A stretch of 64,000 nucleotides of DNA from Candidatus Omnitrophota bacterium (GCA_041649175.1 JBAZNR010000003.1:143449-207448); one strand, 5' to 3'. Counted from the first letter of the stretch, positions 1-64,000 are shown. Program-made: numbers and translations. Notes: generated by a model not told the origin, from the sequence alone.

Positions 1-399
1 ATTCCGCGCGCGGCGCTTTTAGCCGACAAAATGGCGGAAGCGGCCGAGTTCTTTTCGTTCGGGACCAATGATCTCACGCAGATGACTTTTGGTTTTTCGC
101 GTGATGATATAGGCGGTTTTCTTGGCGAGTATCTTGAAAAACGTATTTTACCCGAAGATCCATTCCAGTCCATTGATTTGGCTGGCGTTGGGCAACTCAT
201 AGAGTACGGCGTCCAAAGAGGGCGTTCGGTGAAAAAAGACCTCAAAGTCGGTATCTGCGGTGAACACGGCGGAGATCCTGCTTCCATTGATTTCTGTCAT
301 AAGGTTGGCATGACGTATGTCAGCTGTTCGCCTTACCGCGTTCCGATCGCTCGCTTAGCATCTGCGCAAGCGGTGGTTAACAATAGAAAGAAAAAATGA
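1..399 (+). CDS. ppdK: Pyruvate, phosphate dikinase, C-terminal PEP-utilising domain (5' end outside window)
   Basis: Frame 1 is open from base 1. It contains [19 protein letters not shown] and [37 protein letters not shown], typical of the PPDK C-terminus. Stop at 397-399. Confidence 0.8.
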
Positions 400-1223
400 C
401 CGATTCCGTAAAGGCATATCTTAAAGACATCAGGCATATTCCGCTTTTGACGGCGAAAAGTGAGATCGAACTCGCCAAACGGATCAAGAAAGGCGAGGTG
501 GAGGCTCGAAACGAGATGATCCGTTCGAACCTTCGCCTCGTCATTAGTATTGCCAAAAGGTATATGAATTTAGGTATCCCTTTTAACGATCTTATTGAAG
601 AAGGAAATATCGGATTGATGCGCGCGGTGGATAAATTTGATCCCAGAAAAGGGTTTCGATTTTCCACGTACGCGGCCTGGTGGATCAAGCAGGGGATTTC
701 CCGCTCCATTATTGATCAGGGAAAGATGATCCGCATTCCGGTTTATATGAATGAAGAAATATTCAAATGCAAAAAAGTGACCGAGGCGTTGACGCACAAA
801 TTAAAACGCAAGCCGCGCGCCGGGGAGATCGCTAAAAAACTTAAAGTGAGCGTTGATAAAGTGCGCGAACTTAATAACTGGATCACCAAGATGTCAAGCT
901 TGGAGGCGCCCATCGGCGAAGACGGTGAAGGCCAAGTCAAAGATATGATCGAAGATGACAGCCTGGCCGCGCCCGATGAAGAGCTGGACGAATTTTTTAA
1001 CAAAGAGCGCGCCGCGGATTTACTGAAGATGATGAGCGAACGCGAGCGAGAGATCCTGGAGATGAGATTCGGCATTACCGACGGGACAAGCCGTACCTTA
1101 GCCGAAATCGCCAAAAAAATGGGTGTTTCGCGCGAACGCATTCGGCAGGTGGAAGCCGCTGCCTTAAAAAAATTACGCAAAATCCTTAAACAACAAGAAA
1201 GGGTAAAGAAAATTGAAGAATAA
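396..1223 (+). CDS. RNA polymerase sigma factor, sigma-70 family (regions 2, 3 and 4 present; short form)
   Basis: Region 2 motifs: [41 protein letters not shown]. Region 4 HTH: [32 protein letters not shown] overlap with the ppdK stop. Confidence 0.85.
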
Positions 1224-2085
1224 AAAAAGAAATCAAACCTTTGCCTTGGTGGTGCCCCGATTTGAAGATATCTTTCATTCATTTTACGCCGGAGAGATCA
1301 TTAAAGGCGTTGGCCTGGCCGCCAGCCGTCTTAAGGTCGACATCTTGATGCATATCACCGATCGTTTTGATCATCACGAGTGGATGGATTCAGCCATGAT
1401 GGATGAAGATTATGTGGACGGGATTATTTTCGCGGATATCAATAATGATGTCACGATGTTGCGGCGGGTGATCAACAAGGGTATGCCGTATGTTGTCCTT
1501 AATAATACTTTCGTTGAGCCGATCAACTGTATTTCCATTGATAATAAAAAAGCCGCTATTCAGGTTGTGGAATATTTGATCCGCATGGGACATAAAAATA
1601 TCGCGACCATTGCCGGAGACCTTTCGACGCAAGCCGGAAAACAGCGTTTGGAAGGATATAAGGAAGCCTTGACGCTTCACGGCATAAAGTTGATGGAAGA
1701 ATATTTAACCACCGGAGATTTTTTAAGGACTCCCGCGCGCAAATCTGCCGAAAAACTCCTTAAGCTTAAAAACCGTCCCACCGCTATTTTTGCCGCCTCC
1801 GATGTTATGGCGCTGGAAGTTATCGATGAAGCCAGGGCGCAAAAGATCAAGGTCCCCGAAGAGCTTTCTGTGGTCGGTTTTGATGACAATCCGCTAAACG
1901 TCTATAGCCCTATCAAGCTGTCAACGGTGGCACAGCCTCTAGTCGAGATGGGCCGTTTGGGTGTTGAACAATTAGGCCAGATCATCGCCCGGACCGTTAA
2001 AATTCCCTTAAAGACAACTTTGGGAACTAAATTCATGGAGCGCGATTCGACCGCTGTTTTGCCAAACGCAGATTTTAATAAATAG
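1213..2085 (+). CDS. LacI/PBP-type-I-like sugar-binding domain protein with no recognisable N-terminal HTH
   Basis: Resembles the LacI-family ligand-binding core (AIFAASDVMALEVIDEARAQKIKVPEELSVVGFDD). The ORF start overlaps the sigma gene, leaving no room for a DNA-binding domain. Confidence 0.55.
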   Translation: MKNKKRNQTFALVVPRFEDIFHSFYAGEIIKGVGLAASRLKVDILMHITDRFDHHEWMDSAMMDEDYVDGIIFADINNDVTMLRRVINKGMPYVVLNNTFVEPINCISIDNKKAAIQVVEYLIRMGHKNIATIAGDLSTQAGKQRLEGYKEALTLHGIKLMEEYLTTGDFLRTPARKSAEKLLKLKNRPTAIFAASDVMALEVIDEARAQKIKVPEELSVVGFDDNPLNVYSPIKLSTVAQPLVEMGRLGVEQLGQIIARTVKIPLKTTLGTKFMERDSTAVLPNADFNK

Positions 2086-2108
2086 CGAAAAATAAAAAGG
2101 GGAGGCCA

Positions 2109-2630
2109 ATGCGTAAATCTGAACTTAAAAAATGCATTCGCGATATTCCTGATTTTCCCAAGCCCGGAATTATTTTTAAAGACATCACCACGCTTCTTCA
2201 AAACAAAGACGCCTTCAAAAAATCCATCGATCTGATGGCTAAACAGTTTAAGAATGAAAGCATTGATTGCGTGGTGGCGGTTGAATCCAGAGGATTTATT
2301 TTTGGAGCGGCTTTAGCGTATAAGCTAAAAACTGGTTTTGTCCCGGTGCGCAAAAAAGGAAAACTTCCCTTTAAAACAAAAAGCATGACGTATCAATTAG
2401 AATACGGCACAGATTCTTTGGAGATCCATGAAGATGCCGTTACGCCGCAATCAAAGGTTTTGGTTGTGGATGATCTTTTGGCGACCGGAGGAACGGTTAA
2501 AGCGGTCACGGATCTTTTAAAAGAGCAGGGCGCTCAAATTGTCGGCATCGCTTTTCTTGTTGAATTGGGTTTTTTAAAAGGCAAAGAGAAGCTAAAAGAA
2601 TTTCCCATCTATTCTCTAATAAGGTTTTAA
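2109..2630 (+). CDS. apt: Adenine phosphoribosyltransferase
   Basis: Full-length match to the Apt pattern (DIPDFPKPGIIFKDITTLL, VLVVDDLLATGGT). RBS AAAAGGGGAGG upstream. Confidence 0.9.
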   Translation: MRKSELKKCIRDIPDFPKPGIIFKDITTLLQNKDAFKKSIDLMAKQFKNESIDCVVAVESRGFIFGAALAYKLKTGFVPVRKKGKLPFKTKSMTYQLEYGTDSLEIHEDAVTPQSKVLVVDDLLATGGTVKAVTDLLKEQGAQIVGIAFLVELGFLKGKEKLKEFPIYSLIRF

Positions 2631-2634
2631 TAGA

Positions 2635-2670
2635 AATTGAGCCGCAGGCATATATGCCTGCGGCTCAATT
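2635..2670 (+). terminator. Perfect palindromic hairpin downstream of apt (aattgagccgcaggcata/tatgcctgcggctcaatt)
   Basis: 16-bp inverted repeat read directly in the sequence. The U-tract is weak, so it may act bidirectionally. Confidence 0.55.
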
Positions 2671-2707
2671 TCCCTAGTATCAAAAATCAAGGCTTCCCCC
2701 ATTTATT

Positions 2708-4960
2708 ATGTTGTCTAATTTTTCGTTTCACAAAAAATTATTTGTCCTATTAACAGCCGCTTTTCTGATAGCGGTTGTTTTTTTGCCGTACAGCTCCGTT
2801 TTAAAAAATGGACCTGTCCACTTAGGCGATGAGGCGCATTTGACGACGTTCACTTCTACCATCGAGAATAAGATCCTGGGAAACGATCTGTTCTTGCAGC
2901 ACGCGGGCAGCCTTGCTTTGCACAGCGCGATTGTTCTTTTGATATTCTTTTTTCTTTTGCGTTGTCTGAAGCTTCCGATCGGCGCGGCGACGATAGCGGC
3001 TTTGCTATTTGGGCTTCACCCTATTCATGTAGAACCGGTAGCTTGGGCTACCGGCCGCAAAGATATTTTGTATTCCTTATTTTATTTAGCCGGACTGTAT
3101 TCGTACTGGCGGTATTTGGAAACAAGAAAACGATCGCTTTACGCGTGGACGATCGTTTTTTGTGTTTTAGGCATGTTCTCGAGCCCAATGGCGTTCAGTT
3201 TTCCGTTTATTTTGCTTTTATGCGATTGGCTGTTCGGGCGAAAGATGACGCGAGATGTTCTATTTGAGAAAATTCCGTATTTTCTTTTTGCTATTTTTGT
3301 TTTTGGGATAACGCGTTCCTTTAAATTCTTTGTCCTATCAGAAGCGGGGAACTTAACTGAGATCGTTCTCGTTTGGGTTTGGGCTCTGGTATCTCATCTT
3401 CGCCATTTCTTTTTTTCGTATCTTTTTGTTCCGGTTTATCCCGCACCGCAACCAATTTCACTGTTTAATCTAAGCTATGCTTTTTCGATAGCGGCTTTTT
3501 TGTTGTTCGCTCTAGTTATTTTTATTTTCCGAAAAAATAAGTGGGTCGTTTTTTCTTTTGGATTTTATGCTTTATCGGTATTGTTTTCTCTAAAAATTAA
3601 ATACGCGCCGGATGACATTATTATTTCTAACCGTTTTATGTATTTGGCGAGTTTGGGATTTTGTATTTTGATCGGTGTTTATTTTGAGCAGGTTATGGGG
3701 CGCGCGAGAAATAAGGGGGGTATTATTAAACGCGCGGCTTGGTTTTTGCTCATCTCTTTCTTCCTCGTGCTATCCGCTAAAACATTTTTTCAAACACGGA
3801 TCTGGAAAAACAGCGAAACGCTCTGGAGCTATCAGCTGCGCCATTTTCCTAACACGCCGGCTGCCTTAGTCAATCTTGCGAGTTTAAAAAGCAGCCGGTC
3901 AAAGTTTGATGTTGGCGAAGTAATTGCCCTGTATGAAAAAGCTATCGTTGTTTCGCCAACGTATACGCAAGCCTATTATTGTTTGGGCAATTTGTACAAG
4001 GATATTCACGAGTATACCAGGGCGGTGACGGTTTATCGAAAGGTTTTAGCACTTGATTCAAGCTACAAAGACACTAATTTTAACTTAGGATGGATTTATT
4101 TGGAAATCGGGCAGGTTTCTGATGCCATTTTGGCTTTTGAGAGAGTTATTGCGCAAGATCCCCTGAACGAACAATCCTATATGGATGTCCTGGGGGCTTA
4201 TTTTAAAGTCATTAAAAAAGGGCAAAATGATGCGCGATACAAAGAGGCGCAAGCGAAAGTGGCTAATGCTTACATTTATCTTATCCAAAAAAAATCTCCG
4301 GCCGCGGCGTCCTATTTTAATCTAGGCTATATTTATGGAGAACAGGGAGACTTGAAGACAGCCATTGATTTCTACAAAAAAGCCTTGGAGATCAACCCTC
4401 AGTATGCAAAAGCGCTTTATAATTTAGCCAATGCGTATACGGATATGGAGTTGTATAATGAGGCGGTTAATCTTTACCGAAGAGCCATTAAAATTGATCC
4501 CAAGAATAGTGATGTTTATTTGGGTCTGGGAGTTGCCTATACAGCGCTCGGCAATCATCAGGAGGCCGTTTCTTGTTACAAAAAAGCTATTGAGGTCAAC
4601 CCGAGTAATTCAAACGCCTATTTCAACTTGGCATTTAGCTATGAGACAACAGGGCAAATCCGGGATGCGATTGAAAATTACAAGAAAACAACAGAGATCG
4701 ATCCTGCCCATGCGGAAGCCTATTATAATTTAGGGAACTTGTATGTTCACTTAGGGATGACCGAAACTGCCGTTAAAAACTATGAAAAAGCCATTGAGGT
4801 CAGCCCGGAGCATTTGAACGCCTTGATCAATCTCTCTATTGTTTATTCGCAAGAGGGGGAATTTGCAAGATCACTTGAGTATTGTAAACGGGCCATGGCT
4901 TTAGGCTATGAGCCGGAAGCAGAATTCTTAAGGATTTTGAAGGAAAAAACCGGGAATTAG
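2708..4960 (+). CDS. Integral membrane protein with C-terminal TPR-repeat array
   Basis: The N-terminal ~380 aa is strongly hydrophobic with multiple TM helices. The C-terminal half holds tandem 34-aa TPR units (AYYNLGNLY, ALYNLANAY, AYFNLAFSY and similar). Confidence 0.8.
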   Translation: MLSNFSFHKKLFVLLTAAFLIAVVFLPYSSVLKNGPVHLGDEAHLTTFTSTIENKILGNDLFLQHAGSLALHSAIVLLIFFFLLRCLKLPIGAATIAALLFGLHPIHVEPVAWATGRKDILYSLFYLAGLYSYWRYLETRKRSLYAWTIVFCVLGMFSSPMAFSFPFILLLCDWLFGRKMTRDVLFEKIPYFLFAIFVFGITRSFKFFVLSEAGNLTEIVLVWVWALVSHLRHFFFSYLFVPVYPAPQPISLFNLSYAFSIAAFLLFALVIFIFRKNKWVVFSFGFYALSVLFSLKIKYAPDDIIISNRFMYLASLGFCILIGVYFEQVMGRARNKGGIIKRAAWFLLISFFLVLSAKTFFQTRIWKNSETLWSYQLRHFPNTPAALVNLASLKSSRSKFDVGEVIALYEKAIVVSPTYTQAYYCLGNLYKDIHEYTRAVTVYRKVLALDSSYKDTNFNLGWIYLEIGQVSDAILAFERVIAQDPLNEQSYMDVLGAYFKVIKKGQNDARYKEAQAKVANAYIYLIQKKSPAAASYFNLGYIYGEQGDLKTAIDFYKKALEINPQYAKALYNLANAYTDMELYNEAVNLYRRAIKIDPKNSDVYLGLGVAYTALGNHQEAVSCYKKAIEVNPSNSNAYFNLAFSYETTGQIRDAIENYKKTTEIDPAHAEAYYNLGNLYVHLGMTETAVKNYEKAIEVSPEHLNALINLSIVYSQEGEFARSLEYCKRAMALGYEPEAEFLRILKEKTGN

Positions 4961-4972
4961 TAATAGCTTTAT

Positions 4973-4992
4973 GCGCCTGTAGCTCAATTTGG
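4973..4992 (+). repeat. Orphan 5' fragment of a tRNA (acceptor and D-arm) duplicating the start of the downstream tRNA-Arg
   Basis: ttatgcgccTGtagctcaatttgg here versus ttatgcgccCAtagctcaatttgg at 5402-5426. No matching 3' acceptor strand (CAGGCGC) follows. Confidence 0.5.
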
Positions 4993-5107
4993 TTCCGACG
5001 CTCCGACTTTTAAGCGATTTATAAATAGGAAGCGTCGGAGGCCGGAATCCCGACTTCCTAAAATGTTTTAACAGGGAACGTCGGGAATAGAGCAATTGAA
5101 AAACAGT

Positions 5108-5392
5108 ATGGCCTACATTTACATTTTAGTGAGTCAAAGTAGCGGAAAATATTATATTGGCTGTACGGCCGGAGACATTGAATCAAGAGTCCGGAAGCAT
5201 CAGCGAGGGGAAGTTTCATTTACGAAGCGTAATTTACCCGTTAAGTTGGTTCTGGCGCAAAAGTGTTCTAATATGCTCATTGCTCGGGCGGTAGAAAAGA
5301 AAATTAAAAGCCTAAAGAGAAAAGATTACATAAGCAGGATGGTTTTGGAAGGAAGAATCAAGATTTTGGATCGATATTTGAAAAGTGAATAA
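5108..5392 (+). CDS. GIY-YIG nuclease superfamily protein (YhbQ/UPF0213-like small protein)
   Basis: N-terminal AYIYILVSQSSGKYYIGCTAGDIESRVRKHQRG fits GIY-(10-11 aa)-YIG with the downstream conserved R and H. An in-frame TTG at 5096 is an alternative start. Confidence 0.75.
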   Translation: MAYIYILVSQSSGKYYIGCTAGDIESRVRKHQRGEVSFTKRNLPVKLVLAQKCSNMLIARAVEKKIKSLKRKDYISRMVLEGRIKILDRYLKSE

Positions 5393-5406
5393 GTAGATAG
5401 CGTTAT

Positions 5407-5481
5407 GCGCCCATAGCTCAATTTGGATAGAGCGCGGCTCTCCTAAGGCCGTTGTTGGTGGTTCGACTCCACCTGGGCGCA
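5407..5481 (+). tRNA. tRNA-Arg (anticodon CCT)
   Basis: Hand-folded cloverleaf. Acceptor GCGCCCA/TGGGCGC, D-arm GCTC-AATTTGGATA-GAGC, anticodon stem CGGCT/GGCCG with loop CTCCTAA, T-arm GGTGG-TTCGACT-CCACC, discriminator A. Confidence 0.88.
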
Positions 5482-5827
5482 TTTATTTTTTTAGCAGCAC
5501 AGGAGACCTGTATCAAAATTTTACCATTTTTCCTGAATTGTGCCTAATGGCTGCAAAACACTATGGTTACAAAAATTCTTTAAAAAAATGTTGACTCTGC
5601 ACAGCAACTATGGAAAAATGACAATACTTACTTAACCCAGAGATGATTTCAATCTGACACGAAAGGAGGGGATGGACAAAAGCCGTCGGAGGTCATCAGA
5701 TATCTGGAATTGAATCGATAAATACTAGACCATTATAATAAAACTAGATCAACCTATATAGCACAACAGCAGTAAAGCAGTACACAAAGTATCATAACGA
5801 AAGTTAACTCTTAAGGAGGAAACACAA

Positions 5828-7264
5828 ATGAAGAAATTATTATTAGCCGTGTTAGTGGTCGCTTTAGTGGCCATGCCGGCATTTGCCAGCGTGCAAAACG
5901 TTAAGGTCAGTGGTTCCATTAACTCCACCTACCTTAATCGTGATCAGTTTGATTTCGGCAGTACTGCCGGTCAAGTTGGTTGGGAACAGTCACTTTTACT
6001 TACCCAATCAACGTTGCGTGTTGATGCCGATTTAACCGACAATGTTTCAACGACCGTTAAATTGCTCAACGAAAGAGTTTGGGGCGAATCGGATGTTTCT
6101 TCTCCCGATGATGCCAACGACATCGATATCAATTTAGCCTATGCCACCATGAGAGAAATGCTTTATTCTCCCTTGACTGTTGTTATCGGTCGCCAGGAGC
6201 TCTTTTATGGTAATGGCTTAGTTATCGGTAACGGTACTAACAACGTTACAGGCCAAGGTGGTCTTAATGGCGTTGCTGAAGATCTCGCCATGAATACCGC
6301 ATTCGATGCCGTTAAGTTGATCCTTAACTATGATCCTCTGACCATCGATGTTGTTGCTTCCAAAGTTGATAGCAATGTTTCATTAGGTGCCGGTGAGATT
6401 AAAGATGATGTTAATCTTTTCGGTACCAATGCCAATTATAAACTTGGCGACAGCAAGAATACCGAAGTGGAAGCGTATTTTTGGACCAGAGTTGATAATT
6501 CAACTGCAGCAGCTGCTGCTGGTTCTAAGGCTGATACCGTTTACAACCCAGGTCTTCGCGCCAGCACCAATCCTATCAAGGGATTGAATGTTCAGGGCGA
6601 AGTTGCTTGGCAAAGAGGTAATAAAGCTGAAACAGTTGCTGGTGGTGTTCGTGATAATCAACAAAGAGAGGCTATGGCCGCTCAAGTTATCGCTAGCTAC
6701 GCCGTTAGCCATGATTCAGTGGCAAAATGGAACCCGGTTCTTAGCTCATGGTTTACCTATCTATCAGGCGATAACGATGGCATGACAGCGAGTCTCAACC
6801 CATCAACAAAAGAAACATATACCGCATGGGATCCTATGTTCGAAGGTCAAGCGGGTGGTACAATTTACAACACCTTATTTGACTATTCAAACGTTCGTCT
6901 CGTGGGTGGGTCTTTGCAGGTCAATCCTATGCAAGACGTAACCCTCAAGGGTACGGTTACCGGCCTCTGGTTAGATAAAGATCTCGATCAGATAAGTACG
7001 GGAGATGGCAATGGATCTGCGGCAAGCGTATTACGTCAACCGGACGGAACGTTCTCAACATTGAACGTTACCAGCAATCGTCATCTCGGTAATGAGTTTG
7101 ATGTTGCCTTGATGTATGATTACACCGAAGATGTCCAACTTGGTTTAAATGCCGGCTGGTTTTTCCCTGGTGCTGTGTTTGTAAACGCGTACGGCCACAA
7201 TGGTCTTGATGACAATCATCAAATGGCTTCACAGTTGATTGCCAACGTGAATGTAAACTTCTAA
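5828..7264 (+). CDS. Secreted beta-rich protein, probable outer-membrane beta-barrel/porin
   Basis: Signal peptide (MKKLLLAVLVVALVAMPAFA). G/N/T/S-rich amphipathic composition. C-terminal VNVNF ends in Phe as in outer-membrane beta-barrels. Strong RBS AAGGAGGA and a ~340-nt leader. Confidence 0.65.
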   Translation: MKKLLLAVLVVALVAMPAFASVQNVKVSGSINSTYLNRDQFDFGSTAGQVGWEQSLLLTQSTLRVDADLTDNVSTTVKLLNERVWGESDVSSPDDANDIDINLAYATMREMLYSPLTVVIGRQELFYGNGLVIGNGTNNVTGQGGLNGVAEDLAMNTAFDAVKLILNYDPLTIDVVASKVDSNVSLGAGEIKDDVNLFGTNANYKLGDSKNTEVEAYFWTRVDNSTAAAAAGSKADTVYNPGLRASTNPIKGLNVQGEVAWQRGNKAETVAGGVRDNQQREAMAAQVIASYAVSHDSVAKWNPVLSSWFTYLSGDNDGMTASLNPSTKETYTAWDPMFEGQAGGTIYNTLFDYSNVRLVGGSLQVNPMQDVTLKGTVTGLWLDKDLDQISTGDGNGSAASVLRQPDGTFSTLNVTSNRHLGNEFDVALMYDYTEDVQLGLNAGWFFPGAVFVNAYGHNGLDDNHQMASQLIANVNVNF

Positions 7265-7288
7265 TTGATTTAAAATTAGGAGTTGTTT

Positions 7289-7328
7289 TAAAGGCGCCCC
7301 GATATTTTGTCGGGGCGCCTTTGTTTTT
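7289..7328 (+). terminator. Rho-independent terminator after the porin gene
   Basis: aaaggcgccccga-tatttt-gtcggggcgccttt followed by GTTTTT. GC-rich 13-bp stem plus a U-tract. Confidence 0.85.
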
Positions 7329-7372
7329 GGCTGCCTTTTATCCGCATCTGCCATCTTGTTTAAAAGGCAGCC
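7329..7372 (+). other. Second stable hairpin (12-bp stem ggctgcctttta/taaaaggcagcc)
   Basis: Read directly in the sequence, immediately 3' of the terminator. Confidence 0.5.
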
Positions 7373-7485
7373 AACCCCGATGAGTGCAGCGAAATTATTG
7401 AAAAGAATTTCGCTGTAGCTGACGAATCGGGGTATCTTGGCCTTGTTTCCTGTTCCCACAATGTTTTTAATCACCCCCGTTATTT

Positions 7486-7522
7486 CATTGCGCAAAATTA
7501 TTAAAAATAATTTTGCGCAATG
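7486..7522 (+). promoter_or_regulatory. Perfect 17-bp inverted repeat with 3-nt spacer (cattgcgcaaaattatt-aaa-aataattttgcgcaatg)
   Basis: Checked by hand as an exact reverse complement. Lies in a 560-bp intergenic region upstream of the 7828 gene. Could be an operator or an RNA hairpin. Confidence 0.45.
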
Positions 7523-7827
7523 AAACAGAGCACGGGGGTTATTCATTTTCCTCTAATAAAAGCGAGGTAAAAATTGCCCCATCATTTTATTCCTCGAAAT
7601 TATTTTCAACAATTTCTCGGAACAAAATAAAACATGGGGCTTACTCGCTTTTTCCCAATAAAAATCCTGGTAAAGCTCGTAAAATAATCACAAATAATAT
7701 TTGCATTTAGTATTTTTCTGCTATGATAAAAATTAAGAGAAAAATACTACATCTTGTGGTATTTGAACAGATTAAGGCTTAAGTAAAACTATTCGTATTT
7801 TTAAAGAAATAAGGATTTCCGACGCAG

Positions 7828-8403
7828 ATGACCAAAGATGAGATTTATGAGCATTTAGCTCAAGTGTATCTCGGCAAGCAAAAGAAAATTGACAAGAAAA
7901 GAAAGCGCTCGTTAAAGCCGAAGGTATTAATTCAGGGAATTGTTTTAGTTATTCTTTTGGGCTCATCCTTTTACGGTCTTACCGCATTCTTTTCCAAAAA
8001 AAATACTTACACACCGACGAGCATCATCTTCGCGCTTAACAATAGCCCCATCCGCGTTAAGTATAATTTTAATCAGCCGTATCCGCAGCGAGAAGACTTT
8101 GCGCTTCCTATTCCAAAGATTGACGCCACCAAGTATAAAAAAATAAACTTTTCTATTCGCGGTACCGATGATGGTTTTCCGGGGATCGTTAAAGTCGTTT
8201 TGCGCAACCGCAAAAATGAAAATTCTTTTTATTTTGTCCAGAATGTCGGCCTCAAATGGCAGAAGCTTAGTATTCCCTTGGAAGAATTTAGCGCTATTAC
8301 GGACTGGACAAATTTACGCGATATCTCCTTTGTTTTAGAATCTTGGAATGTTGAGCGTAAACGAGGGGCCGTACTGATCGATGAGATTTGTTTTACGAAT
8401 TAA
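7828..8403 (+). CDS. Hypothetical membrane-anchored protein with a C-terminal beta-sandwich (CBM-like) region
   Basis: Basic N-terminus, a single TM helix (VLIQGIVLVILLGSSFYGLTAFF), then a beta-rich domain ending LIDEICF as in some carbohydrate-binding modules. Family not firmly recognised. Confidence 0.55.
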   Translation: MTKDEIYEHLAQVYLGKQKKIDKKRKRSLKPKVLIQGIVLVILLGSSFYGLTAFFSKKNTYTPTSIIFALNNSPIRVKYNFNQPYPQREDFALPIPKIDATKYKKINFSIRGTDDGFPGIVKVVLRNRKNENSFYFVQNVGLKWQKLSIPLEEFSAITDWTNLRDISFVLESWNVERKRGAVLIDEICFTN

Positions 8404-8423
8404 CGGTCTGACCCTAAGACCGT
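8403..8423 (+). terminator. Short hairpin (acggtct-gacccta-agaccgt) after the 7828 gene
   Basis: 7-bp stem with a weak T-tract. May attenuate rather than terminate. Confidence 0.35.
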
Positions 8424-8473
8424 TTATAAGATAAATTAAAAGCGAAAGACTTACTAAAAGGAGGATCAAGAAT

Positions 8474-9634
8474 ATGCGCGTCATATCCATAGCGAACCAA
8501 AAAGGTGGTTGCGGGAAGACGACAACGTCCATTAATCTGGCGGCGGCTTTAGCTGCTCAAGGAAAGAAGGTTCTCCTTTTAGATCTAGATCCTCAGTCGC
8601 ACGCGTCATTGGGATTAAATGTTGAGTCGCAAAATAGCATTTACAATGTCATCTCGCGCTTAACGCCGCATAAATTGGGCATTCAAGACATTATTATCAG
8701 TTTGCCTGACAGCTTTGATATTCTGCCGTCCAATGTTTTAGTCGGGACCCTGGAACAAGAATTGGCGGATGAGATCGGCCGTGAATTAAAGTTGGTGGAA
8801 GCCCTTTCACGCTTAGAAGGGCAGTATGACTATGTTCTTATTGATTGCCCTCCCAGCCTTGGGTTTTTAACGGTCAATGCTATTCGTGCCAGCCAAGAGA
8901 TCATTATTCCGGTTGAAACAAGCCGGTTTTCAATGCAAGGCGTTGAGCGGCTCATGGACATCGTCCATCTTATCAAAGATAGGCTAAATCACACGGTTGT
9001 TGCTAAAGTTTTAGTGACCATGTTCGATTCGCGTTTACGGCATTCGTTTCTCATGCTCGCTAAGATCAAAGAACGGTTTAACGCGATGATCTTTGATACG
9101 ATCATTCACGTGAACGTTAAGCTGAAGGAATCCATTGTTATGGGCCAAACCGTGGCAAGTTATGACAAATATTGCCGCGGGGCTAAAGATTATTCAAGCT
9201 TGGCCAGAGAGCTTTTGCGCGCCAACAATGAGGAGGAAGTGATCGCCTCCTCCATTGCTCGACGGGTAGCTATTGAAACAGATGCGCCCATGCAAAACTC
9301 GTCACGGATACAGCAGTTTATGGAAGAAAGCGCGGCAGAAAGCGCAACAGAAGCTGCTATAGAAAATATTTCAGCACCCGAAGCGGTCTTCTCGCTGGAT
9401 GCGCCGTTTGCCCGCTCAGTTTATGTTGTAGGCAGTTTTAATGAGTGGGGTATTGATGAATCGTTTCGCATGCAAAAAGAAAACGACAAGTGGATCTTAA
9501 AGGCCTCATTGAAACCGGGCCGTTATCGCTATCGTTTTATCGTCGATGGGAAATGGCAGGAAGATCCCGAAAATCCGCAAAACGAAAAAAATCCTTTTGG
9601 TGAGATCGACTCTTTAGTTGAGGTTGGACAATGA
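8474..9634 (+). CDS. ParA/Soj/MinD-family P-loop ATPase fused to a C-terminal CBM48/AMPK-beta glycogen-binding domain
   Basis: Deviant Walker A NQKGGCGKTTTSINLAAALA, then LLLDLDPQ and DYVLIDCPPSLG (ParA signatures). The C-terminal ~85 aa (SVYVVGSFNEWGIDESFRMQKENDKWILKASLKPGRYRYRFIVDGKWQEDPENP) matches the CBM48/AMPK1_CBM glycogen-binding pattern. RBS AAAGGAGGA. Confidence 0.85.
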   Translation: MRVISIANQKGGCGKTTTSINLAAALAAQGKKVLLLDLDPQSHASLGLNVESQNSIYNVISRLTPHKLGIQDIIISLPDSFDILPSNVLVGTLEQELADEIGRELKLVEALSRLEGQYDYVLIDCPPSLGFLTVNAIRASQEIIIPVETSRFSMQGVERLMDIVHLIKDRLNHTVVAKVLVTMFDSRLRHSFLMLAKIKERFNAMIFDTIIHVNVKLKESIVMGQTVASYDKYCRGAKDYSSLARELLRANNEEEVIASSIARRVAIETDAPMQNSSRIQQFMEESAAESATEAAIENISAPEAVFSLDAPFARSVYVVGSFNEWGIDESFRMQKENDKWILKASLKPGRYRYRFIVDGKWQEDPENPQNEKNPFGEIDSLVEVGQ

Positions 9635-9954
9635 CAGAAAATGCTCCGATCAACGAAAAAGAGATCTTAGATGGAAAAATATACGCCGTTTTATCCTATA
9701 TCTCGATTTTGTGCATTAGCCCGATCATATTTAAAAGAGAAAATGCATTTGCGTTATCACACGGAAAACAAGGCTTGATCATATTCGTCGGACAAGTTGC
9801 GGTTCTTATCTTGAGTATTGTTTTTCCCTGGGTTCTCCGTCCCGCGATGTTTTTGCTCTTCTCCTTGGCATTCTGGGGCATTATTGAGGCTTTGCGAGGG
9901 CATTATGTAAGATTGCCGCTCGTATCGGATATTGCGGATAAAATCACATTATAG
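9631..9954 (+). CDS. DUF4870-family small membrane protein
   Basis: GKIYAVLSYISILCISPIIFKRENAFALSHGKQGLII followed by two TM helices, as in DUF4870. ATGA-coupled to the ParA-CBM48 gene. Confidence 0.65.
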   Translation: MTENAPINEKEILDGKIYAVLSYISILCISPIIFKRENAFALSHGKQGLIIFVGQVAVLILSIVFPWVLRPAMFLLFSLAFWGIIEALRGHYVRLPLVSDIADKITL

Positions 9955-9991
9955 CCAGAAATTCTTGGCGTAATGTCTTTCAGAATATCTT

Positions 9992-10546
9992 ATGGCGCTA
10001 TTTCGTCGGATCCTGGAGTCACTCAAGAAAAAATTCCGTCTTTTACCCTCACGACGACGTTTAAAGCGCCGCTCTCCCGCCAAAAAAACAAAAAAACGAT
10101 CGGCTCGCCCCCCAAAGAGTTCTTTAAAACGGGTTTTAAAATCATCCAAGTCTAAAAAACGCATACGAAGACCTGTCGGGCCCAAAAAGGTAAAAACTTT
10201 TAAGGCCAAGGTTCGTTTTACTAAAAAGAAGCCTTCGAAGAAGCTTTTAAAAGGTCGTTCATTGAAGCCCAAAGAAAAGAGCTTAGCGCAAACTGAGGGC
10301 TTTTATGTAGGCGAAATAACGCATTTCTTCTCCAAAATAAAAGTTTGTGTTGTGAGGATCGATAACGGCTCAATTATCGTCGGAGATAAGTTGCGCATTG
10401 AGGGCGGTTCCGGCCATTTTATTCAAAAAGTAATTTCGCTTCAAATTGAGAATAAAGATGTTAAAATAGCAAACAAAGGCCAGTTGGTCGGCCTAAAGGT
10501 TAATAAGAAAACACGTCCCGGAAGCAAGGCCTATAAGATCTCTTAA
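9992..10546 (+). CDS. Protein with an extremely K/R-rich ~95-aa N-terminal tail and a C-terminal beta-barrel domain (translation-factor domain-II-like)
   Basis: The N-terminus is about 45% Lys/Arg (SRRRLKRRSPAKKTKKRSARPPK and similar). The C-terminal segment GEITHFFSKIKVCVVRIDNGSIIVGDKLRIEGG...VISLQIENKDVKIANKGQLVGLKV resembles an EF-Tu domain-2-type barrel. Confidence 0.5.
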   Translation: MALFRRILESLKKKFRLLPSRRRLKRRSPAKKTKKRSARPPKSSLKRVLKSSKSKKRIRRPVGPKKVKTFKAKVRFTKKKPSKKLLKGRSLKPKEKSLAQTEGFYVGEITHFFSKIKVCVVRIDNGSIIVGDKLRIEGGSGHFIQKVISLQIENKDVKIANKGQLVGLKVNKKTRPGSKAYKIS

Positions 10547-10556
10547 GAGGTGCCGT

Positions 10557-10736
10557 ATGAAAGACAAAGCTGGACAAAATACGTTTGAATATATTCTGCT
10601 ATTGGCGGCAGTTGTCGCTGTTTTTATTGTTTTTCTAAATCCTAGCGGGATATTTAGGGGGAAAGTGGAAAGAATTCTCAATACGATCCCCGATCAAGTT
10701 AATTCAATGGCGCGCAATATCCATTTTGAAGAATAA
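10557..10736 (+). CDS. Unannotated 59-aa ORF: Flp/Fap-type pilin-like protein (class III signal peptide)
   Basis: MKDKAGQNTFEYILLLAAVVAVFIVFL fits the Flp prepilin motif: G, then Q/A-x-x-x-E-Y, then a hydrophobic helix. RBS AGAGG 6 nt upstream. One codon below the 60-aa ORF-track cutoff. Confidence 0.5.
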   Translation: MKDKAGQNTFEYILLLAAVVAVFIVFLNPSGIFRGKVERILNTIPDQVNSMARNIHFEE

Positions 10737-10745
10737 TACATTTCT

Positions 10746-11156
10746 ATGGCTCTTTTAGATAAAAATGATAAGAAGCTGGTCAAACGCTATTTAGTATGGT
10801 GTTATAAAACGACTAAAGAAGAGCTTGACCGGGTTGATAGGAAGTTTACTCAGCTCAAAGTAGATGATTTTATTTTGCGTCAGCTGACGGATAAATCAGC
10901 GCAGTCGCAATACAAGAAGCTTCTTAATGATTTTCGTTTGTATATTGCCAAAAAACATGGGGAAGCGCAGGCTGATAAGTTTTCTGGCAATGGGAGTAAG
11001 GCTGTTCGATGCGAATATTTATTTCTAAAAAATCGTTTTGCGGCTATTGAAAAAGCGATCGCATTTTTCTTAGGGAAAAAAGAACTGAAAGTCATCGCCG
11101 CGCTTTACGAACAAGAAATGACGGCGCGTATTTTGCAGTCACGGGAACACACATAA
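10746..11156 (+). CDS. Hypothetical protein
   Basis: Clean 136-aa ORF in the operon context. No recognisable family. Confidence 0.45.
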   Translation: MALLDKNDKKLVKRYLVWCYKTTKEELDRVDRKFTQLKVDDFILRQLTDKSAQSQYKKLLNDFRLYIAKKHGEAQADKFSGNGSKAVRCEYLFLKNRFAAIEKAIAFFLGKKELKVIAALYEQEMTARILQSREHT

Positions 11157-11168
11157 TTCTTTTTAAAT

Positions 11169-12065
11169 ATGTCTAACTCTGAAATCATAAATCGCAAAGA
11201 CCCCTTAACCGGATTTCACACCAAAGACGGGCTTTTCGAATATCTTAACTCTAAGATCGTCTCTGTTTATGAAAAAGCCGGACGCCTGTCTGTTATTATT
11301 CTCGACATAGATAAATTTAAACACATCAATGATACCTATGGCCATCCCGTCGGAGATGATGCCTTGCGACATTTTTCCGCGATCATTAATAAAGCCTTAA
11401 GAGGCCAGCATTTTGTGGCGCGTTATGGCGGCGATGAGTTTGTTATTGTGATGCCGGACAATGCAGAGTGCAAAGAGAGCTTGGAAATTGCCGCGCGTAT
11501 TAAGTCGATGCTCAGCAAAGAGCAGTTTTATACAATCCGTGATCACATCAGGATGAACTCTTCCATTGGCATTGCGACTTATCCGACTGACGCGAAAACA
11601 GCCAAAGACTTGCTTTCTATGGCGGATGAGGCGCTCTATTATGCCAAGCGGCATGGCCGCAATAAGGTCATCATGTCAAAAAGCCTTCGCTCGCGCTCTA
11701 CTAAGGACACTATTTTCAAATTTATCGGATTTCTTGTTCTTGTCTTTTTTGGGGCTGTTGTCTTTTTCTCGTATGCCGGAACGGATTCTCTTAAGGGAGT
11801 TGCGGCCTATTGCCAGGATATTAAAAACTATACGGCCTATTTTACTTATGTAAAAACAAAGAACCGCAATTATTGTTTACTGGAATTAACCGATGGGAAA
11901 AAGATAGAAGGCTGGATCATTGAAGAAAGCGGGGGGTCTCTCGTTATTAGCTTAACGAAACCGGAACTCAACCTTAATCCGATGCGGAAAAATTTTACAG
12001 CGTTGATACAGACGATTAGAATCCCGAAATCAAATATCGTCTCATCAGTAAGAACAATGAAATAA
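11169..12065 (+). CDS. Diguanylate cyclase (GGDEF domain) with a C-terminal TM segment and a small extra domain
   Basis: Active-site RYGGDEF. GGDEF core motifs DPLTGFHTKDG and DIDKFKHINDTYGHPVGD. Hydrophobic helix FIGFLVLVFFGAVVFF after the catalytic domain. Confidence 0.85.
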   Translation: MSNSEIINRKDPLTGFHTKDGLFEYLNSKIVSVYEKAGRLSVIILDIDKFKHINDTYGHPVGDDALRHFSAIINKALRGQHFVARYGGDEFVIVMPDNAECKESLEIAARIKSMLSKEQFYTIRDHIRMNSSIGIATYPTDAKTAKDLLSMADEALYYAKRHGRNKVIMSKSLRSRSTKDTIFKFIGFLVLVFFGAVVFFSYAGTDSLKGVAAYCQDIKNYTAYFTYVKTKNRNYCLLELTDGKKIEGWIIEESGGSLVISLTKPELNLNPMRKNFTALIQTIRIPKSNIVSSVRTMK

Positions 12066-12070
12066 TAAAA

Positions 12071-12349
12071 TTAGAATTTTGTGGTACGCGGCTGATCGTT
12101 GAAGGTATTGTGATAGCGTTGAATTTGGTGCTGGGAGTCTTCGGTAAATTTTCTTTGGGCAATTTCGCTATTTTGGATGATCGCATCTTCTGCTTTTTGC
12201 AGTTGCTCAAATTCAAGCGCCGGGTCGTTACTGGTCGTGGCGGAGGTTGATTGAAAGGCCTTGTGAATACTTCCTAAATACGAAGAAAACATGCCAATGC
12301 CCCAGCCAAGGATCAAAATGAACATAAAGGGCAAGTAGAACTTTTTCAT
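12071..12349 (-). CDS. Small hypothetical membrane or secreted protein
   Basis: Minus-strand ORF with the start placed at MKKFYLPFMFILILGWGIGMF (signal/TM-like). Convergent with the GGDEF gene. No strong RBS. Confidence 0.3.
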   Translation of the reverse strand: MKKFYLPFMFILILGWGIGMFSSYLGSIHKAFQSTSATTSNDPALEFEQLQKAEDAIIQNSEIAQRKFTEDSQHQIQRYHNTFNDQPRTTKF

Positions 12350-12437
12350 AGGGTTATTATAGGAAGAGAACTTGAAATAATAAAGGAAATTATTTTTTAC
12401 TTCAAAGGTTTTAAAAAAGAAATTATTTCTACTCTGC

Positions 12438-14153
12438 ATGATTCTTCAACAAAAACCACGGCTAATTGATGTCCTTCTCCTAGGATTCTTTACTATTCTC
12501 ATTACATTCCAGCCTTTTTATCTTCACGATGATATTATCATGATGGAATCAGGGATACATCTTCCGGTTATCAACGCTGTTTTTCATGGTTTGGTTCCTT
12601 ATCGGGATGTTTTCTTTTTGAGAGGTCCTTTAGAGCTGTATGTGCCGGCGCTAGGAATGCTGTTGTTTGGAAAAAACGCAGCAATTTTACCTACATTTTA
12701 TTATCTTGGGACAATTGCAACACTTTTGCTTTGGGTTTTTATGGCAGCGCAGATCTTCCGAACAAGACTTATTTTGTATCTGGCAATTCCTGTCCTTATT
12801 GCCAGGACATTCCCTCGAGTATCATTCAACTATTGGGGCGGAATGCGGTATGCCATGAGCCTTTTGCCGCTCTTACTCTTTATTATTTTCCTAAAGCGAA
12901 GAAGATTTCGATGGGTGTTTTTCAGCGGCGTTATTTCCGCTGCGGCTCTCCTGACAACCATTGAAGCTGGTTTTTGTGCCACTGTATCCGTCAGCTTCGC
13001 TTTTGTTTTTGCTCTAGTTTTTAAAATAGAAGATCGGCGTTTTCTTCTGAAAGGGATGGCAATTTATGGATTTGGCGTTTTGTGCCTGCTGTTTCCATCT
13101 GCAATTTATTTGATATGGACAAACTCGCTTGTTCCTTTCTTTGACTCAACCCATGCTGTCATCAGGAATCTCTACATTGCTTTTCCTGATGCTCCTGGTA
13201 ATCATCCTGAAAGCTTTGTGGAATTCTTGTCAGCGTTGTGGCCTGGCAGTCGATTCTTCAAGTTTATGACGCCGATTTATTGCTATCTTGTTTTTCTTGT
13301 GTTTTTTGTCTATGTGTTGCGTTTCAAAAAAATAAGCCAGGAACGAATCATTGCTCTTTTTAGCTTGATGGTTTATGGAAGTATCTTGTATATTTCTGCG
13401 TTTCGTAAAATTGAAGGACACCATTTTGAAATGGCGTTGCAGCCAGAAAAACTTTTGTTGTTTTTCATGCTAGAGGAAGTATTTCTATTCTTTAAGGAGA
13501 GAATTTCTTTGATTAAAGCGGCCAGTGCGCAACAAGGGCAGAAATCCAGATCTTGGAAAATCGTAGCAATGTATTGTTTTATTGCGTGTCTTATTCTGTC
13601 ATCGGTGATTTATTCAATCGAACGTTACAATAAGCGATTTGTCATGTCCAAGGTATTCGGCAGGCTGCTTGCGGGTAAGCCCATCTCTGACCTTTCTCCG
13701 CTAGCTGGAAGATCAAAGATGCTGGCGATTGATCGAGCCAAGGGGATGGTTGTCCCCAAGGAGCAAGCGGATGAAATAACAACCGTAGTTGATTTTATAT
13801 CCAGAAATACCAAATCAACAGATGTTGTTTTTACGCCTCCGGAGCTTGGTACATATAATTTTCTTTTTGATCGCCCTTTTGTTGGGCGCTTTGCGGTTGT
13901 AACGGCATCTTGGCTAAAAGAAGATTGGTGGCAAGAACTTATTAACGATTTTAAGGAAGTCAATCCGGAATATGCTGTGATGACCAATGTTGATGATGTA
14001 AGTTTCCCCTCGGAATGGTATTTTCGTAATCCGCGTAATATTGAGCGATATGAAGAACTGACCCAGCTGGTTTTGGGTCGTTATGATGTCGTAAAATCGT
14101 TGCCGTCCGTTTCGATTTATCGCCTAAAGCATTCGTATCGGTTGGCTGAATAA
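12438..14153 (+). CDS. Polytopic integral membrane protein, paralog A, with a C-terminal soluble domain
   Basis: About 9-11 predicted TM helices, then a ~200-aa hydrophilic domain. Shares long conserved blocks with the next gene (LPVINAVFHGLVPYRDVFFLRGPLELYVPA, FEMALQPEK, GMVVPKEQA, ELGTYNFLFDRPF). Confidence 0.65.
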   Translation: MILQQKPRLIDVLLLGFFTILITFQPFYLHDDIIMMESGIHLPVINAVFHGLVPYRDVFFLRGPLELYVPALGMLLFGKNAAILPTFYYLGTIATLLLWVFMAAQIFRTRLILYLAIPVLIARTFPRVSFNYWGGMRYAMSLLPLLLFIIFLKRRRFRWVFFSGVISAAALLTTIEAGFCATVSVSFAFVFALVFKIEDRRFLLKGMAIYGFGVLCLLFPSAIYLIWTNSLVPFFDSTHAVIRNLYIAFPDAPGNHPESFVEFLSALWPGSRFFKFMTPIYCYLVFLVFFVYVLRFKKISQERIIALFSLMVYGSILYISAFRKIEGHHFEMALQPEKLLLFFMLEEVFLFFKERISLIKAASAQQGQKSRSWKIVAMYCFIACLILSSVIYSIERYNKRFVMSKVFGRLLAGKPISDLSPLAGRSKMLAIDRAKGMVVPKEQADEITTVVDFISRNTKSTDVVFTPPELGTYNFLFDRPFVGRFAVVTASWLKEDWWQELINDFKEVNPEYAVMTNVDDVSFPSEWYFRNPRNIERYEELTQLVLGRYDVVKSLPSVSIYRLKHSYRLAE

Positions 14154-14162
14154 AGGAGTAAT

Positions 14163-15827
14163 GTGAACACCGAAAAAAGACTAGGATTTCTTGACGTTCT
14201 TTTGCTTTCTTTATTTATTGTGGTCATTACGTATTATCCGTATTATTTGCACGGAAAAATTAATATTTTTGAAATTGGACTATATTTGCCGGGAATTAAT
14301 GCCGTTTTGCACGGGCTGGTCCCTTATAGGGATTTCTTTCAATTGCGGGGTCCTTTGGAATTGTATGTTCCGGCGGCAATGATGTCCGTTCTTGGCGTGA
14401 ATATACCTGTCTTGTCAGTTTACTTTTATGTGGGAACGGTCTTAACTCTTATTATTGCCGTTTTGATCGCCAAAGAAATCTTTAAGACAAGATGTGTTCT
14501 TTATTTATTTGCCGCGGTTTTAGTCGCGCGGACGTTTCCCAGGGTGGTTTTTACCTATTGGGGAGGAATGCGTTATGCGCTTGGTTTATTAGCGGTTTTT
14601 TGTGTTGTGAAATTTTTCAAGCGAGAAAAACCGATTTGGATGTTTTTTGCAGGCATCGCGTCTATTTGCGGATTGTTGACGAGTGTTGAGATCGGCGTAT
14701 ATTCTGTTGCGGGAGTTCTTGCGGCGATCTCGGTTTCTTATGCCTTTCGCCTTCAAGACAAAAATATTATTTGGCGCGCCGGTTTATTTTATATTGCCGG
14801 CGCAGCGGTCATCATTGTGCCGTATGTTCTATATCTTGTCTTTACTAATTCTTTCATTCCTTTTGTGGATACGATTTATGCGGTTGTGATCAGGAAAGAA
14901 ACCATCATTAACCAGCATGCAATCTCTAATATTCCCAGTAATCTTTTTGAAGCATTAGCGGCCATGACCAATCCGTCAGCAAAGAATTTCCGGCATATGA
15001 CGCCGGCCTATCTTTATCTTTTGCTTGCCGGGTATTTGATCGTTGAAATGCGAAATAAAAAGCTTTCGCGAGAATCAGCGATGCTCGTTTGTATCGGGAT
15101 TTATGGTTTTGTTATGTACAATACGGCCTTTCGCGGTATTTGGGCGCAACAGTTTGAAATGGCGCTGCAGCCGGAAAAGATATTGTTTTTCTTTCTTTTA
15201 GAGCGGGCATATTTTTACTTGAAGGACAAGGAAATTAGAATTTCTAGAATTCAGGTAAGCGTAGCATTTCTAACTCTGATTGTTTTTTCATCCCTCGGTT
15301 ATTCGATCGCGAGATATAATCATCGTTTTTTTGCGTTTCAGTATGTTAGAAATCTTATTTCGGGAAAAGACACAAAATCGTTGGTTCCTTTGAAAGATGT
15401 TGCACTGCGGCCCATCCAGATTGAAAGGGCCAGGGGAATGGTTGTTCCGGTCGAGCAGGCACATGAGATGGAGTCGATCGTTAATTTTATCGACGAGAAA
15501 TCGAGCCGAGAAGATATCGTTTTTACGTATCCGGAATTGGGGACGTATAATTTTCTTTTTGACCGCCCGTTTTTAGGCAGGTTTCCTATCGCAACGTTTT
15601 CTTGGTTTAATGAGCGTTGGCATCGGGAACTGATCTCTGACCTTGAAACTATCAAGCCACGCTGGGTTATCTTTGGAAAAAAATACGATCCAAATTGGCA
15701 GGCTGTTTATTTAGGGCAAGAAGAAAACGTTAAGAAATATAATGACGTTGTGCGTATTATAGAAAATGATTATGTTTTAGTTAAGGAGATGCCTGAATCC
15801 GGCACCTATATTTATAAACATAAATAA
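14163..15827 (+). CDS. Polytopic integral membrane protein, paralog B (tandem duplicate of 12438..14153)
   Basis: Same architecture and the same conserved blocks (LPGINAVLHGLVPYRDFFQLRGPLELYVPA, FEMALQPEK, GMVVPVEQA, ELGTYNFLFDRPF). Confidence 0.65.
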   Translation: MNTEKRLGFLDVLLLSLFIVVITYYPYYLHGKINIFEIGLYLPGINAVLHGLVPYRDFFQLRGPLELYVPAAMMSVLGVNIPVLSVYFYVGTVLTLIIAVLIAKEIFKTRCVLYLFAAVLVARTFPRVVFTYWGGMRYALGLLAVFCVVKFFKREKPIWMFFAGIASICGLLTSVEIGVYSVAGVLAAISVSYAFRLQDKNIIWRAGLFYIAGAAVIIVPYVLYLVFTNSFIPFVDTIYAVVIRKETIINQHAISNIPSNLFEALAAMTNPSAKNFRHMTPAYLYLLLAGYLIVEMRNKKLSRESAMLVCIGIYGFVMYNTAFRGIWAQQFEMALQPEKILFFFLLERAYFYLKDKEIRISRIQVSVAFLTLIVFSSLGYSIARYNHRFFAFQYVRNLISGKDTKSLVPLKDVALRPIQIERARGMVVPVEQAHEMESIVNFIDEKSSREDIVFTYPELGTYNFLFDRPFLGRFPIATFSWFNERWHRELISDLETIKPRWVIFGKKYDPNWQAVYLGQEENVKKYNDVVRIIENDYVLVKEMPESGTYIYKHK

Positions 15828-15869
15828 AACCTATGATGTTCACTCATATGCGATAATCATATTCGAGGA

Positions 15870-16601
15870 TTGATAATGGGAAGCCAGAAAATCAAAAAAC
15901 GATTATTTAAGATCAGGGCATTATTTTGGAAAGTTTATTCTTTCTTTTTGTTGCGCTATGCGTCATTTACGACCAATCACCTCAAAGCGCGGATAAAGTC
16001 CTTTTCGATTGATAAACTGCATATTGGATGCGGGCATATTCTTGTTCCCGGGTGGCTTAATATAAGCCTCGAAAAAGACAGGGAATACGGGCGCCTTATT
16101 AGAATGGATAATGGCGCTTTCTTTTTGAACTATAATTTGCTTAAAAGTTGGCCGGTAGAAGAGGATTCGGTTGTGCATATTGCCGCAAGTCATTTTATTG
16201 AGCACTTCGACTTAAACCAGGGAATGAATTTTACAAAAGAATGTTTTCGTGTCCTTAAAAAAGGCGGAGTTATCCGCTTGAGTTGCCCCGACCTGGAAAT
16301 TTACGCGCGTAATTATGTTGCCAACAATCAGAAATTCTTTGATCATGAGCTTATTCGAGAATGGTGTTGTTTCAAAGCGGCGGCAACACCCGGAGAGGTT
16401 TTTATCGCCAAAGCCTATGACAGCGGCGGTAGTCATAAGTGGTTTTATGATTTTGCGTCGCTCAAGCACATTCTAGAGACGGCCGGATTCCAGGATGTTG
16501 TCCGACGAGACCGTTTAACGGGGACAACGCCGAATTTAAGCATTATTGAACCGGACAAAAGAGAACTTGAGACCGTTTACGTTGAAGCAATTAAGAGGTA
16601 A
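15870..16601 (+). CDS. Class I SAM-dependent methyltransferase (Methyltransf_11-like)
   Basis: LHIGCG...PGWLNI...VHIAASHFIEHF...RVLKKGGVIRLSCP follows the Methyltransf_11/23 pattern. Confidence 0.65.
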   Translation: MIMGSQKIKKRLFKIRALFWKVYSFFLLRYASFTTNHLKARIKSFSIDKLHIGCGHILVPGWLNISLEKDREYGRLIRMDNGAFFLNYNLLKSWPVEEDSVVHIAASHFIEHFDLNQGMNFTKECFRVLKKGGVIRLSCPDLEIYARNYVANNQKFFDHELIREWCCFKAAATPGEVFIAKAYDSGGSHKWFYDFASLKHILETAGFQDVVRRDRLTGTTPNLSIIEPDKRELETVYVEAIKR

Positions 16602-16659
16602 AATATCTTTACGCGTGTGTAAGGCTCTAAAAGCAGGAACAGCTTATTAAAGGCAAGTT

Positions 16660-19182
16660 ATGACATCCAAAAAGACACATCTTTGTATTCACGGACATTT
16701 CTATCAACCTCCCAGAGAAAATCCTTGGATCGAGGAAATTGAAGCTCAAGAAAATGTCGGCGGAATTTATCACGACTGGAATGAGCGTATTTCTTCTGAA
16801 TGCTACCATCCTAATGCGTTCGCGCGTGTTTTAGACGGTGAACAGCAAATCGAAAATATCGTTAATAATTATGAGTCTTTGAGCTTTAACTTTGGCCCAA
16901 CGCTTTTAAGCTGGATGGAAAAGTATGATCCGCGGACTTACGAGCGCATTATCGAAGCAGACCGTAAAAGCATCAAAGAACGCGGCGGCCATGGCAATGC
17001 CTTAGCGCAGGTTTACAATCATATTATTATGCCGCTGGCGAATCGGCGGGATAAAATAACGCAAGTGAAATGGGGTATTGCTGATTTTAAGAAACGTTTT
17101 GGTCGGACCCCCGAATCAATGTGGCTTGCGGAAACAGCTTGCAACGAAGAATCTTTGCAGGTCTTGATCGAAGAGGGAATGAAATTTCTTATTTTGGCGC
17201 CGCATCAAGCCGAGAAAATTAAGCGTTTTTCGGATGCCCATTGGAGCGATGTTTCCGGTGGTAACGTAGACCCAACGCATCCTTATCGATGTTTTTTAAA
17301 TGATAGTTCCGGTCGTTATATTGACATCTTTTTTTATGATGGCCCTGTTTCAAAATCAGTTGCCTTTGATGATCTCGTGAATGATGCCAGGATCTTTGCG
17401 CATCGCTTGGAAAATGCCCGGCGTCCGGACCGGCGCCATACCGAGCTCATCCACGTTGCCACCGACGGAGAAACATACGGGCATCATAAGATCTTCGGAG
17501 ATCGTGCCTTGGCGTATTTGTTGAAGACGGAAGCCGCAAAACACGGATTTGTGATCACCAATTACGGTGAGTTCTTGGAAAAGTTTCCACCGGAATATGA
17601 GGTTAAAATTAAATCCGGCGAAAATGGCCTAGGAACTTCCTGGAGCTGTGCGCATGGCGTGAAGCGCTGGAGTGATCATTGCGGTTGCCGGGGAGACGGC
17701 CCGGGGCATTGGCGGCAGGATTGGCGCAGGCCCTTACGCGAAACGTTCGATTGGCTTCGAGACGAGCTCGCTCTTATTTTCACGAAAGAGGGAAATAAGT
17801 ATTTTCACGATGCCTGGGAAGCGCGCAATGATTATATTAACGTGGTTTTGGACCGCAGCCATAAATCCAGGGAAGATTTCTTTCGTAAGCACGCGAAATA
17901 TATTTTATCCAAAGATGATGTGGTGATTTGCTACAAGCTTTTGGAAATGCAGCGCAGCGCAATGCTGATGTATACAAGCTGCGGATGGTTCTTTACGGAA
18001 GTTTCTGGGGAAGAAACGGTACAGGTGATCAAATATGCCGCGCGCGCTGTTCAGCTCGCCGAAAGTGTTATCAAGGCAGACTTAACGACAGAATTCAGCA
18101 GCCGTTTAAGAAAAATCAAAAGCAACATGGAATATTTTGGCGACGGAGAAGGCGTTTATGAGCATTTGGTTAAGCCTTCCATTGCTACCCTAGAGCGGGT
18201 GGTCAGCCATTTTGCGATCAGTTCCTTATTCAAGAATTACAATGATCAATTTACGATCTATGGTTATGAGTTTGAGAATTTGGATTATCGCAAGGAGAAC
18301 TTGGGGGATTTGACACTGTGCTTGGGGCGGGTTAAAGTTCGTTCCATTGTAACGTTTGAAGAAATCGATGTTGTTTATGTTCTTTTGCAATCTGAAATTT
18401 ATGATTTTTATTGTTACGTGCGGCCTTTTTCGGAAATTTCCGATTATTTAAAATTCGGCCATGAACTTTTTGGAGAATTTCTTTTAGGGCATCGTAATTC
18501 CATGGGAAAGATCATTTATGAGCGTTTTGGCACGGAATATTTTTCTCTGAAGGATCTCTTTAAAGAGGAGCGCAAGGAAATTCTGGCCTTGCTGTCTCGG
18601 GATGCCATTGAGCGGTTTAAACATTTGGCGGATGAACTTTTGCAAAAGCACCGCCGCATGATCGATGTCTATCGGATGACCAAAATCCCATTACCGGATG
18701 AATGCCGTTTTGTCGTCGAGCAAAAGCTTTCCGGGGATTTTAATGACCTGATTAATAAATCGATCCTATCTGATTCTGAGGTCTTTGATCGAGCGCATGC
18801 GATACGCGTTTTAGCTAAAGAATTGGGGTTAAAACTTAATCGTAGCCACGCAGAACAGTTTTTAACAAAGCAGCTTAACGAAACGATCGCTGGTTTGCGC
18901 ATTAAGTGGAATGATGGGAAGATCAAAGATTGTTTAAGTATGGTTAAAGTGGCTCAGCGCTTAGGCATTGAGGTTGATTTCCGTATGTCTCAAGAACATT
19001 ATTTAGCGATCGCGGAAAGGCTAGAGCATGATAAAACCTATGCGGCGACTGCCGGTGGCCAGAGTATTTTTGATTTTATTGATCTCGGCCGAAGGCTAGG
19101 GATCAACGTGGAAGCCATTAAATTAAACAGGGAAAGTCCTTTATTTAAGGCTGCGTTTTTTCCAAGCCAACCTGGCAATTAA
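16660..19182 (+). CDS. Glycoside hydrolase family 57 protein (alpha-glucan-active; amylase/branching/4-alpha-glucanotransferase type)
   Basis: N-terminal LCIHGHFYQPPRENPW and the GH57 catalytic region (WLAETACNEESL, HVATDGETYGHH). 840 aa with a long helical C-terminal extension. Confidence 0.8.
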   Translation: MTSKKTHLCIHGHFYQPPRENPWIEEIEAQENVGGIYHDWNERISSECYHPNAFARVLDGEQQIENIVNNYESLSFNFGPTLLSWMEKYDPRTYERIIEADRKSIKERGGHGNALAQVYNHIIMPLANRRDKITQVKWGIADFKKRFGRTPESMWLAETACNEESLQVLIEEGMKFLILAPHQAEKIKRFSDAHWSDVSGGNVDPTHPYRCFLNDSSGRYIDIFFYDGPVSKSVAFDDLVNDARIFAHRLENARRPDRRHTELIHVATDGETYGHHKIFGDRALAYLLKTEAAKHGFVITNYGEFLEKFPPEYEVKIKSGENGLGTSWSCAHGVKRWSDHCGCRGDGPGHWRQDWRRPLRETFDWLRDELALIFTKEGNKYFHDAWEARNDYINVVLDRSHKSREDFFRKHAKYILSKDDVVICYKLLEMQRSAMLMYTSCGWFFTEVSGEETVQVIKYAARAVQLAESVIKADLTTEFSSRLRKIKSNMEYFGDGEGVYEHLVKPSIATLERVVSHFAISSLFKNYNDQFTIYGYEFENLDYRKENLGDLTLCLGRVKVRSIVTFEEIDVVYVLLQSEIYDFYCYVRPFSEISDYLKFGHELFGEFLLGHRNSMGKIIYERFGTEYFSLKDLFKEERKEILALLSRDAIERFKHLADELLQKHRRMIDVYRMTKIPLPDECRFVVEQKLSGDFNDLINKSILSDSEVFDRAHAIRVLAKELGLKLNRSHAEQFLTKQLNETIAGLRIKWNDGKIKDCLSMVKVAQRLGIEVDFRMSQEHYLAIAERLEHDKTYAATAGGQSIFDFIDLGRRLGINVEAIKLNRESPLFKAAFFPSQPGN

Positions 19183-19247
19183 CAGCGCAAAATAGGATTG
19201 TTTAGTAGTAGTTCAAGGTCAAAGTTAACAAAAAGGAGGAGCTACAG

Positions 19248-19448
19248 ATGGCAAAGGGTAAGGTCAAGTGGTTTAACAACCAAAAAGGTTATGGTTTTAT
19301 TACCCCGGAAAGCGGCAGCGACGTTTTTGTTCATTACACCGCCATACAAGGCGATGGGTATAAAACGCTTGCGGAAGGCCAGGATGTCGAATTTGAAATT
19401 ACCAAAGGAGACAAAGGCGAACAGGCTACTAATGTTGTAAAATTATAA
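19248..19448 (+). CDS. cspA: Cold-shock protein (CspA family)
   Basis: [21 protein letters not shown]...VFVHYTAIQ is the canonical CSD. RBS AAAAGGAGGA. Confidence 0.95.
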
Positions 19449-19460
19449 TACGAAAAATTG

Positions 19461-19517
19461 AGGGGCTGTTTTGTTCGCTATCGGATTACTAGCGAACGAA
19501 ACAGCCCCTTTCATTTT
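19461..19517 (+). terminator. Rho-independent terminator after cspA
   Basis: 19-bp perfect stem aggggctgttttgttcgct / agcgaacgaaacagcccct followed by TTCATTTT. Confidence 0.85.
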
Positions 19518-19591
19518 AGTTTTCCTCCCGCTTCCTGGCGGGTTTTTTGTTTGACGAAAATCATATTTAGCGATAAGCTATAGCCATTATT

Positions 19592-20491
19592 ATGGTTACA
19601 AAAAATATCCCTTCCAGGAAAACCACATGGGAAATCAGCATCGATTGCAGTCATTACGATCTTTCCGCTCAAAAGATCTTGAAAAATCTCCTTATTAACC
19701 GTTGCGGCGTTGACCCCTTTAAGGTGATTGAATATAACACGAATTTATCTCGGCAAATACGGGTTTACCCCGGATCACATCAAGAAGCCAAAAAACTTAG
19801 AAGAATAATTTCAAATTTTCAGCTGAACAGTATCAAAATCCGGTTGCGATGTCTTAAAGTTGTGCAGTGGCGCGACCGATGGAAGAAAGATTTTCATATT
19901 TTTGCGCTTACGCCGCGCATTGACATTGTCCCAACTTGGCAAAAAAAGATCTATAAACCAAGCACTCGCCGCCCAATTTTTATAAATACCGCGACGTCCT
20001 TTGGGACAGGGTTGCATGAGACAACAAGGTTCATGGCGCATTTAATTGAATCTTGCCGCGGCCGTTTTGAAAGCTTTCTTGATATCGGTACCGGAACCGG
20101 GATCCTTTCTTTAGTGGCGTTTTTATCCGGAGCTCAAAATGTTCAAGCCATTGATATTGATGCAAACTGCATTGAGACTGCAAAAGGAAATTTCCGTTTG
20201 AATCGGCGTTTGCCCGACAAAGTCCAAGCGGTTGATTTTGGAAAAATGAAAACCTTAAAACAATTCGACCTTATCGCGGCAAATTTGCTGACGGATGACC
20301 TTATCGTCATGAAAAGAAAGATCGTTTCCAAAGTTAAGCCCGGAAAATTTTTGGCGGTTTCCGGCATCTCACTTGAGAATCTGCCGCGTCTTAAAAAGAC
20401 ATTTTGTGGCTTGCCATTACGCTGTTTAAAAATTAAAAAAGGCCGCGCCTGGGCCGCGCTTCTTTATCAAAGAAAAGGGAAAAACAAATGA
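19592..20491 (+). CDS. prmA: Ribosomal protein L11 methyltransferase
   Basis: FGTGLHETTRFMAHLIE, LDIGTGTGILSLVAFLSGA, AIDIDANCIETAKGN. Confidence 0.8.
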   Translation: MVTKNIPSRKTTWEISIDCSHYDLSAQKILKNLLINRCGVDPFKVIEYNTNLSRQIRVYPGSHQEAKKLRRIISNFQLNSIKIRLRCLKVVQWRDRWKKDFHIFALTPRIDIVPTWQKKIYKPSTRRPIFINTATSFGTGLHETTRFMAHLIESCRGRFESFLDIGTGTGILSLVAFLSGAQNVQAIDIDANCIETAKGNFRLNRRLPDKVQAVDFGKMKTLKQFDLIAANLLTDDLIVMKRKIVSKVKPGKFLAVSGISLENLPRLKKTFCGLPLRCLKIKKGRAWAALLYQRKGKNK

Positions 20492-20913
20492 ATCCTTTTG
20501 GCGTTTCTGAAGAAAAATATTTAACTCAATTAAAGAAAATGGCCCGCTTAAAAGTCCTTGAGCGTGATCTCGAAGAATCCTTTATTCGTTCATCCGGGCC
20601 AGGCGGTCAAAATGTCAACAAAGTCGCTACCTGTGTCGTCTTGCGCCATCAACCGACAGGCATTGTTGTCAAGTGCCAGCAAGAGCGTCAGCAAGCCTTG
20701 AACCGGTTTTTAGCGCGCCGCTTGCTTTTAAATGAAATTGAACGCCGGCAAGCTGATCTTATTTTAAAAGAAATGAATCAGCGAGAGAAAATACGGCGTC
20801 AAAAGCGCAAGCGCTCAAAAAATTCTAAAGAAGAGATCTTGAAGCGAAAACATATTCACGGGCAAAAGAAGAAAGACCGTCAACCGTTAAGCCTTCATCG
20901 ATTTAAAGAATAA
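20488..20913 (+). CDS. arfB: Peptidyl-tRNA hydrolase ArfB (RF-1 domain, GGQ motif, basic C-tail)
   Basis: SSGPGGQNVNKVATCVVLRHQPTGIVVKCQQERQQ followed by a K/R-rich tail. ~140 aa. ATGA-coupled to prmA. Confidence 0.75.
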   Translation: MNPFGVSEEKYLTQLKKMARLKVLERDLEESFIRSSGPGGQNVNKVATCVVLRHQPTGIVVKCQQERQQALNRFLARRLLLNEIERRQADLILKEMNQREKIRRQKRKRSKNSKEEILKRKHIHGQKKKDRQPLSLHRFKE

Positions 20914-20914
20914 A

Positions 20915-21760
20915 ATGCAATTGATCATTAATGCGGATGATGCCGGTATCGATATTGGAAGAAACCAGGGGATATTTGAAGCTGTCCAAAAAGGAGTCGT
21001 TACTAGTATTTCGCTGATCGTAGGGCAGGCTGGCTGGCAAGATGCTTTAAGTCAAATCCGAAAAAATTCGAATGTGGGCGTCGGCTTGCATTTCAATCTT
21101 ACAGCCGGAAAACCAATTGCCCAAGGATTAAAAACTATTGTTAAGCCTGACGGCTGTTTCTTTAATAAGTTTGAACTGTGGCAACGGTCTGTCGATGGAG
21201 TGATCGACTCGGATGAAGTTGCCAGGGAATTTTACGCACAGCTTGATGCTTTTAAAAAGGCCGGGCTTAAGCTTTCGCATGTGGACGGGCATAACCATGT
21301 TCATCTTTTACCTTGTGTTCGGGATGGATTCTTAAAGGCTGCTCCGGCGCGTAGTTGGGTTAGGCTTCCATTTGAGCACAGCAAGGATTCGCGAAATCCT
21401 CTTAAGGAAGACGCTTATTCTGTGTATAATAATGCCGAATTCTTAGTTCCGGCGGCGAACTTTTTATCACAGGAAGCTTTTGGGATTTGGAAAGACCGTT
21501 TTCGCTATATTGATGATTTTTCTGGAACGCTTCTAACGCCTTATCCGACTCTGGAAGGTTTTAAAAAGGCTGTAACCGAATTGCGTGGAAATGTTTGTGA
21601 ATTAATGTGTCATCCCGGGGGAAAGCCGCAAAGCGATGCGGTTAATTTCTCAAAGCTAATGGAACGTCAAAAAGAATTTCAAATTCTCACAAGTACGTCG
21701 TTCAAAGGATTTCTTAATGAACAAAACATCCACCTTATTTCTTATCAAGATCTAAATTAA
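20915..21760 (+). CDS. YdjC/ChbG-family carbohydrate deacetylase
   Basis: MQLIINADDAGIDIGRNQGIFEA...GVGLHFNLTAGKP...HVDGHNHVH matches the YdjC family. Confidence 0.75.
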   Translation: MQLIINADDAGIDIGRNQGIFEAVQKGVVTSISLIVGQAGWQDALSQIRKNSNVGVGLHFNLTAGKPIAQGLKTIVKPDGCFFNKFELWQRSVDGVIDSDEVAREFYAQLDAFKKAGLKLSHVDGHNHVHLLPCVRDGFLKAAPARSWVRLPFEHSKDSRNPLKEDAYSVYNNAEFLVPAANFLSQEAFGIWKDRFRYIDDFSGTLLTPYPTLEGFKKAVTELRGNVCELMCHPGGKPQSDAVNFSKLMERQKEFQILTSTSFKGFLNEQNIHLISYQDLN

Positions 21761-21761
21761 T

Positions 21762-22967
21762 ATGATTTCCGTCGATAAGGCATTGAATATTATTTTGAAA
21801 AGACTGAGGCTTGTTTCTCGCGAGCGAGTATCTTTTCAAGAATCTTTAGGCCGTGTTTTGGCTAAAGATATTAAAGCGACGATCAATCTTCCTCCGTTTA
21901 GCCGTTCCTCCGTGGATGGTTTTGCCGTTCGCAGCATTGATGTGAAAAAAGTTCTGGCAGAGAAAAGTGCTGAGTTTAAGATCGTCGGCAGAATTCAAGC
22001 GGGGAGCCATCCGTTAAAATGTTTAAGAAAATTTGAGACAATGAAAATTATGACCGGGGCTATGATCCCCGCTGGAGCGGATGCGGTTATTATGAAAGAA
22101 TATGCTCAAGAATTGGATGGGCAAGTTAAATTCTTAAGGGTTGTGCGGAGCGGTGAAAATATTCGATTTAAGGGAGAAGACACAAAGAAGGGCGCAACTG
22201 TTTTGAAAAAGGGAAACCTCGTCACTTCGGGTGTTGTTTCGCTTTTAGCCGCATTGGGGACCAAAAAGATTGCGATTTATCGGAAGCCAAAAGTAGCTGT
22301 TCTTGTGACAGGCAATGAACTGTTAAGTATTGGCAGGCGGCTAACCCCAGGAAAGATCTATAGCGCTAATGAGTTTGGGCTTTTTGGGCAAATTAAAGAA
22401 GCGGGAGGCAAGCCTGTATTGCTAGGCGTGGCGGCGGATCGCTTAAGTGTTTTACGCAAGAAGATTTTGCAGGGATTTAAGTACGATTGTTTTATTATTT
22501 CCGGTGGAGTATCGGTGGGAGATTTTGATTTTGTTCCGCGGATTCTGAAAAAACTAAGCGTGAAGATACATTTTCACGGAGTATCTGTACAGCCGGGGAA
22601 GCCTCTTTTATTTGGGCAAAAAGGCAAAACGTATGTTTTTGGCCTTCCGGGTAATCCGGTTTCTACCGCAATGACTTTTTATAAATTTGTTCGGCCGTTG
22701 CTCCTTAAAATAGGCGGGCAAGATAATATTTTATTGAAAAGCAGCATGGCAATATTAGCGGAAGATGTTAAAATGCAGGCACGACGTTCGAAGATTTTTA
22801 GGGCAGAAAGTTTTTGGAAGAACAATGATCTTTTTGTGCGATTGGCGAGCCATCAGGGCTCCGGTAACGTTGTGTCTTTAGCAAAAGCAACTGCGATCTT
22901 TGAAGTTCCGGAAGACGTTTCATTCTTAAAGAAAGGGACAAGGCTGAGGATTTTTTACTTACCTTGA
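21762..22967 (+). CDS. moeA: Molybdopterin molybdenumtransferase
   Basis: FSRSSVDGFAV...MTGAMIPAGADAV...IISGGVSVGDFDFV...GLPGNPVS. Confidence 0.85.
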   Translation: MISVDKALNIILKRLRLVSRERVSFQESLGRVLAKDIKATINLPPFSRSSVDGFAVRSIDVKKVLAEKSAEFKIVGRIQAGSHPLKCLRKFETMKIMTGAMIPAGADAVIMKEYAQELDGQVKFLRVVRSGENIRFKGEDTKKGATVLKKGNLVTSGVVSLLAALGTKKIAIYRKPKVAVLVTGNELLSIGRRLTPGKIYSANEFGLFGQIKEAGGKPVLLGVAADRLSVLRKKILQGFKYDCFIISGGVSVGDFDFVPRILKKLSVKIHFHGVSVQPGKPLLFGQKGKTYVFGLPGNPVSTAMTFYKFVRPLLLKIGGQDNILLKSSMAILAEDVKMQARRSKIFRAESFWKNNDLFVRLASHQGSGNVVSLAKATAIFEVPEDVSFLKKGTRLRIFYLP

Positions 22968-23470
22968 TCACGGTTAAAAGAATTAAAGCGATGACGAAAA
23001 AGAAAATAAATCATCAAAAATTGGGAATGGTTGATGTAAGCCATAAGCCGATCACAAAAAGGATAGCGATTGCTTCAGCAACCATTGCAATGAGCAAAGT
23101 TACTTTTATGGCTCTTATGAAGAATCGTTCTCCTAAGGGTAATGTTTTGGAAGCCGCAAAAATAGCCGGCATTATGGCGGCGAAGAAAACACCGGACATT
23201 ATTCCTCTGTGCCATCCTTTAGAAATTCAGAAAGTAAATGTGGAATTTGAATTAAGCCGATTAGATTGTTCCGTTTTAGCAAAAGCAACAGTAATTTGTT
23301 TGGGGCGAACCGGTGTTGAAATGGAAGCGTTAACGGCAGCGACGGTAGCTGTTTTAACGATTTACGATATGATGAAGTGGTCTGATAGAACGATGGTTAT
23401 TAAAGATATTATATTATTGCATAAAAACGGCGGAAAGAGCGGATCGTATAACAGAAAGAAGAAACAATAA
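22964..23470 (+). CDS. moaC: Cyclic pyranopterin monophosphate synthase
   Basis: MVDVSHKPITKRIA...GNVLEAAKIAGIMAAKKT...IPLCHPL. ATGA-coupled to moeA. Confidence 0.88.
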   Translation: MITVKRIKAMTKKKINHQKLGMVDVSHKPITKRIAIASATIAMSKVTFMALMKNRSPKGNVLEAAKIAGIMAAKKTPDIIPLCHPLEIQKVNVEFELSRLDCSVLAKATVICLGRTGVEMEALTAATVAVLTIYDMMKWSDRTMVIKDIILLHKNGGKSGSYNRKKKQ

Positions 23471-24492
23471 TGGTTAATATCGGTTTGATCGGTTGTGGTT
23501 ATTGGGGACCCAATCTTCTTCGCAGTTTTAATAGTATTTCTGATTGTCGTGTCCAAAAAGTAGCGGAATTAGATGCTGCCCGTCTTGCGTATATTCAACA
23601 GAATTATCCGACTGTTTCTATAACAAAGAATTACAAGGATTTATTAGGAAGCAAGATCGATGCCGTAGTGATCGCGACGCCGGCGCGCACTCATTTTCAA
23701 TTTGCCAAAGAAGCTATTCAAAATAAAAAGCATGTTTTGATCGAAAAGCCAATGGCCATGACGGTCAAAGAGGCTAAAGAGTTAATGGCACTTGCCCAAA
23801 AAAACCGATGCAAAATCATGGTGGGTCATACCTTTGAATACAATGCGGCAGTAAGAAGTTTAAAAAAATATATTCAAAACGGGACGATTGGCCAGCCGTA
23901 TTATCTTTACGCTCAGCGGCTTAATTTTGGCATCGTACGTAGCGACATTAATGCTCTATGGAACTTAGCGCCGCATGATATTTCGATTCTACTCTATCTT
24001 TTAGAAAAAATGCCTTTAGCAGTCTCGGCCAGGGGCGATGATTTTATCCAAAAGGGAATTGAAGATGTTGTTTTTGTCGTTTTATATTTTCCCGGTGATA
24101 TCATGGCTCATATCCATGTCAGCTGGCTTGACCCGAACAAAACCAGGAAACTAACGGTGGTGGGCAGTGAGAAAATGATCGTTTACGATGATGTCAGTGA
24201 TGCCAAGATCCAGATCTATGATAAGGGAATTAAGAAAAAGAATATCAAAGATTCTCTGGGAGAGTATGATGACTTTGCAAAATTTCAAACGGCAAAAGTT
24301 GCCGGAGATAAAACCATCCCGAAAATTGATTTTATCGAACCTTTGAAAACAGAATGTGCTCATTTTATTGATTGCATTTTGAATGATAAAACTCCTCTTA
24401 CAGATGGATTAAATGGCTTGCGTGTTGTACGCGTTTTAGAAGCGGCGCAAGAATCCATGAAGCGCAACGGACAATTAATCAATGTGAAATAA
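23470..24492 (+). CDS. Gfo/Idh/MocA-family NAD(P)-dependent sugar oxidoreductase
   Basis: VNIGLIGCGYWGPNLLRSF Rossmann start, then EKPMAMTVKEA. First gene of the glycan island. Confidence 0.85.
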   Translation: MVNIGLIGCGYWGPNLLRSFNSISDCRVQKVAELDAARLAYIQQNYPTVSITKNYKDLLGSKIDAVVIATPARTHFQFAKEAIQNKKHVLIEKPMAMTVKEAKELMALAQKNRCKIMVGHTFEYNAAVRSLKKYIQNGTIGQPYYLYAQRLNFGIVRSDINALWNLAPHDISILLYLLEKMPLAVSARGDDFIQKGIEDVVFVVLYFPGDIMAHIHVSWLDPNKTRKLTVVGSEKMIVYDDVSDAKIQIYDKGIKKKNIKDSLGEYDDFAKFQTAKVAGDKTIPKIDFIEPLKTECAHFIDCILNDKTPLTDGLNGLRVVRVLEAAQESMKRNGQLINVK

Positions 24493-24499
24493 ATTTCTT

Positions 24500-25618
24500 A
24501 TGATAAAAATCCCTTTAGTTGATTTAAAAAGACAATATCAAACGATCAAAAAAGAGATTGACCGAGCACTTTTAGATATTGTTGAGCGTTCGTCTTTTAT
24601 ATCAGGTCCGGAAATAAATACTTTTGAACGATCTTTTGCAAAGATGTGCGGCGCGGATTGTGCGGTTGCCGTAAGCTCGGGCACAACGGCTATTTATTTA
24701 GCGTTGATGGCGTTAAAAATTGGAAAGGGTGATGAGGTTATTACGGCGCCGAATACTTTTATCGCGACAACGGAGGCTATTTCGCAAACCGGCGCTAAAG
24801 TTGTTTTTGCTGATGTGGATGACCGAACGCTGAACATTGATCCAGAAAAACTTAAAAAAATGATCACACGGCGGACAAAAGCCGTCATTCCGGTCCATCT
24901 GTACGGACAAATGTGTGATATGGATGCGATCATGAACATCGCAAGGCGCCATCATTTATTAGTCATTGAGGATGCGGCTCAGGCTCATCTAAGCGAGTTT
25001 AAAGGAAAAAGAGCCGGAAGCTTTGGCGCGGCGGGTTGTTTTAGCTTTTTCCCGGGTAAAAATCTGGGAGCTTACGGTGATGCCGGAGCCATTGTTACTA
25101 ATGATAAAAAACTGGCAAAAGAGATGAAAATGCTCTCTGATCATGGGCGCATTGCCAAATATGAGCATCTCAAAGAAGGTTATAATTACCGCATGGATAA
25201 TATTCAGGCGGCTATTTTAAATATCAAATTAAAATATTTACCGCGCTGGACAGAAAAACGCAGAAAAATTGCTCAACGATACAGTGAATTATTTGCAGGA
25301 ACCGATATAAAAACTCCTTACATTGATCTTCGCGCCAAGCCTGTTTATCACCAGTATGTTGTCCGCATAAAAAACAGAGATAAAGTTCAGGGTTATTTAA
25401 TCGAGCAGGGAATATCAACGGGAATTCATTACCCCATTGCGCTTCATTTGCAAAAGGCGTATCGCTATTTGGGCTATAAAAAAGGTGATTTTCCAATTGT
25501 GGAAAAGGCTGCCAGCGAAATCTTGTCTCTTCCTATTTTTCCGGAATTAACCGAGAACGAAATGCAGATCATTGTGCGGGCATTAAAAACAGCCTGTGCG
25601 AAATCGTTCGGAGCATAA
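24500..25618 (+). CDS. DegT/DnrJ/EryC1/StrS-family PLP-dependent sugar aminotransferase
   Basis: SGPEINTFERSFA...AVSSGTTAIYLAL...VIPVHLYGQMCDMD...FSFFPGKNLGAYGDAGAI. Confidence 0.9.
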   Translation: MIKIPLVDLKRQYQTIKKEIDRALLDIVERSSFISGPEINTFERSFAKMCGADCAVAVSSGTTAIYLALMALKIGKGDEVITAPNTFIATTEAISQTGAKVVFADVDDRTLNIDPEKLKKMITRRTKAVIPVHLYGQMCDMDAIMNIARRHHLLVIEDAAQAHLSEFKGKRAGSFGAAGCFSFFPGKNLGAYGDAGAIVTNDKKLAKEMKMLSDHGRIAKYEHLKEGYNYRMDNIQAAILNIKLKYLPRWTEKRRKIAQRYSELFAGTDIKTPYIDLRAKPVYHQYVVRIKNRDKVQGYLIEQGISTGIHYPIALHLQKAYRYLGYKKGDFPIVEKAASEILSLPIFPELTENEMQIIVRALKTACAKSFGA

Positions 25619-25645
25619 AATATAAACCTACCAAGAGGATAAAAT

Positions 25646-26590
25646 ATGTACCGAAATAAAAAGATTTCCATTGTGATCCCGGCCTACAATGAAGAAAAGC
25701 TGATCAAGCCTACCTTGGAACATATTCCGCCGTTAATTGATAAGATCTATGTTATTGATGATGCAAGCACGGACGGCATGACGGCCATTGTTAAAGAAAT
25801 AGCCAGGAAAGACTCTCGTGTCGAGCTTATTTCCCATCCCAAAAACGAAGGGCCGGGGCAAGCCATTATTACGGGGTATTTACGGTCGTCGAAAGATGGA
25901 TTTGACATTACAGTTGTGGTTGGTGGGGATTTTCAAATGCCCCTAGAACAAGTTGAGCAATTTTTAGATCCTTTAATTGACGGACAGGCGGATTATGCAA
26001 AGGGAAATAGATTCTTACTCTGGGATATTACACGCGAACAGATGCCGAGAATTAGGATTTTAGGAAATATCATTATTACGGGATTGACGAAAATTGCTTC
26101 CGGCTACTACAAAGTGATGGATGTGGTGGATGGTTATACGGCGATTACAAAAAGAGCCATTGAGACGATCAACTGGGATAATGCTTGGAAAAAATACGGA
26201 TATCCAATGGATTTTCTGATTAGGCTCAATGCTTACGGGTTTCGGGTCAAAGATATTGCCCGGACGCCCATTTATTTAAAAGGCGAAAGGCAGTCGCAGA
26301 TCAAGGGGTTTCGTTATGCGCTTAAGACATCACCGATGCTTATCCGGGGATTTATCTGGAGAATGCTTTTTAAATATGTTTACCGCGATTTTCATCCGCT
26401 TGTTTTTTTCTTTTTTTGCGGGTTAGTGTTTTTGCCTTTGGGGTTATTATTTGGGCTTTATTTAATATATTTATCTTTGGCCGGGATCGGTGTTTCCGGG
26501 CCCAAAGCGATCCTTTGCGCGCTGCTTGTTTTGACGGGACTGCAGTTTGTTCTGTTCGGCATGTGGTTTGATATGGAAGCGAGCAAGTAG
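25646..26590 (+). CDS. Family 2 glycosyltransferase (Dpm1/polyprenyl-phosphate sugar synthase-like) with C-terminal TM helices
   Basis: ISIVIPAYNEE...YVIDDASTDGM...DGDFQMP, then two hydrophobic helices. Confidence 0.85.
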   Translation: MYRNKKISIVIPAYNEEKLIKPTLEHIPPLIDKIYVIDDASTDGMTAIVKEIARKDSRVELISHPKNEGPGQAIITGYLRSSKDGFDITVVVGGDFQMPLEQVEQFLDPLIDGQADYAKGNRFLLWDITREQMPRIRILGNIIITGLTKIASGYYKVMDVVDGYTAITKRAIETINWDNAWKKYGYPMDFLIRLNAYGFRVKDIARTPIYLKGERQSQIKGFRYALKTSPMLIRGFIWRMLFKYVYRDFHPLVFFFFCGLVFLPLGLLFGLYLIYLSLAGIGVSGPKAILCALLVLTGLQFVLFGMWFDMEASK

Positions 26591-26622
26591 GCAAACTTTT
26601 TAAAGAAAAAATTTGAGGAACA

Positions 26623-27753
26623 ATGAATTCTGGTGTTTGCACGCGATGCGTCTTGGATACAACCATTCCCGAAATCCGTTTTGATGAAAACGGTGTTTGT
26701 CAGTATTGCAAAATCCACGATGACCTGGAAAAAGAATATCCGCTCAATGACGATGGAAAACGCAAGCTTGATCGCTGGGTTGAAAAAATAAAAAAAGATG
26801 GGCAGGGGAAACCGTACGACATTATCGTGGGAGTAAGCGGCGGGCGGGACAGTACGTTTGGCCTGTATATGGTTGTTAAGTTAGGACTACGTCCCCTAGC
26901 TGTTCACTTTGACAATGGATGGAATTCGGAGATCGCCGTTACAAATATCAAGCGGGCAACGGAAAAATTAAATGTTGATTTACATACCTTTGTGGTGGAT
27001 TGGGACGAATTTAAGGATCTGCAGATCTCTTTTTTAAAAGCATCAACGTCTGATGCCGAAATTCCCACTGATGTTGCCATTCATGGGATTTTGCACCGCG
27101 TTGCAGCGCAGGAAAATATTAAATACATTCTTTTCGCGCATTCTTTTCGAACGGAAGGGTTTTCACCCATTGGCTGGACGTATATGGACGGGCGGTATAT
27201 CCGCGAAGTTCAAAAGAAATTCGGCACAAAAAAATTAAAAACCTTTCCAAATCTGACCATTTCAAATTTCTTTTATTATCGCCTTATCAAAAAGATCCAG
27301 GTTGTTCCTCTTTTATCATTGATGGAATACCGCCATAAAGAAGCCCAAGAGTTGCTAGAAAAGGAATTAGGCTGGAAATATTACGGCGGGCATCACCATG
27401 AGTCGTATTATACGCATTTTTTTCAGTCATTTTATTTGCCGCGAAAATTTAACATTGATAAACGCAAACTTGAATATTCAGCGCTTATTCGTTCGGGGCA
27501 GATGACCCGCGAAGCCGCACTTACGGATATTACGCAAAACGTCTATCCTTATGATGAAGAGCTTGTGAAATACACCATGAATAAATTGGGATTGAGCAAA
27601 GAGGACTTTGAAAGCATCATGAAAGCTCCCCGAAAAAATTTTCAAGACTACCCGACGTATTTTCCGCTTTTGAAAATTCTCAAATTTCCGATCCTTTGGG
27701 CGACAAAACTCAATATTTTCCCAAAACATCTTTATATGAAATATTTAGGCTGA
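26623..27753 (+). CDS. N-acetyl sugar amidotransferase (WbpG/PseA/WbuX-type PP-loop enzyme)
   Basis: CTRCVLDTTIPEIRFDENGVCQYCKIHD zinc-ribbon start and GVSGGRDSTF PP-loop. Confidence 0.85.
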   Translation: MNSGVCTRCVLDTTIPEIRFDENGVCQYCKIHDDLEKEYPLNDDGKRKLDRWVEKIKKDGQGKPYDIIVGVSGGRDSTFGLYMVVKLGLRPLAVHFDNGWNSEIAVTNIKRATEKLNVDLHTFVVDWDEFKDLQISFLKASTSDAEIPTDVAIHGILHRVAAQENIKYILFAHSFRTEGFSPIGWTYMDGRYIREVQKKFGTKKLKTFPNLTISNFFYYRLIKKIQVVPLLSLMEYRHKEAQELLEKELGWKYYGGHHHESYYTHFFQSFYLPRKFNIDKRKLEYSALIRSGQMTREAALTDITQNVYPYDEELVKYTMNKLGLSKEDFESIMKAPRKNFQDYPTYFPLLKILKFPILWATKLNIFPKHLYMKYLG

Positions 27754-27760
27754 TCATTTC

Positions 27761-28528
27761 ATGCTAAAAATTCGCGTCTTTCCATGTCTTTTGTTGCAAG
27801 AAACACGGTTGGTAAAAACAGTCCAATTTAAGGATCCCACATATATCGGCGATCCGATGAATGCTATTCGAATCTTTAACACTAAAGAAGCTCACGAATT
27901 AATCTTGTTGGATATTTTGGCAACTTCTCTTAATCGTAAACCGGACTTTGAATTGATCGCCCGGGTTTCGGAAGAATGCAATATGCCGTTAACCGCCGGA
28001 GGGGGCGTTCGAGAAATCAGCGATGTTCATGCTATGCTCGATGCCGGAGCGGAAAAAGTTGTGATCAATAGTTTTGCGGTTGAAGATCCAGATTTTATTG
28101 CGCAGGCGTCGGAAAAATTCGGTAGCCAGGCAATTGTTGTCTCAATAGATGCGAAATGTCATTCGGATGGCGCCTATGAGGTTTTTACTCATAACGGGCG
28201 AAAACCGACAAAAATAAGCCCCGTTGATTTTGCCGTTCAAATGGAAAAACAGGGGGCCGGCGAAATCTTTTTAAACTCTATTGATAAAGACGGCACTATG
28301 TCAGGTTATGACATTGCTTTGATCAAAAGCGTTACTCAGGCAGTCAATATTCCCGTTATCGCTTGCGGCGGGGTGGGTAAGCTTGAAGATTTTCGTGATG
28401 CTGTTGAAAATGGCGGAGCTTCAGCGGTTGCCGCCGGAAGCTTTTTTGTTTTTCACGGCCGCCGTCGGGCGGTTTTGATCAATTTTCCAACAAGGCAGGA
28501 GCTAGAAGTAACCTTATCAGGAAGATAG
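27761..28528 (+). CDS. HisF-like imidazole glycerol phosphate synthase cyclase paralog (WbuZ-type)
   Basis: RVFPCLLLQETRLVKTVQFKDPTYIGDPMNAIRIFNTKEAHELILLDI...VIACGGVG. Confidence 0.85.
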   Translation: MLKIRVFPCLLLQETRLVKTVQFKDPTYIGDPMNAIRIFNTKEAHELILLDILATSLNRKPDFELIARVSEECNMPLTAGGGVREISDVHAMLDAGAEKVVINSFAVEDPDFIAQASEKFGSQAIVVSIDAKCHSDGAYEVFTHNGRKPTKISPVDFAVQMEKQGAGEIFLNSIDKDGTMSGYDIALIKSVTQAVNIPVIACGGVGKLEDFRDAVENGGASAVAAGSFFVFHGRRRAVLINFPTRQELEVTLSGR

Positions 28529-28552
28529 GGTTTATTTTTTAAGGAGTCAGCT

Positions 28553-29599
28553 ATTAAGATTGTCATTGATATCAATCATCCGGCGCATGTCCATTTCTTT
28601 AAGAACCTGATCTGGGCTCTTCAAGAAAAAGGGCATCGGGTTTTGATCACGGTTAAAGATAAGGAAATTGCCTGCTATCTTTTGGACGCGTTAAAATTCC
28701 CTTATATCAAATTGGGAAAGCATTCAAAAACGCTCTTAGGAAAGCTTATCAGTATTCCGGCCATGGATTGGCGAATGTACCGGGCGGTTAAGGATTTTAA
28801 GCCGGATCTTTTTTTGGGGCTCGCTTCGGTGCGCGCGGCACATGTAGCGAGTTTTCTTAAAAAGCAATGTATCAACTTTGATGACACGGAAAATGGAGTT
28901 GCCGAATTACGGCTTTATCTGCCGTTTGTCAGCTTCGTGTGCACGCCTTCCTGTTATCAAAAGAACTTAGGCGCGAAACAAATTCGGTATGACGGTTATC
29001 ACGAGTTAGCATATCTACATCCTTCCCGATTTAAACCCGACCCAGCTGTTTTAAATCTACTTGGCGTTAAATCCGACGAGAAATATGTTATCGTCCGCTT
29101 TGTTTCTTGGCAGGCGGTTCATGATATTGGACATAAGGGATTTTCGCTTGCCATGAAACGAAAAGCCGTGAAAGAATTCGCAAAGTACGCGAAAGTTTTT
29201 ATTACATCCGAAGGGCCGCTTCCCAAAGACCTGGAATCATTTCGCTTGCAAATTCCTGCAGAAAAAGTTCACAGCGCATTATATTACGCGACACTTCTTT
29301 TTGGCGAGAGTGCCACGATGGCTTCCGAAAGTGCTGTTTTGGCAACGCCGGCGATCTATTTGGATAATGAAGGCCGCGGATACACAGATGAAGAAGAAAA
29401 AACTTACGGATTGGTTTTTAATTTCAAGGAATCACCAGAAGATCAAGAGCGCTCGGTCCAAAAGGGAATAGAAATTCTAAAGCAAGATTACGCTAGCGTT
29501 AAAGAGGTTTGGCGTAAAAAAACACAAAAATTGCTTCAGGACAAAATTGATGTGACCGCTTGGATAGAAAATTTTATCAATCAAGCTTTGAGGCCATGA
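28553..29599 (+). CDS. DUF354-family protein, predicted to initiate at an ATT codon
   Basis: The track ORF starts at 28643. The in-frame upstream sequence IKIVIDINHPAHVHFFKNLIWALQEKGHRVLITVKD matches the conserved DUF354 N-terminus (MKIWIDI.N.PHVHFF). It begins immediately after the hisF-like stop. AAGGAG lies 6 nt before ATT at 28553, and no ATG/GTG/TTG is in frame. Confidence 0.6.
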   Translation: MKIVIDINHPAHVHFFKNLIWALQEKGHRVLITVKDKEIACYLLDALKFPYIKLGKHSKTLLGKLISIPAMDWRMYRAVKDFKPDLFLGLASVRAAHVASFLKKQCINFDDTENGVAELRLYLPFVSFVCTPSCYQKNLGAKQIRYDGYHELAYLHPSRFKPDPAVLNLLGVKSDEKYVIVRFVSWQAVHDIGHKGFSLAMKRKAVKEFAKYAKVFITSEGPLPKDLESFRLQIPAEKVHSALYYATLLFGESATMASESAVLATPAIYLDNEGRGYTDEEEKTYGLVFNFKESPEDQERSVQKGIEILKQDYASVKEVWRKKTQKLLQDKIDVTAWIENFINQALRP

Positions 29600-29600
29600 T

Positions 29601-31427
29601 ATGTGCGGGATAGCCGGAATTTATTCTAAGCGCCAAGAGATTAGGGAATCGGATATAAAAGCTGTTCAAACGATGAATGACATTCAAAAGCACCGCGGCC
29701 CCGATGACCAAGGATTGTTTTCGGATAAGATATGTGTTCTAGGGCATCGCCGTTTATCCATCATTGACTTATCTAAAGACGGGCATCAGCCGTTCTTTTC
29801 TGATGATGGGCGATATATTCTCATTTTTAACGGAGAGATTTACAATTATATTGAACTTCGCGATGAACTTGTGAAGCTCGGATGTCGTTTTAAAACCAAG
29901 ACAGATACGGAAGTTTTATTAAAAAGCTTTGAACAATTCGGTTCCCGTTGTTTAGAAAAGTTTAACGGGATGTTCGCCTTTGCTATTTACGACAAAAAAG
30001 AAAACTCTCTATTCCTGGCGCGCGACAGGGTTGGGGTTAAGCCGCTCTATTATTGCGTACATAACGGAAAATTATATTTTGCTTCTGAAATTAAGGCGCT
30101 ACGAAGTATTCCGGGCATTCACTTTTCAATGAGCAGGCAAGCGGTTTTTGATTATTTGGTTTTTAACCGGACAGATATTTTTGATGAAACATTTTTAAAT
30201 GAGATCAAGCGTATTCCCAAAGGGCATTATGCAACTTTTCGTGATGAAAAATTGCAATTGATCCAATGGTGGGATCCTGAAAGTTACTTTAACCAAAATA
30301 TTTCTGTTTCTCTCGATGAGGCATCTAAGCACATAAGAGATCTTCTTGTTTCTTCGGTCGATTTTCGATTACGCAGTGATGTGACGGTGGGGTCTTGCCT
30401 TAGCGGAGGGTTGGATTCTTCGATTTTGACGGGAATACTTTTTTCGCATCATGCAATTGAGCAAAATTATTCAACATTTACCGCTTCAATTCCCGGGCAT
30501 AAAATTGATGAGACAAAGTATGTTGATGCTTTAAATCAAAAATATCCTTTTAAAAATTACCGCACTTTTCCGGACGGGCAAAAGGCTTTTAAAGATTTAC
30601 GTGATTTTGTTTATGCGATCGATGAACCATCAACCGATGCGACCTATTATGCGCAATATGAAGTGATGCGACTAGCCAAAGAACACAATGTTACTGTTTT
30701 ATTAGACGGGCAGGGCGGTGATGAGGTTTTTGCGGGCTATCCCTATTTTCTGGGATTTTATTTGTATGGATTGTGGAATAAAAAAAGGATTGGGAAATTT
30801 GCCTACGAATTAGGAAAGAGCATTTTGCGCCGTCAGGAACGCTTGGCTTATGAAACTTTTCTCTTCCAGGTATTGCCGGATGTTGTAAAAAAGAAAATCC
30901 TTATGAGGCAAGCTTCATTCATAAATCCTGATTTCTTTAAGGAACATATCGATTCAAGTCTTATTTATAAGAAATTCTTTGACGCGAGTAGTCTCAATGT
31001 CAGCCTCTTGCGGCATTTCCAATATAAACTTGAACATCTTCTACGGTTGGAAGACCGTAATTCGATGATTTTCTCACTTGAGGCGCGCGTACCTTATCTG
31101 GATTACCGGCTTATTGAATATGTTTTGGGCCTAAGCGAGGATTTAAAAATCAGATCGGGAGAAACAAAGTTTTTACAAAAACAGGCTGTGGGGCGATATA
31201 CGGTTGATGAGATATTGAATAGAAAAGACAAGATAGGATTTGGCGTTCCGACGCAAGAGTGGATGAGTATACCGCAGTGGCGGCAGATGACGGAAGAAAG
31301 CTATGAGCAGCTGCAAGAATCTTTTCCAGAAATCTTCAGAAATAATTCTGTTTTGCCTGAAGAAAATTCTTATCGCTGGAAGATTAGTCAGTTAAATACC
31401 TGGAAAGGCATTGTCTCGATAAAATGA
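29601..31427 (+). CDS. asnB: Asparagine synthase (glutamine-hydrolysing)
   Basis: MCGIAGIY N-terminal nucleophile and the SGGLDSS PP-loop. Confidence 0.9.
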   Translation: MCGIAGIYSKRQEIRESDIKAVQTMNDIQKHRGPDDQGLFSDKICVLGHRRLSIIDLSKDGHQPFFSDDGRYILIFNGEIYNYIELRDELVKLGCRFKTKTDTEVLLKSFEQFGSRCLEKFNGMFAFAIYDKKENSLFLARDRVGVKPLYYCVHNGKLYFASEIKALRSIPGIHFSMSRQAVFDYLVFNRTDIFDETFLNEIKRIPKGHYATFRDEKLQLIQWWDPESYFNQNISVSLDEASKHIRDLLVSSVDFRLRSDVTVGSCLSGGLDSSILTGILFSHHAIEQNYSTFTASIPGHKIDETKYVDALNQKYPFKNYRTFPDGQKAFKDLRDFVYAIDEPSTDATYYAQYEVMRLAKEHNVTVLLDGQGGDEVFAGYPYFLGFYLYGLWNKKRIGKFAYELGKSILRRQERLAYETFLFQVLPDVVKKKILMRQASFINPDFFKEHIDSSLIYKKFFDASSLNVSLLRHFQYKLEHLLRLEDRNSMIFSLEARVPYLDYRLIEYVLGLSEDLKIRSGETKFLQKQAVGRYTVDEILNRKDKIGFGVPTQEWMSIPQWRQMTEESYEQLQESFPEIFRNNSVLPEENSYRWKISQLNTWKGIVSIK

Positions 31428-32626
31428 TCAAAACCGCAAACTATGAACCGGTGTTGTTGGGCGCGCTCAAAAGCGCGCAAGCCAATGATTATAAAGGCTA
31501 TGATAAGTTTGATGCGCTTAATAGCCCGTTTTTGCAGCAGCTTTCGTTCGGCAATCCATGGCTGCGTTTTATTTTGATCCAATTGGTCAAAGAATCTCCT
31601 TTTAATATTCGTCCGTTTTTAGGCGTTCAAACATTCCGTAATCCTAAGGGCATAGCGCTTTTTGCGCGCGCGTATCTGTTCCTTTACCGGAAAACAAAAA
31701 ACGAGGAATATTTAAAAGAAGCAAAGATTCTTTTGGATTGGCTGTTAGAAAATCCTTCGCCGGGATATAAAAATTTATGCTGGGGCTATCAATTTGCCTG
31801 GCAGGATATCCCGCCATTTTTTCAAAATAAGGGCGAACCGAATTGTGTGGTAACCGTTTTTACCGGGGAAGCCCTGATCCATGCATTTCGTGAAACACGC
31901 GACAGAAAATATCTGGATGCGGCATGCTCGGTTGCCAGGTTTTTAACGGAAGATTTGCCCGTTATCTATGAAAAAGGCGAAGAAAGAGCTATTTCTTATA
32001 TTGCGCAACCGATCAATTTGATCGTTATCAATATTCAGGTTTTGTCGGCGGCTTTCTTGACGAAGATCTTTTGGCACAAACAGGATCAAAAAATCCTGGA
32101 TATCGCCAGAAAACAATTGAATTTTGCGTATCATCGTCGAACATCGTATAATGCCTGGTATTATACCGAGCCCAAAGGAAAGTCGTTTATCCGCCATGAT
32201 AATTATCATACGGGTGGGATCTTGGACGGATTTTTAGAATATTTTGAAGAAACAAAAGATGAACGGTACATGGATGTTTACTGGCAAGGCTTAGACTATT
32301 ATCAAAAAAACCTTTTTGAGGATAACGGAGCGCCACGCTGGATGAACGACCAGAAATATCCGCTTGATATTCATGGCGCGGCGCAAGGAATTATAAGCTT
32401 TGCTAAAGCCGGACGATATAAAAAAGAATATATAGTGCAGGCTGCTCGTATTGGCGAGTGGACGATGAATAATCTTTATCGGTCTCGAGCTCAAGATTTT
32501 ATTTACCGTCAAGGCAGGTTCTTTAAGTGTGATTTTTCGCTGATGCGCTGGTGTAATGCCTGGATGGCCAGGGCCTTAGCGGAATATGTTTTAGCCGATT
32601 CTGATCCTGTGAAAAAAGGAATTTAA
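31424..32626 (+). CDS. Hypothetical protein, possibly an (alpha/alpha)6-toroid fold
   Basis: Clean 400-aa ORF, ATGA-coupled to asnB. Rich in W/Y helical hairpins. Family not recognised. Confidence 0.45.
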   Translation: MIKTANYEPVLLGALKSAQANDYKGYDKFDALNSPFLQQLSFGNPWLRFILIQLVKESPFNIRPFLGVQTFRNPKGIALFARAYLFLYRKTKNEEYLKEAKILLDWLLENPSPGYKNLCWGYQFAWQDIPPFFQNKGEPNCVVTVFTGEALIHAFRETRDRKYLDAACSVARFLTEDLPVIYEKGEERAISYIAQPINLIVINIQVLSAAFLTKIFWHKQDQKILDIARKQLNFAYHRRTSYNAWYYTEPKGKSFIRHDNYHTGGILDGFLEYFEETKDERYMDVYWQGLDYYQKNLFEDNGAPRWMNDQKYPLDIHGAAQGIISFAKAGRYKKEYIVQAARIGEWTMNNLYRSRAQDFIYRQGRFFKCDFSLMRWCNAWMARALAEYVLADSDPVKKGI

Positions 32627-32628
32627 TT

Positions 32629-33390
32629 ATGCTGGGCCAGGAATTAATTTACGATCAATCATTATCTGGGGCAGAACGATTTTATATCCGGATCTTTGGA
32701 ATTCCGATCAATGGCTTAAGAATTCGGGCGCGGCGCATTCTACCGCTGATTACGGCAAAATACAGCAAAATCCTTGATGCGGGCTGCGGGCAGGGGATTT
32801 TTACCTTTGAGATGGCGCGGCGCCTTCCTAAAAGTCAAATTACCGGCATTGATATCGATAAAAAACTCTTAGAGCGCAACGAGAAAATCGCAAAAAAAGT
32901 CAGTCTTGTAAATTGTCAATTTCTCTATCAGGATATCAATCATTTAAGTTTTAAAAACCAATACGATCTGGTTCTCAATGTTGATAATCTAGAACATCTT
33001 GAAGAGGATGAAAAAGCGTTGTGTAATTTCTACGCGGCGTTAAAGCCTGGAGGAGAGCTGATCCTCCATGTTCCGGCATATTATCGGCGCTGGATTTTCT
33101 TTGGCTGGAAAGTTAACTTTGATGTGGACGGGCATTATCGTCCAGGATATACTATGGAAGATATTTTGGAGAAAATCAAGAGAGTCGGCTTCCAGGTCGT
33201 AGAAAATTATTATACATACGGCTGGCTTGAGACGATCACGAATAATATCTCCTATTTAATTACAAAAGCCCGCATGAAGAATAAATGTCTTTATGCGGCT
33301 GTTTTTCCTTTCCTTTTAATCGTTTCTTATTTTGGCCGTAACAGTAAGCCGGCACGCGGAGCAGGTGTGTTGGTGATTGCAAGAAAATAA
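32629..33390 (+). CDS. Class I SAM-dependent methyltransferase
   Basis: ILDAGCGQGIFTFEMA...DLVLNVDNLEHLEED...LKPGGELILHVP. Confidence 0.8.
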   Translation: MLGQELIYDQSLSGAERFYIRIFGIPINGLRIRARRILPLITAKYSKILDAGCGQGIFTFEMARRLPKSQITGIDIDKKLLERNEKIAKKVSLVNCQFLYQDINHLSFKNQYDLVLNVDNLEHLEEDEKALCNFYAALKPGGELILHVPAYYRRWIFFGWKVNFDVDGHYRPGYTMEDILEKIKRVGFQVVENYYTYGWLETITNNISYLITKARMKNKCLYAAVFPFLLIVSYFGRNSKPARGAGVLVIARK

Positions 33391-35506
33391 AAATATGAAA
33401 CAGCTCATACGCCGCGTTATTGACCCAAAAGGTATTATTCGTATCGAAGAAATTCCTACTCCTCATGCTGGAGAAAACCAGGCGCTTATCTCTTCTCATT
33501 ATTCGCTTATTAGCTCGGGAACAGAGCTAGCTGAAATCAGCAAGAATCCCATTGAATTGGCCAAACTTGCTTTGACCGATCCGTGGATGCGTAATGCAGT
33601 TAAAGATCTTATTTTTTCCGGAGGCCTAAAAGAGACAGCGGATACCATCACGAATGAATTGTTTCTTTATAGACTGATCGGTTACAGCGGTTCAGGGATC
33701 GTTTTGGCAAAAGGAAAAAATATTACTGATGTCCAGGTCGGAGACAAGGTTGCTTTTGCCGCTCAGGGTCATGCCGAACAAGTTGCGGCTTACGCCAATC
33801 ATGTTGTAAAAATTCCCGAGAATCTTGATTTAAAATATGCTGCTTTTGCGACAGTTGGCGCGGTTGCTTTGCAGGGTATTCGTCGGTCTCAAGGGCAGAT
33901 TGGCGAGTGGGTTGTTGTTTACGGTTTAGGGCTATTAGGACAGCTTGCGGCTCAAATTCTTCTGGCTTCGGGAATGCGCGTGATCGGTATTGATCTTAGC
34001 GAGCAAAGAGTTGAATTGGCAATGAAGGCAGGGCTAAAATACGTCGTTAATCCGGCAAAAGATGATGCGGTGGATACAGTTTTGCGCATAACAGCGGGCA
34101 AAGGAGCAGATTGTGTGATGATCTGCGCTGCTTCTCAAGATTCTGTTATTGCGAATAATGCGATGAAAATGGCAAGAAAGCAAGGGAGGGTTACTTTTGT
34201 CGGGATTGTCAAAATGGACCTTGAGCGTAAACCGTTTTTCTTAAATGAACTTGATTTGTCGTTTTCGCGGGCGTATGGGCCTGGCAGTTATGATCCTTCC
34301 TATGAGAAAGGACGGATCGAATATCCGTATCAGTATATTCGATGGACGGAAAAACGGAATTTAGAAGAAGTGATCCGGCTCATGGCTGAAAACCGCCTGA
34401 ATATTGAGCCTTTAATCGATTCAATTTTTCCGCTTGGTGAAGCACAAAAAGCATTTGATAAAGTTAAAACTTCCCAAATGAAGTCTGTAGCTGTGCTTCT
34501 TTCGTATCCCAAAAATGAGAAAATAGAAACGAAAATTGTTAGCGCCGTACCTCGTAGGCATGTTTCTAAGGATGTTATCAATATCGGCGTTATTGGTTCT
34601 GGGAATTTTACCCGCAATGTCCATATTCCGAATTTATCAAGATTAAAGAAATTTAATATTAAGGCTATTTGTTCTGCTTCAGGTATGAATGCGGCCGCGA
34701 TGGCCAAACGCTACAATATTGAGTGTGTGACGACTCAGTATCACGATATTTTGCAAGACCCGAATATTGACACCATTTTGATCGCAACACGCCACGATCT
34801 GCATTCTTTGATCGCCATTGAGGCGGCAAAAGCCCAAAAGAACATCTTTGTAGAAAAACCAGTGGCGATGAGTCTGCAAGACCTGGATGCTGTCCGGCAA
34901 GCAGTAAAAGAGAACGATGTTTGCTTTATGGCTGGCTATAACCGGCGATTTTCACCGATCGTTCAAAAAGCAAAGAAATATATTACTCAAAAACCTATTG
35001 TGATGAATTATGTGGTAAATATAAAAAATCTTTCCGATTCTCACTGGACACTGGATCCTGTTGAGGGTGGTGGTCGCTTGTTAGGGGAAGCGGACCATTT
35101 TTTCGACCTGATGAATTGTTTTGCCGGATCGCGACCAAAAGAAGTTTCGGCAGCTTCCTTTCCGATATCAACAGATACCAAAGAAGGGTTGTTCAACTTT
35201 GCAGTTCAAGTGAAATATGAGAACAATAGTCTTGGACAGCTTATTTATACAAGTTTGGGCGGCCCAAAAATTCCTCGGGAAAGGCTTGAAATATTTTGTG
35301 GAAGCAAGACTTTAGAAATCATTGATTTCAATACGCTTCTCATTAACGGGAAGATTCAATCGAAAATGTTAGGGATGGGGCATTTTGAAGAGTTGGAATA
35401 TTTTAGCACAAAAATATCCGGACATTGTTCAGATGAGGATTTGGATGATGCATTATCCGCCTCTTGGGTTTGCCTTAAAGCTCACGAACAAATAATCCAT
35501 CGTTGA
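33377..35506 (+). CDS. Bi-domain oxidoreductase: zinc-type alcohol dehydrogenase (MDR) N-terminus fused to a Gfo/Idh/MocA C-terminus
   Basis: MDR-like N-half (VVVYGLGLLGQLAAQ, VIGIDL). Gfo/Idh/MocA-like C-half (INIGVIGSGNFTRNVHIPNL, VEKPVAMSLQD). Confidence 0.75.
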   Translation: MQENKNMKQLIRRVIDPKGIIRIEEIPTPHAGENQALISSHYSLISSGTELAEISKNPIELAKLALTDPWMRNAVKDLIFSGGLKETADTITNELFLYRLIGYSGSGIVLAKGKNITDVQVGDKVAFAAQGHAEQVAAYANHVVKIPENLDLKYAAFATVGAVALQGIRRSQGQIGEWVVVYGLGLLGQLAAQILLASGMRVIGIDLSEQRVELAMKAGLKYVVNPAKDDAVDTVLRITAGKGADCVMICAASQDSVIANNAMKMARKQGRVTFVGIVKMDLERKPFFLNELDLSFSRAYGPGSYDPSYEKGRIEYPYQYIRWTEKRNLEEVIRLMAENRLNIEPLIDSIFPLGEAQKAFDKVKTSQMKSVAVLLSYPKNEKIETKIVSAVPRRHVSKDVINIGVIGSGNFTRNVHIPNLSRLKKFNIKAICSASGMNAAAMAKRYNIECVTTQYHDILQDPNIDTILIATRHDLHSLIAIEAAKAQKNIFVEKPVAMSLQDLDAVRQAVKENDVCFMAGYNRRFSPIVQKAKKYITQKPIVMNYVVNIKNLSDSHWTLDPVEGGGRLLGEADHFFDLMNCFAGSRPKEVSAASFPISTDTKEGLFNFAVQVKYENNSLGQLIYTSLGGPKIPRERLEIFCGSKTLEIIDFNTLLINGKIQSKMLGMGHFEELEYFSTKISGHCSDEDLDDALSASWVCLKAHEQIIHR

Positions 35507-35528
35507 TCATCAAGAAAATCTTAACATC

Positions 35529-36305
35529 ATGAAAACTCCTTCTAAGCTGTCGGATTCTTATGCCGTTATATTATGCGGCGGGCGGGGACTGCGCATGGGA
35601 ACATTAACTCGCCATGTTCCAAAACCGTTGGTCTTAATAAACGGCAAACCGATCCTTTGGTATATATTTCGAGAGCTTTATAGTATAGGTTTTCGAAAAT
35701 TTATTTTTCCTTTAGGGTATCTTGGGAATATGATTAAATCTTATGTCGATAGGAATTTCGCGCAACTTAATTGTGAGATCGTCCTTGTTGATACCGGAAT
35801 TAATACCCCGATTGCGCGGCGTTTGGCGAAGATTGCTCGTTTTATTCCGGACGGAAAAGATTTTCTCTTGCTTAACGGCGATGCATTTTTTCGCTTTGAT
35901 CTGAAAGAGATGTATAAAAAACATTCAAGAACAAAATCTTGGTTGACCTTGGCGTCGGCCGAGATCGTTTCAAATTACGGTCTTATTTATGAGAAAAATG
36001 GACGGGTTATTAATTTTGACCGTGATGCAAAAATTGATCGGTATGGTTTGTCCGGAAAGAAAAATAATTACGGTTTTATCTATTCCGGAATTGCTTTTTT
36101 GAATAAAAGAGCGTTGACCGCCACTAACCTTCGGCAGTGTGATTCGTTTGAAGAAAAGCTGTATCCATTATTGATCCGAAAAGGGAAAGCCACTCATTGG
36201 GCGGCGAAAGGCTTTTGGCATTCCGTAGATAGCCCCAAAGATATTCAGCAGGCGGAAAATATTGTTCGAAAATTTAAACTAACGACGTTACGGGAAATTA
36301 AATAA
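35529..36305 (+). CDS. Sugar-phosphate nucleotidyltransferase
   Basis: AVILCGGRGLRMGTLTRHVPKPL is the NTP_transferase signature. Confidence 0.8.
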   Translation: MKTPSKLSDSYAVILCGGRGLRMGTLTRHVPKPLVLINGKPILWYIFRELYSIGFRKFIFPLGYLGNMIKSYVDRNFAQLNCEIVLVDTGINTPIARRLAKIARFIPDGKDFLLLNGDAFFRFDLKEMYKKHSRTKSWLTLASAEIVSNYGLIYEKNGRVINFDRDAKIDRYGLSGKKNNYGFIYSGIAFLNKRALTATNLRQCDSFEEKLYPLLIRKGKATHWAAKGFWHSVDSPKDIQQAENIVRKFKLTTLREIK

Positions 36306-37459
36306 TGACGCCTGATCTACTTAAGAGATATTCCTATCAAAATCGCTATGTCAGCGATGTTGATGAAGTCATAAGAAAAATCCTTAATAAAACGATTATC
36401 CCCCATCAACTTGAGATCCAGCCGGGCCGTCTTGGTGGGGATAAGCTTTGCTGGTTAAGCTGTCCTTATTGCTATGGAGGCACATCAAAGAATACCCAAG
36501 AGCGCTTAAGACCTGAAAGATATGTCGAGATCTTGCGCCAGGCGGCGCAGGGGCCGAACGGCGGCATCAATAAATTTATTTTTGCAGGGTATGCCACGGA
36601 TCCTCTTAATTACGAGCATATCGATGACCTTTTGCAAACAGCGCGCGATAACAATGTTATTTTCGGTTTTCATACTAAGTCGATTAGGTTTTCTGACCGC
36701 TTTCTCGGGCTATTGACGGGATCAAATATCCAGAAACTAAGTTATTTCAGCATCAGCGTTGATGCGGGGAATCCAGAAAGTTACAATCGTACTCATGGAG
36801 TAGGGCATTCGAGTGGAGATATCTATCATAAGGTCTTAGAGAACATTCGCCGTGTTACAGCGGCGCGCAAACTGACAAATTGTCCGCTAGATGTCAGCGC
36901 AACATACTTGGTAACCCAATTTAATAATTCAACAGAGGAAGTTGTTTCGGCCATTAAAGATCTTACGGCGGCGGGGGTTGATATTATTCGCTTTACGTTT
37001 CCGCAAGTGCCGCGTGGACATGAAAAAGCGGACCAGGATGTTATGGTGCCCGGGCGACAAGAAATTCTTGATAGTTTTAAACGCCTAAAGCCGGTCATTG
37101 ACAGCTTTACTTCGGATCAAGTGCAGGTCGTTATTTTGGATTTTGACGCGGACTATGGGATCGCGGAGCAGAGGCGCACGCATCCGTGTTTTGCCAGATT
37201 TGTTTTTCCGACCATAGGTTTTGACGGATATTTGGCGCATTGTTCGGAGTCGGCCGCTCCGCATTTTCGCGATATGAGCTTGGGCAATTTAGCTCAGCGT
37301 GATTTTTGGGACCTCTTTTATGATTATGATGTAAAGAATTTTAAGAAATACGTCGAATCCTTCTTTGTTAAGATGTGCAAGAATGATTGCCGTTGTGACC
37401 GAAAAGAACACGTTGTTAATAGCCTATTTAAGCAATCAGGAATCATTGAAAAAATCTGA
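36305..37459 (+). CDS. Radical SAM domain protein
   Basis: CWLSCPYC gives the CxxxCxxC cluster motif near the N-terminus. Additional Cys-rich C-terminus (CKNDCRCDRKEH). Confidence 0.7.
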   Translation: MTPDLLKRYSYQNRYVSDVDEVIRKILNKTIIPHQLEIQPGRLGGDKLCWLSCPYCYGGTSKNTQERLRPERYVEILRQAAQGPNGGINKFIFAGYATDPLNYEHIDDLLQTARDNNVIFGFHTKSIRFSDRFLGLLTGSNIQKLSYFSISVDAGNPESYNRTHGVGHSSGDIYHKVLENIRRVTAARKLTNCPLDVSATYLVTQFNNSTEEVVSAIKDLTAAGVDIIRFTFPQVPRGHEKADQDVMVPGRQEILDSFKRLKPVIDSFTSDQVQVVILDFDADYGIAEQRRTHPCFARFVFPTIGFDGYLAHCSESAAPHFRDMSLGNLAQRDFWDLFYDYDVKNFKKYVESFFVKMCKNDCRCDRKEHVVNSLFKQSGIIEKI

Positions 37460-38366
37460 TCAATTACAGGTTGCGGTTTTAGGAGCGAGCGGTATCGGGC
37501 GGGCTCATGTTCGAGAATTTACAAGAGCCGGTGCTTTTGTTAAAGGCATTTTGGGACGCTCGCAAGAATCGGCCAGCCAAACCGCTGCCCGGCTTAACAA
37601 GGAATTTCGCCTGTCCCTTAAACCGTTTTGGAATATTGAGGAATTGCTTAACTGCGGCATTGACGCCGTTAGCATCGCGACACCGTGGGATATCCATTTC
37701 GAGCAGATCAGAAAGTCTCTGGATAAAGGTTTATTTGTTTTTTGTGAAAAACCTCTTTTTTGGAACAAGGCGGTCACGCCGGAAGGAATTAAAAAAGATT
37801 GCCGGTATCTTTTAGAAAATGCGCAAGAAAAACTAGCTCTTAATATCTGCAATATTGCTTACCTACAAGCCTATGAAAAACTTTATGGGCTTCCTCCAAA
37901 AATTGAGTCTTTTGAATTTTCTTATTTTGCTCAAGGGAAGCACAATGGCGATGAGATCGGCGTTGATCTTTTGCCTCATGGGATCTCGTTAATAAATTAC
38001 CTCGCGCCTCGTGGGGTGCTCTCCTCATTAAAAAAAGAAATTACACAAAATGATTATCATTGTTGGTTCCAGTATACGGGCATCAAATGCCACTTTCATT
38101 TTAAGGAAGATCCAAAGGGGCCTAAAGAATTCAGTTTCAAGATAAATGGCTTAAAAACATCGAGATCCTTTGAGGTCCGGGATAATCAATATTGCCCATC
38201 GCTTATTCGGGACGATGAGTTAAGGCAAGAAAATCCAGTTGCAGATCCTTTTTTTGTTTTTATCAGCGACTTTGTTAATAAGATTAAAACAAAAGAGAAG
38301 TTTCTTTGTGACACGAAGGCAGCGGTTCAAAATATGCAGATGGTTTCAGATATTATTCTTGCTTAA
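37446..38366 (+). CDS. Gfo/Idh/MocA-like NAD(P)-binding oxidoreductase (TTG start proposed)
   Basis: LQVAVLGASGIGRAHVREF Rossmann motif. TTG at 37446 places the start after a weak AGGAA and keeps the overlap with the radical SAM stop to 14 nt. The ATG at 37365 would overlap by 95 nt. Confidence 0.55.
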   Translation: MKKSDQLQVAVLGASGIGRAHVREFTRAGAFVKGILGRSQESASQTAARLNKEFRLSLKPFWNIEELLNCGIDAVSIATPWDIHFEQIRKSLDKGLFVFCEKPLFWNKAVTPEGIKKDCRYLLENAQEKLALNICNIAYLQAYEKLYGLPPKIESFEFSYFAQGKHNGDEIGVDLLPHGISLINYLAPRGVLSSLKKEITQNDYHCWFQYTGIKCHFHFKEDPKGPKEFSFKINGLKTSRSFEVRDNQYCPSLIRDDELRQENPVADPFFVFISDFVNKIKTKEKFLCDTKAAVQNMQMVSDIILA

Positions 38367-38378
38367 CAAAAGGCCAGC

Positions 38379-39575
38379 ATGAATATTGTTCATATTTCTT
38401 CGAGTGTTTTTCGCATCCATGGCGCAAGCAAGTGGCTGTTGCTTTTTACGACAACCTTAGAAGAAAAAGGGCATAACAATACCATTGTTTGTCCAAGGTT
38501 TTGCATCCCTTTGCCATTTTGGTTTAAAGGGTCCATTCAGCCGCTTTTCAAATCTAAAACTAAGGTCAGAGAGAAATCCGGATTTGTTAAAATTTGTTCG
38601 ATCTTTAGCCAAATAGCAACCATCATATTCTTGCCGATCATTATTCCTCGAAAAACGGATGTTATCGTTTTGCATTCCGAAGAGAGCCTTTTTGCGGCTG
38701 TATTATCCAAGATACTTTTCCCTAAGGCTAAGCTGATTTATTATTGTTATCAGATCCCAAGGGAGTTATATGACCTGCGTGATTGTACGAAAAAAACATA
38801 TGGTATTTGGATGACGGTTTTTTCGCCTTTTATCGCTGTTTACAAGGTTTTACACAAAAGGTTGCCGCGCTTGGCCGATGGTGTTTTGGTCTGGAGCTCT
38901 CAGGAAATAATTTCCGCGCGTTCGTTATATGGCGACTTGCGTTTTTGCGTAGTGCCGGCCGGTGTCGATTATTTACGCTTTGAGATCACGGACGATGCAG
39001 CAAAAAAGGTTGAAGCATTCAGGAATCGTTTAAGCCTCGGAAAAAAGAAAATACTGCTTATGAACGCCTCCTTAACGAAAAAAAAGAATATCCCGGAATT
39101 TTTAGATCTTATCTACCGGTTGACCCATGAAAGACAGGAAATCCATGGCCTTATCATCGGTGAGGGGCCGGAATACGGGCAGCTCCAGGATACCGTTCGC
39201 CGCTTGGGCATTGAAAAAAGTGTAACGTTTTTGGGTTACGTCGCCCAGGAAGATCTGTCGACCTATTATTTTTTATGTGACATTTTATTTTTTATCGAGT
39301 TTAATCCACCGTGGACCATGTCGATCATAGAGGCCGCGGCCGCTAAAAAGCCGGTTATTGTTACTACCGGAGGCTCGATCCCAACTTTGGTGAAAGACAA
39401 GGAAACGGGATATGTTGTTCAGGATCTTGCGGATGATCTGTATCAACGTACGAAGTTCCTATTAGATGATCCCAGGCGGTGTCAAGAGATGGGAGAAAAT
39501 AATTTTCAGCATTGTCGTCCGTTTTCGGCAGAGGAAAGCGTAAAAAATTTCTTAAAGATGCTTGAAAACCTCTAA
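38379..39575 (+). CDS. Family 4 (GT-B) glycosyltransferase
   Basis: C-terminal GT4 motifs: FLGYVAQEDL, PPWTMSIIEAAAAKKPVIVT, ETGYVV. Confidence 0.8.
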   Translation: MNIVHISSSVFRIHGASKWLLLFTTTLEEKGHNNTIVCPRFCIPLPFWFKGSIQPLFKSKTKVREKSGFVKICSIFSQIATIIFLPIIIPRKTDVIVLHSEESLFAAVLSKILFPKAKLIYYCYQIPRELYDLRDCTKKTYGIWMTVFSPFIAVYKVLHKRLPRLADGVLVWSSQEIISARSLYGDLRFCVVPAGVDYLRFEITDDAAKKVEAFRNRLSLGKKKILLMNASLTKKKNIPEFLDLIYRLTHERQEIHGLIIGEGPEYGQLQDTVRRLGIEKSVTFLGYVAQEDLSTYYFLCDILFFIEFNPPWTMSIIEAAAAKKPVIVTTGGSIPTLVKDKETGYVVQDLADDLYQRTKFLLDDPRRCQEMGENNFQHCRPFSAEESVKNFLKMLENL

Positions 39576-40521
39576 GGTAACCCATATGAAACGTTATAGC
39601 TTAATTTTTTCGGGAATTGTTTTCTTCATTAGTTGCTTTTATCTTTATGAAAACCGGGATCAGTTTTTCTTATTCAGAAGCATAAATATTTTGAATATCC
39701 TTTGCCTGCTATTCCTGATCCTCGCATTTTTCTTTGTCACCGGATATACCTTTCGTCTTGTGGTAAATCTCTTAAATGTCGAATTAACTTTAGCGGAGAC
39801 ATTTGGGCTGTCCATCTTAACTAATTTTGGCAATTATTTAGGCCCGACCAGTCCCGGTTCAATTATTAAGGCCGTTTACTTGAAAGCGGTGAAAGGGCTA
39901 GAGTATTCGAAATTTACGTCTGTTTTCTTTGCGAGTGCTTTCTTGGGGGTCTTTATGACCGGGATTTTTGGGGTCATTTTATTTTTTTCTCTCAAGATCG
40001 CAGCAACAAAAGTTTCCATGATCCTTCTTGCGGTTTGTTGGGCATTCGTGATCGTGGCCATTGTTCCGTTTGTTTTACATATACCCCAAATTACTTCTCA
40101 ACGGCGCATCGCGCAGATGTTGAAGCTGGCCCTTGAAGGGTTTGATGCCATTCGTAATCAGAAAATGGGCTTGATGCGCATTGGCATATCATATGTCGCG
40201 CAGTTTGCCCTAAGTGCTTTTATTTTTCAATCAGCATTTTATGCCTTGGGGATCTCGGTATCATATGAACAGGCACTGGCGGTCGGTGTCTATACGACAA
40301 TCGTAAATTTCGTTAGCATCACGCCAAGCAACTTAGGCATTCAAGAAGCTATGATCGCGTTGATTTTTTCGGTTCTTGGGCAAAGTTTTTCTGTGGGGGT
40401 TATGGGCGCGGCGCTTATTCGGGTGGTACATTTGTTGATTACTTTTAGCTTAACGCCAATTTTCACATATCTTTTGTTTAAACGTAAAGGTCTTTCGCTG
40501 GCAGGGTTAGATAAAAAATAA
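39562..40521 (+). CDS. Flippase-like membrane protein (lysylphosphatidylglycerol-synthase TM-region family)
   Basis: 8 predicted TM helices. NFGNYLGPTSPGSIIKAVYLK is reminiscent of the UPF0104/flippase-like family. Confidence 0.55.
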   Translation: MKTSKVTHMKRYSLIFSGIVFFISCFYLYENRDQFFLFRSINILNILCLLFLILAFFFVTGYTFRLVVNLLNVELTLAETFGLSILTNFGNYLGPTSPGSIIKAVYLKAVKGLEYSKFTSVFFASAFLGVFMTGIFGVILFFSLKIAATKVSMILLAVCWAFVIVAIVPFVLHIPQITSQRRIAQMLKLALEGFDAIRNQKMGLMRIGISYVAQFALSAFIFQSAFYALGISVSYEQALAVGVYTTIVNFVSITPSNLGIQEAMIALIFSVLGQSFSVGVMGAALIRVVHLLITFSLTPIFTYLLFKRKGLSLAGLDKK

Positions 40522-42689
40522 TGATAACTGCAGGATTTAAGAAAATATTCTTATTTTTTAAAGAGAATATCTGCATTCTTCTTCCCGTCGCAGTCTGGAT
40601 TTTCATTTTTCGAGGATATTTTTTTGCCGAGCCCTCCATGACCCGTCATGGGATCGATTACTACCATATTATCAAACACTATATGGACAATCTTTCGCGC
40701 GGTGTTTTTCCGATGTGGGATCCGTTTTATTCATGGGGCAGGCTTGATAATATTGATCTGCGCTTTATTGGCGAATTTAATCCTTTTCTATGGGTCTATG
40801 CTGCTTTAAGCCATACAAGCTTATCACCCATGTCGTCTTTTGCCGTGTATTCGACATCGTATTATTTTCTGGGGTTGTTTGGGTTTTATCTCTTGGCTAA
40901 AAAATTTCTTGGCAGGGTAGATCTGGCGGTAATTTCTTTTACGCTTCTTTTGTTCTCCTCTTTAACGTTTACGATCTTCAACAATTATTGCATCCTGCTT
41001 CTTTTTGTTCCGTCGGTATGGTTTTTCTATTTCTTAGCGGTGTTTATGGGAAGCCCTGAAAAAAAGTATTTATTGGGCTTAACATTTTCGTTGATGATCG
41101 TCACTACGACATATATGCCGTTTTATTTTGTAACGATCTCTGCCGCCGTATTCCTTGTTTTTGTTTTGCTGTTTTTTCCTGAAATAAAGCGTCAGCTTCC
41201 TAAAGTTTCTGCTTTTCTAAGAAAGAACAAGGCATTATCGATTTTTTGCATCGCATCTATTTTGGCTTCTCTTATCCCGGGCTTACTTTGGTATTGGGAA
41301 GGTTTTAAGGGAGACCAAATTTTATCTTGGCGCCATGAAGGAGCCGGCGACGCGCATACGGCCAGTATGGATATTGACACGATCAATACAGGATCTATCA
41401 TTGGCCCTGTTACGTTTAAGTGGTTATTTTCGGAACTTGCTTTTCCGGATCAAACTTTGTTTTACATGTCGGTGTTTATTTTTATTATCCTTCTGCTCTC
41501 AATGGTTAACTATTTAAATCGAAGATTGCTCGCGTTATTCATTTCGGGATTTATTGTGCTTCTTGTCATGTTGACGGACGCAACGCCGGCACACCGATTT
41601 CTATATGACCACATCTATTTCTTTAAGTTGTTTCGAAACATCTTTTATCTTCTCTATTTGTGTTTCCCAATTCTTATTTTGTTTTGCGTTGAGCAGCTGC
41701 GGATCTTTCTTGAACATGATCCCAGATCCACAAGAAAGAAAAATATTCTTCTTGGATTTATTACGCTCGTTCATTTATTTCTTATTGTGTTTTTATTTAG
41801 ACAAGGCGATATTGTCATGGCTTCGTATGCGGCCGTTGTTTTAAGCTTCGTATTTTTCTTCGCGCATTTTTCCGGACTCTTTAAGGGAAGAAAAATCCTG
41901 CCTTGCTTTCTTTTGCTTGTTGTTGTCTTGATTCAGCCGGTGGAGGTATTTTCCCACTACATAAAAAACAAAAGCGGGGTTGTTGCATGGTTTCCGGTGG
42001 ATCGTTTTTATCCAAAGTTTTCTTTTATTCGCCCGGCGCGTGAAAACGACAGTTATTTTAAAGGGCGAAGCCCGAAAGAGATGCAAGACGGATCCGGATT
42101 TGACGGCACTAAATACACGGGGTTGAGCTATCCATATGTACTGCAAAAAAATATCAAATATGATGTTTTTGAGAATTACGCGCGCAATAAGTTCATTGTT
42201 TATGATACGGTCGAGCATGTAGATACGAGTGATATTGATTTTAAACGCATGGAAGAGGTTTTTCGCGCTGAAAGAAACCTTGCGTTCATTTTTGATGATG
42301 TGAATGATTTTTCTGCGGCCGGCTTAAGCAAGCATCCGGCAGATCAATTTGAGAAGATTGCTCAAAATTCACCGCAACTGACGGTTTTGGACTTCGACCT
42401 CAACAAGATAAAATTTCGAACGAATTTCTCCGAAACCAAATTCTTGGTTTACAACGACAGCTTCCACAATGAGTGGAAGTGTTTTATGGATAACCAAAAG
42501 ATAGATATCCATCGGGCGAATTTTGCTTTCAAAGGGATTTGGATCCCGGCAGGAGAGCATATCGTTTATTTTCATTTTGGAGTTGCGTGGCGATATTGGC
42601 TGAGCTATTTCTTGCTGGCATTTTACGCTCTGTTTTTTGTTTTTGTTATATATCTTTTCATCAAACAGGATCAAAAACAGTATGTTTAA
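40521..42689 (+). CDS. YfhO-like GT-C-fold polytopic membrane protein
   Basis: Many N-terminal TM helices, a periplasmic-type domain, and a C-terminal module NEWKCFMDNQKIDIHRANFAFKGIWIPAGEHIVYFHF with a final TM helix, as in YfhO. Confidence 0.5.
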   Translation: MITAGFKKIFLFFKENICILLPVAVWIFIFRGYFFAEPSMTRHGIDYYHIIKHYMDNLSRGVFPMWDPFYSWGRLDNIDLRFIGEFNPFLWVYAALSHTSLSPMSSFAVYSTSYYFLGLFGFYLLAKKFLGRVDLAVISFTLLLFSSLTFTIFNNYCILLLFVPSVWFFYFLAVFMGSPEKKYLLGLTFSLMIVTTTYMPFYFVTISAAVFLVFVLLFFPEIKRQLPKVSAFLRKNKALSIFCIASILASLIPGLLWYWEGFKGDQILSWRHEGAGDAHTASMDIDTINTGSIIGPVTFKWLFSELAFPDQTLFYMSVFIFIILLLSMVNYLNRRLLALFISGFIVLLVMLTDATPAHRFLYDHIYFFKLFRNIFYLLYLCFPILILFCVEQLRIFLEHDPRSTRKKNILLGFITLVHLFLIVFLFRQGDIVMASYAAVVLSFVFFFAHFSGLFKGRKILPCFLLLVVVLIQPVEVFSHYIKNKSGVVAWFPVDRFYPKFSFIRPARENDSYFKGRSPKEMQDGSGFDGTKYTGLSYPYVLQKNIKYDVFENYARNKFIVYDTVEHVDTSDIDFKRMEEVFRAERNLAFIFDDVNDFSAAGLSKHPADQFEKIAQNSPQLTVLDFDLNKIKFRTNFSETKFLVYNDSFHNEWKCFMDNQKIDIHRANFAFKGIWIPAGEHIVYFHFGVAWRYWLSYFLLAFYALFFVFVIYLFIKQDQKQYV

Positions 42690-43377
42690 TTTTCTTAAGG
42701 ACTTCTTGAAGAATGTGACGCATTCGATGCTTAAGATAGGAGGTTTTTCTTGGGCCTTGTATCTTGCCGCGTTTTTACTTTTGTCTGCGATCCTTGATCA
42801 GGGCAAGATCCAGGCAAGGCTTTTGAATTATTTTAAGGTTCCTATGGATTATTTATTGGATTTGTCCGCTGCCAAGGTTCTTCCTAATGAGTTTCAGCTG
42901 CGCGAACAAATTCGGTATTATGAGCGATTAGCGCAATATGCGCTTCATCAGCCCGAACCGCCGTATCTTTTAGGATTTTGTTATTACTATTTAGGCGATC
43001 ATAAGAAATCTATTGAATTCTATAAAAAAGCGGTTGAAAAAGCTCCGCAATCGTTTTGGACATATTACAATCTGGGAGTTGTTTATTTTAAATCCGGGCA
43101 ATTTGAGAAGGCTTTGTCTTCCTGGCGCAAGGCCAAGGCCGTTGACTTAAGAGAAACGCTGAGATTTGTATTTGCATCCGTATTTTTTGAGAAGAGATAT
43201 TTTGGGTCAAAAGAAAACTTGATCCTAGCCGCGGAACTTAATCTTAAAGAAGCTTACGATCAATGCCAAGAAATATTGATGCTTTGCGACGCTCAAAATG
43301 GCTTGTCCTCATTAAGATTCTTAGAACGTGCTCGTGTTTTACAAAGAGATAAAAATTTTAATCCAAAAATCTTTTAA
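42682..43377 (+). CDS. TPR-repeat protein with N-terminal TM anchor
   Basis: ATG at 42682 overlaps the upstream stop (ATGTTTAA). The track's longer start at 42637 would overlap by 53 nt. TPR units: YYYLGDHKKSIEFYKKAVE, YYNLGVVYFKSGQFEKAL. Confidence 0.5.
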   Translation: MFNFLKDFLKNVTHSMLKIGGFSWALYLAAFLLLSAILDQGKIQARLLNYFKVPMDYLLDLSAAKVLPNEFQLREQIRYYERLAQYALHQPEPPYLLGFCYYYLGDHKKSIEFYKKAVEKAPQSFWTYYNLGVVYFKSGQFEKALSSWRKAKAVDLRETLRFVFASVFFEKRYFGSKENLILAAELNLKEAYDQCQEILMLCDAQNGLSSLRFLERARVLQRDKNFNPKIF

Positions 43378-43404
43378 TGATAATATGAACGTTGGAGGCG
43401 AAGC

Positions 43405-44019
43405 ATGAAAACACAAAAAAATGATTATTTTTGTCACCCAACATCCTGCGTTGAAGAGGGCGCTACAATAGGGCAAGGGACAAAGATCTGGTTTTATTCG
43501 CATATTTTAAAAGGGGCGAAGATCGGGCAGCGCTGTCATTTGGGGCAAAACGTGGTGGTGCATCCGACGGCTGTGATCGGAAATGGCGTCAAGATCCAAA
43601 ATAATGTTTCCGTGTACGATGCGGTAACACTGGAAGATGATGTCTTCTGCGGGCCGTCTTGCGTTTTTACAAATGTAATAAATCCCCGGTCTGCTATCTC
43701 GAGGAATTCCGCTGAATTCTTCAAGAAAACTTTAGTGAAAAAGGGGGCGACCATTGGCGCGAACGCGACCATTTTGTGCGGCATTACTATTGGCCGTTTT
43801 GCTTTTGTCGGAGCGGGGGCGGTGGTGACGAAAAGCGTTCCTGATTTTGGGCTTTTTTTCGGTAATCCGGCACGTTTAATGGGGTGGATGTGCGCTTGCG
43901 GCACAAAAATAAAGTTCTTGGCCGCGAAGGGAACTTGTGTAAGCTGTAAGGCCGTTTATAAAAAATCAGGGAAAGTGGTTGTTGCCGCTTTAAAGAAAAG
44001 TAAAATTCAAAATCAATGA
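43405..44019 (+). CDS. Left-handed beta-helix (hexapeptide-repeat) sugar N/O-acetyltransferase
   Basis: Repeating [LIV]G-x4 hexapeptides (GATIGQGTKIWF, IGNGVKIQNNVSV, GATIGANATI, FVGAGAVV). Confidence 0.8.
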   Translation: MKTQKNDYFCHPTSCVEEGATIGQGTKIWFYSHILKGAKIGQRCHLGQNVVVHPTAVIGNGVKIQNNVSVYDAVTLEDDVFCGPSCVFTNVINPRSAISRNSAEFFKKTLVKKGATIGANATILCGITIGRFAFVGAGAVVTKSVPDFGLFFGNPARLMGWMCACGTKIKFLAAKGTCVSCKAVYKKSGKVVVAALKKSKIQNQ

Positions 44020-46559
44020 AGATCCTGTCTTTAATATCGAAGACTTTTAGCCTTGAGAAAAAACCGGTTAAGTTTTTAGCGCTGGGAATTGCTCTTCTGA
44101 TCGTTCTTGTTTTCGCGTATACCGGATTCTTAAAGGCATCAACACAAATTGATTATGCGCTTTTTAGCATTGATCAAACCTTTTCCTGGCGCAGCACGCC
44201 CGAAGGGATCTTGCGCACGGATGCGTTGGCGGATTACGACACCCTTCTTTTGTCCAAAGATTCTTGGAATGATTTTGATCTGTCGTTTTTGTTAATAAAT
44301 CCGAAAGATTGCGGCGTGCTTTACAATTTTAAAGATGATAAAAACTTTCATTTTGTATATTTTAACAAAGCCCAGCAAAAGATATTTATCGGCCTTAATA
44401 CCCAACAAAAGCCCTACCTTATTAAATCCTTTCCTTTTGATATTTCCTTAGTGCTACGCGTTAATTTAAAGGTGGATCAAAATACGGTCCATATCGCGAT
44501 CAACGATAAGCCGTTATTCCAATTTAATATTCCGCAAGCGGAAGGAAAATTAGCTCTTGTTTTAAATGATGCCAAGCTTCCTAAAACCGCTTTTAGCCAG
44601 ATCTCAATGAGCGGTCACACGCGTGACGGCAGGCACATTGTCCGTCGAGCAAGCCCGGAATATCTCTCAGGATCTCATCTTATTTCTTCATTCTTTCTTT
44701 TAGCGGCGATGCTGGCGTTCAGTGGTTATCTAGCCAAGGTCTTTGAATATTTGTCAAAGAATGCTCTAGCGCATCCAACTCAGAAAAACTCTTTTGGGAT
44801 CCTTTGGGCGGTTTTTATCCATTTGCTAACTGCGACTTTTGTTTTTTGGCCGTTTCTTTTAAAGGGAAGTGTTTTGGTGTCTAGCGCCGACAATTTTGGA
44901 GAAATCTTTCCGCTATTCTTCTTATCAAAACATAACTTTATCGATATCTTAAGCGGGCAATCTTTGTCTTTGTGGAACCCATATACGCACAATGGAATGC
45001 CGTTTTTTTCCAGCCATTGGAATATGATCTATTATCCGCTGAATTGGGTCATTTTCCTATTTGACGATAAGAATGTTTTAACCGCGTTAACGGCGCGGAC
45101 ATTTTTAGAAGTTTTCTTGATCGGAATTTTTGCTTATCAATTCTTTCGCCGCGAACTAAGATCTCAGGGTTGGGCGCTTTTTTCTTCAGTGGTATACCAA
45201 TTATGTTCTTTGTTGATCTTTACATTGACGGTTTTTCCGGCCATATCGCTGTATTTTGCCATGACTTTGTATCTTTATTTGATCTGGTCACTCAGTGAAA
45301 GGACAAAGATATGGAATTATCTTTGGGTAACCGTGTCTCTTATTTTGATCTTCACATCGGCCAACATGGCGTTTATTTTTTATGCCGGCATTTCGCTGGC
45401 GATCTTTACAGTGTATCGGCTGATAAGCCAGGAAGTAGGACAAAAAGCCAGGAATGAGAACTTTGTTTTAATTTTTGCCAGCGTGATCACGGCTATTTTA
45501 ATTTCTGCGATTCGCCTGATCCCGTGCGCGCTGGGCATTTTAGCCAGCAATCGAATTGTGGATAATTTTTACACTCTCCACGATCGTTCGGCAATGCTGG
45601 TGAGACTTTTTGTTCCGGAAATTGCCGGATGGTTCGGGTCTCATTCTTTTAATGCCCTGACATCAAGGAATTTAAATCTGATCTTTGAACGCAGCGACTT
45701 ACCGTCTAATTCTCAAAATATGTTTTTTGTTTATTTTGGGATCGTGGCGGCGCTATTGCTTGTGTGCAATTTATTTATAAAGGCCAAAAATCAGCATGGG
45801 TTTTGGAAACTTTATTCATTTTTGGCGGTCGCGGCAGCACTTTTATTCCAGCCGATCTGGGGGATTTTAAGCATTTTGCTTTTTCCTCTTAATCATTACA
45901 GCTATCACTTGATCATTCTTCCGGTGGGAATTTGCATGTTGGCGGGGTATACCGGACTTTATTTGGAACAAGGCAAATTTGATATCTTTAAAAATCTAAA
46001 TCGGCTTACCGCTATCTTGCTTTTGTTGCAGGCTTTGCTCATCGTGATCCTTACGTATCTTTTTCCGTCGTTGACCGTGCTCTCTCGGATTATTTTCTTA
46101 AGTATGATCGGTTGGTATGTGATCTTACGTTTTCATGTTTCTAAAAATCAGCATGACCGTAATGCATTTCTAGTCAAAACTACTTTAGCGATGACTGTCT
46201 TTGCTTGGATAGCGATGTTCCTAACCGCAACGGCAATCTTTATCCGGCCCATTGATGAAAAAGAAGGCGCGGCAGCGTTTATTTTCATTCCGGCCTTGAT
46301 CATTTTTGCGGTTATTGCGGCCGCATTTACGATCTATATGAATTTTATAAGGCGTAAGACCGTTTTTAACTTAACGAAAATGATCATTTGCTTCCTGGCA
46401 GGATTCATGATTATTTTTGCGATATTCCTGCGGCCTTTTCTTTTGAGCTTATTTAATTTGGATGCGCCGGTTTTAACTTATGGGCTTGATATCTTTTTGG
46501 GCCATTTACGGTTTTGGTTGATCGCCTTGATCTTTTTCTCGGCGGTGGTCTCTTTTTAA
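44016..46559 (+). CDS. YfhO-like GT-C membrane protein, N-terminal 847-aa part, ended by an in-frame TAA
   Basis: More than 20 hydrophobic helices. The same reading frame continues after a single TAA into 46584..47480. Confidence 0.55.
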   Translation: MKILSLISKTFSLEKKPVKFLALGIALLIVLVFAYTGFLKASTQIDYALFSIDQTFSWRSTPEGILRTDALADYDTLLLSKDSWNDFDLSFLLINPKDCGVLYNFKDDKNFHFVYFNKAQQKIFIGLNTQQKPYLIKSFPFDISLVLRVNLKVDQNTVHIAINDKPLFQFNIPQAEGKLALVLNDAKLPKTAFSQISMSGHTRDGRHIVRRASPEYLSGSHLISSFFLLAAMLAFSGYLAKVFEYLSKNALAHPTQKNSFGILWAVFIHLLTATFVFWPFLLKGSVLVSSADNFGEIFPLFFLSKHNFIDILSGQSLSLWNPYTHNGMPFFSSHWNMIYYPLNWVIFLFDDKNVLTALTARTFLEVFLIGIFAYQFFRRELRSQGWALFSSVVYQLCSLLIFTLTVFPAISLYFAMTLYLYLIWSLSERTKIWNYLWVTVSLILIFTSANMAFIFYAGISLAIFTVYRLISQEVGQKARNENFVLIFASVITAILISAIRLIPCALGILASNRIVDNFYTLHDRSAMLVRLFVPEIAGWFGSHSFNALTSRNLNLIFERSDLPSNSQNMFFVYFGIVAALLLVCNLFIKAKNQHGFWKLYSFLAVAAALLFQPIWGILSILLFPLNHYSYHLIILPVGICMLAGYTGLYLEQGKFDIFKNLNRLTAILLLLQALLIVILTYLFPSLTVLSRIIFLSMIGWYVILRFHVSKNQHDRNAFLVKTTLAMTVFAWIAMFLTATAIFIRPIDEKEGAAAFIFIPALIIFAVIAAAFTIYMNFIRRKTVFNLTKMIICFLAGFMIIFAIFLRPFLLSLFNLDAPVLTYGLDIFLGHLRFWLIALIFFSAVVSF

Positions 46560-46583
46560 ATTAGCTGGGTTTCGGCACGGCTT

Positions 46584-47480
46584 TTGATAGGGTTGTGTAT
46601 TTTTGTCACGATCTTTGACCTGTTTTGCTTTAATGCCCGTTTTGACAATGTGGTCGCACCGACACCTCTCAAGGAAGCGTATTACAAAATACCTTTTCCA
46701 TACCAAGACCTGGATGTGAAATTACGAAGCAGTATCGATATTGTTAATTATCGCTGTGACGCGATCCATACCGGCGGGATGCTTTCCAACAAAAATCTTA
46801 TTTTTGGCGTTCCAAGCTACAGCGGAATTATCGGCTATATGCCTAAAAGATTCTCGGATCTGATCAATAATTTTGGCTATCCAAAAGGAACTGTGCTTAT
46901 TTATCCCAGCGATGTTGCGCAGAGTGAACGTTTCCTTGATCTGTCGGCCGCCAAATATACGTTTAAAGACCTGGCATCCGCCCAAGTCCGCCCCAGCGCC
47001 TTATCCCGACTTATGCTGTTTTACAATTATTCGATTATTCCTGATGACCGCCGGACACTTGAAATATTAAAAGATGAAAAATTTAATCCACAAGCAGAAA
47101 TTTTGCTGTCGCAACCTCTTCAGGAAAATTTTACAGCAAGTCCGGGTTTGCCAGGGAAGGCCGTTTTTATTAGTGCGGCAACTTCTGATGCGGTTGCCGC
47201 GAATGTCGAGACTCCTACGCCGGCTTTGCTATTGTTTTCTGAATCTTACTCAAACGGCTGGAAGGCGTATGTAGATGATAGGCCTGCTCCTGTCTACCGT
47301 GCGAATTTTAATTTTTTAGCTTGTCCCATTCCCTCAGGCGAACACAAAGTCATTTTTAGATTTGAACCGAAAAGCTTTTTTGTTTCCGCTTGGATCAGTT
47401 TGGCAGGGTTGGTGATGTTTTTTGCCGCATCCATTTATTTGATCTCGCGCAAAAATAAAAAAGAGAAAATTCTCTCCTAA
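46584..47480 (+). CDS. YfhO-like C-terminal module (TM helix, periplasmic domain, terminal TM helix), same frame as 44016..46559
   Basis: SYSNGWKAYVDDRPAPVYRANFNFLACPIPSGEHKVIFRF plus a final TM helix matches the YfhO C-terminal signature. Also seen in the intact paralog at 40521..42689. Confidence 0.55.
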   Translation: MIGLCIFVTIFDLFCFNARFDNVVAPTPLKEAYYKIPFPYQDLDVKLRSSIDIVNYRCDAIHTGGMLSNKNLIFGVPSYSGIIGYMPKRFSDLINNFGYPKGTVLIYPSDVAQSERFLDLSAAKYTFKDLASAQVRPSALSRLMLFYNYSIIPDDRRTLEILKDEKFNPQAEILLSQPLQENFTASPGLPGKAVFISAATSDAVAANVETPTPALLLFSESYSNGWKAYVDDRPAPVYRANFNFLACPIPSGEHKVIFRFEPKSFFVSAWISLAGLVMFFAASIYLISRKNKKEKILS

Positions 47481-47487
47481 ATTTCAT

Positions 47488-48201
47488 ATGAAAGAATACT
47501 TAGTTGGAACCTGCGTTCTTAATGAAGGTGAAAAGATCAAGCGAATGCTTTCTAAGTGTGATCGGTACGATCTCTATGATGTTTTAGTGATCGACGACGG
47601 ATCGACCGATGGCTCTCTTCTTGGCTTTGACAATCATTTATCCATTAAAATTATAAGAAATTCAATCAATCAAGGCGCGGGACATTGTGTTCGGCAAATT
47701 TTCAATTATGCCAAAGAAAACAAATATACGGCCGTGTTTTTTGTTTCCGGAAATGACAAAGATGATCCGCAGGATATTTTGAAACTAAAAGATGCCGTTG
47801 AACAAGGCTTTGACCTGGTGCAGGGCTCAAGGTATTTGTCAGGAGGCATTTCCGGAAAGATGCCTTTTTATAGAAAAATAGCAACTCGCCTTATTCATCC
47901 CGCCCTTTTTTCTCTGGTCTCCGGGCAAAGGATTACTGATTCAACAAATGGCTTTCGAGCTGTTAGGATCTCTATGCTTTTAGATAAGCGCATTGATCTT
48001 GACCAACCGTGGCTTAACCAGTATGAATTAGAGCCGTATCTTTTTTATAAAGCGATCAAGCTTGGTTATAAAGTAAAAGAAGTTCCGGTCAGCAAAATTT
48101 ATCCCGACAAAAAAGAGGGGTACACCAAAATGAAGCCTTGGGTTGGATGGTGGAGCATCTTAAGACCCTTGGTGTATTTGGGGTTGGGAATTAAAAAATA
48201 G
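47488..48201 (+). CDS. Family 2 glycosyltransferase (polyprenyl-phosphate glycosyltransferase type)
   Basis: VLVIDDGSTDGS...GSRYLSGG...TNGFRAV. Confidence 0.8.
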   Translation: MKEYLVGTCVLNEGEKIKRMLSKCDRYDLYDVLVIDDGSTDGSLLGFDNHLSIKIIRNSINQGAGHCVRQIFNYAKENKYTAVFFVSGNDKDDPQDILKLKDAVEQGFDLVQGSRYLSGGISGKMPFYRKIATRLIHPALFSLVSGQRITDSTNGFRAVRISMLLDKRIDLDQPWLNQYELEPYLFYKAIKLGYKVKEVPVSKIYPDKKEGYTKMKPWVGWWSILRPLVYLGLGIKK

Positions 48202-48216
48202 CTAGTGAGTGCGCTA

Positions 48217-49167
48217 TCAAGAAGTTTTATTGAAGTGGTGCAAGATGTAGTTTTTTTCGTAGGAAGTCAAAAACTGGTGAACAGGAAAGTAGAATCCGCT
48301 TTGTCCATAGTATTCCGTCGCTTCAACGCCTGCCTTAATTAAGTTTTGTTTTCTAATAGAACCTCTGAAATTCTTTGTTGCCTTCATTAAGAAAACTCCC
48401 GGAATAATTTTCTCGCTTAACGGAAAATAGGGAACAATGCCTTGCTTTTTTAATTTCTCGGCAAAAAAATTCCAATTCGATCGGCGAATTTCATTCCAGC
48501 CGTAGCAATAAAGCAAAGAATTAATAAGCGTTGTTTTGATCAAAGCTTGGTCGTGAGCTGAAACTTCTTTGACAGCGCCAAGAGGTTTTTTGGAAGCCAA
48601 GATCCCGCCGAAGGGAATTGGGTAATATTTTGGGAGGCTATAAATGGCATAATCGCCGAATGTTCCCACGGATTCTCCCTCGAGCCTTGTTCCGATGGAA
48701 TAAGCCCCGTCTTCAATAATAGGTAAACCTTCTTGACGATAAGGCTCGATAGTTTCTTGCGGGCAGGGAAAACCAAATTCATGAATGGCTAAAACAGCGC
48801 GGGTTTTTAAGCTCAGTTTCCTTGACCACTGACAGACCGATTCAATTGTTTTTGTAACGCAAGAACTGATGTAGGGCCCCGGTGTTGTTTTGACAATGAG
48901 AACTTCATCAGCAGGTTTAAGCCGAAGATGTTTTAAAGAAAAATAAATAGCCTGACGGCCGCTATTTAAAAGCCGGATATCGCGGGCATTGTCGAGCCAG
49001 AATTCCGGCTCTATGATCGCAGAACGGTTTTCGTGTCCTTGTTGGCCGGTAAGTTTATCCCACTCGATGGCGCTAAAAGGCGAAATGCGGATGTGAGCTG
49101 TCATGTGCGCCATAAGCTCGAAGGAATTAAGCATGGATCGATCGATCGATTTTCTTGTCGTTTTCAT
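48217..49167 (-). CDS. DegT-like PLP-dependent aminotransferase-fold protein (short form)
   Basis: IIEDGAYSIG...FGDYAIYSLPKYYPIPFGGIL resembles the DegT family PLP-lysine region. At 316 aa it is shorter than typical. Confidence 0.5.
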   Translation of the reverse strand: MKTTRKSIDRSMLNSFELMAHMTAHIRISPFSAIEWDKLTGQQGHENRSAIIEPEFWLDNARDIRLLNSGRQAIYFSLKHLRLKPADEVLIVKTTPGPYISSCVTKTIESVCQWSRKLSLKTRAVLAIHEFGFPCPQETIEPYRQEGLPIIEDGAYSIGTRLEGESVGTFGDYAIYSLPKYYPIPFGGILASKKPLGAVKEVSAHDQALIKTTLINSLLYCYGWNEIRRSNWNFFAEKLKKQGIVPYFPLSEKIIPGVFLMKATKNFRGSIRKQNLIKAGVEATEYYGQSGFYFPVHQFLTSYEKNYILHHFNKTS

Positions 49168-49168
49168 T

Positions 49169-49891
49169 TTACGTTTTTTCTAAGATAACATCATAACGGG
49201 AAATGTCGGTTAATTTCCCCGGAATATTTTGCGATAGAATATGGCAGCAATAACCTTTTTTCTGTCCGTATTTCTTAAAAAATGACGGCGGAAATGTCAG
49301 TTTTTTTAAATTGTGGTTTAAAAAAGAAGGCCACCATGATTTGCTTGACGGATTCTTCTTCAGTTCTTTTTGAAGTTTTTGTTTTAAAAGTGATTCAGGC
49401 AAGAGGACATCTCCAATGAAAACACGCCCTTTAGGCTTAATAGTACGCATAAATTGATTAAGAACTTTTTCTGCTTCTTTTTGGCCCGATAAATAATGAA
49501 AAACGCTGTAACATAAGATTTGGTCAAAAGCGTTCGCCGCAAAGGGAAGTGACGCGGCGTTACAAGCAAGAAAAATTCCTCGCGGATTTAGTTTGCGGGC
49601 GTCGAAGAGCATTGCAGGGGCAATGTCGGTGCCGATAACTTTTCGTAAGCGCTTTTGAAAAACTTTTGAAAAAAGTCCGGCCCCTGCGCCGACATCCAAG
49701 AGAACAGAATTTCTTGAGGGCTTCAGTTTCTTCCAAACATCCTCATGGATCGCTTTCATAACTCTTTTTGAAAGCGGTCTTCCTTGTTCATAATAAGCCA
49801 TCTTCATGCGCGGGTCTTTGTAGTGTTGCGCGCAACGGTTGAACCATTCGCTCCAGGAAGACGCTTTAGATCTTTTAGATGATATTTTCAT
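49169..49891 (-). CDS. Class I SAM-dependent methyltransferase
   Basis: LLDVGAGAGLFS...GTDIAPAML...FDQILCYSVFHYL...IKPKGRVFIGDV. Confidence 0.75.
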   Translation of the reverse strand: MKISSKRSKASSWSEWFNRCAQHYKDPRMKMAYYEQGRPLSKRVMKAIHEDVWKKLKPSRNSVLLDVGAGAGLFSKVFQKRLRKVIGTDIAPAMLFDARKLNPRGIFLACNAASLPFAANAFDQILCYSVFHYLSGQKEAEKVLNQFMRTIKPKGRVFIGDVLLPESLLKQKLQKELKKNPSSKSWWPSFLNHNLKKLTFPPSFFKKYGQKKGYCCHILSQNIPGKLTDISRYDVILEKT

Positions 49892-49912
49892 TGGTGAACG
49901 TTTATAAACATA

Positions 49913-50674
49913 TTATCGAAGGCGGGCATTGATAAAGATTTCATTGGCAAGTTCCGGATATTTTCTTCCTAGAATAAAGAGACCTTCCATGACAGGGGCA
50001 GTGAGGACTTTTTTGATGGAGTCCATTTGGCTATTGCTGAAAGGCTTTAAAAGGCATCCGCCCGATCCGGCAATGGCAAACCCTTGGCTAATGACAAGAT
50101 TTGTCAAAGAGCGAAGATCAAATACGTGGTGTTGCATAAGTTGTTTGTTGCGCCGGCTAAATGCCTTGACATCTTTGATGAGCCCCATAGCTTTAGCCAG
50201 GCGCCGGTGCAAAGAATTTCCATTGGAGACATTGATGTGGATCGTTCCTTTCCTGCTGAGAAGAGATCGGGCGGCTCTGAGAAGTTCGTCGGGATTTGGA
50301 ACTTCGTGCAAAAGCCCGGTGCAAACAATAAAATCGATGGGGCCGTGAGTTATTTCGCGAATATCTTGGGCGGCATCTTCAAGGAAATTCTGGATGACAA
50401 AAAGAGGAATTTTCTTTTGAGCAGAACGCTTGGCAACTTGAGCAAATTTTGCCGATGGTTCCACAATGATCCATTGCTTTATAGACAGACGGGCTTTGAG
50501 TGCTTTTTTGTAGAGCAGATCGGCACCGCAGCCGACTTCAACGACAATGACCGGCTTTTTCTGTTGCAGGGTTTCTAAGGCAATTCTTTGGCGGCTGGCG
50601 ACGGCGTTTTTTTCAAATCCGTAGTCGGCAAGATAAATTCCGGGGTAAAGTTTGATTCGTTTTTGCTTGTCCAT
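49913..50674 (-). CDS. Class I SAM-dependent methyltransferase
   Basis: VVEVGCGADLL...WIIVEPSAKF...IDFIVCTGLLHEV...LSRKGTIHINV. Confidence 0.7.
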   Translation of the reverse strand: MDKQKRIKLYPGIYLADYGFEKNAVASRQRIALETLQQKKPVIVVEVGCGADLLYKKALKARLSIKQWIIVEPSAKFAQVAKRSAQKKIPLFVIQNFLEDAAQDIREITHGPIDFIVCTGLLHEVPNPDELLRAARSLLSRKGTIHINVSNGNSLHRRLAKAMGLIKDVKAFSRRNKQLMQHHVFDLRSLTNLVISQGFAIAGSGGCLLKPFSNSQMDSIKKVLTAPVMEGLFILGRKYPELANEIFINARLR

Positions 50675-50878
50675 GCTCGATTTTCTAGAAATTATTCTAA
50701 TAATGTTTTGACGACTTTCTAAAAATAACAGGTGATACTATAGCATAATTTTTACCTGTTCGTCTAATAGTAATCACGTAGTTTTGCTGCGAAGGCGGAA
50801 GAAAAGAGTTTTTCCTTGCGTCAAATTTTTGATGACTGTAGAATAACACGATATATTCACATTTCTTAAAGGTCAATA

Positions 50879-52492
50879 ATGGCAAAGCAATTTCCAACGC
50901 AAAAATATCTTCTATCGGCTCCGGTCATTTTTTCTTTACTTATTCTTGGGCTAGGGCTTGTCCTCCGTTTCGCAAATATCAATAATGACAACTTTTTTCT
51001 GTATGATGAGGGGTATTATCTTAATTACAACCGGCCTGTCCTTGAGTTGATCGACGGGCATTTTCCGGTGAAAATGCCCGACATGATCCAAGCGGTCTAT
51101 CTTTCTTTGCGCGCGGCGTTAGCGACGGGAAAACCATTATGGTTCTTTATCGTTGACGCGCGCGTTTTCTTTGGAGGCGTGCATCAATGGTTTTTTCCTC
51201 ATCTTGTTTCGGCGGTCTTTGGCACTTTGACTTTGGGGCTTGTGTTTTTATTTGCCAGAAAGCTTTTCAACTCCACAACGGCAGGGCTCTTGAGTTTAAT
51301 GATCTTAAACGTTTTGCCAAGCCATGTTTTTTATTCACGCTTAGCGTTGCAAGAGGGTTTATGCGCTTTTCTTTTCTTGGCAGGTTTTTATTTTTATCTT
51401 TTTCCCGCCCGGTTTGGCGCTAAGACTTTTCTATCATCTTTTCTTTTAGTGTTGGCGTATTTCTCAAATTATCGCCTTGTCATCCTTCCGGGTTTGGTCT
51501 TGTTCGCCGAATTTTATATAAGCCTTTCCTCGGGTCAAAAGCCTAATTTCAGGAAGTATTTTTGGCATACTTTAATTTTTATCTTCCTTGTGCTGATGAT
51601 CGGAAGCATTGATAAGGGAAGATACATAACGGTCGTTTTCGCCTGGATGTTCCATCAGGCAGATCTGGCGCAGTCTCAGCGTCATTTTTTGGATCTATTT
51701 TCCTATCCTTATTATATTTTCCGCCTGGAAGGAATTGTATTTGCGACTTTGTTTTTCGCGAACGGATATTACCTGATGAAGCGGCAATGGCAAAGGGCTT
51801 TTTGTTTTTCCCTCGCTTGTTTTTATATGCTCATCTTTTCTCTGACCGCCGAAAAAGGGGCGAGGTATTTATGTGTTATGCTCCCCTTTATGGCCATGGC
51901 GGTTGCGGGATTTCTGGAACAATTATTTTCGAAAGATAATTTAAAGATTAACCGCAAGTTTGTTGTCATTATCACTATTATTCTTTTTGCCGGCTTGATC
52001 GTGCGCTCAATTGATGTGGCACAATTTCGTTCGGATTATAAGAATTCTGTCAAATACATTCGCGCCGTGAGTCCTCAATTTAAGATCATCACGACTCAGC
52101 CTTGGATCCAGAAACTTTATGTAAGCCAAGATGACGTGGCGGAAATGCCAAAAAATTACGAAGCCTTGCTTGGCGCTTACAAAAAAGGGTATCGGTATCT
52201 GATCATTTGCCCGCAGGCGTTTATTTCCTGGACGGACAATAAAGAGAAATTTGATCCCCATTTGCTTCCGTATTTAAAATTCATTACGACATTTGTTGAG
52301 CCGGTTAAAACTTTTTCGCATTTTAACAATCGACTTTTGGAACGGTTTGTTTTTGAGCATAACGAAAATCTGAAAACGTCAGTCCAATTCTTATCATCAG
52401 GAAAGAAAGATTTAGGCGCGCTGCGAGTTTACGATCTAAAGACATGCATCAACGCAGTTGAGAACGTTTATCACCCGAAAAAAGGGAAGTAA
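50879..52492 (+). CDS. ArnT/PMT-like (GT39/GT83-type) GT-C glycosyltransferase
   Basis: N-terminal TM, then FFLYDEGYYLNY (DE-containing first periplasmic loop as in PMT/ArnT enzymes). About 11 TM helices and a C-terminal soluble domain. Confidence 0.6.
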   Translation: MAKQFPTQKYLLSAPVIFSLLILGLGLVLRFANINNDNFFLYDEGYYLNYNRPVLELIDGHFPVKMPDMIQAVYLSLRAALATGKPLWFFIVDARVFFGGVHQWFFPHLVSAVFGTLTLGLVFLFARKLFNSTTAGLLSLMILNVLPSHVFYSRLALQEGLCAFLFLAGFYFYLFPARFGAKTFLSSFLLVLAYFSNYRLVILPGLVLFAEFYISLSSGQKPNFRKYFWHTLIFIFLVLMIGSIDKGRYITVVFAWMFHQADLAQSQRHFLDLFSYPYYIFRLEGIVFATLFFANGYYLMKRQWQRAFCFSLACFYMLIFSLTAEKGARYLCVMLPFMAMAVAGFLEQLFSKDNLKINRKFVVIITIILFAGLIVRSIDVAQFRSDYKNSVKYIRAVSPQFKIITTQPWIQKLYVSQDDVAEMPKNYEALLGAYKKGYRYLIICPQAFISWTDNKEKFDPHLLPYLKFITTFVEPVKTFSHFNNRLLERFVFEHNENLKTSVQFLSSGKKDLGALRVYDLKTCINAVENVYHPKKGK

Positions 52493-53523
52493 TGATAAAA
52501 ACAATACCGCTAACAAAAGAAAATATTAAGACGATCGCGCTCCCGGGATTAGAGCGGAATTTGTTTTCTTCCGCCGCGTGGCTGTCTGTGCTTTGCCAGA
52601 CCTATAAGCTTAGTTTGTTCGCAAAATATATTGAAGAAAATGATCAAATCAAAAGCTATATCATCTATTCAATTGTTGACAATTTTCTAGAGCAGAAGAT
52701 CTGCATTTGCTCTTACTGTGATTATTTTGATTGTCATGTTCAAACACCCGAACATTGGCAGATGTTCTTTGATTCTTTGAGAAAAGAATATCCGCGCTAT
52801 CGCATCGCGATCCGAAATCTGCGCGATCAGCTCGCGCGAGAAAATCCTAATTTTGCTTTGCTCAGCAAAGAGCGATTTCACATTTTGGATATTAATGATG
52901 ATTTAGATTCTATCTGGAAGAAAACCCACGATTCGTTTCGGTCGGCGGTGAAACAAGCACAAAAAAACGGGATTGAAGTTAAGCGCGGCGCAAGAGCTGA
53001 TCTGGACAAATTCTACAAGCTTCATTTGAGGCTAAGAAAAAGCAAATACCGTCTTTTTCCTCAGCCCTTTAGGTTTTTCGATAAGATCTGGCGCGAATAT
53101 ATGGAAAGCGGCAATGGTTTTCTGTTGGGCGCTTACAATCGAGATGGGAAATTTGTCGGAGGAAATGTTTTTCTTCGCTGCGGAGATACGCTGTATTATA
53201 AATTCAATACCTCAGATTTGAATTTTGTAAAACTGCGGGTGAACAATCTTCTTTTGTGGGAAGGGATCAAACTAGCCAAGGAACTTAACCTAAAATTTTT
53301 AGATCTAGGCTCTAGCGGATATGAGCAACACGGACTCATCATGTTTAAAGATCATGTTGGCGCAAAATGTTTGGATATCTGTCATCTCGGATTTAATCCA
53401 CCCGATTATAAATTCAGCCAAAAAAGGATCTTGAAAGTATTTACCCATACTTTGACCGCTCCATGGGTTCCGGATTTTATTACGCGGGCAGGGAGTAGTA
53501 TTATTTATCCGTTTTTGGCGTAG
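52492..53523 (+). CDS. FemAB-family/GNAT-fold aminoacyl- or acyl-transferase-like protein
   Basis: Size and the LLWEGIKLAKELNLKFLDLGSS region resemble FemAB/acetyltransf_6 proteins. Weak recognition. Confidence 0.45.
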   Translation: MIKTIPLTKENIKTIALPGLERNLFSSAAWLSVLCQTYKLSLFAKYIEENDQIKSYIIYSIVDNFLEQKICICSYCDYFDCHVQTPEHWQMFFDSLRKEYPRYRIAIRNLRDQLARENPNFALLSKERFHILDINDDLDSIWKKTHDSFRSAVKQAQKNGIEVKRGARADLDKFYKLHLRLRKSKYRLFPQPFRFFDKIWREYMESGNGFLLGAYNRDGKFVGGNVFLRCGDTLYYKFNTSDLNFVKLRVNNLLLWEGIKLAKELNLKFLDLGSSGYEQHGLIMFKDHVGAKCLDICHLGFNPPDYKFSQKRILKVFTHTLTAPWVPDFITRAGSSIIYPFLA

Positions 53524-53663
53524 GTTTTTATTCTTTAAAGTTGAAGCGCCAGTAAAGATGTTCTGGCACTTAAAATAAAAAAGTAAACCAATGCCGTATT
53601 TCACGGAAATTTTGCTATAATAAGTCCAATCTTGCTGTTTAATCTGATGCGACGGAGTTATCC

Positions 53664-55691
53664 TTGAAAAAATCTTCCTCAAAAAAGCAATCATCTTATT
53701 CTTACCAGGATTTTGCCGGGCTTATCGATCGTTTTGACTCGGTTTATAAGTCGGACATCGATGAGCAGAAATATTTTGGATTTCCTCTGGACCCGATTTT
53801 GAAGATCGAAAATCAATTGTTAGGCGGCCAAGCTAAAACGATCGCTTATTTTTCAATGGAATTTGGTATTGCGCCGAGCATCTATAACTCGTTTGGTTTA
53901 AGCCGTCCGATGAGCGAAAAGAATAAATTCTTTAAGCATGAAGTTTTTTCGAATTACTGGCTTTCCGATTATGTGTTTAAGATCCAGATCGACAAGATGC
54001 TGGACATCCCTATCTACAGCGGAGGCTTAGGTGTTTTAGCCGGGGATTCCATGAAAAGCATTGCCGACCTGGGGCTTCCGGTGACCGGCATTGGTATTTT
54101 GTGGAATAAGGGATATTTCAAGCAAAATTTCTGGTATAAACACGGCCAAGTTCCTGAGGAGCTTACTTGGGATCCGCATACGTATCCGGGGCTTATTCCG
54201 CTCAAAAATATTGTTACCATTGAAACGAAGCAAGGGCCGCTCAACTTAAAGCTTTGGAAGTATTATGTCTATAGTTATGATAAGAAAAATGCTTGCCCCA
54301 TCATCCTTCTTGATTCAAATCTTCCTGAAAATAGCGAGCCGTTTCGAAAATTGACCGACCAGCTTTACCGAAGCGATGATATGTGGTGGAAGATCTTCCA
54401 ACGGGCCATTCTTGGTATTGGCGGCGTTAAGGCCTTAGATAGCTTAGGCTACAACATTGGAACTTATCATTTGAATGAAGGGCACGCGGCGTTCGCTATT
54501 ATCGAAAAATATCTTTCTTTAGATGATAAAAGCGAAATGAAGGATTTGATGAAGCATTTTGTCTACACCTGTCATACGCCGGTGGTGGCAGGGCATGACC
54601 GTTTTAAGGTGAGCGAATTGCGCAATATTTTTGACGAGAGATATGTTCGGGCGGCGGAAGAATTTGGAAAAGAAAACGCGCAGTCTCCGGAAATAAATCT
54701 TACCTTTATGGCGCTTAATCATTGCAACAAGGTTAATGCCGTCGCCAAAAAACACGGCGAAGTTATGCGTATTCAATTCCCGGATTTTGCCAAGAAAGTG
54801 CAATCCATCACCAACGGTGTTCATACGCATACATGGGTTTCGGAAAGTTTCGCCAAGCTCTTTGATAAATACGAAAAGATCCTCGGCGACTGGCGGGCAG
54901 ACCCCACGTTACTTTCGCGTATCACTGCTTTAGCAGAAAGTAAAGCATTCCGGCGAGATTTGTTTGAAGCTCATCAGGAAAATAAGCGTAATCTTATCAA
55001 TGTGGTTAAACATTGGCAGCTGAAGGAAGATATTTTTACGCTTTCTTGGGCAAGGAGAATTGCCGGTTATAAAAGACCCGCGCTTATTTTTCATGATACC
55101 CAAAGGCTTGTTGATATCGCCAGGCGCGTTGGGCCGATGCAGATCATCCTGGCCGGTAAGGCTCATCCAAATGATAATTTGGGCGCGGCGCATATTGAAG
55201 ATATCTTAGACCATATTGACGCGTTGAATGATTATAGCGATGTTGTCAAAGTGCTTATTTTGGAAAATTACGATACGTATTTTGGGAAATTACTGAGCAA
55301 TTCGGTTGATGTTTGGTTAAATAATCCTCTGCCGCCTTTTGAGGCTTCCGGAACTAGCGGTATGAAAGCTATTTTAAATGGTGTTTTGCAAATGAGCACA
55401 GTTGATGGATGGGTTGTTGAAGCTGTTTCGGATGATATTGGATGGCTTTTTGGCTATCGTCATAAAGGGTCGGATATCGGCAACGAGAACGATTTGCGCC
55501 TAGATGAGGACTCTAAGGCTCTTTGTGACACATTAGAGGAAGCCGTCGGGCTATATTATAAAACATGTAAAAGCGGTAAAATTGTTACGGAAAGCCCATG
55601 GATCGATAAGATGATCCACTGTATTGAAAAAAGCGGGTTTTTTAATACGCAACGCATGATCGGGCAATATAAGTCTCAGATGTGGGAATAG
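53664..55691 (+). CDS. Alpha-glucan (glycogen/maltodextrin) phosphorylase, GT35 family
   Basis: YFSMEFGI, YSGGLGVLAGD, HLNEGHAAF, TCHTPVVAGHD, EASGTSGMK (the PLP-lysine region). Confidence 0.85.
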   Translation: MKKSSSKKQSSYSYQDFAGLIDRFDSVYKSDIDEQKYFGFPLDPILKIENQLLGGQAKTIAYFSMEFGIAPSIYNSFGLSRPMSEKNKFFKHEVFSNYWLSDYVFKIQIDKMLDIPIYSGGLGVLAGDSMKSIADLGLPVTGIGILWNKGYFKQNFWYKHGQVPEELTWDPHTYPGLIPLKNIVTIETKQGPLNLKLWKYYVYSYDKKNACPIILLDSNLPENSEPFRKLTDQLYRSDDMWWKIFQRAILGIGGVKALDSLGYNIGTYHLNEGHAAFAIIEKYLSLDDKSEMKDLMKHFVYTCHTPVVAGHDRFKVSELRNIFDERYVRAAEEFGKENAQSPEINLTFMALNHCNKVNAVAKKHGEVMRIQFPDFAKKVQSITNGVHTHTWVSESFAKLFDKYEKILGDWRADPTLLSRITALAESKAFRRDLFEAHQENKRNLINVVKHWQLKEDIFTLSWARRIAGYKRPALIFHDTQRLVDIARRVGPMQIILAGKAHPNDNLGAAHIEDILDHIDALNDYSDVVKVLILENYDTYFGKLLSNSVDVWLNNPLPPFEASGTSGMKAILNGVLQMSTVDGWVVEAVSDDIGWLFGYRHKGSDIGNENDLRLDEDSKALCDTLEEAVGLYYKTCKSGKIVTESPWIDKMIHCIEKSGFFNTQRMIGQYKSQMWE

Positions 55692-55700
55692 CGAATTATC

Positions 55701-56516
55701 ATGAAGCAATATTTGGATCTAGTGCAGTATATTTTTGACCACGGGGAAAAGAAGGAAGACCGCACCGGAACAGGAACCATTTCCGTTTTTGGCTACCAAG
55801 CAAAATACGATTTGCGCGATGGATTTCCGCTTGTCACGACAAAAAAAGTCCTTTTTGATGCCGTTGTTCGGGAATTGTTATGGTTTCTAAAAGGGGCAAC
55901 CAATATTAATGACGGCCTTAAGCAGTACACGCCGATCTGGAACGCCTGGGCGAACGAAAAAGGGGAATTAGGCCCTATTTATGGTTATCAGTGGCGCAAG
56001 TGGGAAAGGTTTTCCTGGGATGAAAAGTCGAAGAATTTTCAAAAAGAATACGTTGACCAGATCAAGTTGGCTATTGACCTCATCAAAAGTAAACCGCATT
56101 CCCGCAGAATTATTGTCAGCGCCTGGAATGTTGCGGATATTGACAGGATGGCTTTGCCGCCGTGTCACGCCTTTTTTCAATTCTATGTTTCCAACGGCCG
56201 CTTGGATTGCCAGCTGTATCAGCGCTCGGCGGATGTGGCCTTAGGAGTTCCTTTTAATATCGCCAGTTATGCCTTGCTTTTAGCCATGGTAGCGCAGGAA
56301 TGCCGTCTTATGCCGGGAATTTTCGTGCACACGTTCGGAGACGTTCATATTTATCTTAATCACGTTGACGGTTTAAAATTACAGCTTCAACGAAAGCCAA
56401 GGCCTTTGCCTCAAATCCAAATTGCCCAGAAATCTCTTTTCGATCTGGCGTTTGAAGATATCAAGCTGGTGAATTATCAGCATGATGATTTTATAAAATT
56501 TCCCATCGCTGTTTAA
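55701..56516 (+). CDS. thyA: Thymidylate synthase
   Basis: [53 protein letters not shown]. Confidence 0.95.
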
Positions 56517-56529
56517 TCAAATAAAATTT

Positions 56530-57066
56530 ATGCGCACATTCGACATTATTGTTGCCGTTGATAAAAAATTTGGGATCGGCCGCGACGGAACGATCCCTTG
56601 GCAGCTTTCCGATGACTTAAAGCATTTTAAAGCGATCACAACGGCAACCAGATCTCTCGATAAAAAGAATGCTGTGATCATGGGGCGAAAGACGTGGGAA
56701 TCTTTGCCGGATAAATTTCGCCCGCTTCCCGGGCGCATCAATCTGGTTTTGACAAAGAGCAAAGGGTTTTCGCTTCCGGAAGGTGTTTTGCAAGCCGGAA
56801 GTTTTGAGGCGGCTTTAAGCCTGCTTTCAACAGAGCCATGGAAGACCAGTGTTGAGAAGGTTTTTGTTATTGGAGGAGGGCAGATTTTCGCGGAAGCTCT
56901 CAAAAGCAATCAAACGAGTACTATTTACTTAACGCAAATCCTTGAAGACTTTCACTGTGATACCTTTTTCCCTCATTTTGATAAGAATTTTAAAAAGATT
57001 TTCATTTCTCCGCATTTTTTGTCCAAATCTCTTAAGTATTTCTTTACGATTTTCTCTCGAATTTAG
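56530..57066 (+). CDS. folA: Dihydrofolate reductase
   Basis: IVAVDKKFGIGRDGTIPW, VIMGRKTWESLP, VIGGGQIF. Confidence 0.9.
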   Translation: MRTFDIIVAVDKKFGIGRDGTIPWQLSDDLKHFKAITTATRSLDKKNAVIMGRKTWESLPDKFRPLPGRINLVLTKSKGFSLPEGVLQAGSFEAALSLLSTEPWKTSVEKVFVIGGGQIFAEALKSNQTSTIYLTQILEDFHCDTFFPHFDKNFKKIFISPHFLSKSLKYFFTIFSRI

Positions 57067-57275
57067 TTATCTATAAAAATCCACGATACCACGAATTTTC
57101 TTAAGAAATAGCAGTTATTTTGTAACTACTTGGTATTTATATAGATAAAACTAAAGAAATATTATATTTTTTTGGTATTTCATTTTTTCGTCAGTTATAC
57201 TTAAAGTAACGTACTGAGAACAGCGGGAAGCATTTAGCAGGTAAGCGTTACCTTCTAGCGGGAAGGAAGGAAACA

Positions 57276-58445
57276 ATGACTGACAGAAAAAGAGTCTTGG
57301 TTGTTGATGATGAGCGCAATGTAGCCGAGATGATGTCCATGATGCTTGAAACCCGCGGCTATGAGGTCAACATTGCCGGTTCCGGGCAAGAGGCTATGGA
57401 GAAGGCCAGCACGAAGCCTGATCTCATTTTGCTTGATCTCATCCTTCCTGATATTGAAGGTTTTGAAGTTTGTCGCAGGCTCCGCGAAGAAAAATCAACC
57501 CGCAATATCCCCATCATTATGATCAGCGTCAAATACCTATTCGAAGATAAAATCGAAGGGCTTTATTTGGGAGCTGATGATTACCTGACAAAACCGTTTG
57601 ATCACGAAGAGCTCTTTGCCCGCATTGAAGCTGTTTTAAGGCGGGCTCTTATTTTTGATGAAGGATCGGATTATCGTGACTCGGTGATCTTCGAAGCAAA
57701 AAAGATCATCAAGGAGGGCTTGATCACGCCGTTCTACCAGCCGATATTTTTCCTACAGCCATTTCAGCTTTTTGGGTTTGAAGCCCTGAGCCGCCCCCCG
57801 AGCAAAAGTGTTTTAGCAAATCCCGAATTACTTTTTAAAGTAGCCCTGCGTTTTGGTTTGTATTGCGATTTAGAGTTGCTTTCCTGGAGAAAAGCTATTG
57901 AATCCCGGCCGGAAAGCGTTGCGGGGAAGAAGCTATTTTTGAACTGCAATCCCTATCTCGTTGAAAGCCCGAAATTCTTTAAGATCAAATCAATTTTTGA
58001 AGAGAACAATATTTCCGCCAAAGACACGGTTTTGGAAATCACAGAACGTTCTGCCATCCATGATTTTGATTCATTTTATGAACGCCTGCGTTTTTATCGT
58101 GATTATGGATTTAGCATTGCCATTGATGACGTTGGTTGCGGGTTTGCCAGCTTGGAATCTATTGTCCAAACAAAGCCTAATATCCTAAAGATCGACAGGC
58201 GTTTGGTGGAGAATTTGGATCAAGATGCTATCAAAAGAAGCTTGATCAAATTCGTTGTTTCTTTTTGCAAGGAGAACAATATCATTTCACTGGCGGAAGG
58301 AATTGAACGTAAATCCGACCTTGATGTTTTGATTGATCTGGGAGTTGATGCCGGGCAAGGGTATTTGCTTTGCCGCCCCATGCCGGAGATCAATATCAAT
58401 GAAATTTATAAAGATATTTATGTCCGCCTAGGGTTGTCTGTATAA
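57276..58445 (+). CDS. Response-regulator receiver fused to an EAL-domain c-di-GMP phosphodiesterase
   Basis: REC: VLVVDDE...DLILLDLILPD...DDYLTKPF. EAL: FYQPIF...FEALSRP, EITER, DDVGCG, QGYL. Confidence 0.85.
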   Translation: MTDRKRVLVVDDERNVAEMMSMMLETRGYEVNIAGSGQEAMEKASTKPDLILLDLILPDIEGFEVCRRLREEKSTRNIPIIMISVKYLFEDKIEGLYLGADDYLTKPFDHEELFARIEAVLRRALIFDEGSDYRDSVIFEAKKIIKEGLITPFYQPIFFLQPFQLFGFEALSRPPSKSVLANPELLFKVALRFGLYCDLELLSWRKAIESRPESVAGKKLFLNCNPYLVESPKFFKIKSIFEENNISAKDTVLEITERSAIHDFDSFYERLRFYRDYGFSIAIDDVGCGFASLESIVQTKPNILKIDRRLVENLDQDAIKRSLIKFVVSFCKENNIISLAEGIERKSDLDVLIDLGVDAGQGYLLCRPMPEININEIYKDIYVRLGLSV

Positions 58446-58480
58446 GCGACAGGATATAGTTAATTAAGTTTGATTTGGCA

Positions 58481-58535
58481 AAAAAGATGATTAACGCTAT
58501 AATAGGTGCGCGTTGATCATCTTTTTATTTTTTTG
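58481..58535 (+). terminator. Rho-independent terminator after the REC-EAL gene
   Basis: aaaaagatgattaacgc / gcgttgatcatcttttt (16 of 17 paired) followed by ATTTTTTT. Confidence 0.7.
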
Positions 58536-58605
58536 GATTGCATAGAGTATCTAACTTACGTGTTTTCTTTAGGATGGAGCTGTTCTTTAATTCAAACCTG
58601 ATCTC

Positions 58606-59604
58606 ATGATTTCTTTATCTTTCCTTATTATTGGTGTACTTTTAGCTTCGTCGATCTGCTCCATGGCGGAGGCGGCTATCCTTAGCTTGCCTTTGGTGCG
58701 CGCGAGAATTCTTTCCGAAGAAAAGCGTAGAAATTCCAAAACAGTCCTCTATTTAAAAGAACATATCAATACAGTTGTTGCCTCGATTGTTGTTGTCAAT
58801 AACGCGATCAATATTATTGGCGCGTTTTTCATCGGGCAAAAGGTGAGTGAGTTATTTGGCAATGAGTGGCTTGGGCTTGCTTCTGCTGTCATGACGCTGG
58901 GGATCATTGTTTTTGGGGAAGTTATCCCTAAGACGATCGGAGAACGGTACAAAGCGCCGGTTTCTTTATTATTTGCTAGGCCTTTGTGGCTTTTAGTCTG
59001 GATATTGGGTCCGTTTGTTAAATTTCTCGTGCGACTAGCCGGTCCGGTCGTTAAGGGGAGCCGATTACCGAAGGTCACTGAAGAGGAAATCAAGCATATG
59101 CTGGAGCTGGGAAGAGATTCCGGAACTGTTGAAATGGACGAAGAAGTGCTTTGCAAAAGAGTCTTCAAGCTGAATGACTTGCAGGCTTTCCAAATGATGA
59201 AACCGATCGACCAAATTTTTGCTTTACCCGGTGATAAAACCCTAAGCGAAATGAAAGAAACTATTCTCAATGCTCCTTTTAGCCGCATTGCCGTTTACGA
59301 CAAAGACCCTTTGAATATTGTTGGTATGGTTTATTTAAGCATTCTCTTAAAACATATTGCCAAGGGCGATGACCAGATCATGATCAAAGAATTTATGACC
59401 AAGCCTATCGTTGTTCATCACCTAACAAAGGCTGACGCGCTTTTAGCGAAATTTATCGCCTACAATCAACATCTTTTCATTGTGCAAAACGACGCCAAAA
59501 AAGACCTCGGCCTTTTAACCATGGAAGATGTTTTGGAAGAGCTTTTCGGCGAGATTTACGATGAAAAAGATATCAAGCATAAAGCCAGAAGGGGAATCAA
59601 ATAA
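58606..59604 (+). CDS. CNNM/CorC/HlyC-family transporter (DUF21 TM domain plus CBS pair)
   Basis: SMAEAAILSL...GEVIPKTIG (DUF21), then CBS-type repeats. Confidence 0.8.
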   Translation: MISLSFLIIGVLLASSICSMAEAAILSLPLVRARILSEEKRRNSKTVLYLKEHINTVVASIVVVNNAINIIGAFFIGQKVSELFGNEWLGLASAVMTLGIIVFGEVIPKTIGERYKAPVSLLFARPLWLLVWILGPFVKFLVRLAGPVVKGSRLPKVTEEEIKHMLELGRDSGTVEMDEEVLCKRVFKLNDLQAFQMMKPIDQIFALPGDKTLSEMKETILNAPFSRIAVYDKDPLNIVGMVYLSILLKHIAKGDDQIMIKEFMTKPIVVHHLTKADALLAKFIAYNQHLFIVQNDAKKDLGLLTMEDVLEELFGEIYDEKDIKHKARRGIK

Positions 59605-59631
59605 GCGCTGTCAGTTGCGGCTAAACCGGTC

Positions 59632-60552
59632 TTGCCTATGTCGTTTTTATCTCAATTCGTTACGATCTATTTTGCGTATCTTCAGGAATTATGGCTGGCC
59701 CTTTTTCTTGGGTTTTTCTTGAGCGGGCTTTGCTATGAGTTTATTCCTACAAAGATGGTTGAACGCTATTTAGGAAGAAAGGGCTTGGTTCCAATTCTTT
59801 CTTCATCGATCTTGGGGGCGGTGCTGCCGATCTGTTGTTTCGGATCTCTGCCGGTGGCGGTAACGTTAAAAAGGAAAGGCGCTAAGCTGGGCCCTGTTTT
59901 AGCATTTTTGATCACGACTCCCGCTACTTCTGTTCCGGCGCTGATCATAAGCTGGAAACTACTAGGCCCGATATTTACGGTCTATATTTTTTGCGCTGTT
60001 ATTGTTATGGGGTTTGTGATGGGACTTGTCGGAAATATGCTAAGATTCAACGCGAGCGCTACAGAATTACTGCAGGCTGATCCTTGCTGCGCAAATGATC
60101 TCAAGAAAGAACCGCTTAAAACGGTTAAGAAAAAAATACGCGACGCCCTAACTTATGGATTTATCACATTGCCTCAGGCGATCGGGCTTTCCTTGTTGCT
60201 TGGAATTGCCGTAGCGAGCTTAATCGCGATGATCCCCCAGGCTCAACAGCTTCTCCATCAATATTTGACTGGGATCCAAGGCTATTGCATCAGCCTAGCG
60301 GCGGGATTTTTGACTTATGCCTGCTCGACGGGAAGCGTTCCTTTGGCTGATGCTTTACTGAAGAGCGGTGTTACGCCCGGATCGGTCATGATTTACTTGA
60401 TCGCCGGGCCCATTACCAGCTACGGAATGATTTTTACGGTTAAAAAAGAATTTGGACTTAAAGTTTTAAGCGTGTATGTTCTAGGAATTTTACTCCTCTC
60501 TTTGTCGGCCGGTATGGGATATAATTTTTTGGTGACCGGAGATTTATTTTAA
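59632..60552 (+). CDS. Predicted permease (DUF318/ArsP-like family)
   Basis: PICCFGSLPVAVTLKRKGAKLGPVLAFLITTPATS and a second Cys-containing repeat, as in DUF318 permeases. Confidence 0.55.
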   Translation: MPMSFLSQFVTIYFAYLQELWLALFLGFFLSGLCYEFIPTKMVERYLGRKGLVPILSSSILGAVLPICCFGSLPVAVTLKRKGAKLGPVLAFLITTPATSVPALIISWKLLGPIFTVYIFCAVIVMGFVMGLVGNMLRFNASATELLQADPCCANDLKKEPLKTVKKKIRDALTYGFITLPQAIGLSLLLGIAVASLIAMIPQAQQLLHQYLTGIQGYCISLAAGFLTYACSTGSVPLADALLKSGVTPGSVMIYLIAGPITSYGMIFTVKKEFGLKVLSVYVLGILLLSLSAGMGYNFLVTGDLF

Positions 60553-60611
60553 TGGTTAAATGGTTGTTAGCCTGAAGGGGCTGTGCTAAAATCGTTCAGC
60601 GTTTTAAAAAA

Positions 60612-61163
60612 ATGAAAAAAACATACCTCTTTTTTCTTCTGTCTGTTCTGTGTTTTGCTTCGGGTTGCCTTTTTTCACATCCCAAAGAATCTCCCATGAT
60701 AATTGAAGATGCCATCGGGCAAGGCAAAGTGTTTGATGTGAGCCATCTTAAAAGCGGAGGCAATCTTTTTATCGCTCCTTTTAAGGCCGGTGCGGGGGTT
60801 GAGGCGACGAAGCAGCTAAATCATGTTGTGCTTTTGGCAGTAAAAGAGATCGTTGAAACGCTTCAAGAAGCAAAAACGTCGCTCAACATTGTTTTTGAAG
60901 ACAATGAAGAAAAAGCGGATTTTGTTTTGAAAGGGCACGTCGTTTCTTTTAAAGAGCCTCAAGGGATTTTGAACAGGTGGGGCTTACGAAAAAAAGAGTT
61001 GAGTTTTGGCATTGATTGTCAAATGACGGATGTAGCCAGCGGCGAGGTTATTCTTCGCTTCTCTCATCTTGAAACGACCCGGGAAAAAAATGAAGGTTTT
61101 GAATCGGTGGCGCGTAAAATAGGCCGGGAAATTGGAACGTTTATTCTTGATCAGCTGCAATAG
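60612..61163 (+). CDS. Hypothetical lipoprotein
   Basis: Signal peptide with the lipobox LCFASGC. Confidence 0.5.
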   Translation: MKKTYLFFLLSVLCFASGCLFSHPKESPMIIEDAIGQGKVFDVSHLKSGGNLFIAPFKAGAGVEATKQLNHVVLLAVKEIVETLQEAKTSLNIVFEDNEEKADFVLKGHVVSFKEPQGILNRWGLRKKELSFGIDCQMTDVASGEVILRFSHLETTREKNEGFESVARKIGREIGTFILDQLQ

Positions 61164-61192
61164 TTTAAAGTAGAAAAAAGAGCGAGGAAATC

Positions 61193-62164
61193 GTGATAGT
61201 CTTAACGGGTGCGGCAGGATTTATCGGAAGCTGTATTTTGAGCGTGTTAAACGCTTCCGGAAAAAAAGATATCGTGATCGTTGACGAGCTTGCGGGGGAT
61301 GCCGATCCAAAGAAAAAAAACCTAGCAGGAAAAGAATTTACTGATTTTTTTGACAAAAAAGACTTTATTAAACTTATCAGGGATGATAAGGTAAAAGGGA
61401 ATATTGATTGCGTGATCCATATGGGCGCGTGCAGCTCAACGACTTTGCAGGACGCCCAGTATTTTGAGGAGAATAACTTTCTCTACTCGCGCGATTTGGC
61501 AAAATGGTGCTTAAAAAGAAAGGTCCGCTTGATCTACGCGAGCTCGGCGGCAACTTACGGAGATGGCTCTGGCGGCTATAACGATGCGGATGAGTCAACG
61601 CGCCGATGCCGGCCCTTAAATCTTTACGGCGAATCAAAGCAGAAATTTGATCTTTGGGTTTTAGACAACGGCGTGATCGATAAGGTTGTCGGCCTTAAGT
61701 TTTTCAATGTTTTCGGGCCCAACGAATATCACAAAGGCGATATGCAAAGTGTTGTTGCTAAGGCCTATACGCGCGTTGCCAGCGAAGGAACAATGTCGCT
61801 GTTCAAGTCGTATAAAAAAGAATATGCGCACGGTGAACAAAAACGTGATTTCATTTACATCAAAGATGCTGTTGATATTGTGATGTATTTTCTGAATAAT
61901 TCGACATTGCACGGTATTTATAATGTCGGAACGGGGAAAGCCCGAACATGGAACGATCTAGCCGGTGCATTGTTTTCATCCGTCGGGAAAAAACCCAATA
62001 TCGAATATGTTGATATGCCGCCAGGGCTGGAACAAAGGTATCAGTATTTTACTCAAGCGGATATGGAAAAGCTGCGAAAAACAGGCTATAAAAAAGCCAT
62101 GATGACACTAGAGGATTCCATTAAAGATTACGGGAAATATTTAAGTCAACATGCGTACCTTTAA
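61193..62164 (+). CDS. hldD: ADP-L-glycero-D-manno-heptose 6-epimerase (GTG start)
   Basis: IVLTGAAGFIGS, then YASSAATYG and the HldD-typical C-terminus. RBS GAGGA before GTG. Confidence 0.8.
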   Translation: MIVLTGAAGFIGSCILSVLNASGKKDIVIVDELAGDADPKKKNLAGKEFTDFFDKKDFIKLIRDDKVKGNIDCVIHMGACSSTTLQDAQYFEENNFLYSRDLAKWCLKRKVRLIYASSAATYGDGSGGYNDADESTRRCRPLNLYGESKQKFDLWVLDNGVIDKVVGLKFFNVFGPNEYHKGDMQSVVAKAYTRVASEGTMSLFKSYKKEYAHGEQKRDFIYIKDAVDIVMYFLNNSTLHGIYNVGTGKARTWNDLAGALFSSVGKKPNIEYVDMPPGLEQRYQYFTQADMEKLRKTGYKKAMMTLEDSIKDYGKYLSQHAYL

Positions 62165-62513
62165 GAAATTGCCCAAAGTTTTTATTTTGACGCTTTTGCT
62201 GATTGTCGCATCGGTGAGTTTCTCCTGGGCCATGACCGAAGATGAGTATGTCCATATGGCGGCGGAAAGTGTTATTATGATGCACGATGCCAAAATACAA
62301 AATCAGGATATGGTTAAGGCATCTGAAGAATTCTTATCTCATTACAGTCAGACAAAGATCCAGGAATATGCGCAGATGGCTCAGCAGATGATCCAAGATC
62401 CCAAAACAGCGAAAAGGATCGGCGAGAAAATCGCTGATGTTCTGTCACGAAAAGGCTATGATGTTGGGTCTGAGGCCGGAAGCGATATAGGAAATATCAT
62501 AAGAAAACGTTAG
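62151..62513 (+). CDS. Hypothetical secreted protein
   Basis: Signal peptide LTLLLIVASVSFSWA. No recognisable family. Confidence 0.45.
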   Translation: MRTFKKLPKVFILTLLLIVASVSFSWAMTEDEYVHMAAESVIMMHDAKIQNQDMVKASEEFLSHYSQTKIQEYAQMAQQMIQDPKTAKRIGEKIADVLSRKGYDVGSEAGSDIGNIIRKR

Positions 62514-62546
62514 TCATGCAAATAAATAAAAGGCGAGGCGGTTAAT

Positions 62547-63803
62547 ATGGTGATGATCGTACTTTCTGTTTTAGGAGTCACCCTATTTGTTATTGGAATT
62601 TCGTTAGCGCTTAAGGGTTTTTTTGCCATCCCTAATGCCAGTACGGTCGTTGCTCGCCTAGAATTTGAAACATTAAAAAGAAACTTTAATCAATTAAAAG
62701 AATCTGAAGAAAAAACGAAAGCAGAATTAAGTGCCGCAAAAACTGAATTAAAAACCACGCAAGATCATCTTCAACTGTCCCGCCAAACCGAAGAAAAAGC
62801 CTACAAAGAACTTGAAAAGCTTCGCGTGATCACCGAGGAGCTACAAAATAAATTTGATGTTCAAGCCAGTGAAACTACAGCGCTCATTGAAAATTTAAGG
62901 TCGGAACGTGACAGTCTTTTATCAGCTCAAGAAGCCGTCAAGGCGAAGGCCGGAGAACTAGAAGGCTTATTGAGCGCGGTCCAACAAAAAGCTGATGAGC
63001 AAGCCCGCGGCGCCCTTGAAGTCATTGATGAGCTGAAAAAAGAGGGCGAAGTTTTAAAGAAAAACGAAGAAAGTTATCAAACACAGATAACTCAGTTGCA
63101 AAATGCTCTCAGTGATATGGAAGTGAAATTAGGGCAAAAGGAAAACGACGCGGCGGAAAACCTAAACCAGCTAAAAACTCAAAACGAATTATTGCAAAAA
63201 GAATCCGAAGGGCAATTAACTAAAATTGAAGAGCTCGGCGAAGCACTGGCGATGGCCGAGGAAAAAAGCGGAAGCAGTGTTCGGGAATTAGCGCAGTTAA
63301 ATACGCAGTTGCAAGAAGAAAATGCTTCTTTGCGTGTGCAAATAGGCGAGATCCAAGACAAGCTGAACAATCAAAATGAAGAATTTTCAACCCTTAAAGA
63401 AAAAAATGAAAATACGGCTGTTCGCGTGAAACAGTTGCTTGATGCGGCGGCGGGCATTAAAGAAGATTATGAGCGGCAAATCGACGAGCTTTTAGAGACC
63501 ATTGAAAGTTTCCGGGCTGAGAACGAGCAATTGAAGATCAAGGGCGTTGATGTTTCGGAACTACAGAAGCTCCACGAGCTCAACAATCAACTCGAAGAAA
63601 AAGAACAGCTGGCTCAGTATGAATTAGCTAAAAACCGCGCTCAGGCAGGCGGCCTGGAGAAAATTTGCGCCGATTTTAAATCAAAATTAGAGGGAATGGC
63701 GGCCCTGGAAGAAGAATTGCAAAAAACAAAGAAGCTGCTTGGCCTTTTGGAAAAAGAAAATGAAGAGCTGAAAGCGAAAAGAAATTCGTCACCGACAGTT
63801 TGA
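62547..63803 (+). CDS. Membrane-anchored long coiled-coil protein
   Basis: N-terminal TM helix, then about 380 aa of heptad-rich E/K/Q/L sequence. Confidence 0.6.
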   Translation: MVMIVLSVLGVTLFVIGISLALKGFFAIPNASTVVARLEFETLKRNFNQLKESEEKTKAELSAAKTELKTTQDHLQLSRQTEEKAYKELEKLRVITEELQNKFDVQASETTALIENLRSERDSLLSAQEAVKAKAGELEGLLSAVQQKADEQARGALEVIDELKKEGEVLKKNEESYQTQITQLQNALSDMEVKLGQKENDAAENLNQLKTQNELLQKESEGQLTKIEELGEALAMAEEKSGSSVRELAQLNTQLQEENASLRVQIGEIQDKLNNQNEEFSTLKEKNENTAVRVKQLLDAAAGIKEDYERQIDELLETIESFRAENEQLKIKGVDVSELQKLHELNNQLEEKEQLAQYELAKNRAQAGGLEKICADFKSKLEGMAALEEELQKTKKLLGLLEKENEELKAKRNSSPTV

Positions 63804-63825
63804 ACTTTTGGGATAAATCTTATTG

Positions 63826-64000
63826 ATGACAAAAAAACGATCGCCGAAGGTTAAAGTTAATTTCCAGAAAATTCTCGCCCAAGACCTCATGTCCGAAGTT
63901 GTTGTCAATGTCACCCAAGATACTTTAGTGAAAGAAGTTGCTCATCTTATGCTACGTGACCGTATCAGCGGCCTTCCGGTCGTTGACCGAAAAAAGAATA
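63826..64000 (+). CDS. CBS-domain protein (3' end outside window)
   Basis: ATG at 63826. DLMSEVVVNVTQDTLVKEVAHLMLRDRISGLPVVD matches the CBS-domain pattern. Confidence 0.55.
   Translation, partial: MTKKRSPKVKVNFQKILAQDLMSEVVVNVTQDTLVKEVAHLMLRDRISGLPVVDRKKN

Follow-up and report, generated by a model that had tools for sequence, protein, structure and literature searches.

A probable extracytoplasmic glycosylation locus with its own sugar-tailoring pathway in Candidatus Omnitrophota

What is made by the sugar genes at positions 23470-53523 of a 64-kb stretch of DNA from a MAG of an uncultivated Candidatus Omnitrophota bacterium (the window, i.e. the whole stretch analysed), and where is the product delivered? 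The first-pass annotation had described about 30 consecutive genes at this place. The block of about 30 kb is real and its coordinates are correct, but it contains only 26 tightly packed ORFs, or 25 genes if the split YfhO is counted as one (Table 1). With a probability of roughly 60% we regard the locus as encoding a multi-component system for extracytoplasmic glycosylation (envelope decoration), which includes a sugar-tailoring pathway of its own and does not serve polymer assembly. The product is most likely an unusual nitrogen-rich sugar, which is loaded onto a lipid carrier and then, outside the membrane, attached to a target in the cell envelope. As proposed before, the gene content is that of a glycan-tailoring and delivery cluster and not of a classical Wzx/Wzy O-antigen cluster: searches with Pfam and NCBIfam found no initiating transferase (PGT), Wzx, Wzy, Wzz or ABC exporter in the 64-kb window.

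Assignment with Pfam and NCBIfam confirmed nearly all families named in the first-pass annotation. This applies e.g. for DUF354, AsnB, the radical SAM enzyme, the nucleotidyltransferase, GT4, the flippase-like, TPR and FemAB-like proteins and the hexapeptide acetyltransferase, as well as for three GFO/MocA-type oxidoreductases (ORFs from 23470, 33377 and 37365, the second a 709-aa fusion), two DegT-family proteins and one PMT/ArnT-like GT-C enzyme. Instead of three GT2 enzymes, only two were found (25646, 47488). Five methyltransferases are indeed present in the window, but three and not four of them lie inside the island (32629, 49169, 49913); the others are PrmA (19592) and a weak match at 15870. 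The 400-aa protein at 31424 was missing from the earlier list. GC content is about 0.41 and flat along the island, no repeats or tRNA were found at its borders, and it lies among housekeeping genes, with MoaC on the upstream side and alpha-glucan phosphorylase and ThyA on the downstream side. An orthologous Omnitrophota island (L014) at the same MoaC-flanked site retains GFO1-DegT1-GT2a-WbuX-HisF2-LPGTM-Yfh722-TPR-Hexa-YfhO-GT2b-PMT-FemAB-DegT2-MT2 at 30-78% identity.

Table 1. Genes of the island, with the evidence for their assignment.
Feature	Position	Strand	Evidence
GFO/MocA oxidoreductase (GFO1), probably UDP-GlcNAc 3-dehydrogenase	23470..24492	+	Pfam GFO_IDH_MocA, E 4e-27
DegT-family sugar aminotransferase (DegT1), C3-type by similarity	24500..25618	+	Pfam, E 6e-124
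GT2a, polyprenyl-phosphate sugar synthase-like GT2	25646..26590	+	Pfam GT2
WbuX/WbpG-type N-acetyl sugar amidotransferase	26623..27753	+	TIGR03573, 268.9 bits vs cutoff 203.2
AglZ/HisF2 acetamidino-modification protein, without HisH partner	27761..28528	+	NF038364, 352 bits vs 310
DUF354 protein, probable ATT start	28553..29599	+	Pfam DUF354; listed ORF begins at TTG 28643
AsnB-type glutamine-dependent amidotransferase	29601..31427	+	TIGR01536, 464 bits vs 267
400-aa (alpha/alpha)6-barrel protein	31424..32626	+	weak Pfam matches: GH88, C5-epim_C, GH127
Class-I SAM methyltransferase MT1	32629..33390	+	Pfam Methyltransf_25, E 7e-21
Bi-domain oxidoreductase (MDR/ADH_zinc_N + GFO/MocA), 709 aa	33377..35506	+	Pfam and PDB
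Sugar-1-phosphate nucleotidylyltransferase	35529..36305	+	Pfam NTP_transferase, E 2e-17
Radical SAM enzyme, CxxxCxxC at 49-56	36305..37459	+	Pfam Radical_SAM, E 5e-13
Third GFO/MocA oxidoreductase (GFO3)	37446..38366	+	Pfam GFO_IDH_MocA, E 2e-14
GT4 (GT-B) glycosyltransferase	38379..39575	+	Pfam Glycos_transf_1, E 1e-27
LPG_synthase_TM flippase-like membrane protein (LPGTM)	39562..40521	+	PF03706, 83 bits vs 33.4
722-aa GT-C fold glycosyltransferase, distantly YfhO-like (Yfh722)	40521..42689	+	predicted structure
Membrane-anchored TPR protein	42637..43377	+	Pfam TPR_1, E 3e-15; one TM helix 31-49
WlbB/WbpD-like hexapeptide N-acetyltransferase (Hexa)	43405..44019	+	top PDB match 3MQG, E 7.7e-62
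Long YfhO-family GT-C, about 1153 codons, extra N-terminal extracytoplasmic domain	44016..47480	+	Pfam YfhO
GT2b, short soluble GT2, Dol-P/polyprenyl-P hexose synthase type	47488..48201	+	Pfam GT2
Short, divergent DegT-like PLP protein (DegT2)	48217..49167	-	Pfam DegT, E 1e-10, residues 118-177 only
Class-I SAM methyltransferase MT2	49169..49891	-	Pfam Methyltransf_11, E 6e-19
Class-I SAM methyltransferase MT3	49913..50674	-	Pfam Methyltransf_23, E 5e-13
PMT/ArnT-like GT-C glycosyltransferase	50879..52492	+	PF02366, 27.8 bits vs 22.7, N-terminal region only
FemAB-like/Acetyltransf_6 (GNAT) protein	52492..53523	+	PF13480, 54 bits vs 22

The tailoring genes point to a sugar of the 2-acetamido-3-acetamidino type, which is probably further amidated and methylated. 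The top NCBIfam match of GFO1 is the archaeal UDP-GlcNAc 3-dehydrogenase NF040723 (195 bits, below the cutoff of 450); in the PDB it matches 3C1A and 7BVJ and, more weakly, WlbA 3Q2K (4e-10), and its orthologues in L011, L014 and L017 are 65-68% identical. DegT1, with 7B0D as another top PDB match, resembles the 3-aminotransferases QdtB (3FRK, 4e-105) and WbpE (3NU7, 2.5e-88). The PDB match of the hexapeptide transferase, 3MQG, is deposited as 'Lipopolysaccharides biosynthesis acetyltransferase' and is presumably WlbB; the L014 counterpart is 66% identical. The acetamidino module postulated in the first-pass annotation, a WbpG-type amidotransferase with a HisF paralog, is present, with both proteins above curated cutoffs. 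HisF2 also exceeds the cutoff for TIGR03572 (304 vs 300) and retains the gate residues R5, E46, K99 and E167, as well as D130. The reported lack of the glutaminase partner was borne out, too: no HisH (class-I glutaminase) was found in a scan of all window ORFs of at least 120 aa but two (31-399 and 62151-62513). There is also no HisH remnant, since WbuX and HisF2 are only 7 bp apart. In 32 of 44 other WbuX loci the order is WbuX-HisH-HisF2 with HisH in the middle. The missing HisH is a lineage trait and not a window-edge artefact, because it was not found in the orthologous Omnitrophota loci L011, L014 and L017 either. A pathway of the uronic-acid (WbpA-I) type was discarded since neither a UDP-GlcNAc 6-dehydrogenase nor an Epimerase_2-type 2-epimerase is present.

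Between this module and the membrane proteins lies a variable segment (28553-39575), which is whole in the window, partial in L011 and missing from L014 and L017. It begins with an uncharacterised cross-phylum cassette of DUF354, AsnB, the (alpha/alpha)6 protein, a methyltransferase and the bi-domain oxidoreductase. DUF354 is the usual gene downstream of WbuX-HisH-HisF2 (30 of 44 loci); here the proteins of L011 and L012 are homologous to it as far as 28553 (IKIVIDINHPAHV...), and AAGGAG is located 6 nt upstream of the ATT. The AF2 model of the (alpha/alpha)6 protein (pLDDT 90.7) gave cellobiose, glucose and GlcNAc 2-epimerases and GH76 as best Foldseek matches, at a TM score of about 0.6. Its family comprises 840 matches, the best 120 of which show 57-66% identity. 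MT1 is 41-70% identical across L007-L013, and relatives of the bi-domain oxidoreductase were found at 45-66% identity in MAGs of Altiarchaeota, Phycisphaerae, Alteromonadaceae, Zixibacteria and Lentisphaerae. The nucleotidylyltransferase, best matched in NCBIfam by glucose-1-P cytidylyltransferase below cutoff, was not seen in related loci. The radical SAM enzyme gave weak full-length NCBIfam matches to SPASM-type maturases and no match in a PDB sequence search; different radical SAM genes are present in L011 (B12-binding) and L013 (SPASM). For GFO3 we used the start called in the public assembly (L001), the longest ORF beginning at 37365. The GT4 is the only Leloir GT4; its presence and that of the NTP-transferase are at odds with a model of pure single-sugar decoration.

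The delivery set, consisting of two polyprenyl-phosphate-type GT2, one LPG_synthase_TM protein and three GT-C, is laid out like the Arn, Gtr, CsbB/YfhO and Pgf systems. CsbB/YfhO, GtlA/GtlB and Gram-negative systems are known to work with these three components, GT2, flippase and GT-C (PMC5836110, PMC8035078, PMC11127046). GT2a, the most conserved gene of the island among relatives (77-78% identity), shares two C-terminal TM helices (252-270 and 288-306) with GtrB, ArnC and CsbB. Its best NCBIfam matches are AglJ, PpgS, PgfS, Dol-P-hexose transferase and ArnC, those of GT2b (71% identity to L014) Dol-P-hexose transferase, AglJ and PpgS; as for GFO1, these substrate-level assignments are all under the curated equivalog cutoffs. 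The PF03706 protein with about 8 TM helices is a candidate flippase by analogy; its family adjoins GT2 and GT-C genes in L008, L011, L012, L013 and L014. In line with the proposed system, GT2 and LPG_synthase_TM recur together with DUF354-AsnB-(alpha/alpha)6-MT in L008, L011, L012 and L013, and the last three of these loci also encode a hexapeptide transferase and a GT-C of the PMT type.

Two YfhO-like GT-C enzymes had been announced. The 722-aa protein has no Pfam match even at E<=1 but is predicted to adopt a GT-C fold: for the AF2 model (pLDDT 91.4), GT-C enzymes make up 25 of the Foldseek ranks 1-26. About one third of its 63 homologues, the named ones from Omnitrophota, carry PF09586, and over the last 81 aa it shares 33% identity with the long YfhO. 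The TPR gene follows it in L014 and L015, with the same order in L017 (tblastn), and is a conserved neighbour of YfhO-like genes; P0015 is a YfhO-TPR fusion. The second enzyme is a YfhO family member (only its C-terminal 70 aa match Pfam YfhO, 41.8 bits vs 28.5), but an in-frame TAA at 46557-46559 cuts the gene into ORFs of 847 and 298 aa in one frame. Of its 19 homologues, most are encoded as one protein (1118-1174 aa) and nearly all carry PF09586; the fused ones have K/R aligned with the TAA. Homologues in other genomes lie in non-glycan contexts, so the GT-Cs here need not all serve one pathway. The PMT/ArnT-like protein consists of about 9 TM helices followed by a C-terminal soluble part (L014 counterpart 48% identical). 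The FemAB-like protein (58% identity in L014) weakly matches the PEP-CTERM-associated FemAB family TIGR03019.

From family similarity we propose that in the cytoplasm GFO1 would oxidise UDP-GlcNAc at C3, DegT1 would transaminate it, the WlbB-like transferase would N-acetylate the new amine, and WbuX and HisF2 would turn the N-acetyl into an acetamidino group, with ammonia coming from free NH3 or a HisH encoded elsewhere. The cassette may then epimerise, oxidise, amidate and methylate the sugar, and a second sugar may be supplied or attached by the NTP-transferase, the radical SAM enzyme, GFO3 and GT4. Judging from the architecture, GT2a and GT2b would load single sugars onto undecaprenyl phosphate and the LPG_synthase_TM protein could flip the lipid-linked sugar across the membrane. 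At the outer face, the 722-aa protein with its TPR partner, the PMT/ArnT-like enzyme and, if still functional, the long YfhO would pass the sugar to a putative envelope acceptor, lipid A/LPS or an envelope protein being the leading candidates.

Typical constituents of O-antigen and EPS include acetamidino, diamino and amidated sugars, and Sphingomonas cluster B combines WbuX, HisF2, HisH, an aminotransferase, an acetyltransferase and an AsnB-type amidotransferase with Wzy and Wzc (PMC11340318). The island, which holds a GT4 and an NTP-transferase as well, might thus be a conventional repeat-unit cluster for O-antigen, capsule or EPS with initiating transferase, flippase, polymerase and exporter elsewhere and GT-Cs acting ligase- or polymerase-like. 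This is rather improbable, as PGT, Wzx, Wzy, Wzz, Wza and ABC exporter are absent both from the 64 kb with its housekeeping flanks and from L008 and L011-L014 within 10 kb on each side. Furthermore, a repeat unit is hard to build because one Leloir GT besides the two polyprenyl-phosphate-type GT2s is too few. Alternatively, the end product could be a lipid of the membrane, either a glycolipid or one with a modified head group, glycosylated by GT2, tailored, and flipped by the LPG_synthase_TM protein as lysyl-PG is by MprF, whose flippase domain is PF03706 according to the family description. In L008, the smallest recurring set of LPG_synthase_TM, GT2 and tailoring enzymes indeed occurs without a recognisable GT-C in the scanned ORFs. 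However, L008 has two ORFs without Pfam match ahead of its cassette that could be GT-Cs, GT-C enzymes adjoin GT2 in the window and in L011-L014, and their role is to move sugar from polyprenyl-P donors onto a further acceptor; we give this explanation little credit.

It is also conceivable, though unlikely, that at least three independent modules have gathered at a variable cell-surface locus: one for the acetamidino sugar, the DUF354-AsnB cassette including a separate GT2 and flippase, and the YfhO/TPR and PMT/FemAB modules. The absence of the variable segment from L014 and L017 is in line with this, and so are loci with only part of the set: L008, L012 and L013 have the cassette without WbuX or HisF2, L015 has just Yfh722-TPR, and L002 and L004 have just the long YfhO. 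Hypervariable loci of Omnitrophota reportedly carry cell-surface biosynthesis genes as cargo (bioRxiv 10.64898/2026.06.07.730766). Against it, composition is uniform, operon-like spacing with stop/start overlaps continues across the module borders, and the order of sixteen genes is conserved in L014 despite identities of only 30-78%, pointing to selection on the ensemble.

The minus-strand module (48217-50674) had been taken for a later insertion. This did not hold, since L014 has the same DegT2 (54% identity) and MT2 (43%) on the minus strand, too, located after the FemAB-like gene. The presence of the module at another position in the orthologous island rules out a foreign insert and indicates that it is an old island member which was repositioned. 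DegT2 contains an SLPK...GG motif that on inspection is consistent with the catalytic Lys. The GC content of the module is ordinary; codon usage is deviant in MT3 only, with a distance of 1.58 vs a mean of 0.83 (sd 0.19, about 3.9 sd) at a GC content of 0.461.

The glycan locus postulated in the first-pass annotation is real and lies where it had been placed, as judged from Pfam and NCBIfam families and from the ORF coordinates. Instead of about 30 genes it comprises 26 ORFs, which overlap or have spacings near zero and of which 23 are on the plus strand. Almost all of the gene families named were confirmed by Pfam or NCBIfam, but there are two GT2 glycosyltransferases instead of three and three class-I methyltransferases instead of four, and a 400-aa (alpha/alpha)6 protein was missing from the list. 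The GC content is flat along the island at about 0.41. The island start overlaps moaC by 1 nt and its end precedes the gene for an alpha-glucan phosphorylase, followed by thyA. No tRNA, repeats or mobility genes were found at these borders, and promoter and terminator scans stayed at chance level. Every accepted gene between 396 and 48201 is on the plus strand, only 3 of the 54 genes of the window being on the minus strand, and the GC skew remains positive across these three genes as well. The island is flanked by glycogen-related genes, a set comprising a ParA/MinD-type ATPase fused to an AMPK/CBM48 glycogen-binding domain, a GH57+DUF3536 enzyme and the alpha-glucan phosphorylase.

Positions of the features discussed (nucleotides of the window; a single number is the start of the gene)
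Feature	Position	Strand	Description
Glycogen-related genes	8474-9634, 16660-19182, 53664-55691		flanking the island
571/554-aa paralogues	12438-15827	+	two adjacent membrane proteins
Methyltransferase-like ORF	15870	+	
Glycan island	23470-53523		26 ORFs
GFO1	23470	+	GFO oxidoreductase
DegT1	24500	+	aminotransferase
GT2a	25646	+	glycosyltransferase
WbuX	26623	+	amidotransferase
HisF2	27761	+	HisF paralogue
Variable part	28553-39575	+	DUF354 to GT4
DUF354	28553	+	
AsnB	29601	+	
(alpha/alpha)6	31424	+	400-aa protein
MT1	32629	+	methyltransferase
BiDom	33377	+	bi-domain oxidoreductase
Radical SAM	36305	+	
GFO3	37446	+	GFO oxidoreductase
GT4	38379	+	glycosyltransferase
LPGTM	39562	+	LPG_synthase_TM protein
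Yfh722	40521	+	722-aa GT-C
TPR	42637	+	TM-anchored
Hexa	43405	+	hexapeptide transferase
Long YfhO	44016-47480	+	two ORFs in the same frame
First YfhO ORF	44016-46559	+	847 aa
Extra YfhO domain	44133-44660	+	residues 40-215
In-frame TAA	46557-46559	+	
Second YfhO ORF	46584-47480	+	298 aa
GT2b	47488	+	glycosyltransferase
Minus-strand module	48217-50674	-	DegT2, MT2, MT3
MT3	49913-50674	-	methyltransferase
PMT	50879	+	GT-C
FemAB	52492	+	

The earlier view that the cluster is not of the classical Wzx/Wzy kind was borne out: Pfam and NCBIfam revealed no initiating phosphoglycosyltransferase, Wzx, Wzy, Wzz, Wza, Wzm/Wzt or other ABC exporter among the ORFs of at least 120 aa in the 64-kb window other than 31-399 and 62151-62513. 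GT2a and GT2b match Pfam GT2, and their best NCBIfam matches are synthases of polyprenyl- or dolichyl-phosphate sugars (AglJ, PpgS, PgfS, ArnC and a Dol-P-hexose transferase), all below the equivalog cutoffs. With two transmembrane (TM) helices at its C-terminus, GT2a resembles GtrB, ArnC and CsbB. No family of small GtrA/GtcA or ArnE/F-type flippases was found; in that position there is a 'flippase-like' LPG_synthase_TM protein instead (83 bits versus a cutoff of 33.4).

Transferases of the GT-C fold are present in the island, too, namely Yfh722, the PMT gene product, which passes the Pfam PMT threshold (27.8 versus 22.7), and the long YfhO protein. Yfh722 was without any Pfam match, even at E<=1, and PF09586 (YfhO) is matched by about one third of its homologues and not by Yfh722 itself. 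A structure model of Yfh722 built on 44 sequences (the query and 43 homologues) reached a pLDDT of 91.4, and 25 of the Foldseek ranks 1-26 in the PDB were GT-C enzymes, with matches to AglB, STT3, EmbB, PglB, ArnT, AftD, DPY19 and ALG9. A TM-anchored TPR gene precedes or follows YfhO-like genes in three comparison loci from other genomes or metagenomes (L002, L014 and L015), the order of these genes is the same in L017 by tblastn, and in one homologue YfhO and TPR are fused. The TPR protein thus probably works together with the GT-C enzyme. Outside the island lies a pair of neighbouring membrane-protein paralogues (571 and 554 aa, 41% identity), each with 10-12 TM helices and a soluble C-terminal domain. 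They matched no Pfam or NCBIfam family, one of them giving a faint PMT_2 match (E 0.22), and may be further GT-C-like enzymes. The pair is followed by a methyltransferase-like ORF, and an ORF resembling the 571-aa protein lies directly upstream of a long-YfhO homologue in L004.

A single in-frame TAA interrupts the long YfhO gene (about 1153 codons). Its 19 homologues nearly all carry PF09586, and most of them are unsplit, at 1118-1174 aa; of the YfhO model itself, only the last 70 or so residues are matched (41.8 bits for the 298-aa ORF and 38.2 bits for the read-through protein, versus 28.5). The TAA is aligned to a Lys/Arg column of the intact homologues, indicating a one-base nonsense change. 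A conserved split of the gene into two was rejected, since the junction in L014 (784 + 369 aa) is a scaffold gap, a run of 10 N at 16056-16065 of that locus, which makes YfhO look split as an artefact. Reassignment of the stop codon was rejected as well, because other genes end normally and the Lys/Arg column fits a change from AAA to TAA. In the protein collection, NCBI and JGI entries both give the same truncated 847-aa product. Near their N-terminus, between TM1 and the GT-C core, long YfhO proteins possess an additional extracytoplasmic domain of some 175 aa (residues 40-215 of the 847-aa ORF), which appears beta-rich and lectin- or jelly-roll-like by eye.

Streptococcal PgfS/PgfM1, also represented among the NCBIfam family names, is a multi-component glycosylation system. 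Further systems acting across the membrane are ArnC/ArnEF/ArnT, GtrA/B/C, CsbB/GtcA/YfhO and GtlA/GtlB (PMC5836110, PMC8035078, PMC11127046). Like the Arn, Gtr and CsbB systems, the island combines GT2s that are candidate polyprenyl-phosphate sugar synthases, one with C-terminal TM helices, a membrane flippase candidate and GT-Cs of the YfhO and PMT/ArnT types; its dedicated aminotransferase recalls ArnB, and a polymerase or exporter is absent as in the multi-component systems. In contrast to Gtr, Gtc and Arn, the flippase candidate belongs to PF03706, three GT-Cs and two GT2s are held in one locus, and the sugar pathway is elaborate, with an acetamidino module, AsnB, a radical SAM enzyme and three each of methyltransferases and GFO oxidoreductases. 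The host differs, too, as a putative PVC-group member of the Omnitrophota that is probably diderm. This would be a known type of system in a changed form, from an unstudied phylum.

The best-supported reading of the locus, with a probability of about 0.6, is an Arn/Gtr/CsbB-YfhO-type multi-component glycosylation system. The tailored sugars would be loaded onto undecaprenyl phosphate by the GT2s, the lipid-linked sugars would be flipped across the membrane, and the GT-C enzymes would transfer the sugar to an acceptor in the envelope. Candidates for this acceptor are LPS/lipid A and a protein, the TPR partner being compatible with either; a glycolipid as the end product seems improbable. That the locus is a conventional polymer cluster with its Wzx/Wzy genes at a distance is very doubtful, no such gene having been detected among the scanned ORFs. 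Omnitrophota are uncultivated, and we know of no experimental work on their envelope. The locus offers a concrete, testable model of its decoration, namely Arn/Gtr/YfhO-type delivery of a cationic acetamidino sugar.

Alternatively it might be that a mosaic of independent modules occupies a variable surface locus. This would be consistent with surface-biosynthesis genes being reported as cargo of hypervariable Omnitrophota loci (bioRxiv 10.64898/2026.06.07.730766). On balance we consider a mosaic unlikely and prefer the multi-component glycosylation system.

The stretch from DUF354 to GT4 is missing from two orthologous Omnitrophota loci, L014 and L017, which identifies it as the variable part of the island. 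In L011, another Omnitrophota MAG, DUF354-AsnB-(alpha/alpha)6-MT1 are in the same place and a PMT-like GT-C directly follows GT2a. The orthologous island of L014 (JGI 3300021183), likewise situated at PrmA-RF1-MoaC, keeps 16 genes in the order of the window at 30-78% identity.

In L014 the genes GFO1-DegT1-GT2a-WbuX-HisF2-LPGTM-Yfh722-TPR-Hexa-YfhO-GT2b-PMT-FemAB are followed by DegT2 and MT2 on the minus strand; the minus-strand module thus follows FemAB there, and in the window it precedes PMT. Since L014 carries it elsewhere, the module is an old, rearranged component and was not inserted from outside. In this point the first-pass annotation, whose interpretation was otherwise broadly right, has to be corrected, as it had taken the module for a later insertion. 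The GC content of the module is ordinary, flanking repeats are absent, and only MT3 deviates in codon usage (distance 1.58 versus 0.83 +/- 0.19), being the most deviant of the 54 window genes (about 3.9 sd; GC 0.461). MT3 is overlapped by two long antisense ORFs.

WbuX matches the PP-loop N-acetyl sugar amidotransferase family TIGR03573 over its full length (268.9 bits versus 203.2), and HisF2, a WbuZ / AglZ-HisF2 paralogue, matches NF038364 (352 versus 310) and TIGR03572 (304 versus 300). Judged by these sequence models, both assignments are bona fide. Acetamidino systems of the WbpG/WbuX-HisH-HisF type are known from P. aeruginosa O5 (WbpG/HisH2/HisF2), E. coli O145 (WbuXYZ) and Methanococcus (AglXYZ). 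Sphingomonas cluster B is a further example (PMC11340318). As in these systems, WbuX and HisF2 are adjacent in the canonical order, exceed the NCBIfam cutoffs and include a HisF2 with its gate residues kept; unlike in these systems, there is no HisH. Its absence, noted before, was confirmed, as no HisH or other class-I glutaminase (GATase) was found among the scanned window ORFs of at least 120 aa and the gap between WbuX and HisF2 is 7 bp. HisH is missing from L011, L014 and L017, too. In HisF2 proteins without a HisH the ammonia-gate residues and D130 are conserved, and these proteins therefore probably still receive ammonia, which would come from a HisH encoded elsewhere or be free NH3. The ideas that the locus conceals a HisH, or that a changed HisF2 takes its place, were rejected in view of the short gap and of F49L as the one lineage-specific substitution setting these proteins apart. 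The position of the HisF catalytic Asp11 is occupied by Leu in all 46 HisF2 of other loci and in the four that lack HisH.

UDP-2,3-diacetamido-2,3-dideoxy sugars are formed by WbpA/B/E/D/I, by WlbA/B/C, or by the archaeal/GnnA-GnnB UDP-GlcNAc3N route. Like the Wbp/Wlb routes, the island has candidates, at the similarity level, for a GFO-type 3-dehydrogenase, a C3 aminotransferase and a 3-N-acetyltransferase. Among C3 aminotransferases, QdtB and WbpE are matched by DegT1 at 1e-88 to 1e-105 (WbpE 2.5e-88), and Hexa matches PDB entry 3MQG (E 7.7e-62), deposited as 'Lipopolysaccharides biosynthesis acetyltransferase', which we take to be WlbB. In contrast to these routes, the nearest model for GFO1 is that of the archaeal UDP-GlcNAc 3-dehydrogenase, below its cutoff, with WlbA (3Q2K) at only 4e-10, and the acetyltransferase gene is 18 kb away from its partners. 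Furthermore, neither a UDP-GlcNAc 6-dehydrogenase (WbpA; UDPG_MGDP_dh) nor a UDP-sugar 2-epimerase (WbpI; Epimerase_2) is present in the window, so that the locus does not belong to the WbpA-I uronic-acid pathway (WbpA-I / WlbA-D, UDP-ManNAc3NAcA). From the matches of WbuX, HisF2, Hexa, DegT1 and GFO1 we infer a route from UDP-GlcNAc via the 3-keto, 3-amino and 3-acetamido sugars to an acetamidino derivative, which they support.

Two leads reach beyond this genome, DUF354 as a regular downstream partner of WbuX-HisH-HisF2 and a conserved uncharacterised cassette. A metagenome scan with WbuX gave 80 loci, 44 of which had 2.7 kb or more of downstream sequence and were informative. The four-gene order WbuX-HisH-HisF2-DUF354 was very common among the metagenome loci (L019-L096; 30 of the 44 informative ones), and two loci had WbuX-HisH-HisF2 without DUF354, giving 32 with HisH between WbuX and HisF2. 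WbuX-DUF354 without HisH or HisF2 was seen in six, nothing downstream of WbuX in five, and WbuX-HisF2 only in the Omnitrophota-type L017 (1/44). In the literature searched we found no functional study of DUF354, which may act as a distant GT-B-type or epimerase-like substitute (PMC4520260).

Relatives of BiDom with 45-66% identity occur in MAGs of Altiarchaeota, Phycisphaerae, Alteromonadaceae, Zixibacteria and Lentisphaerae, and the order DUF354-AsnB-(alpha/alpha)6-MT1(-BiDom) recurs in these MAGs and in L011-L013, usually together with GT2 and LPG_synthase_TM genes and often with a hexapeptide transferase, PMT-type GT-C or radical SAM gene. The very conserved (alpha/alpha)6 protein, which marks this sugar-tailoring cassette, has 840 database matches, the best 120 of them 57-66% identical, and its counterparts in MAGs from five further phyla and classes are 31-65% identical. 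The structure model (pLDDT 90.7) is similar to AGE-family sugar 2-epimerases and GH76 at fold level only (TM about 0.6), the fold search giving a generic (alpha/alpha)6 assignment and nothing finer. No useful match came from PDB sequence searches with the 400-aa protein, DUF354 or the radical SAM enzyme. Reasonable guesses at the cassette chemistry are carboxylate amidation by AsnB, methylation, and oxidation or epimerisation. Tentatively, and with the odds rather against it, the DUF354-AsnB-(alpha/alpha)6-methyltransferase cassette, with or without BiDom, could be an undescribed, horizontally spread pathway that builds a new amidated, methylated amino sugar and exports it onto the envelope in at least six bacterial phyla or classes and in Altiarchaeota; DUF354 would then supply the fourth component, long missing, of the WbuX-HisH-HisF2 acetamidino machinery, of which Omnitrophota would have a version without dedicated glutaminase.

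At the start of the DUF354 homology there is no ATG, GTG or TTG (28541-28560), and a perfect AAGGAG is followed, at a distance of 6 nt, by an ATT codon. Either translation begins at this non-canonical ATT or the start codon has mutated. If the gene is begun at TTG 28643, as in the public call, the conserved HPAH motif is lost.
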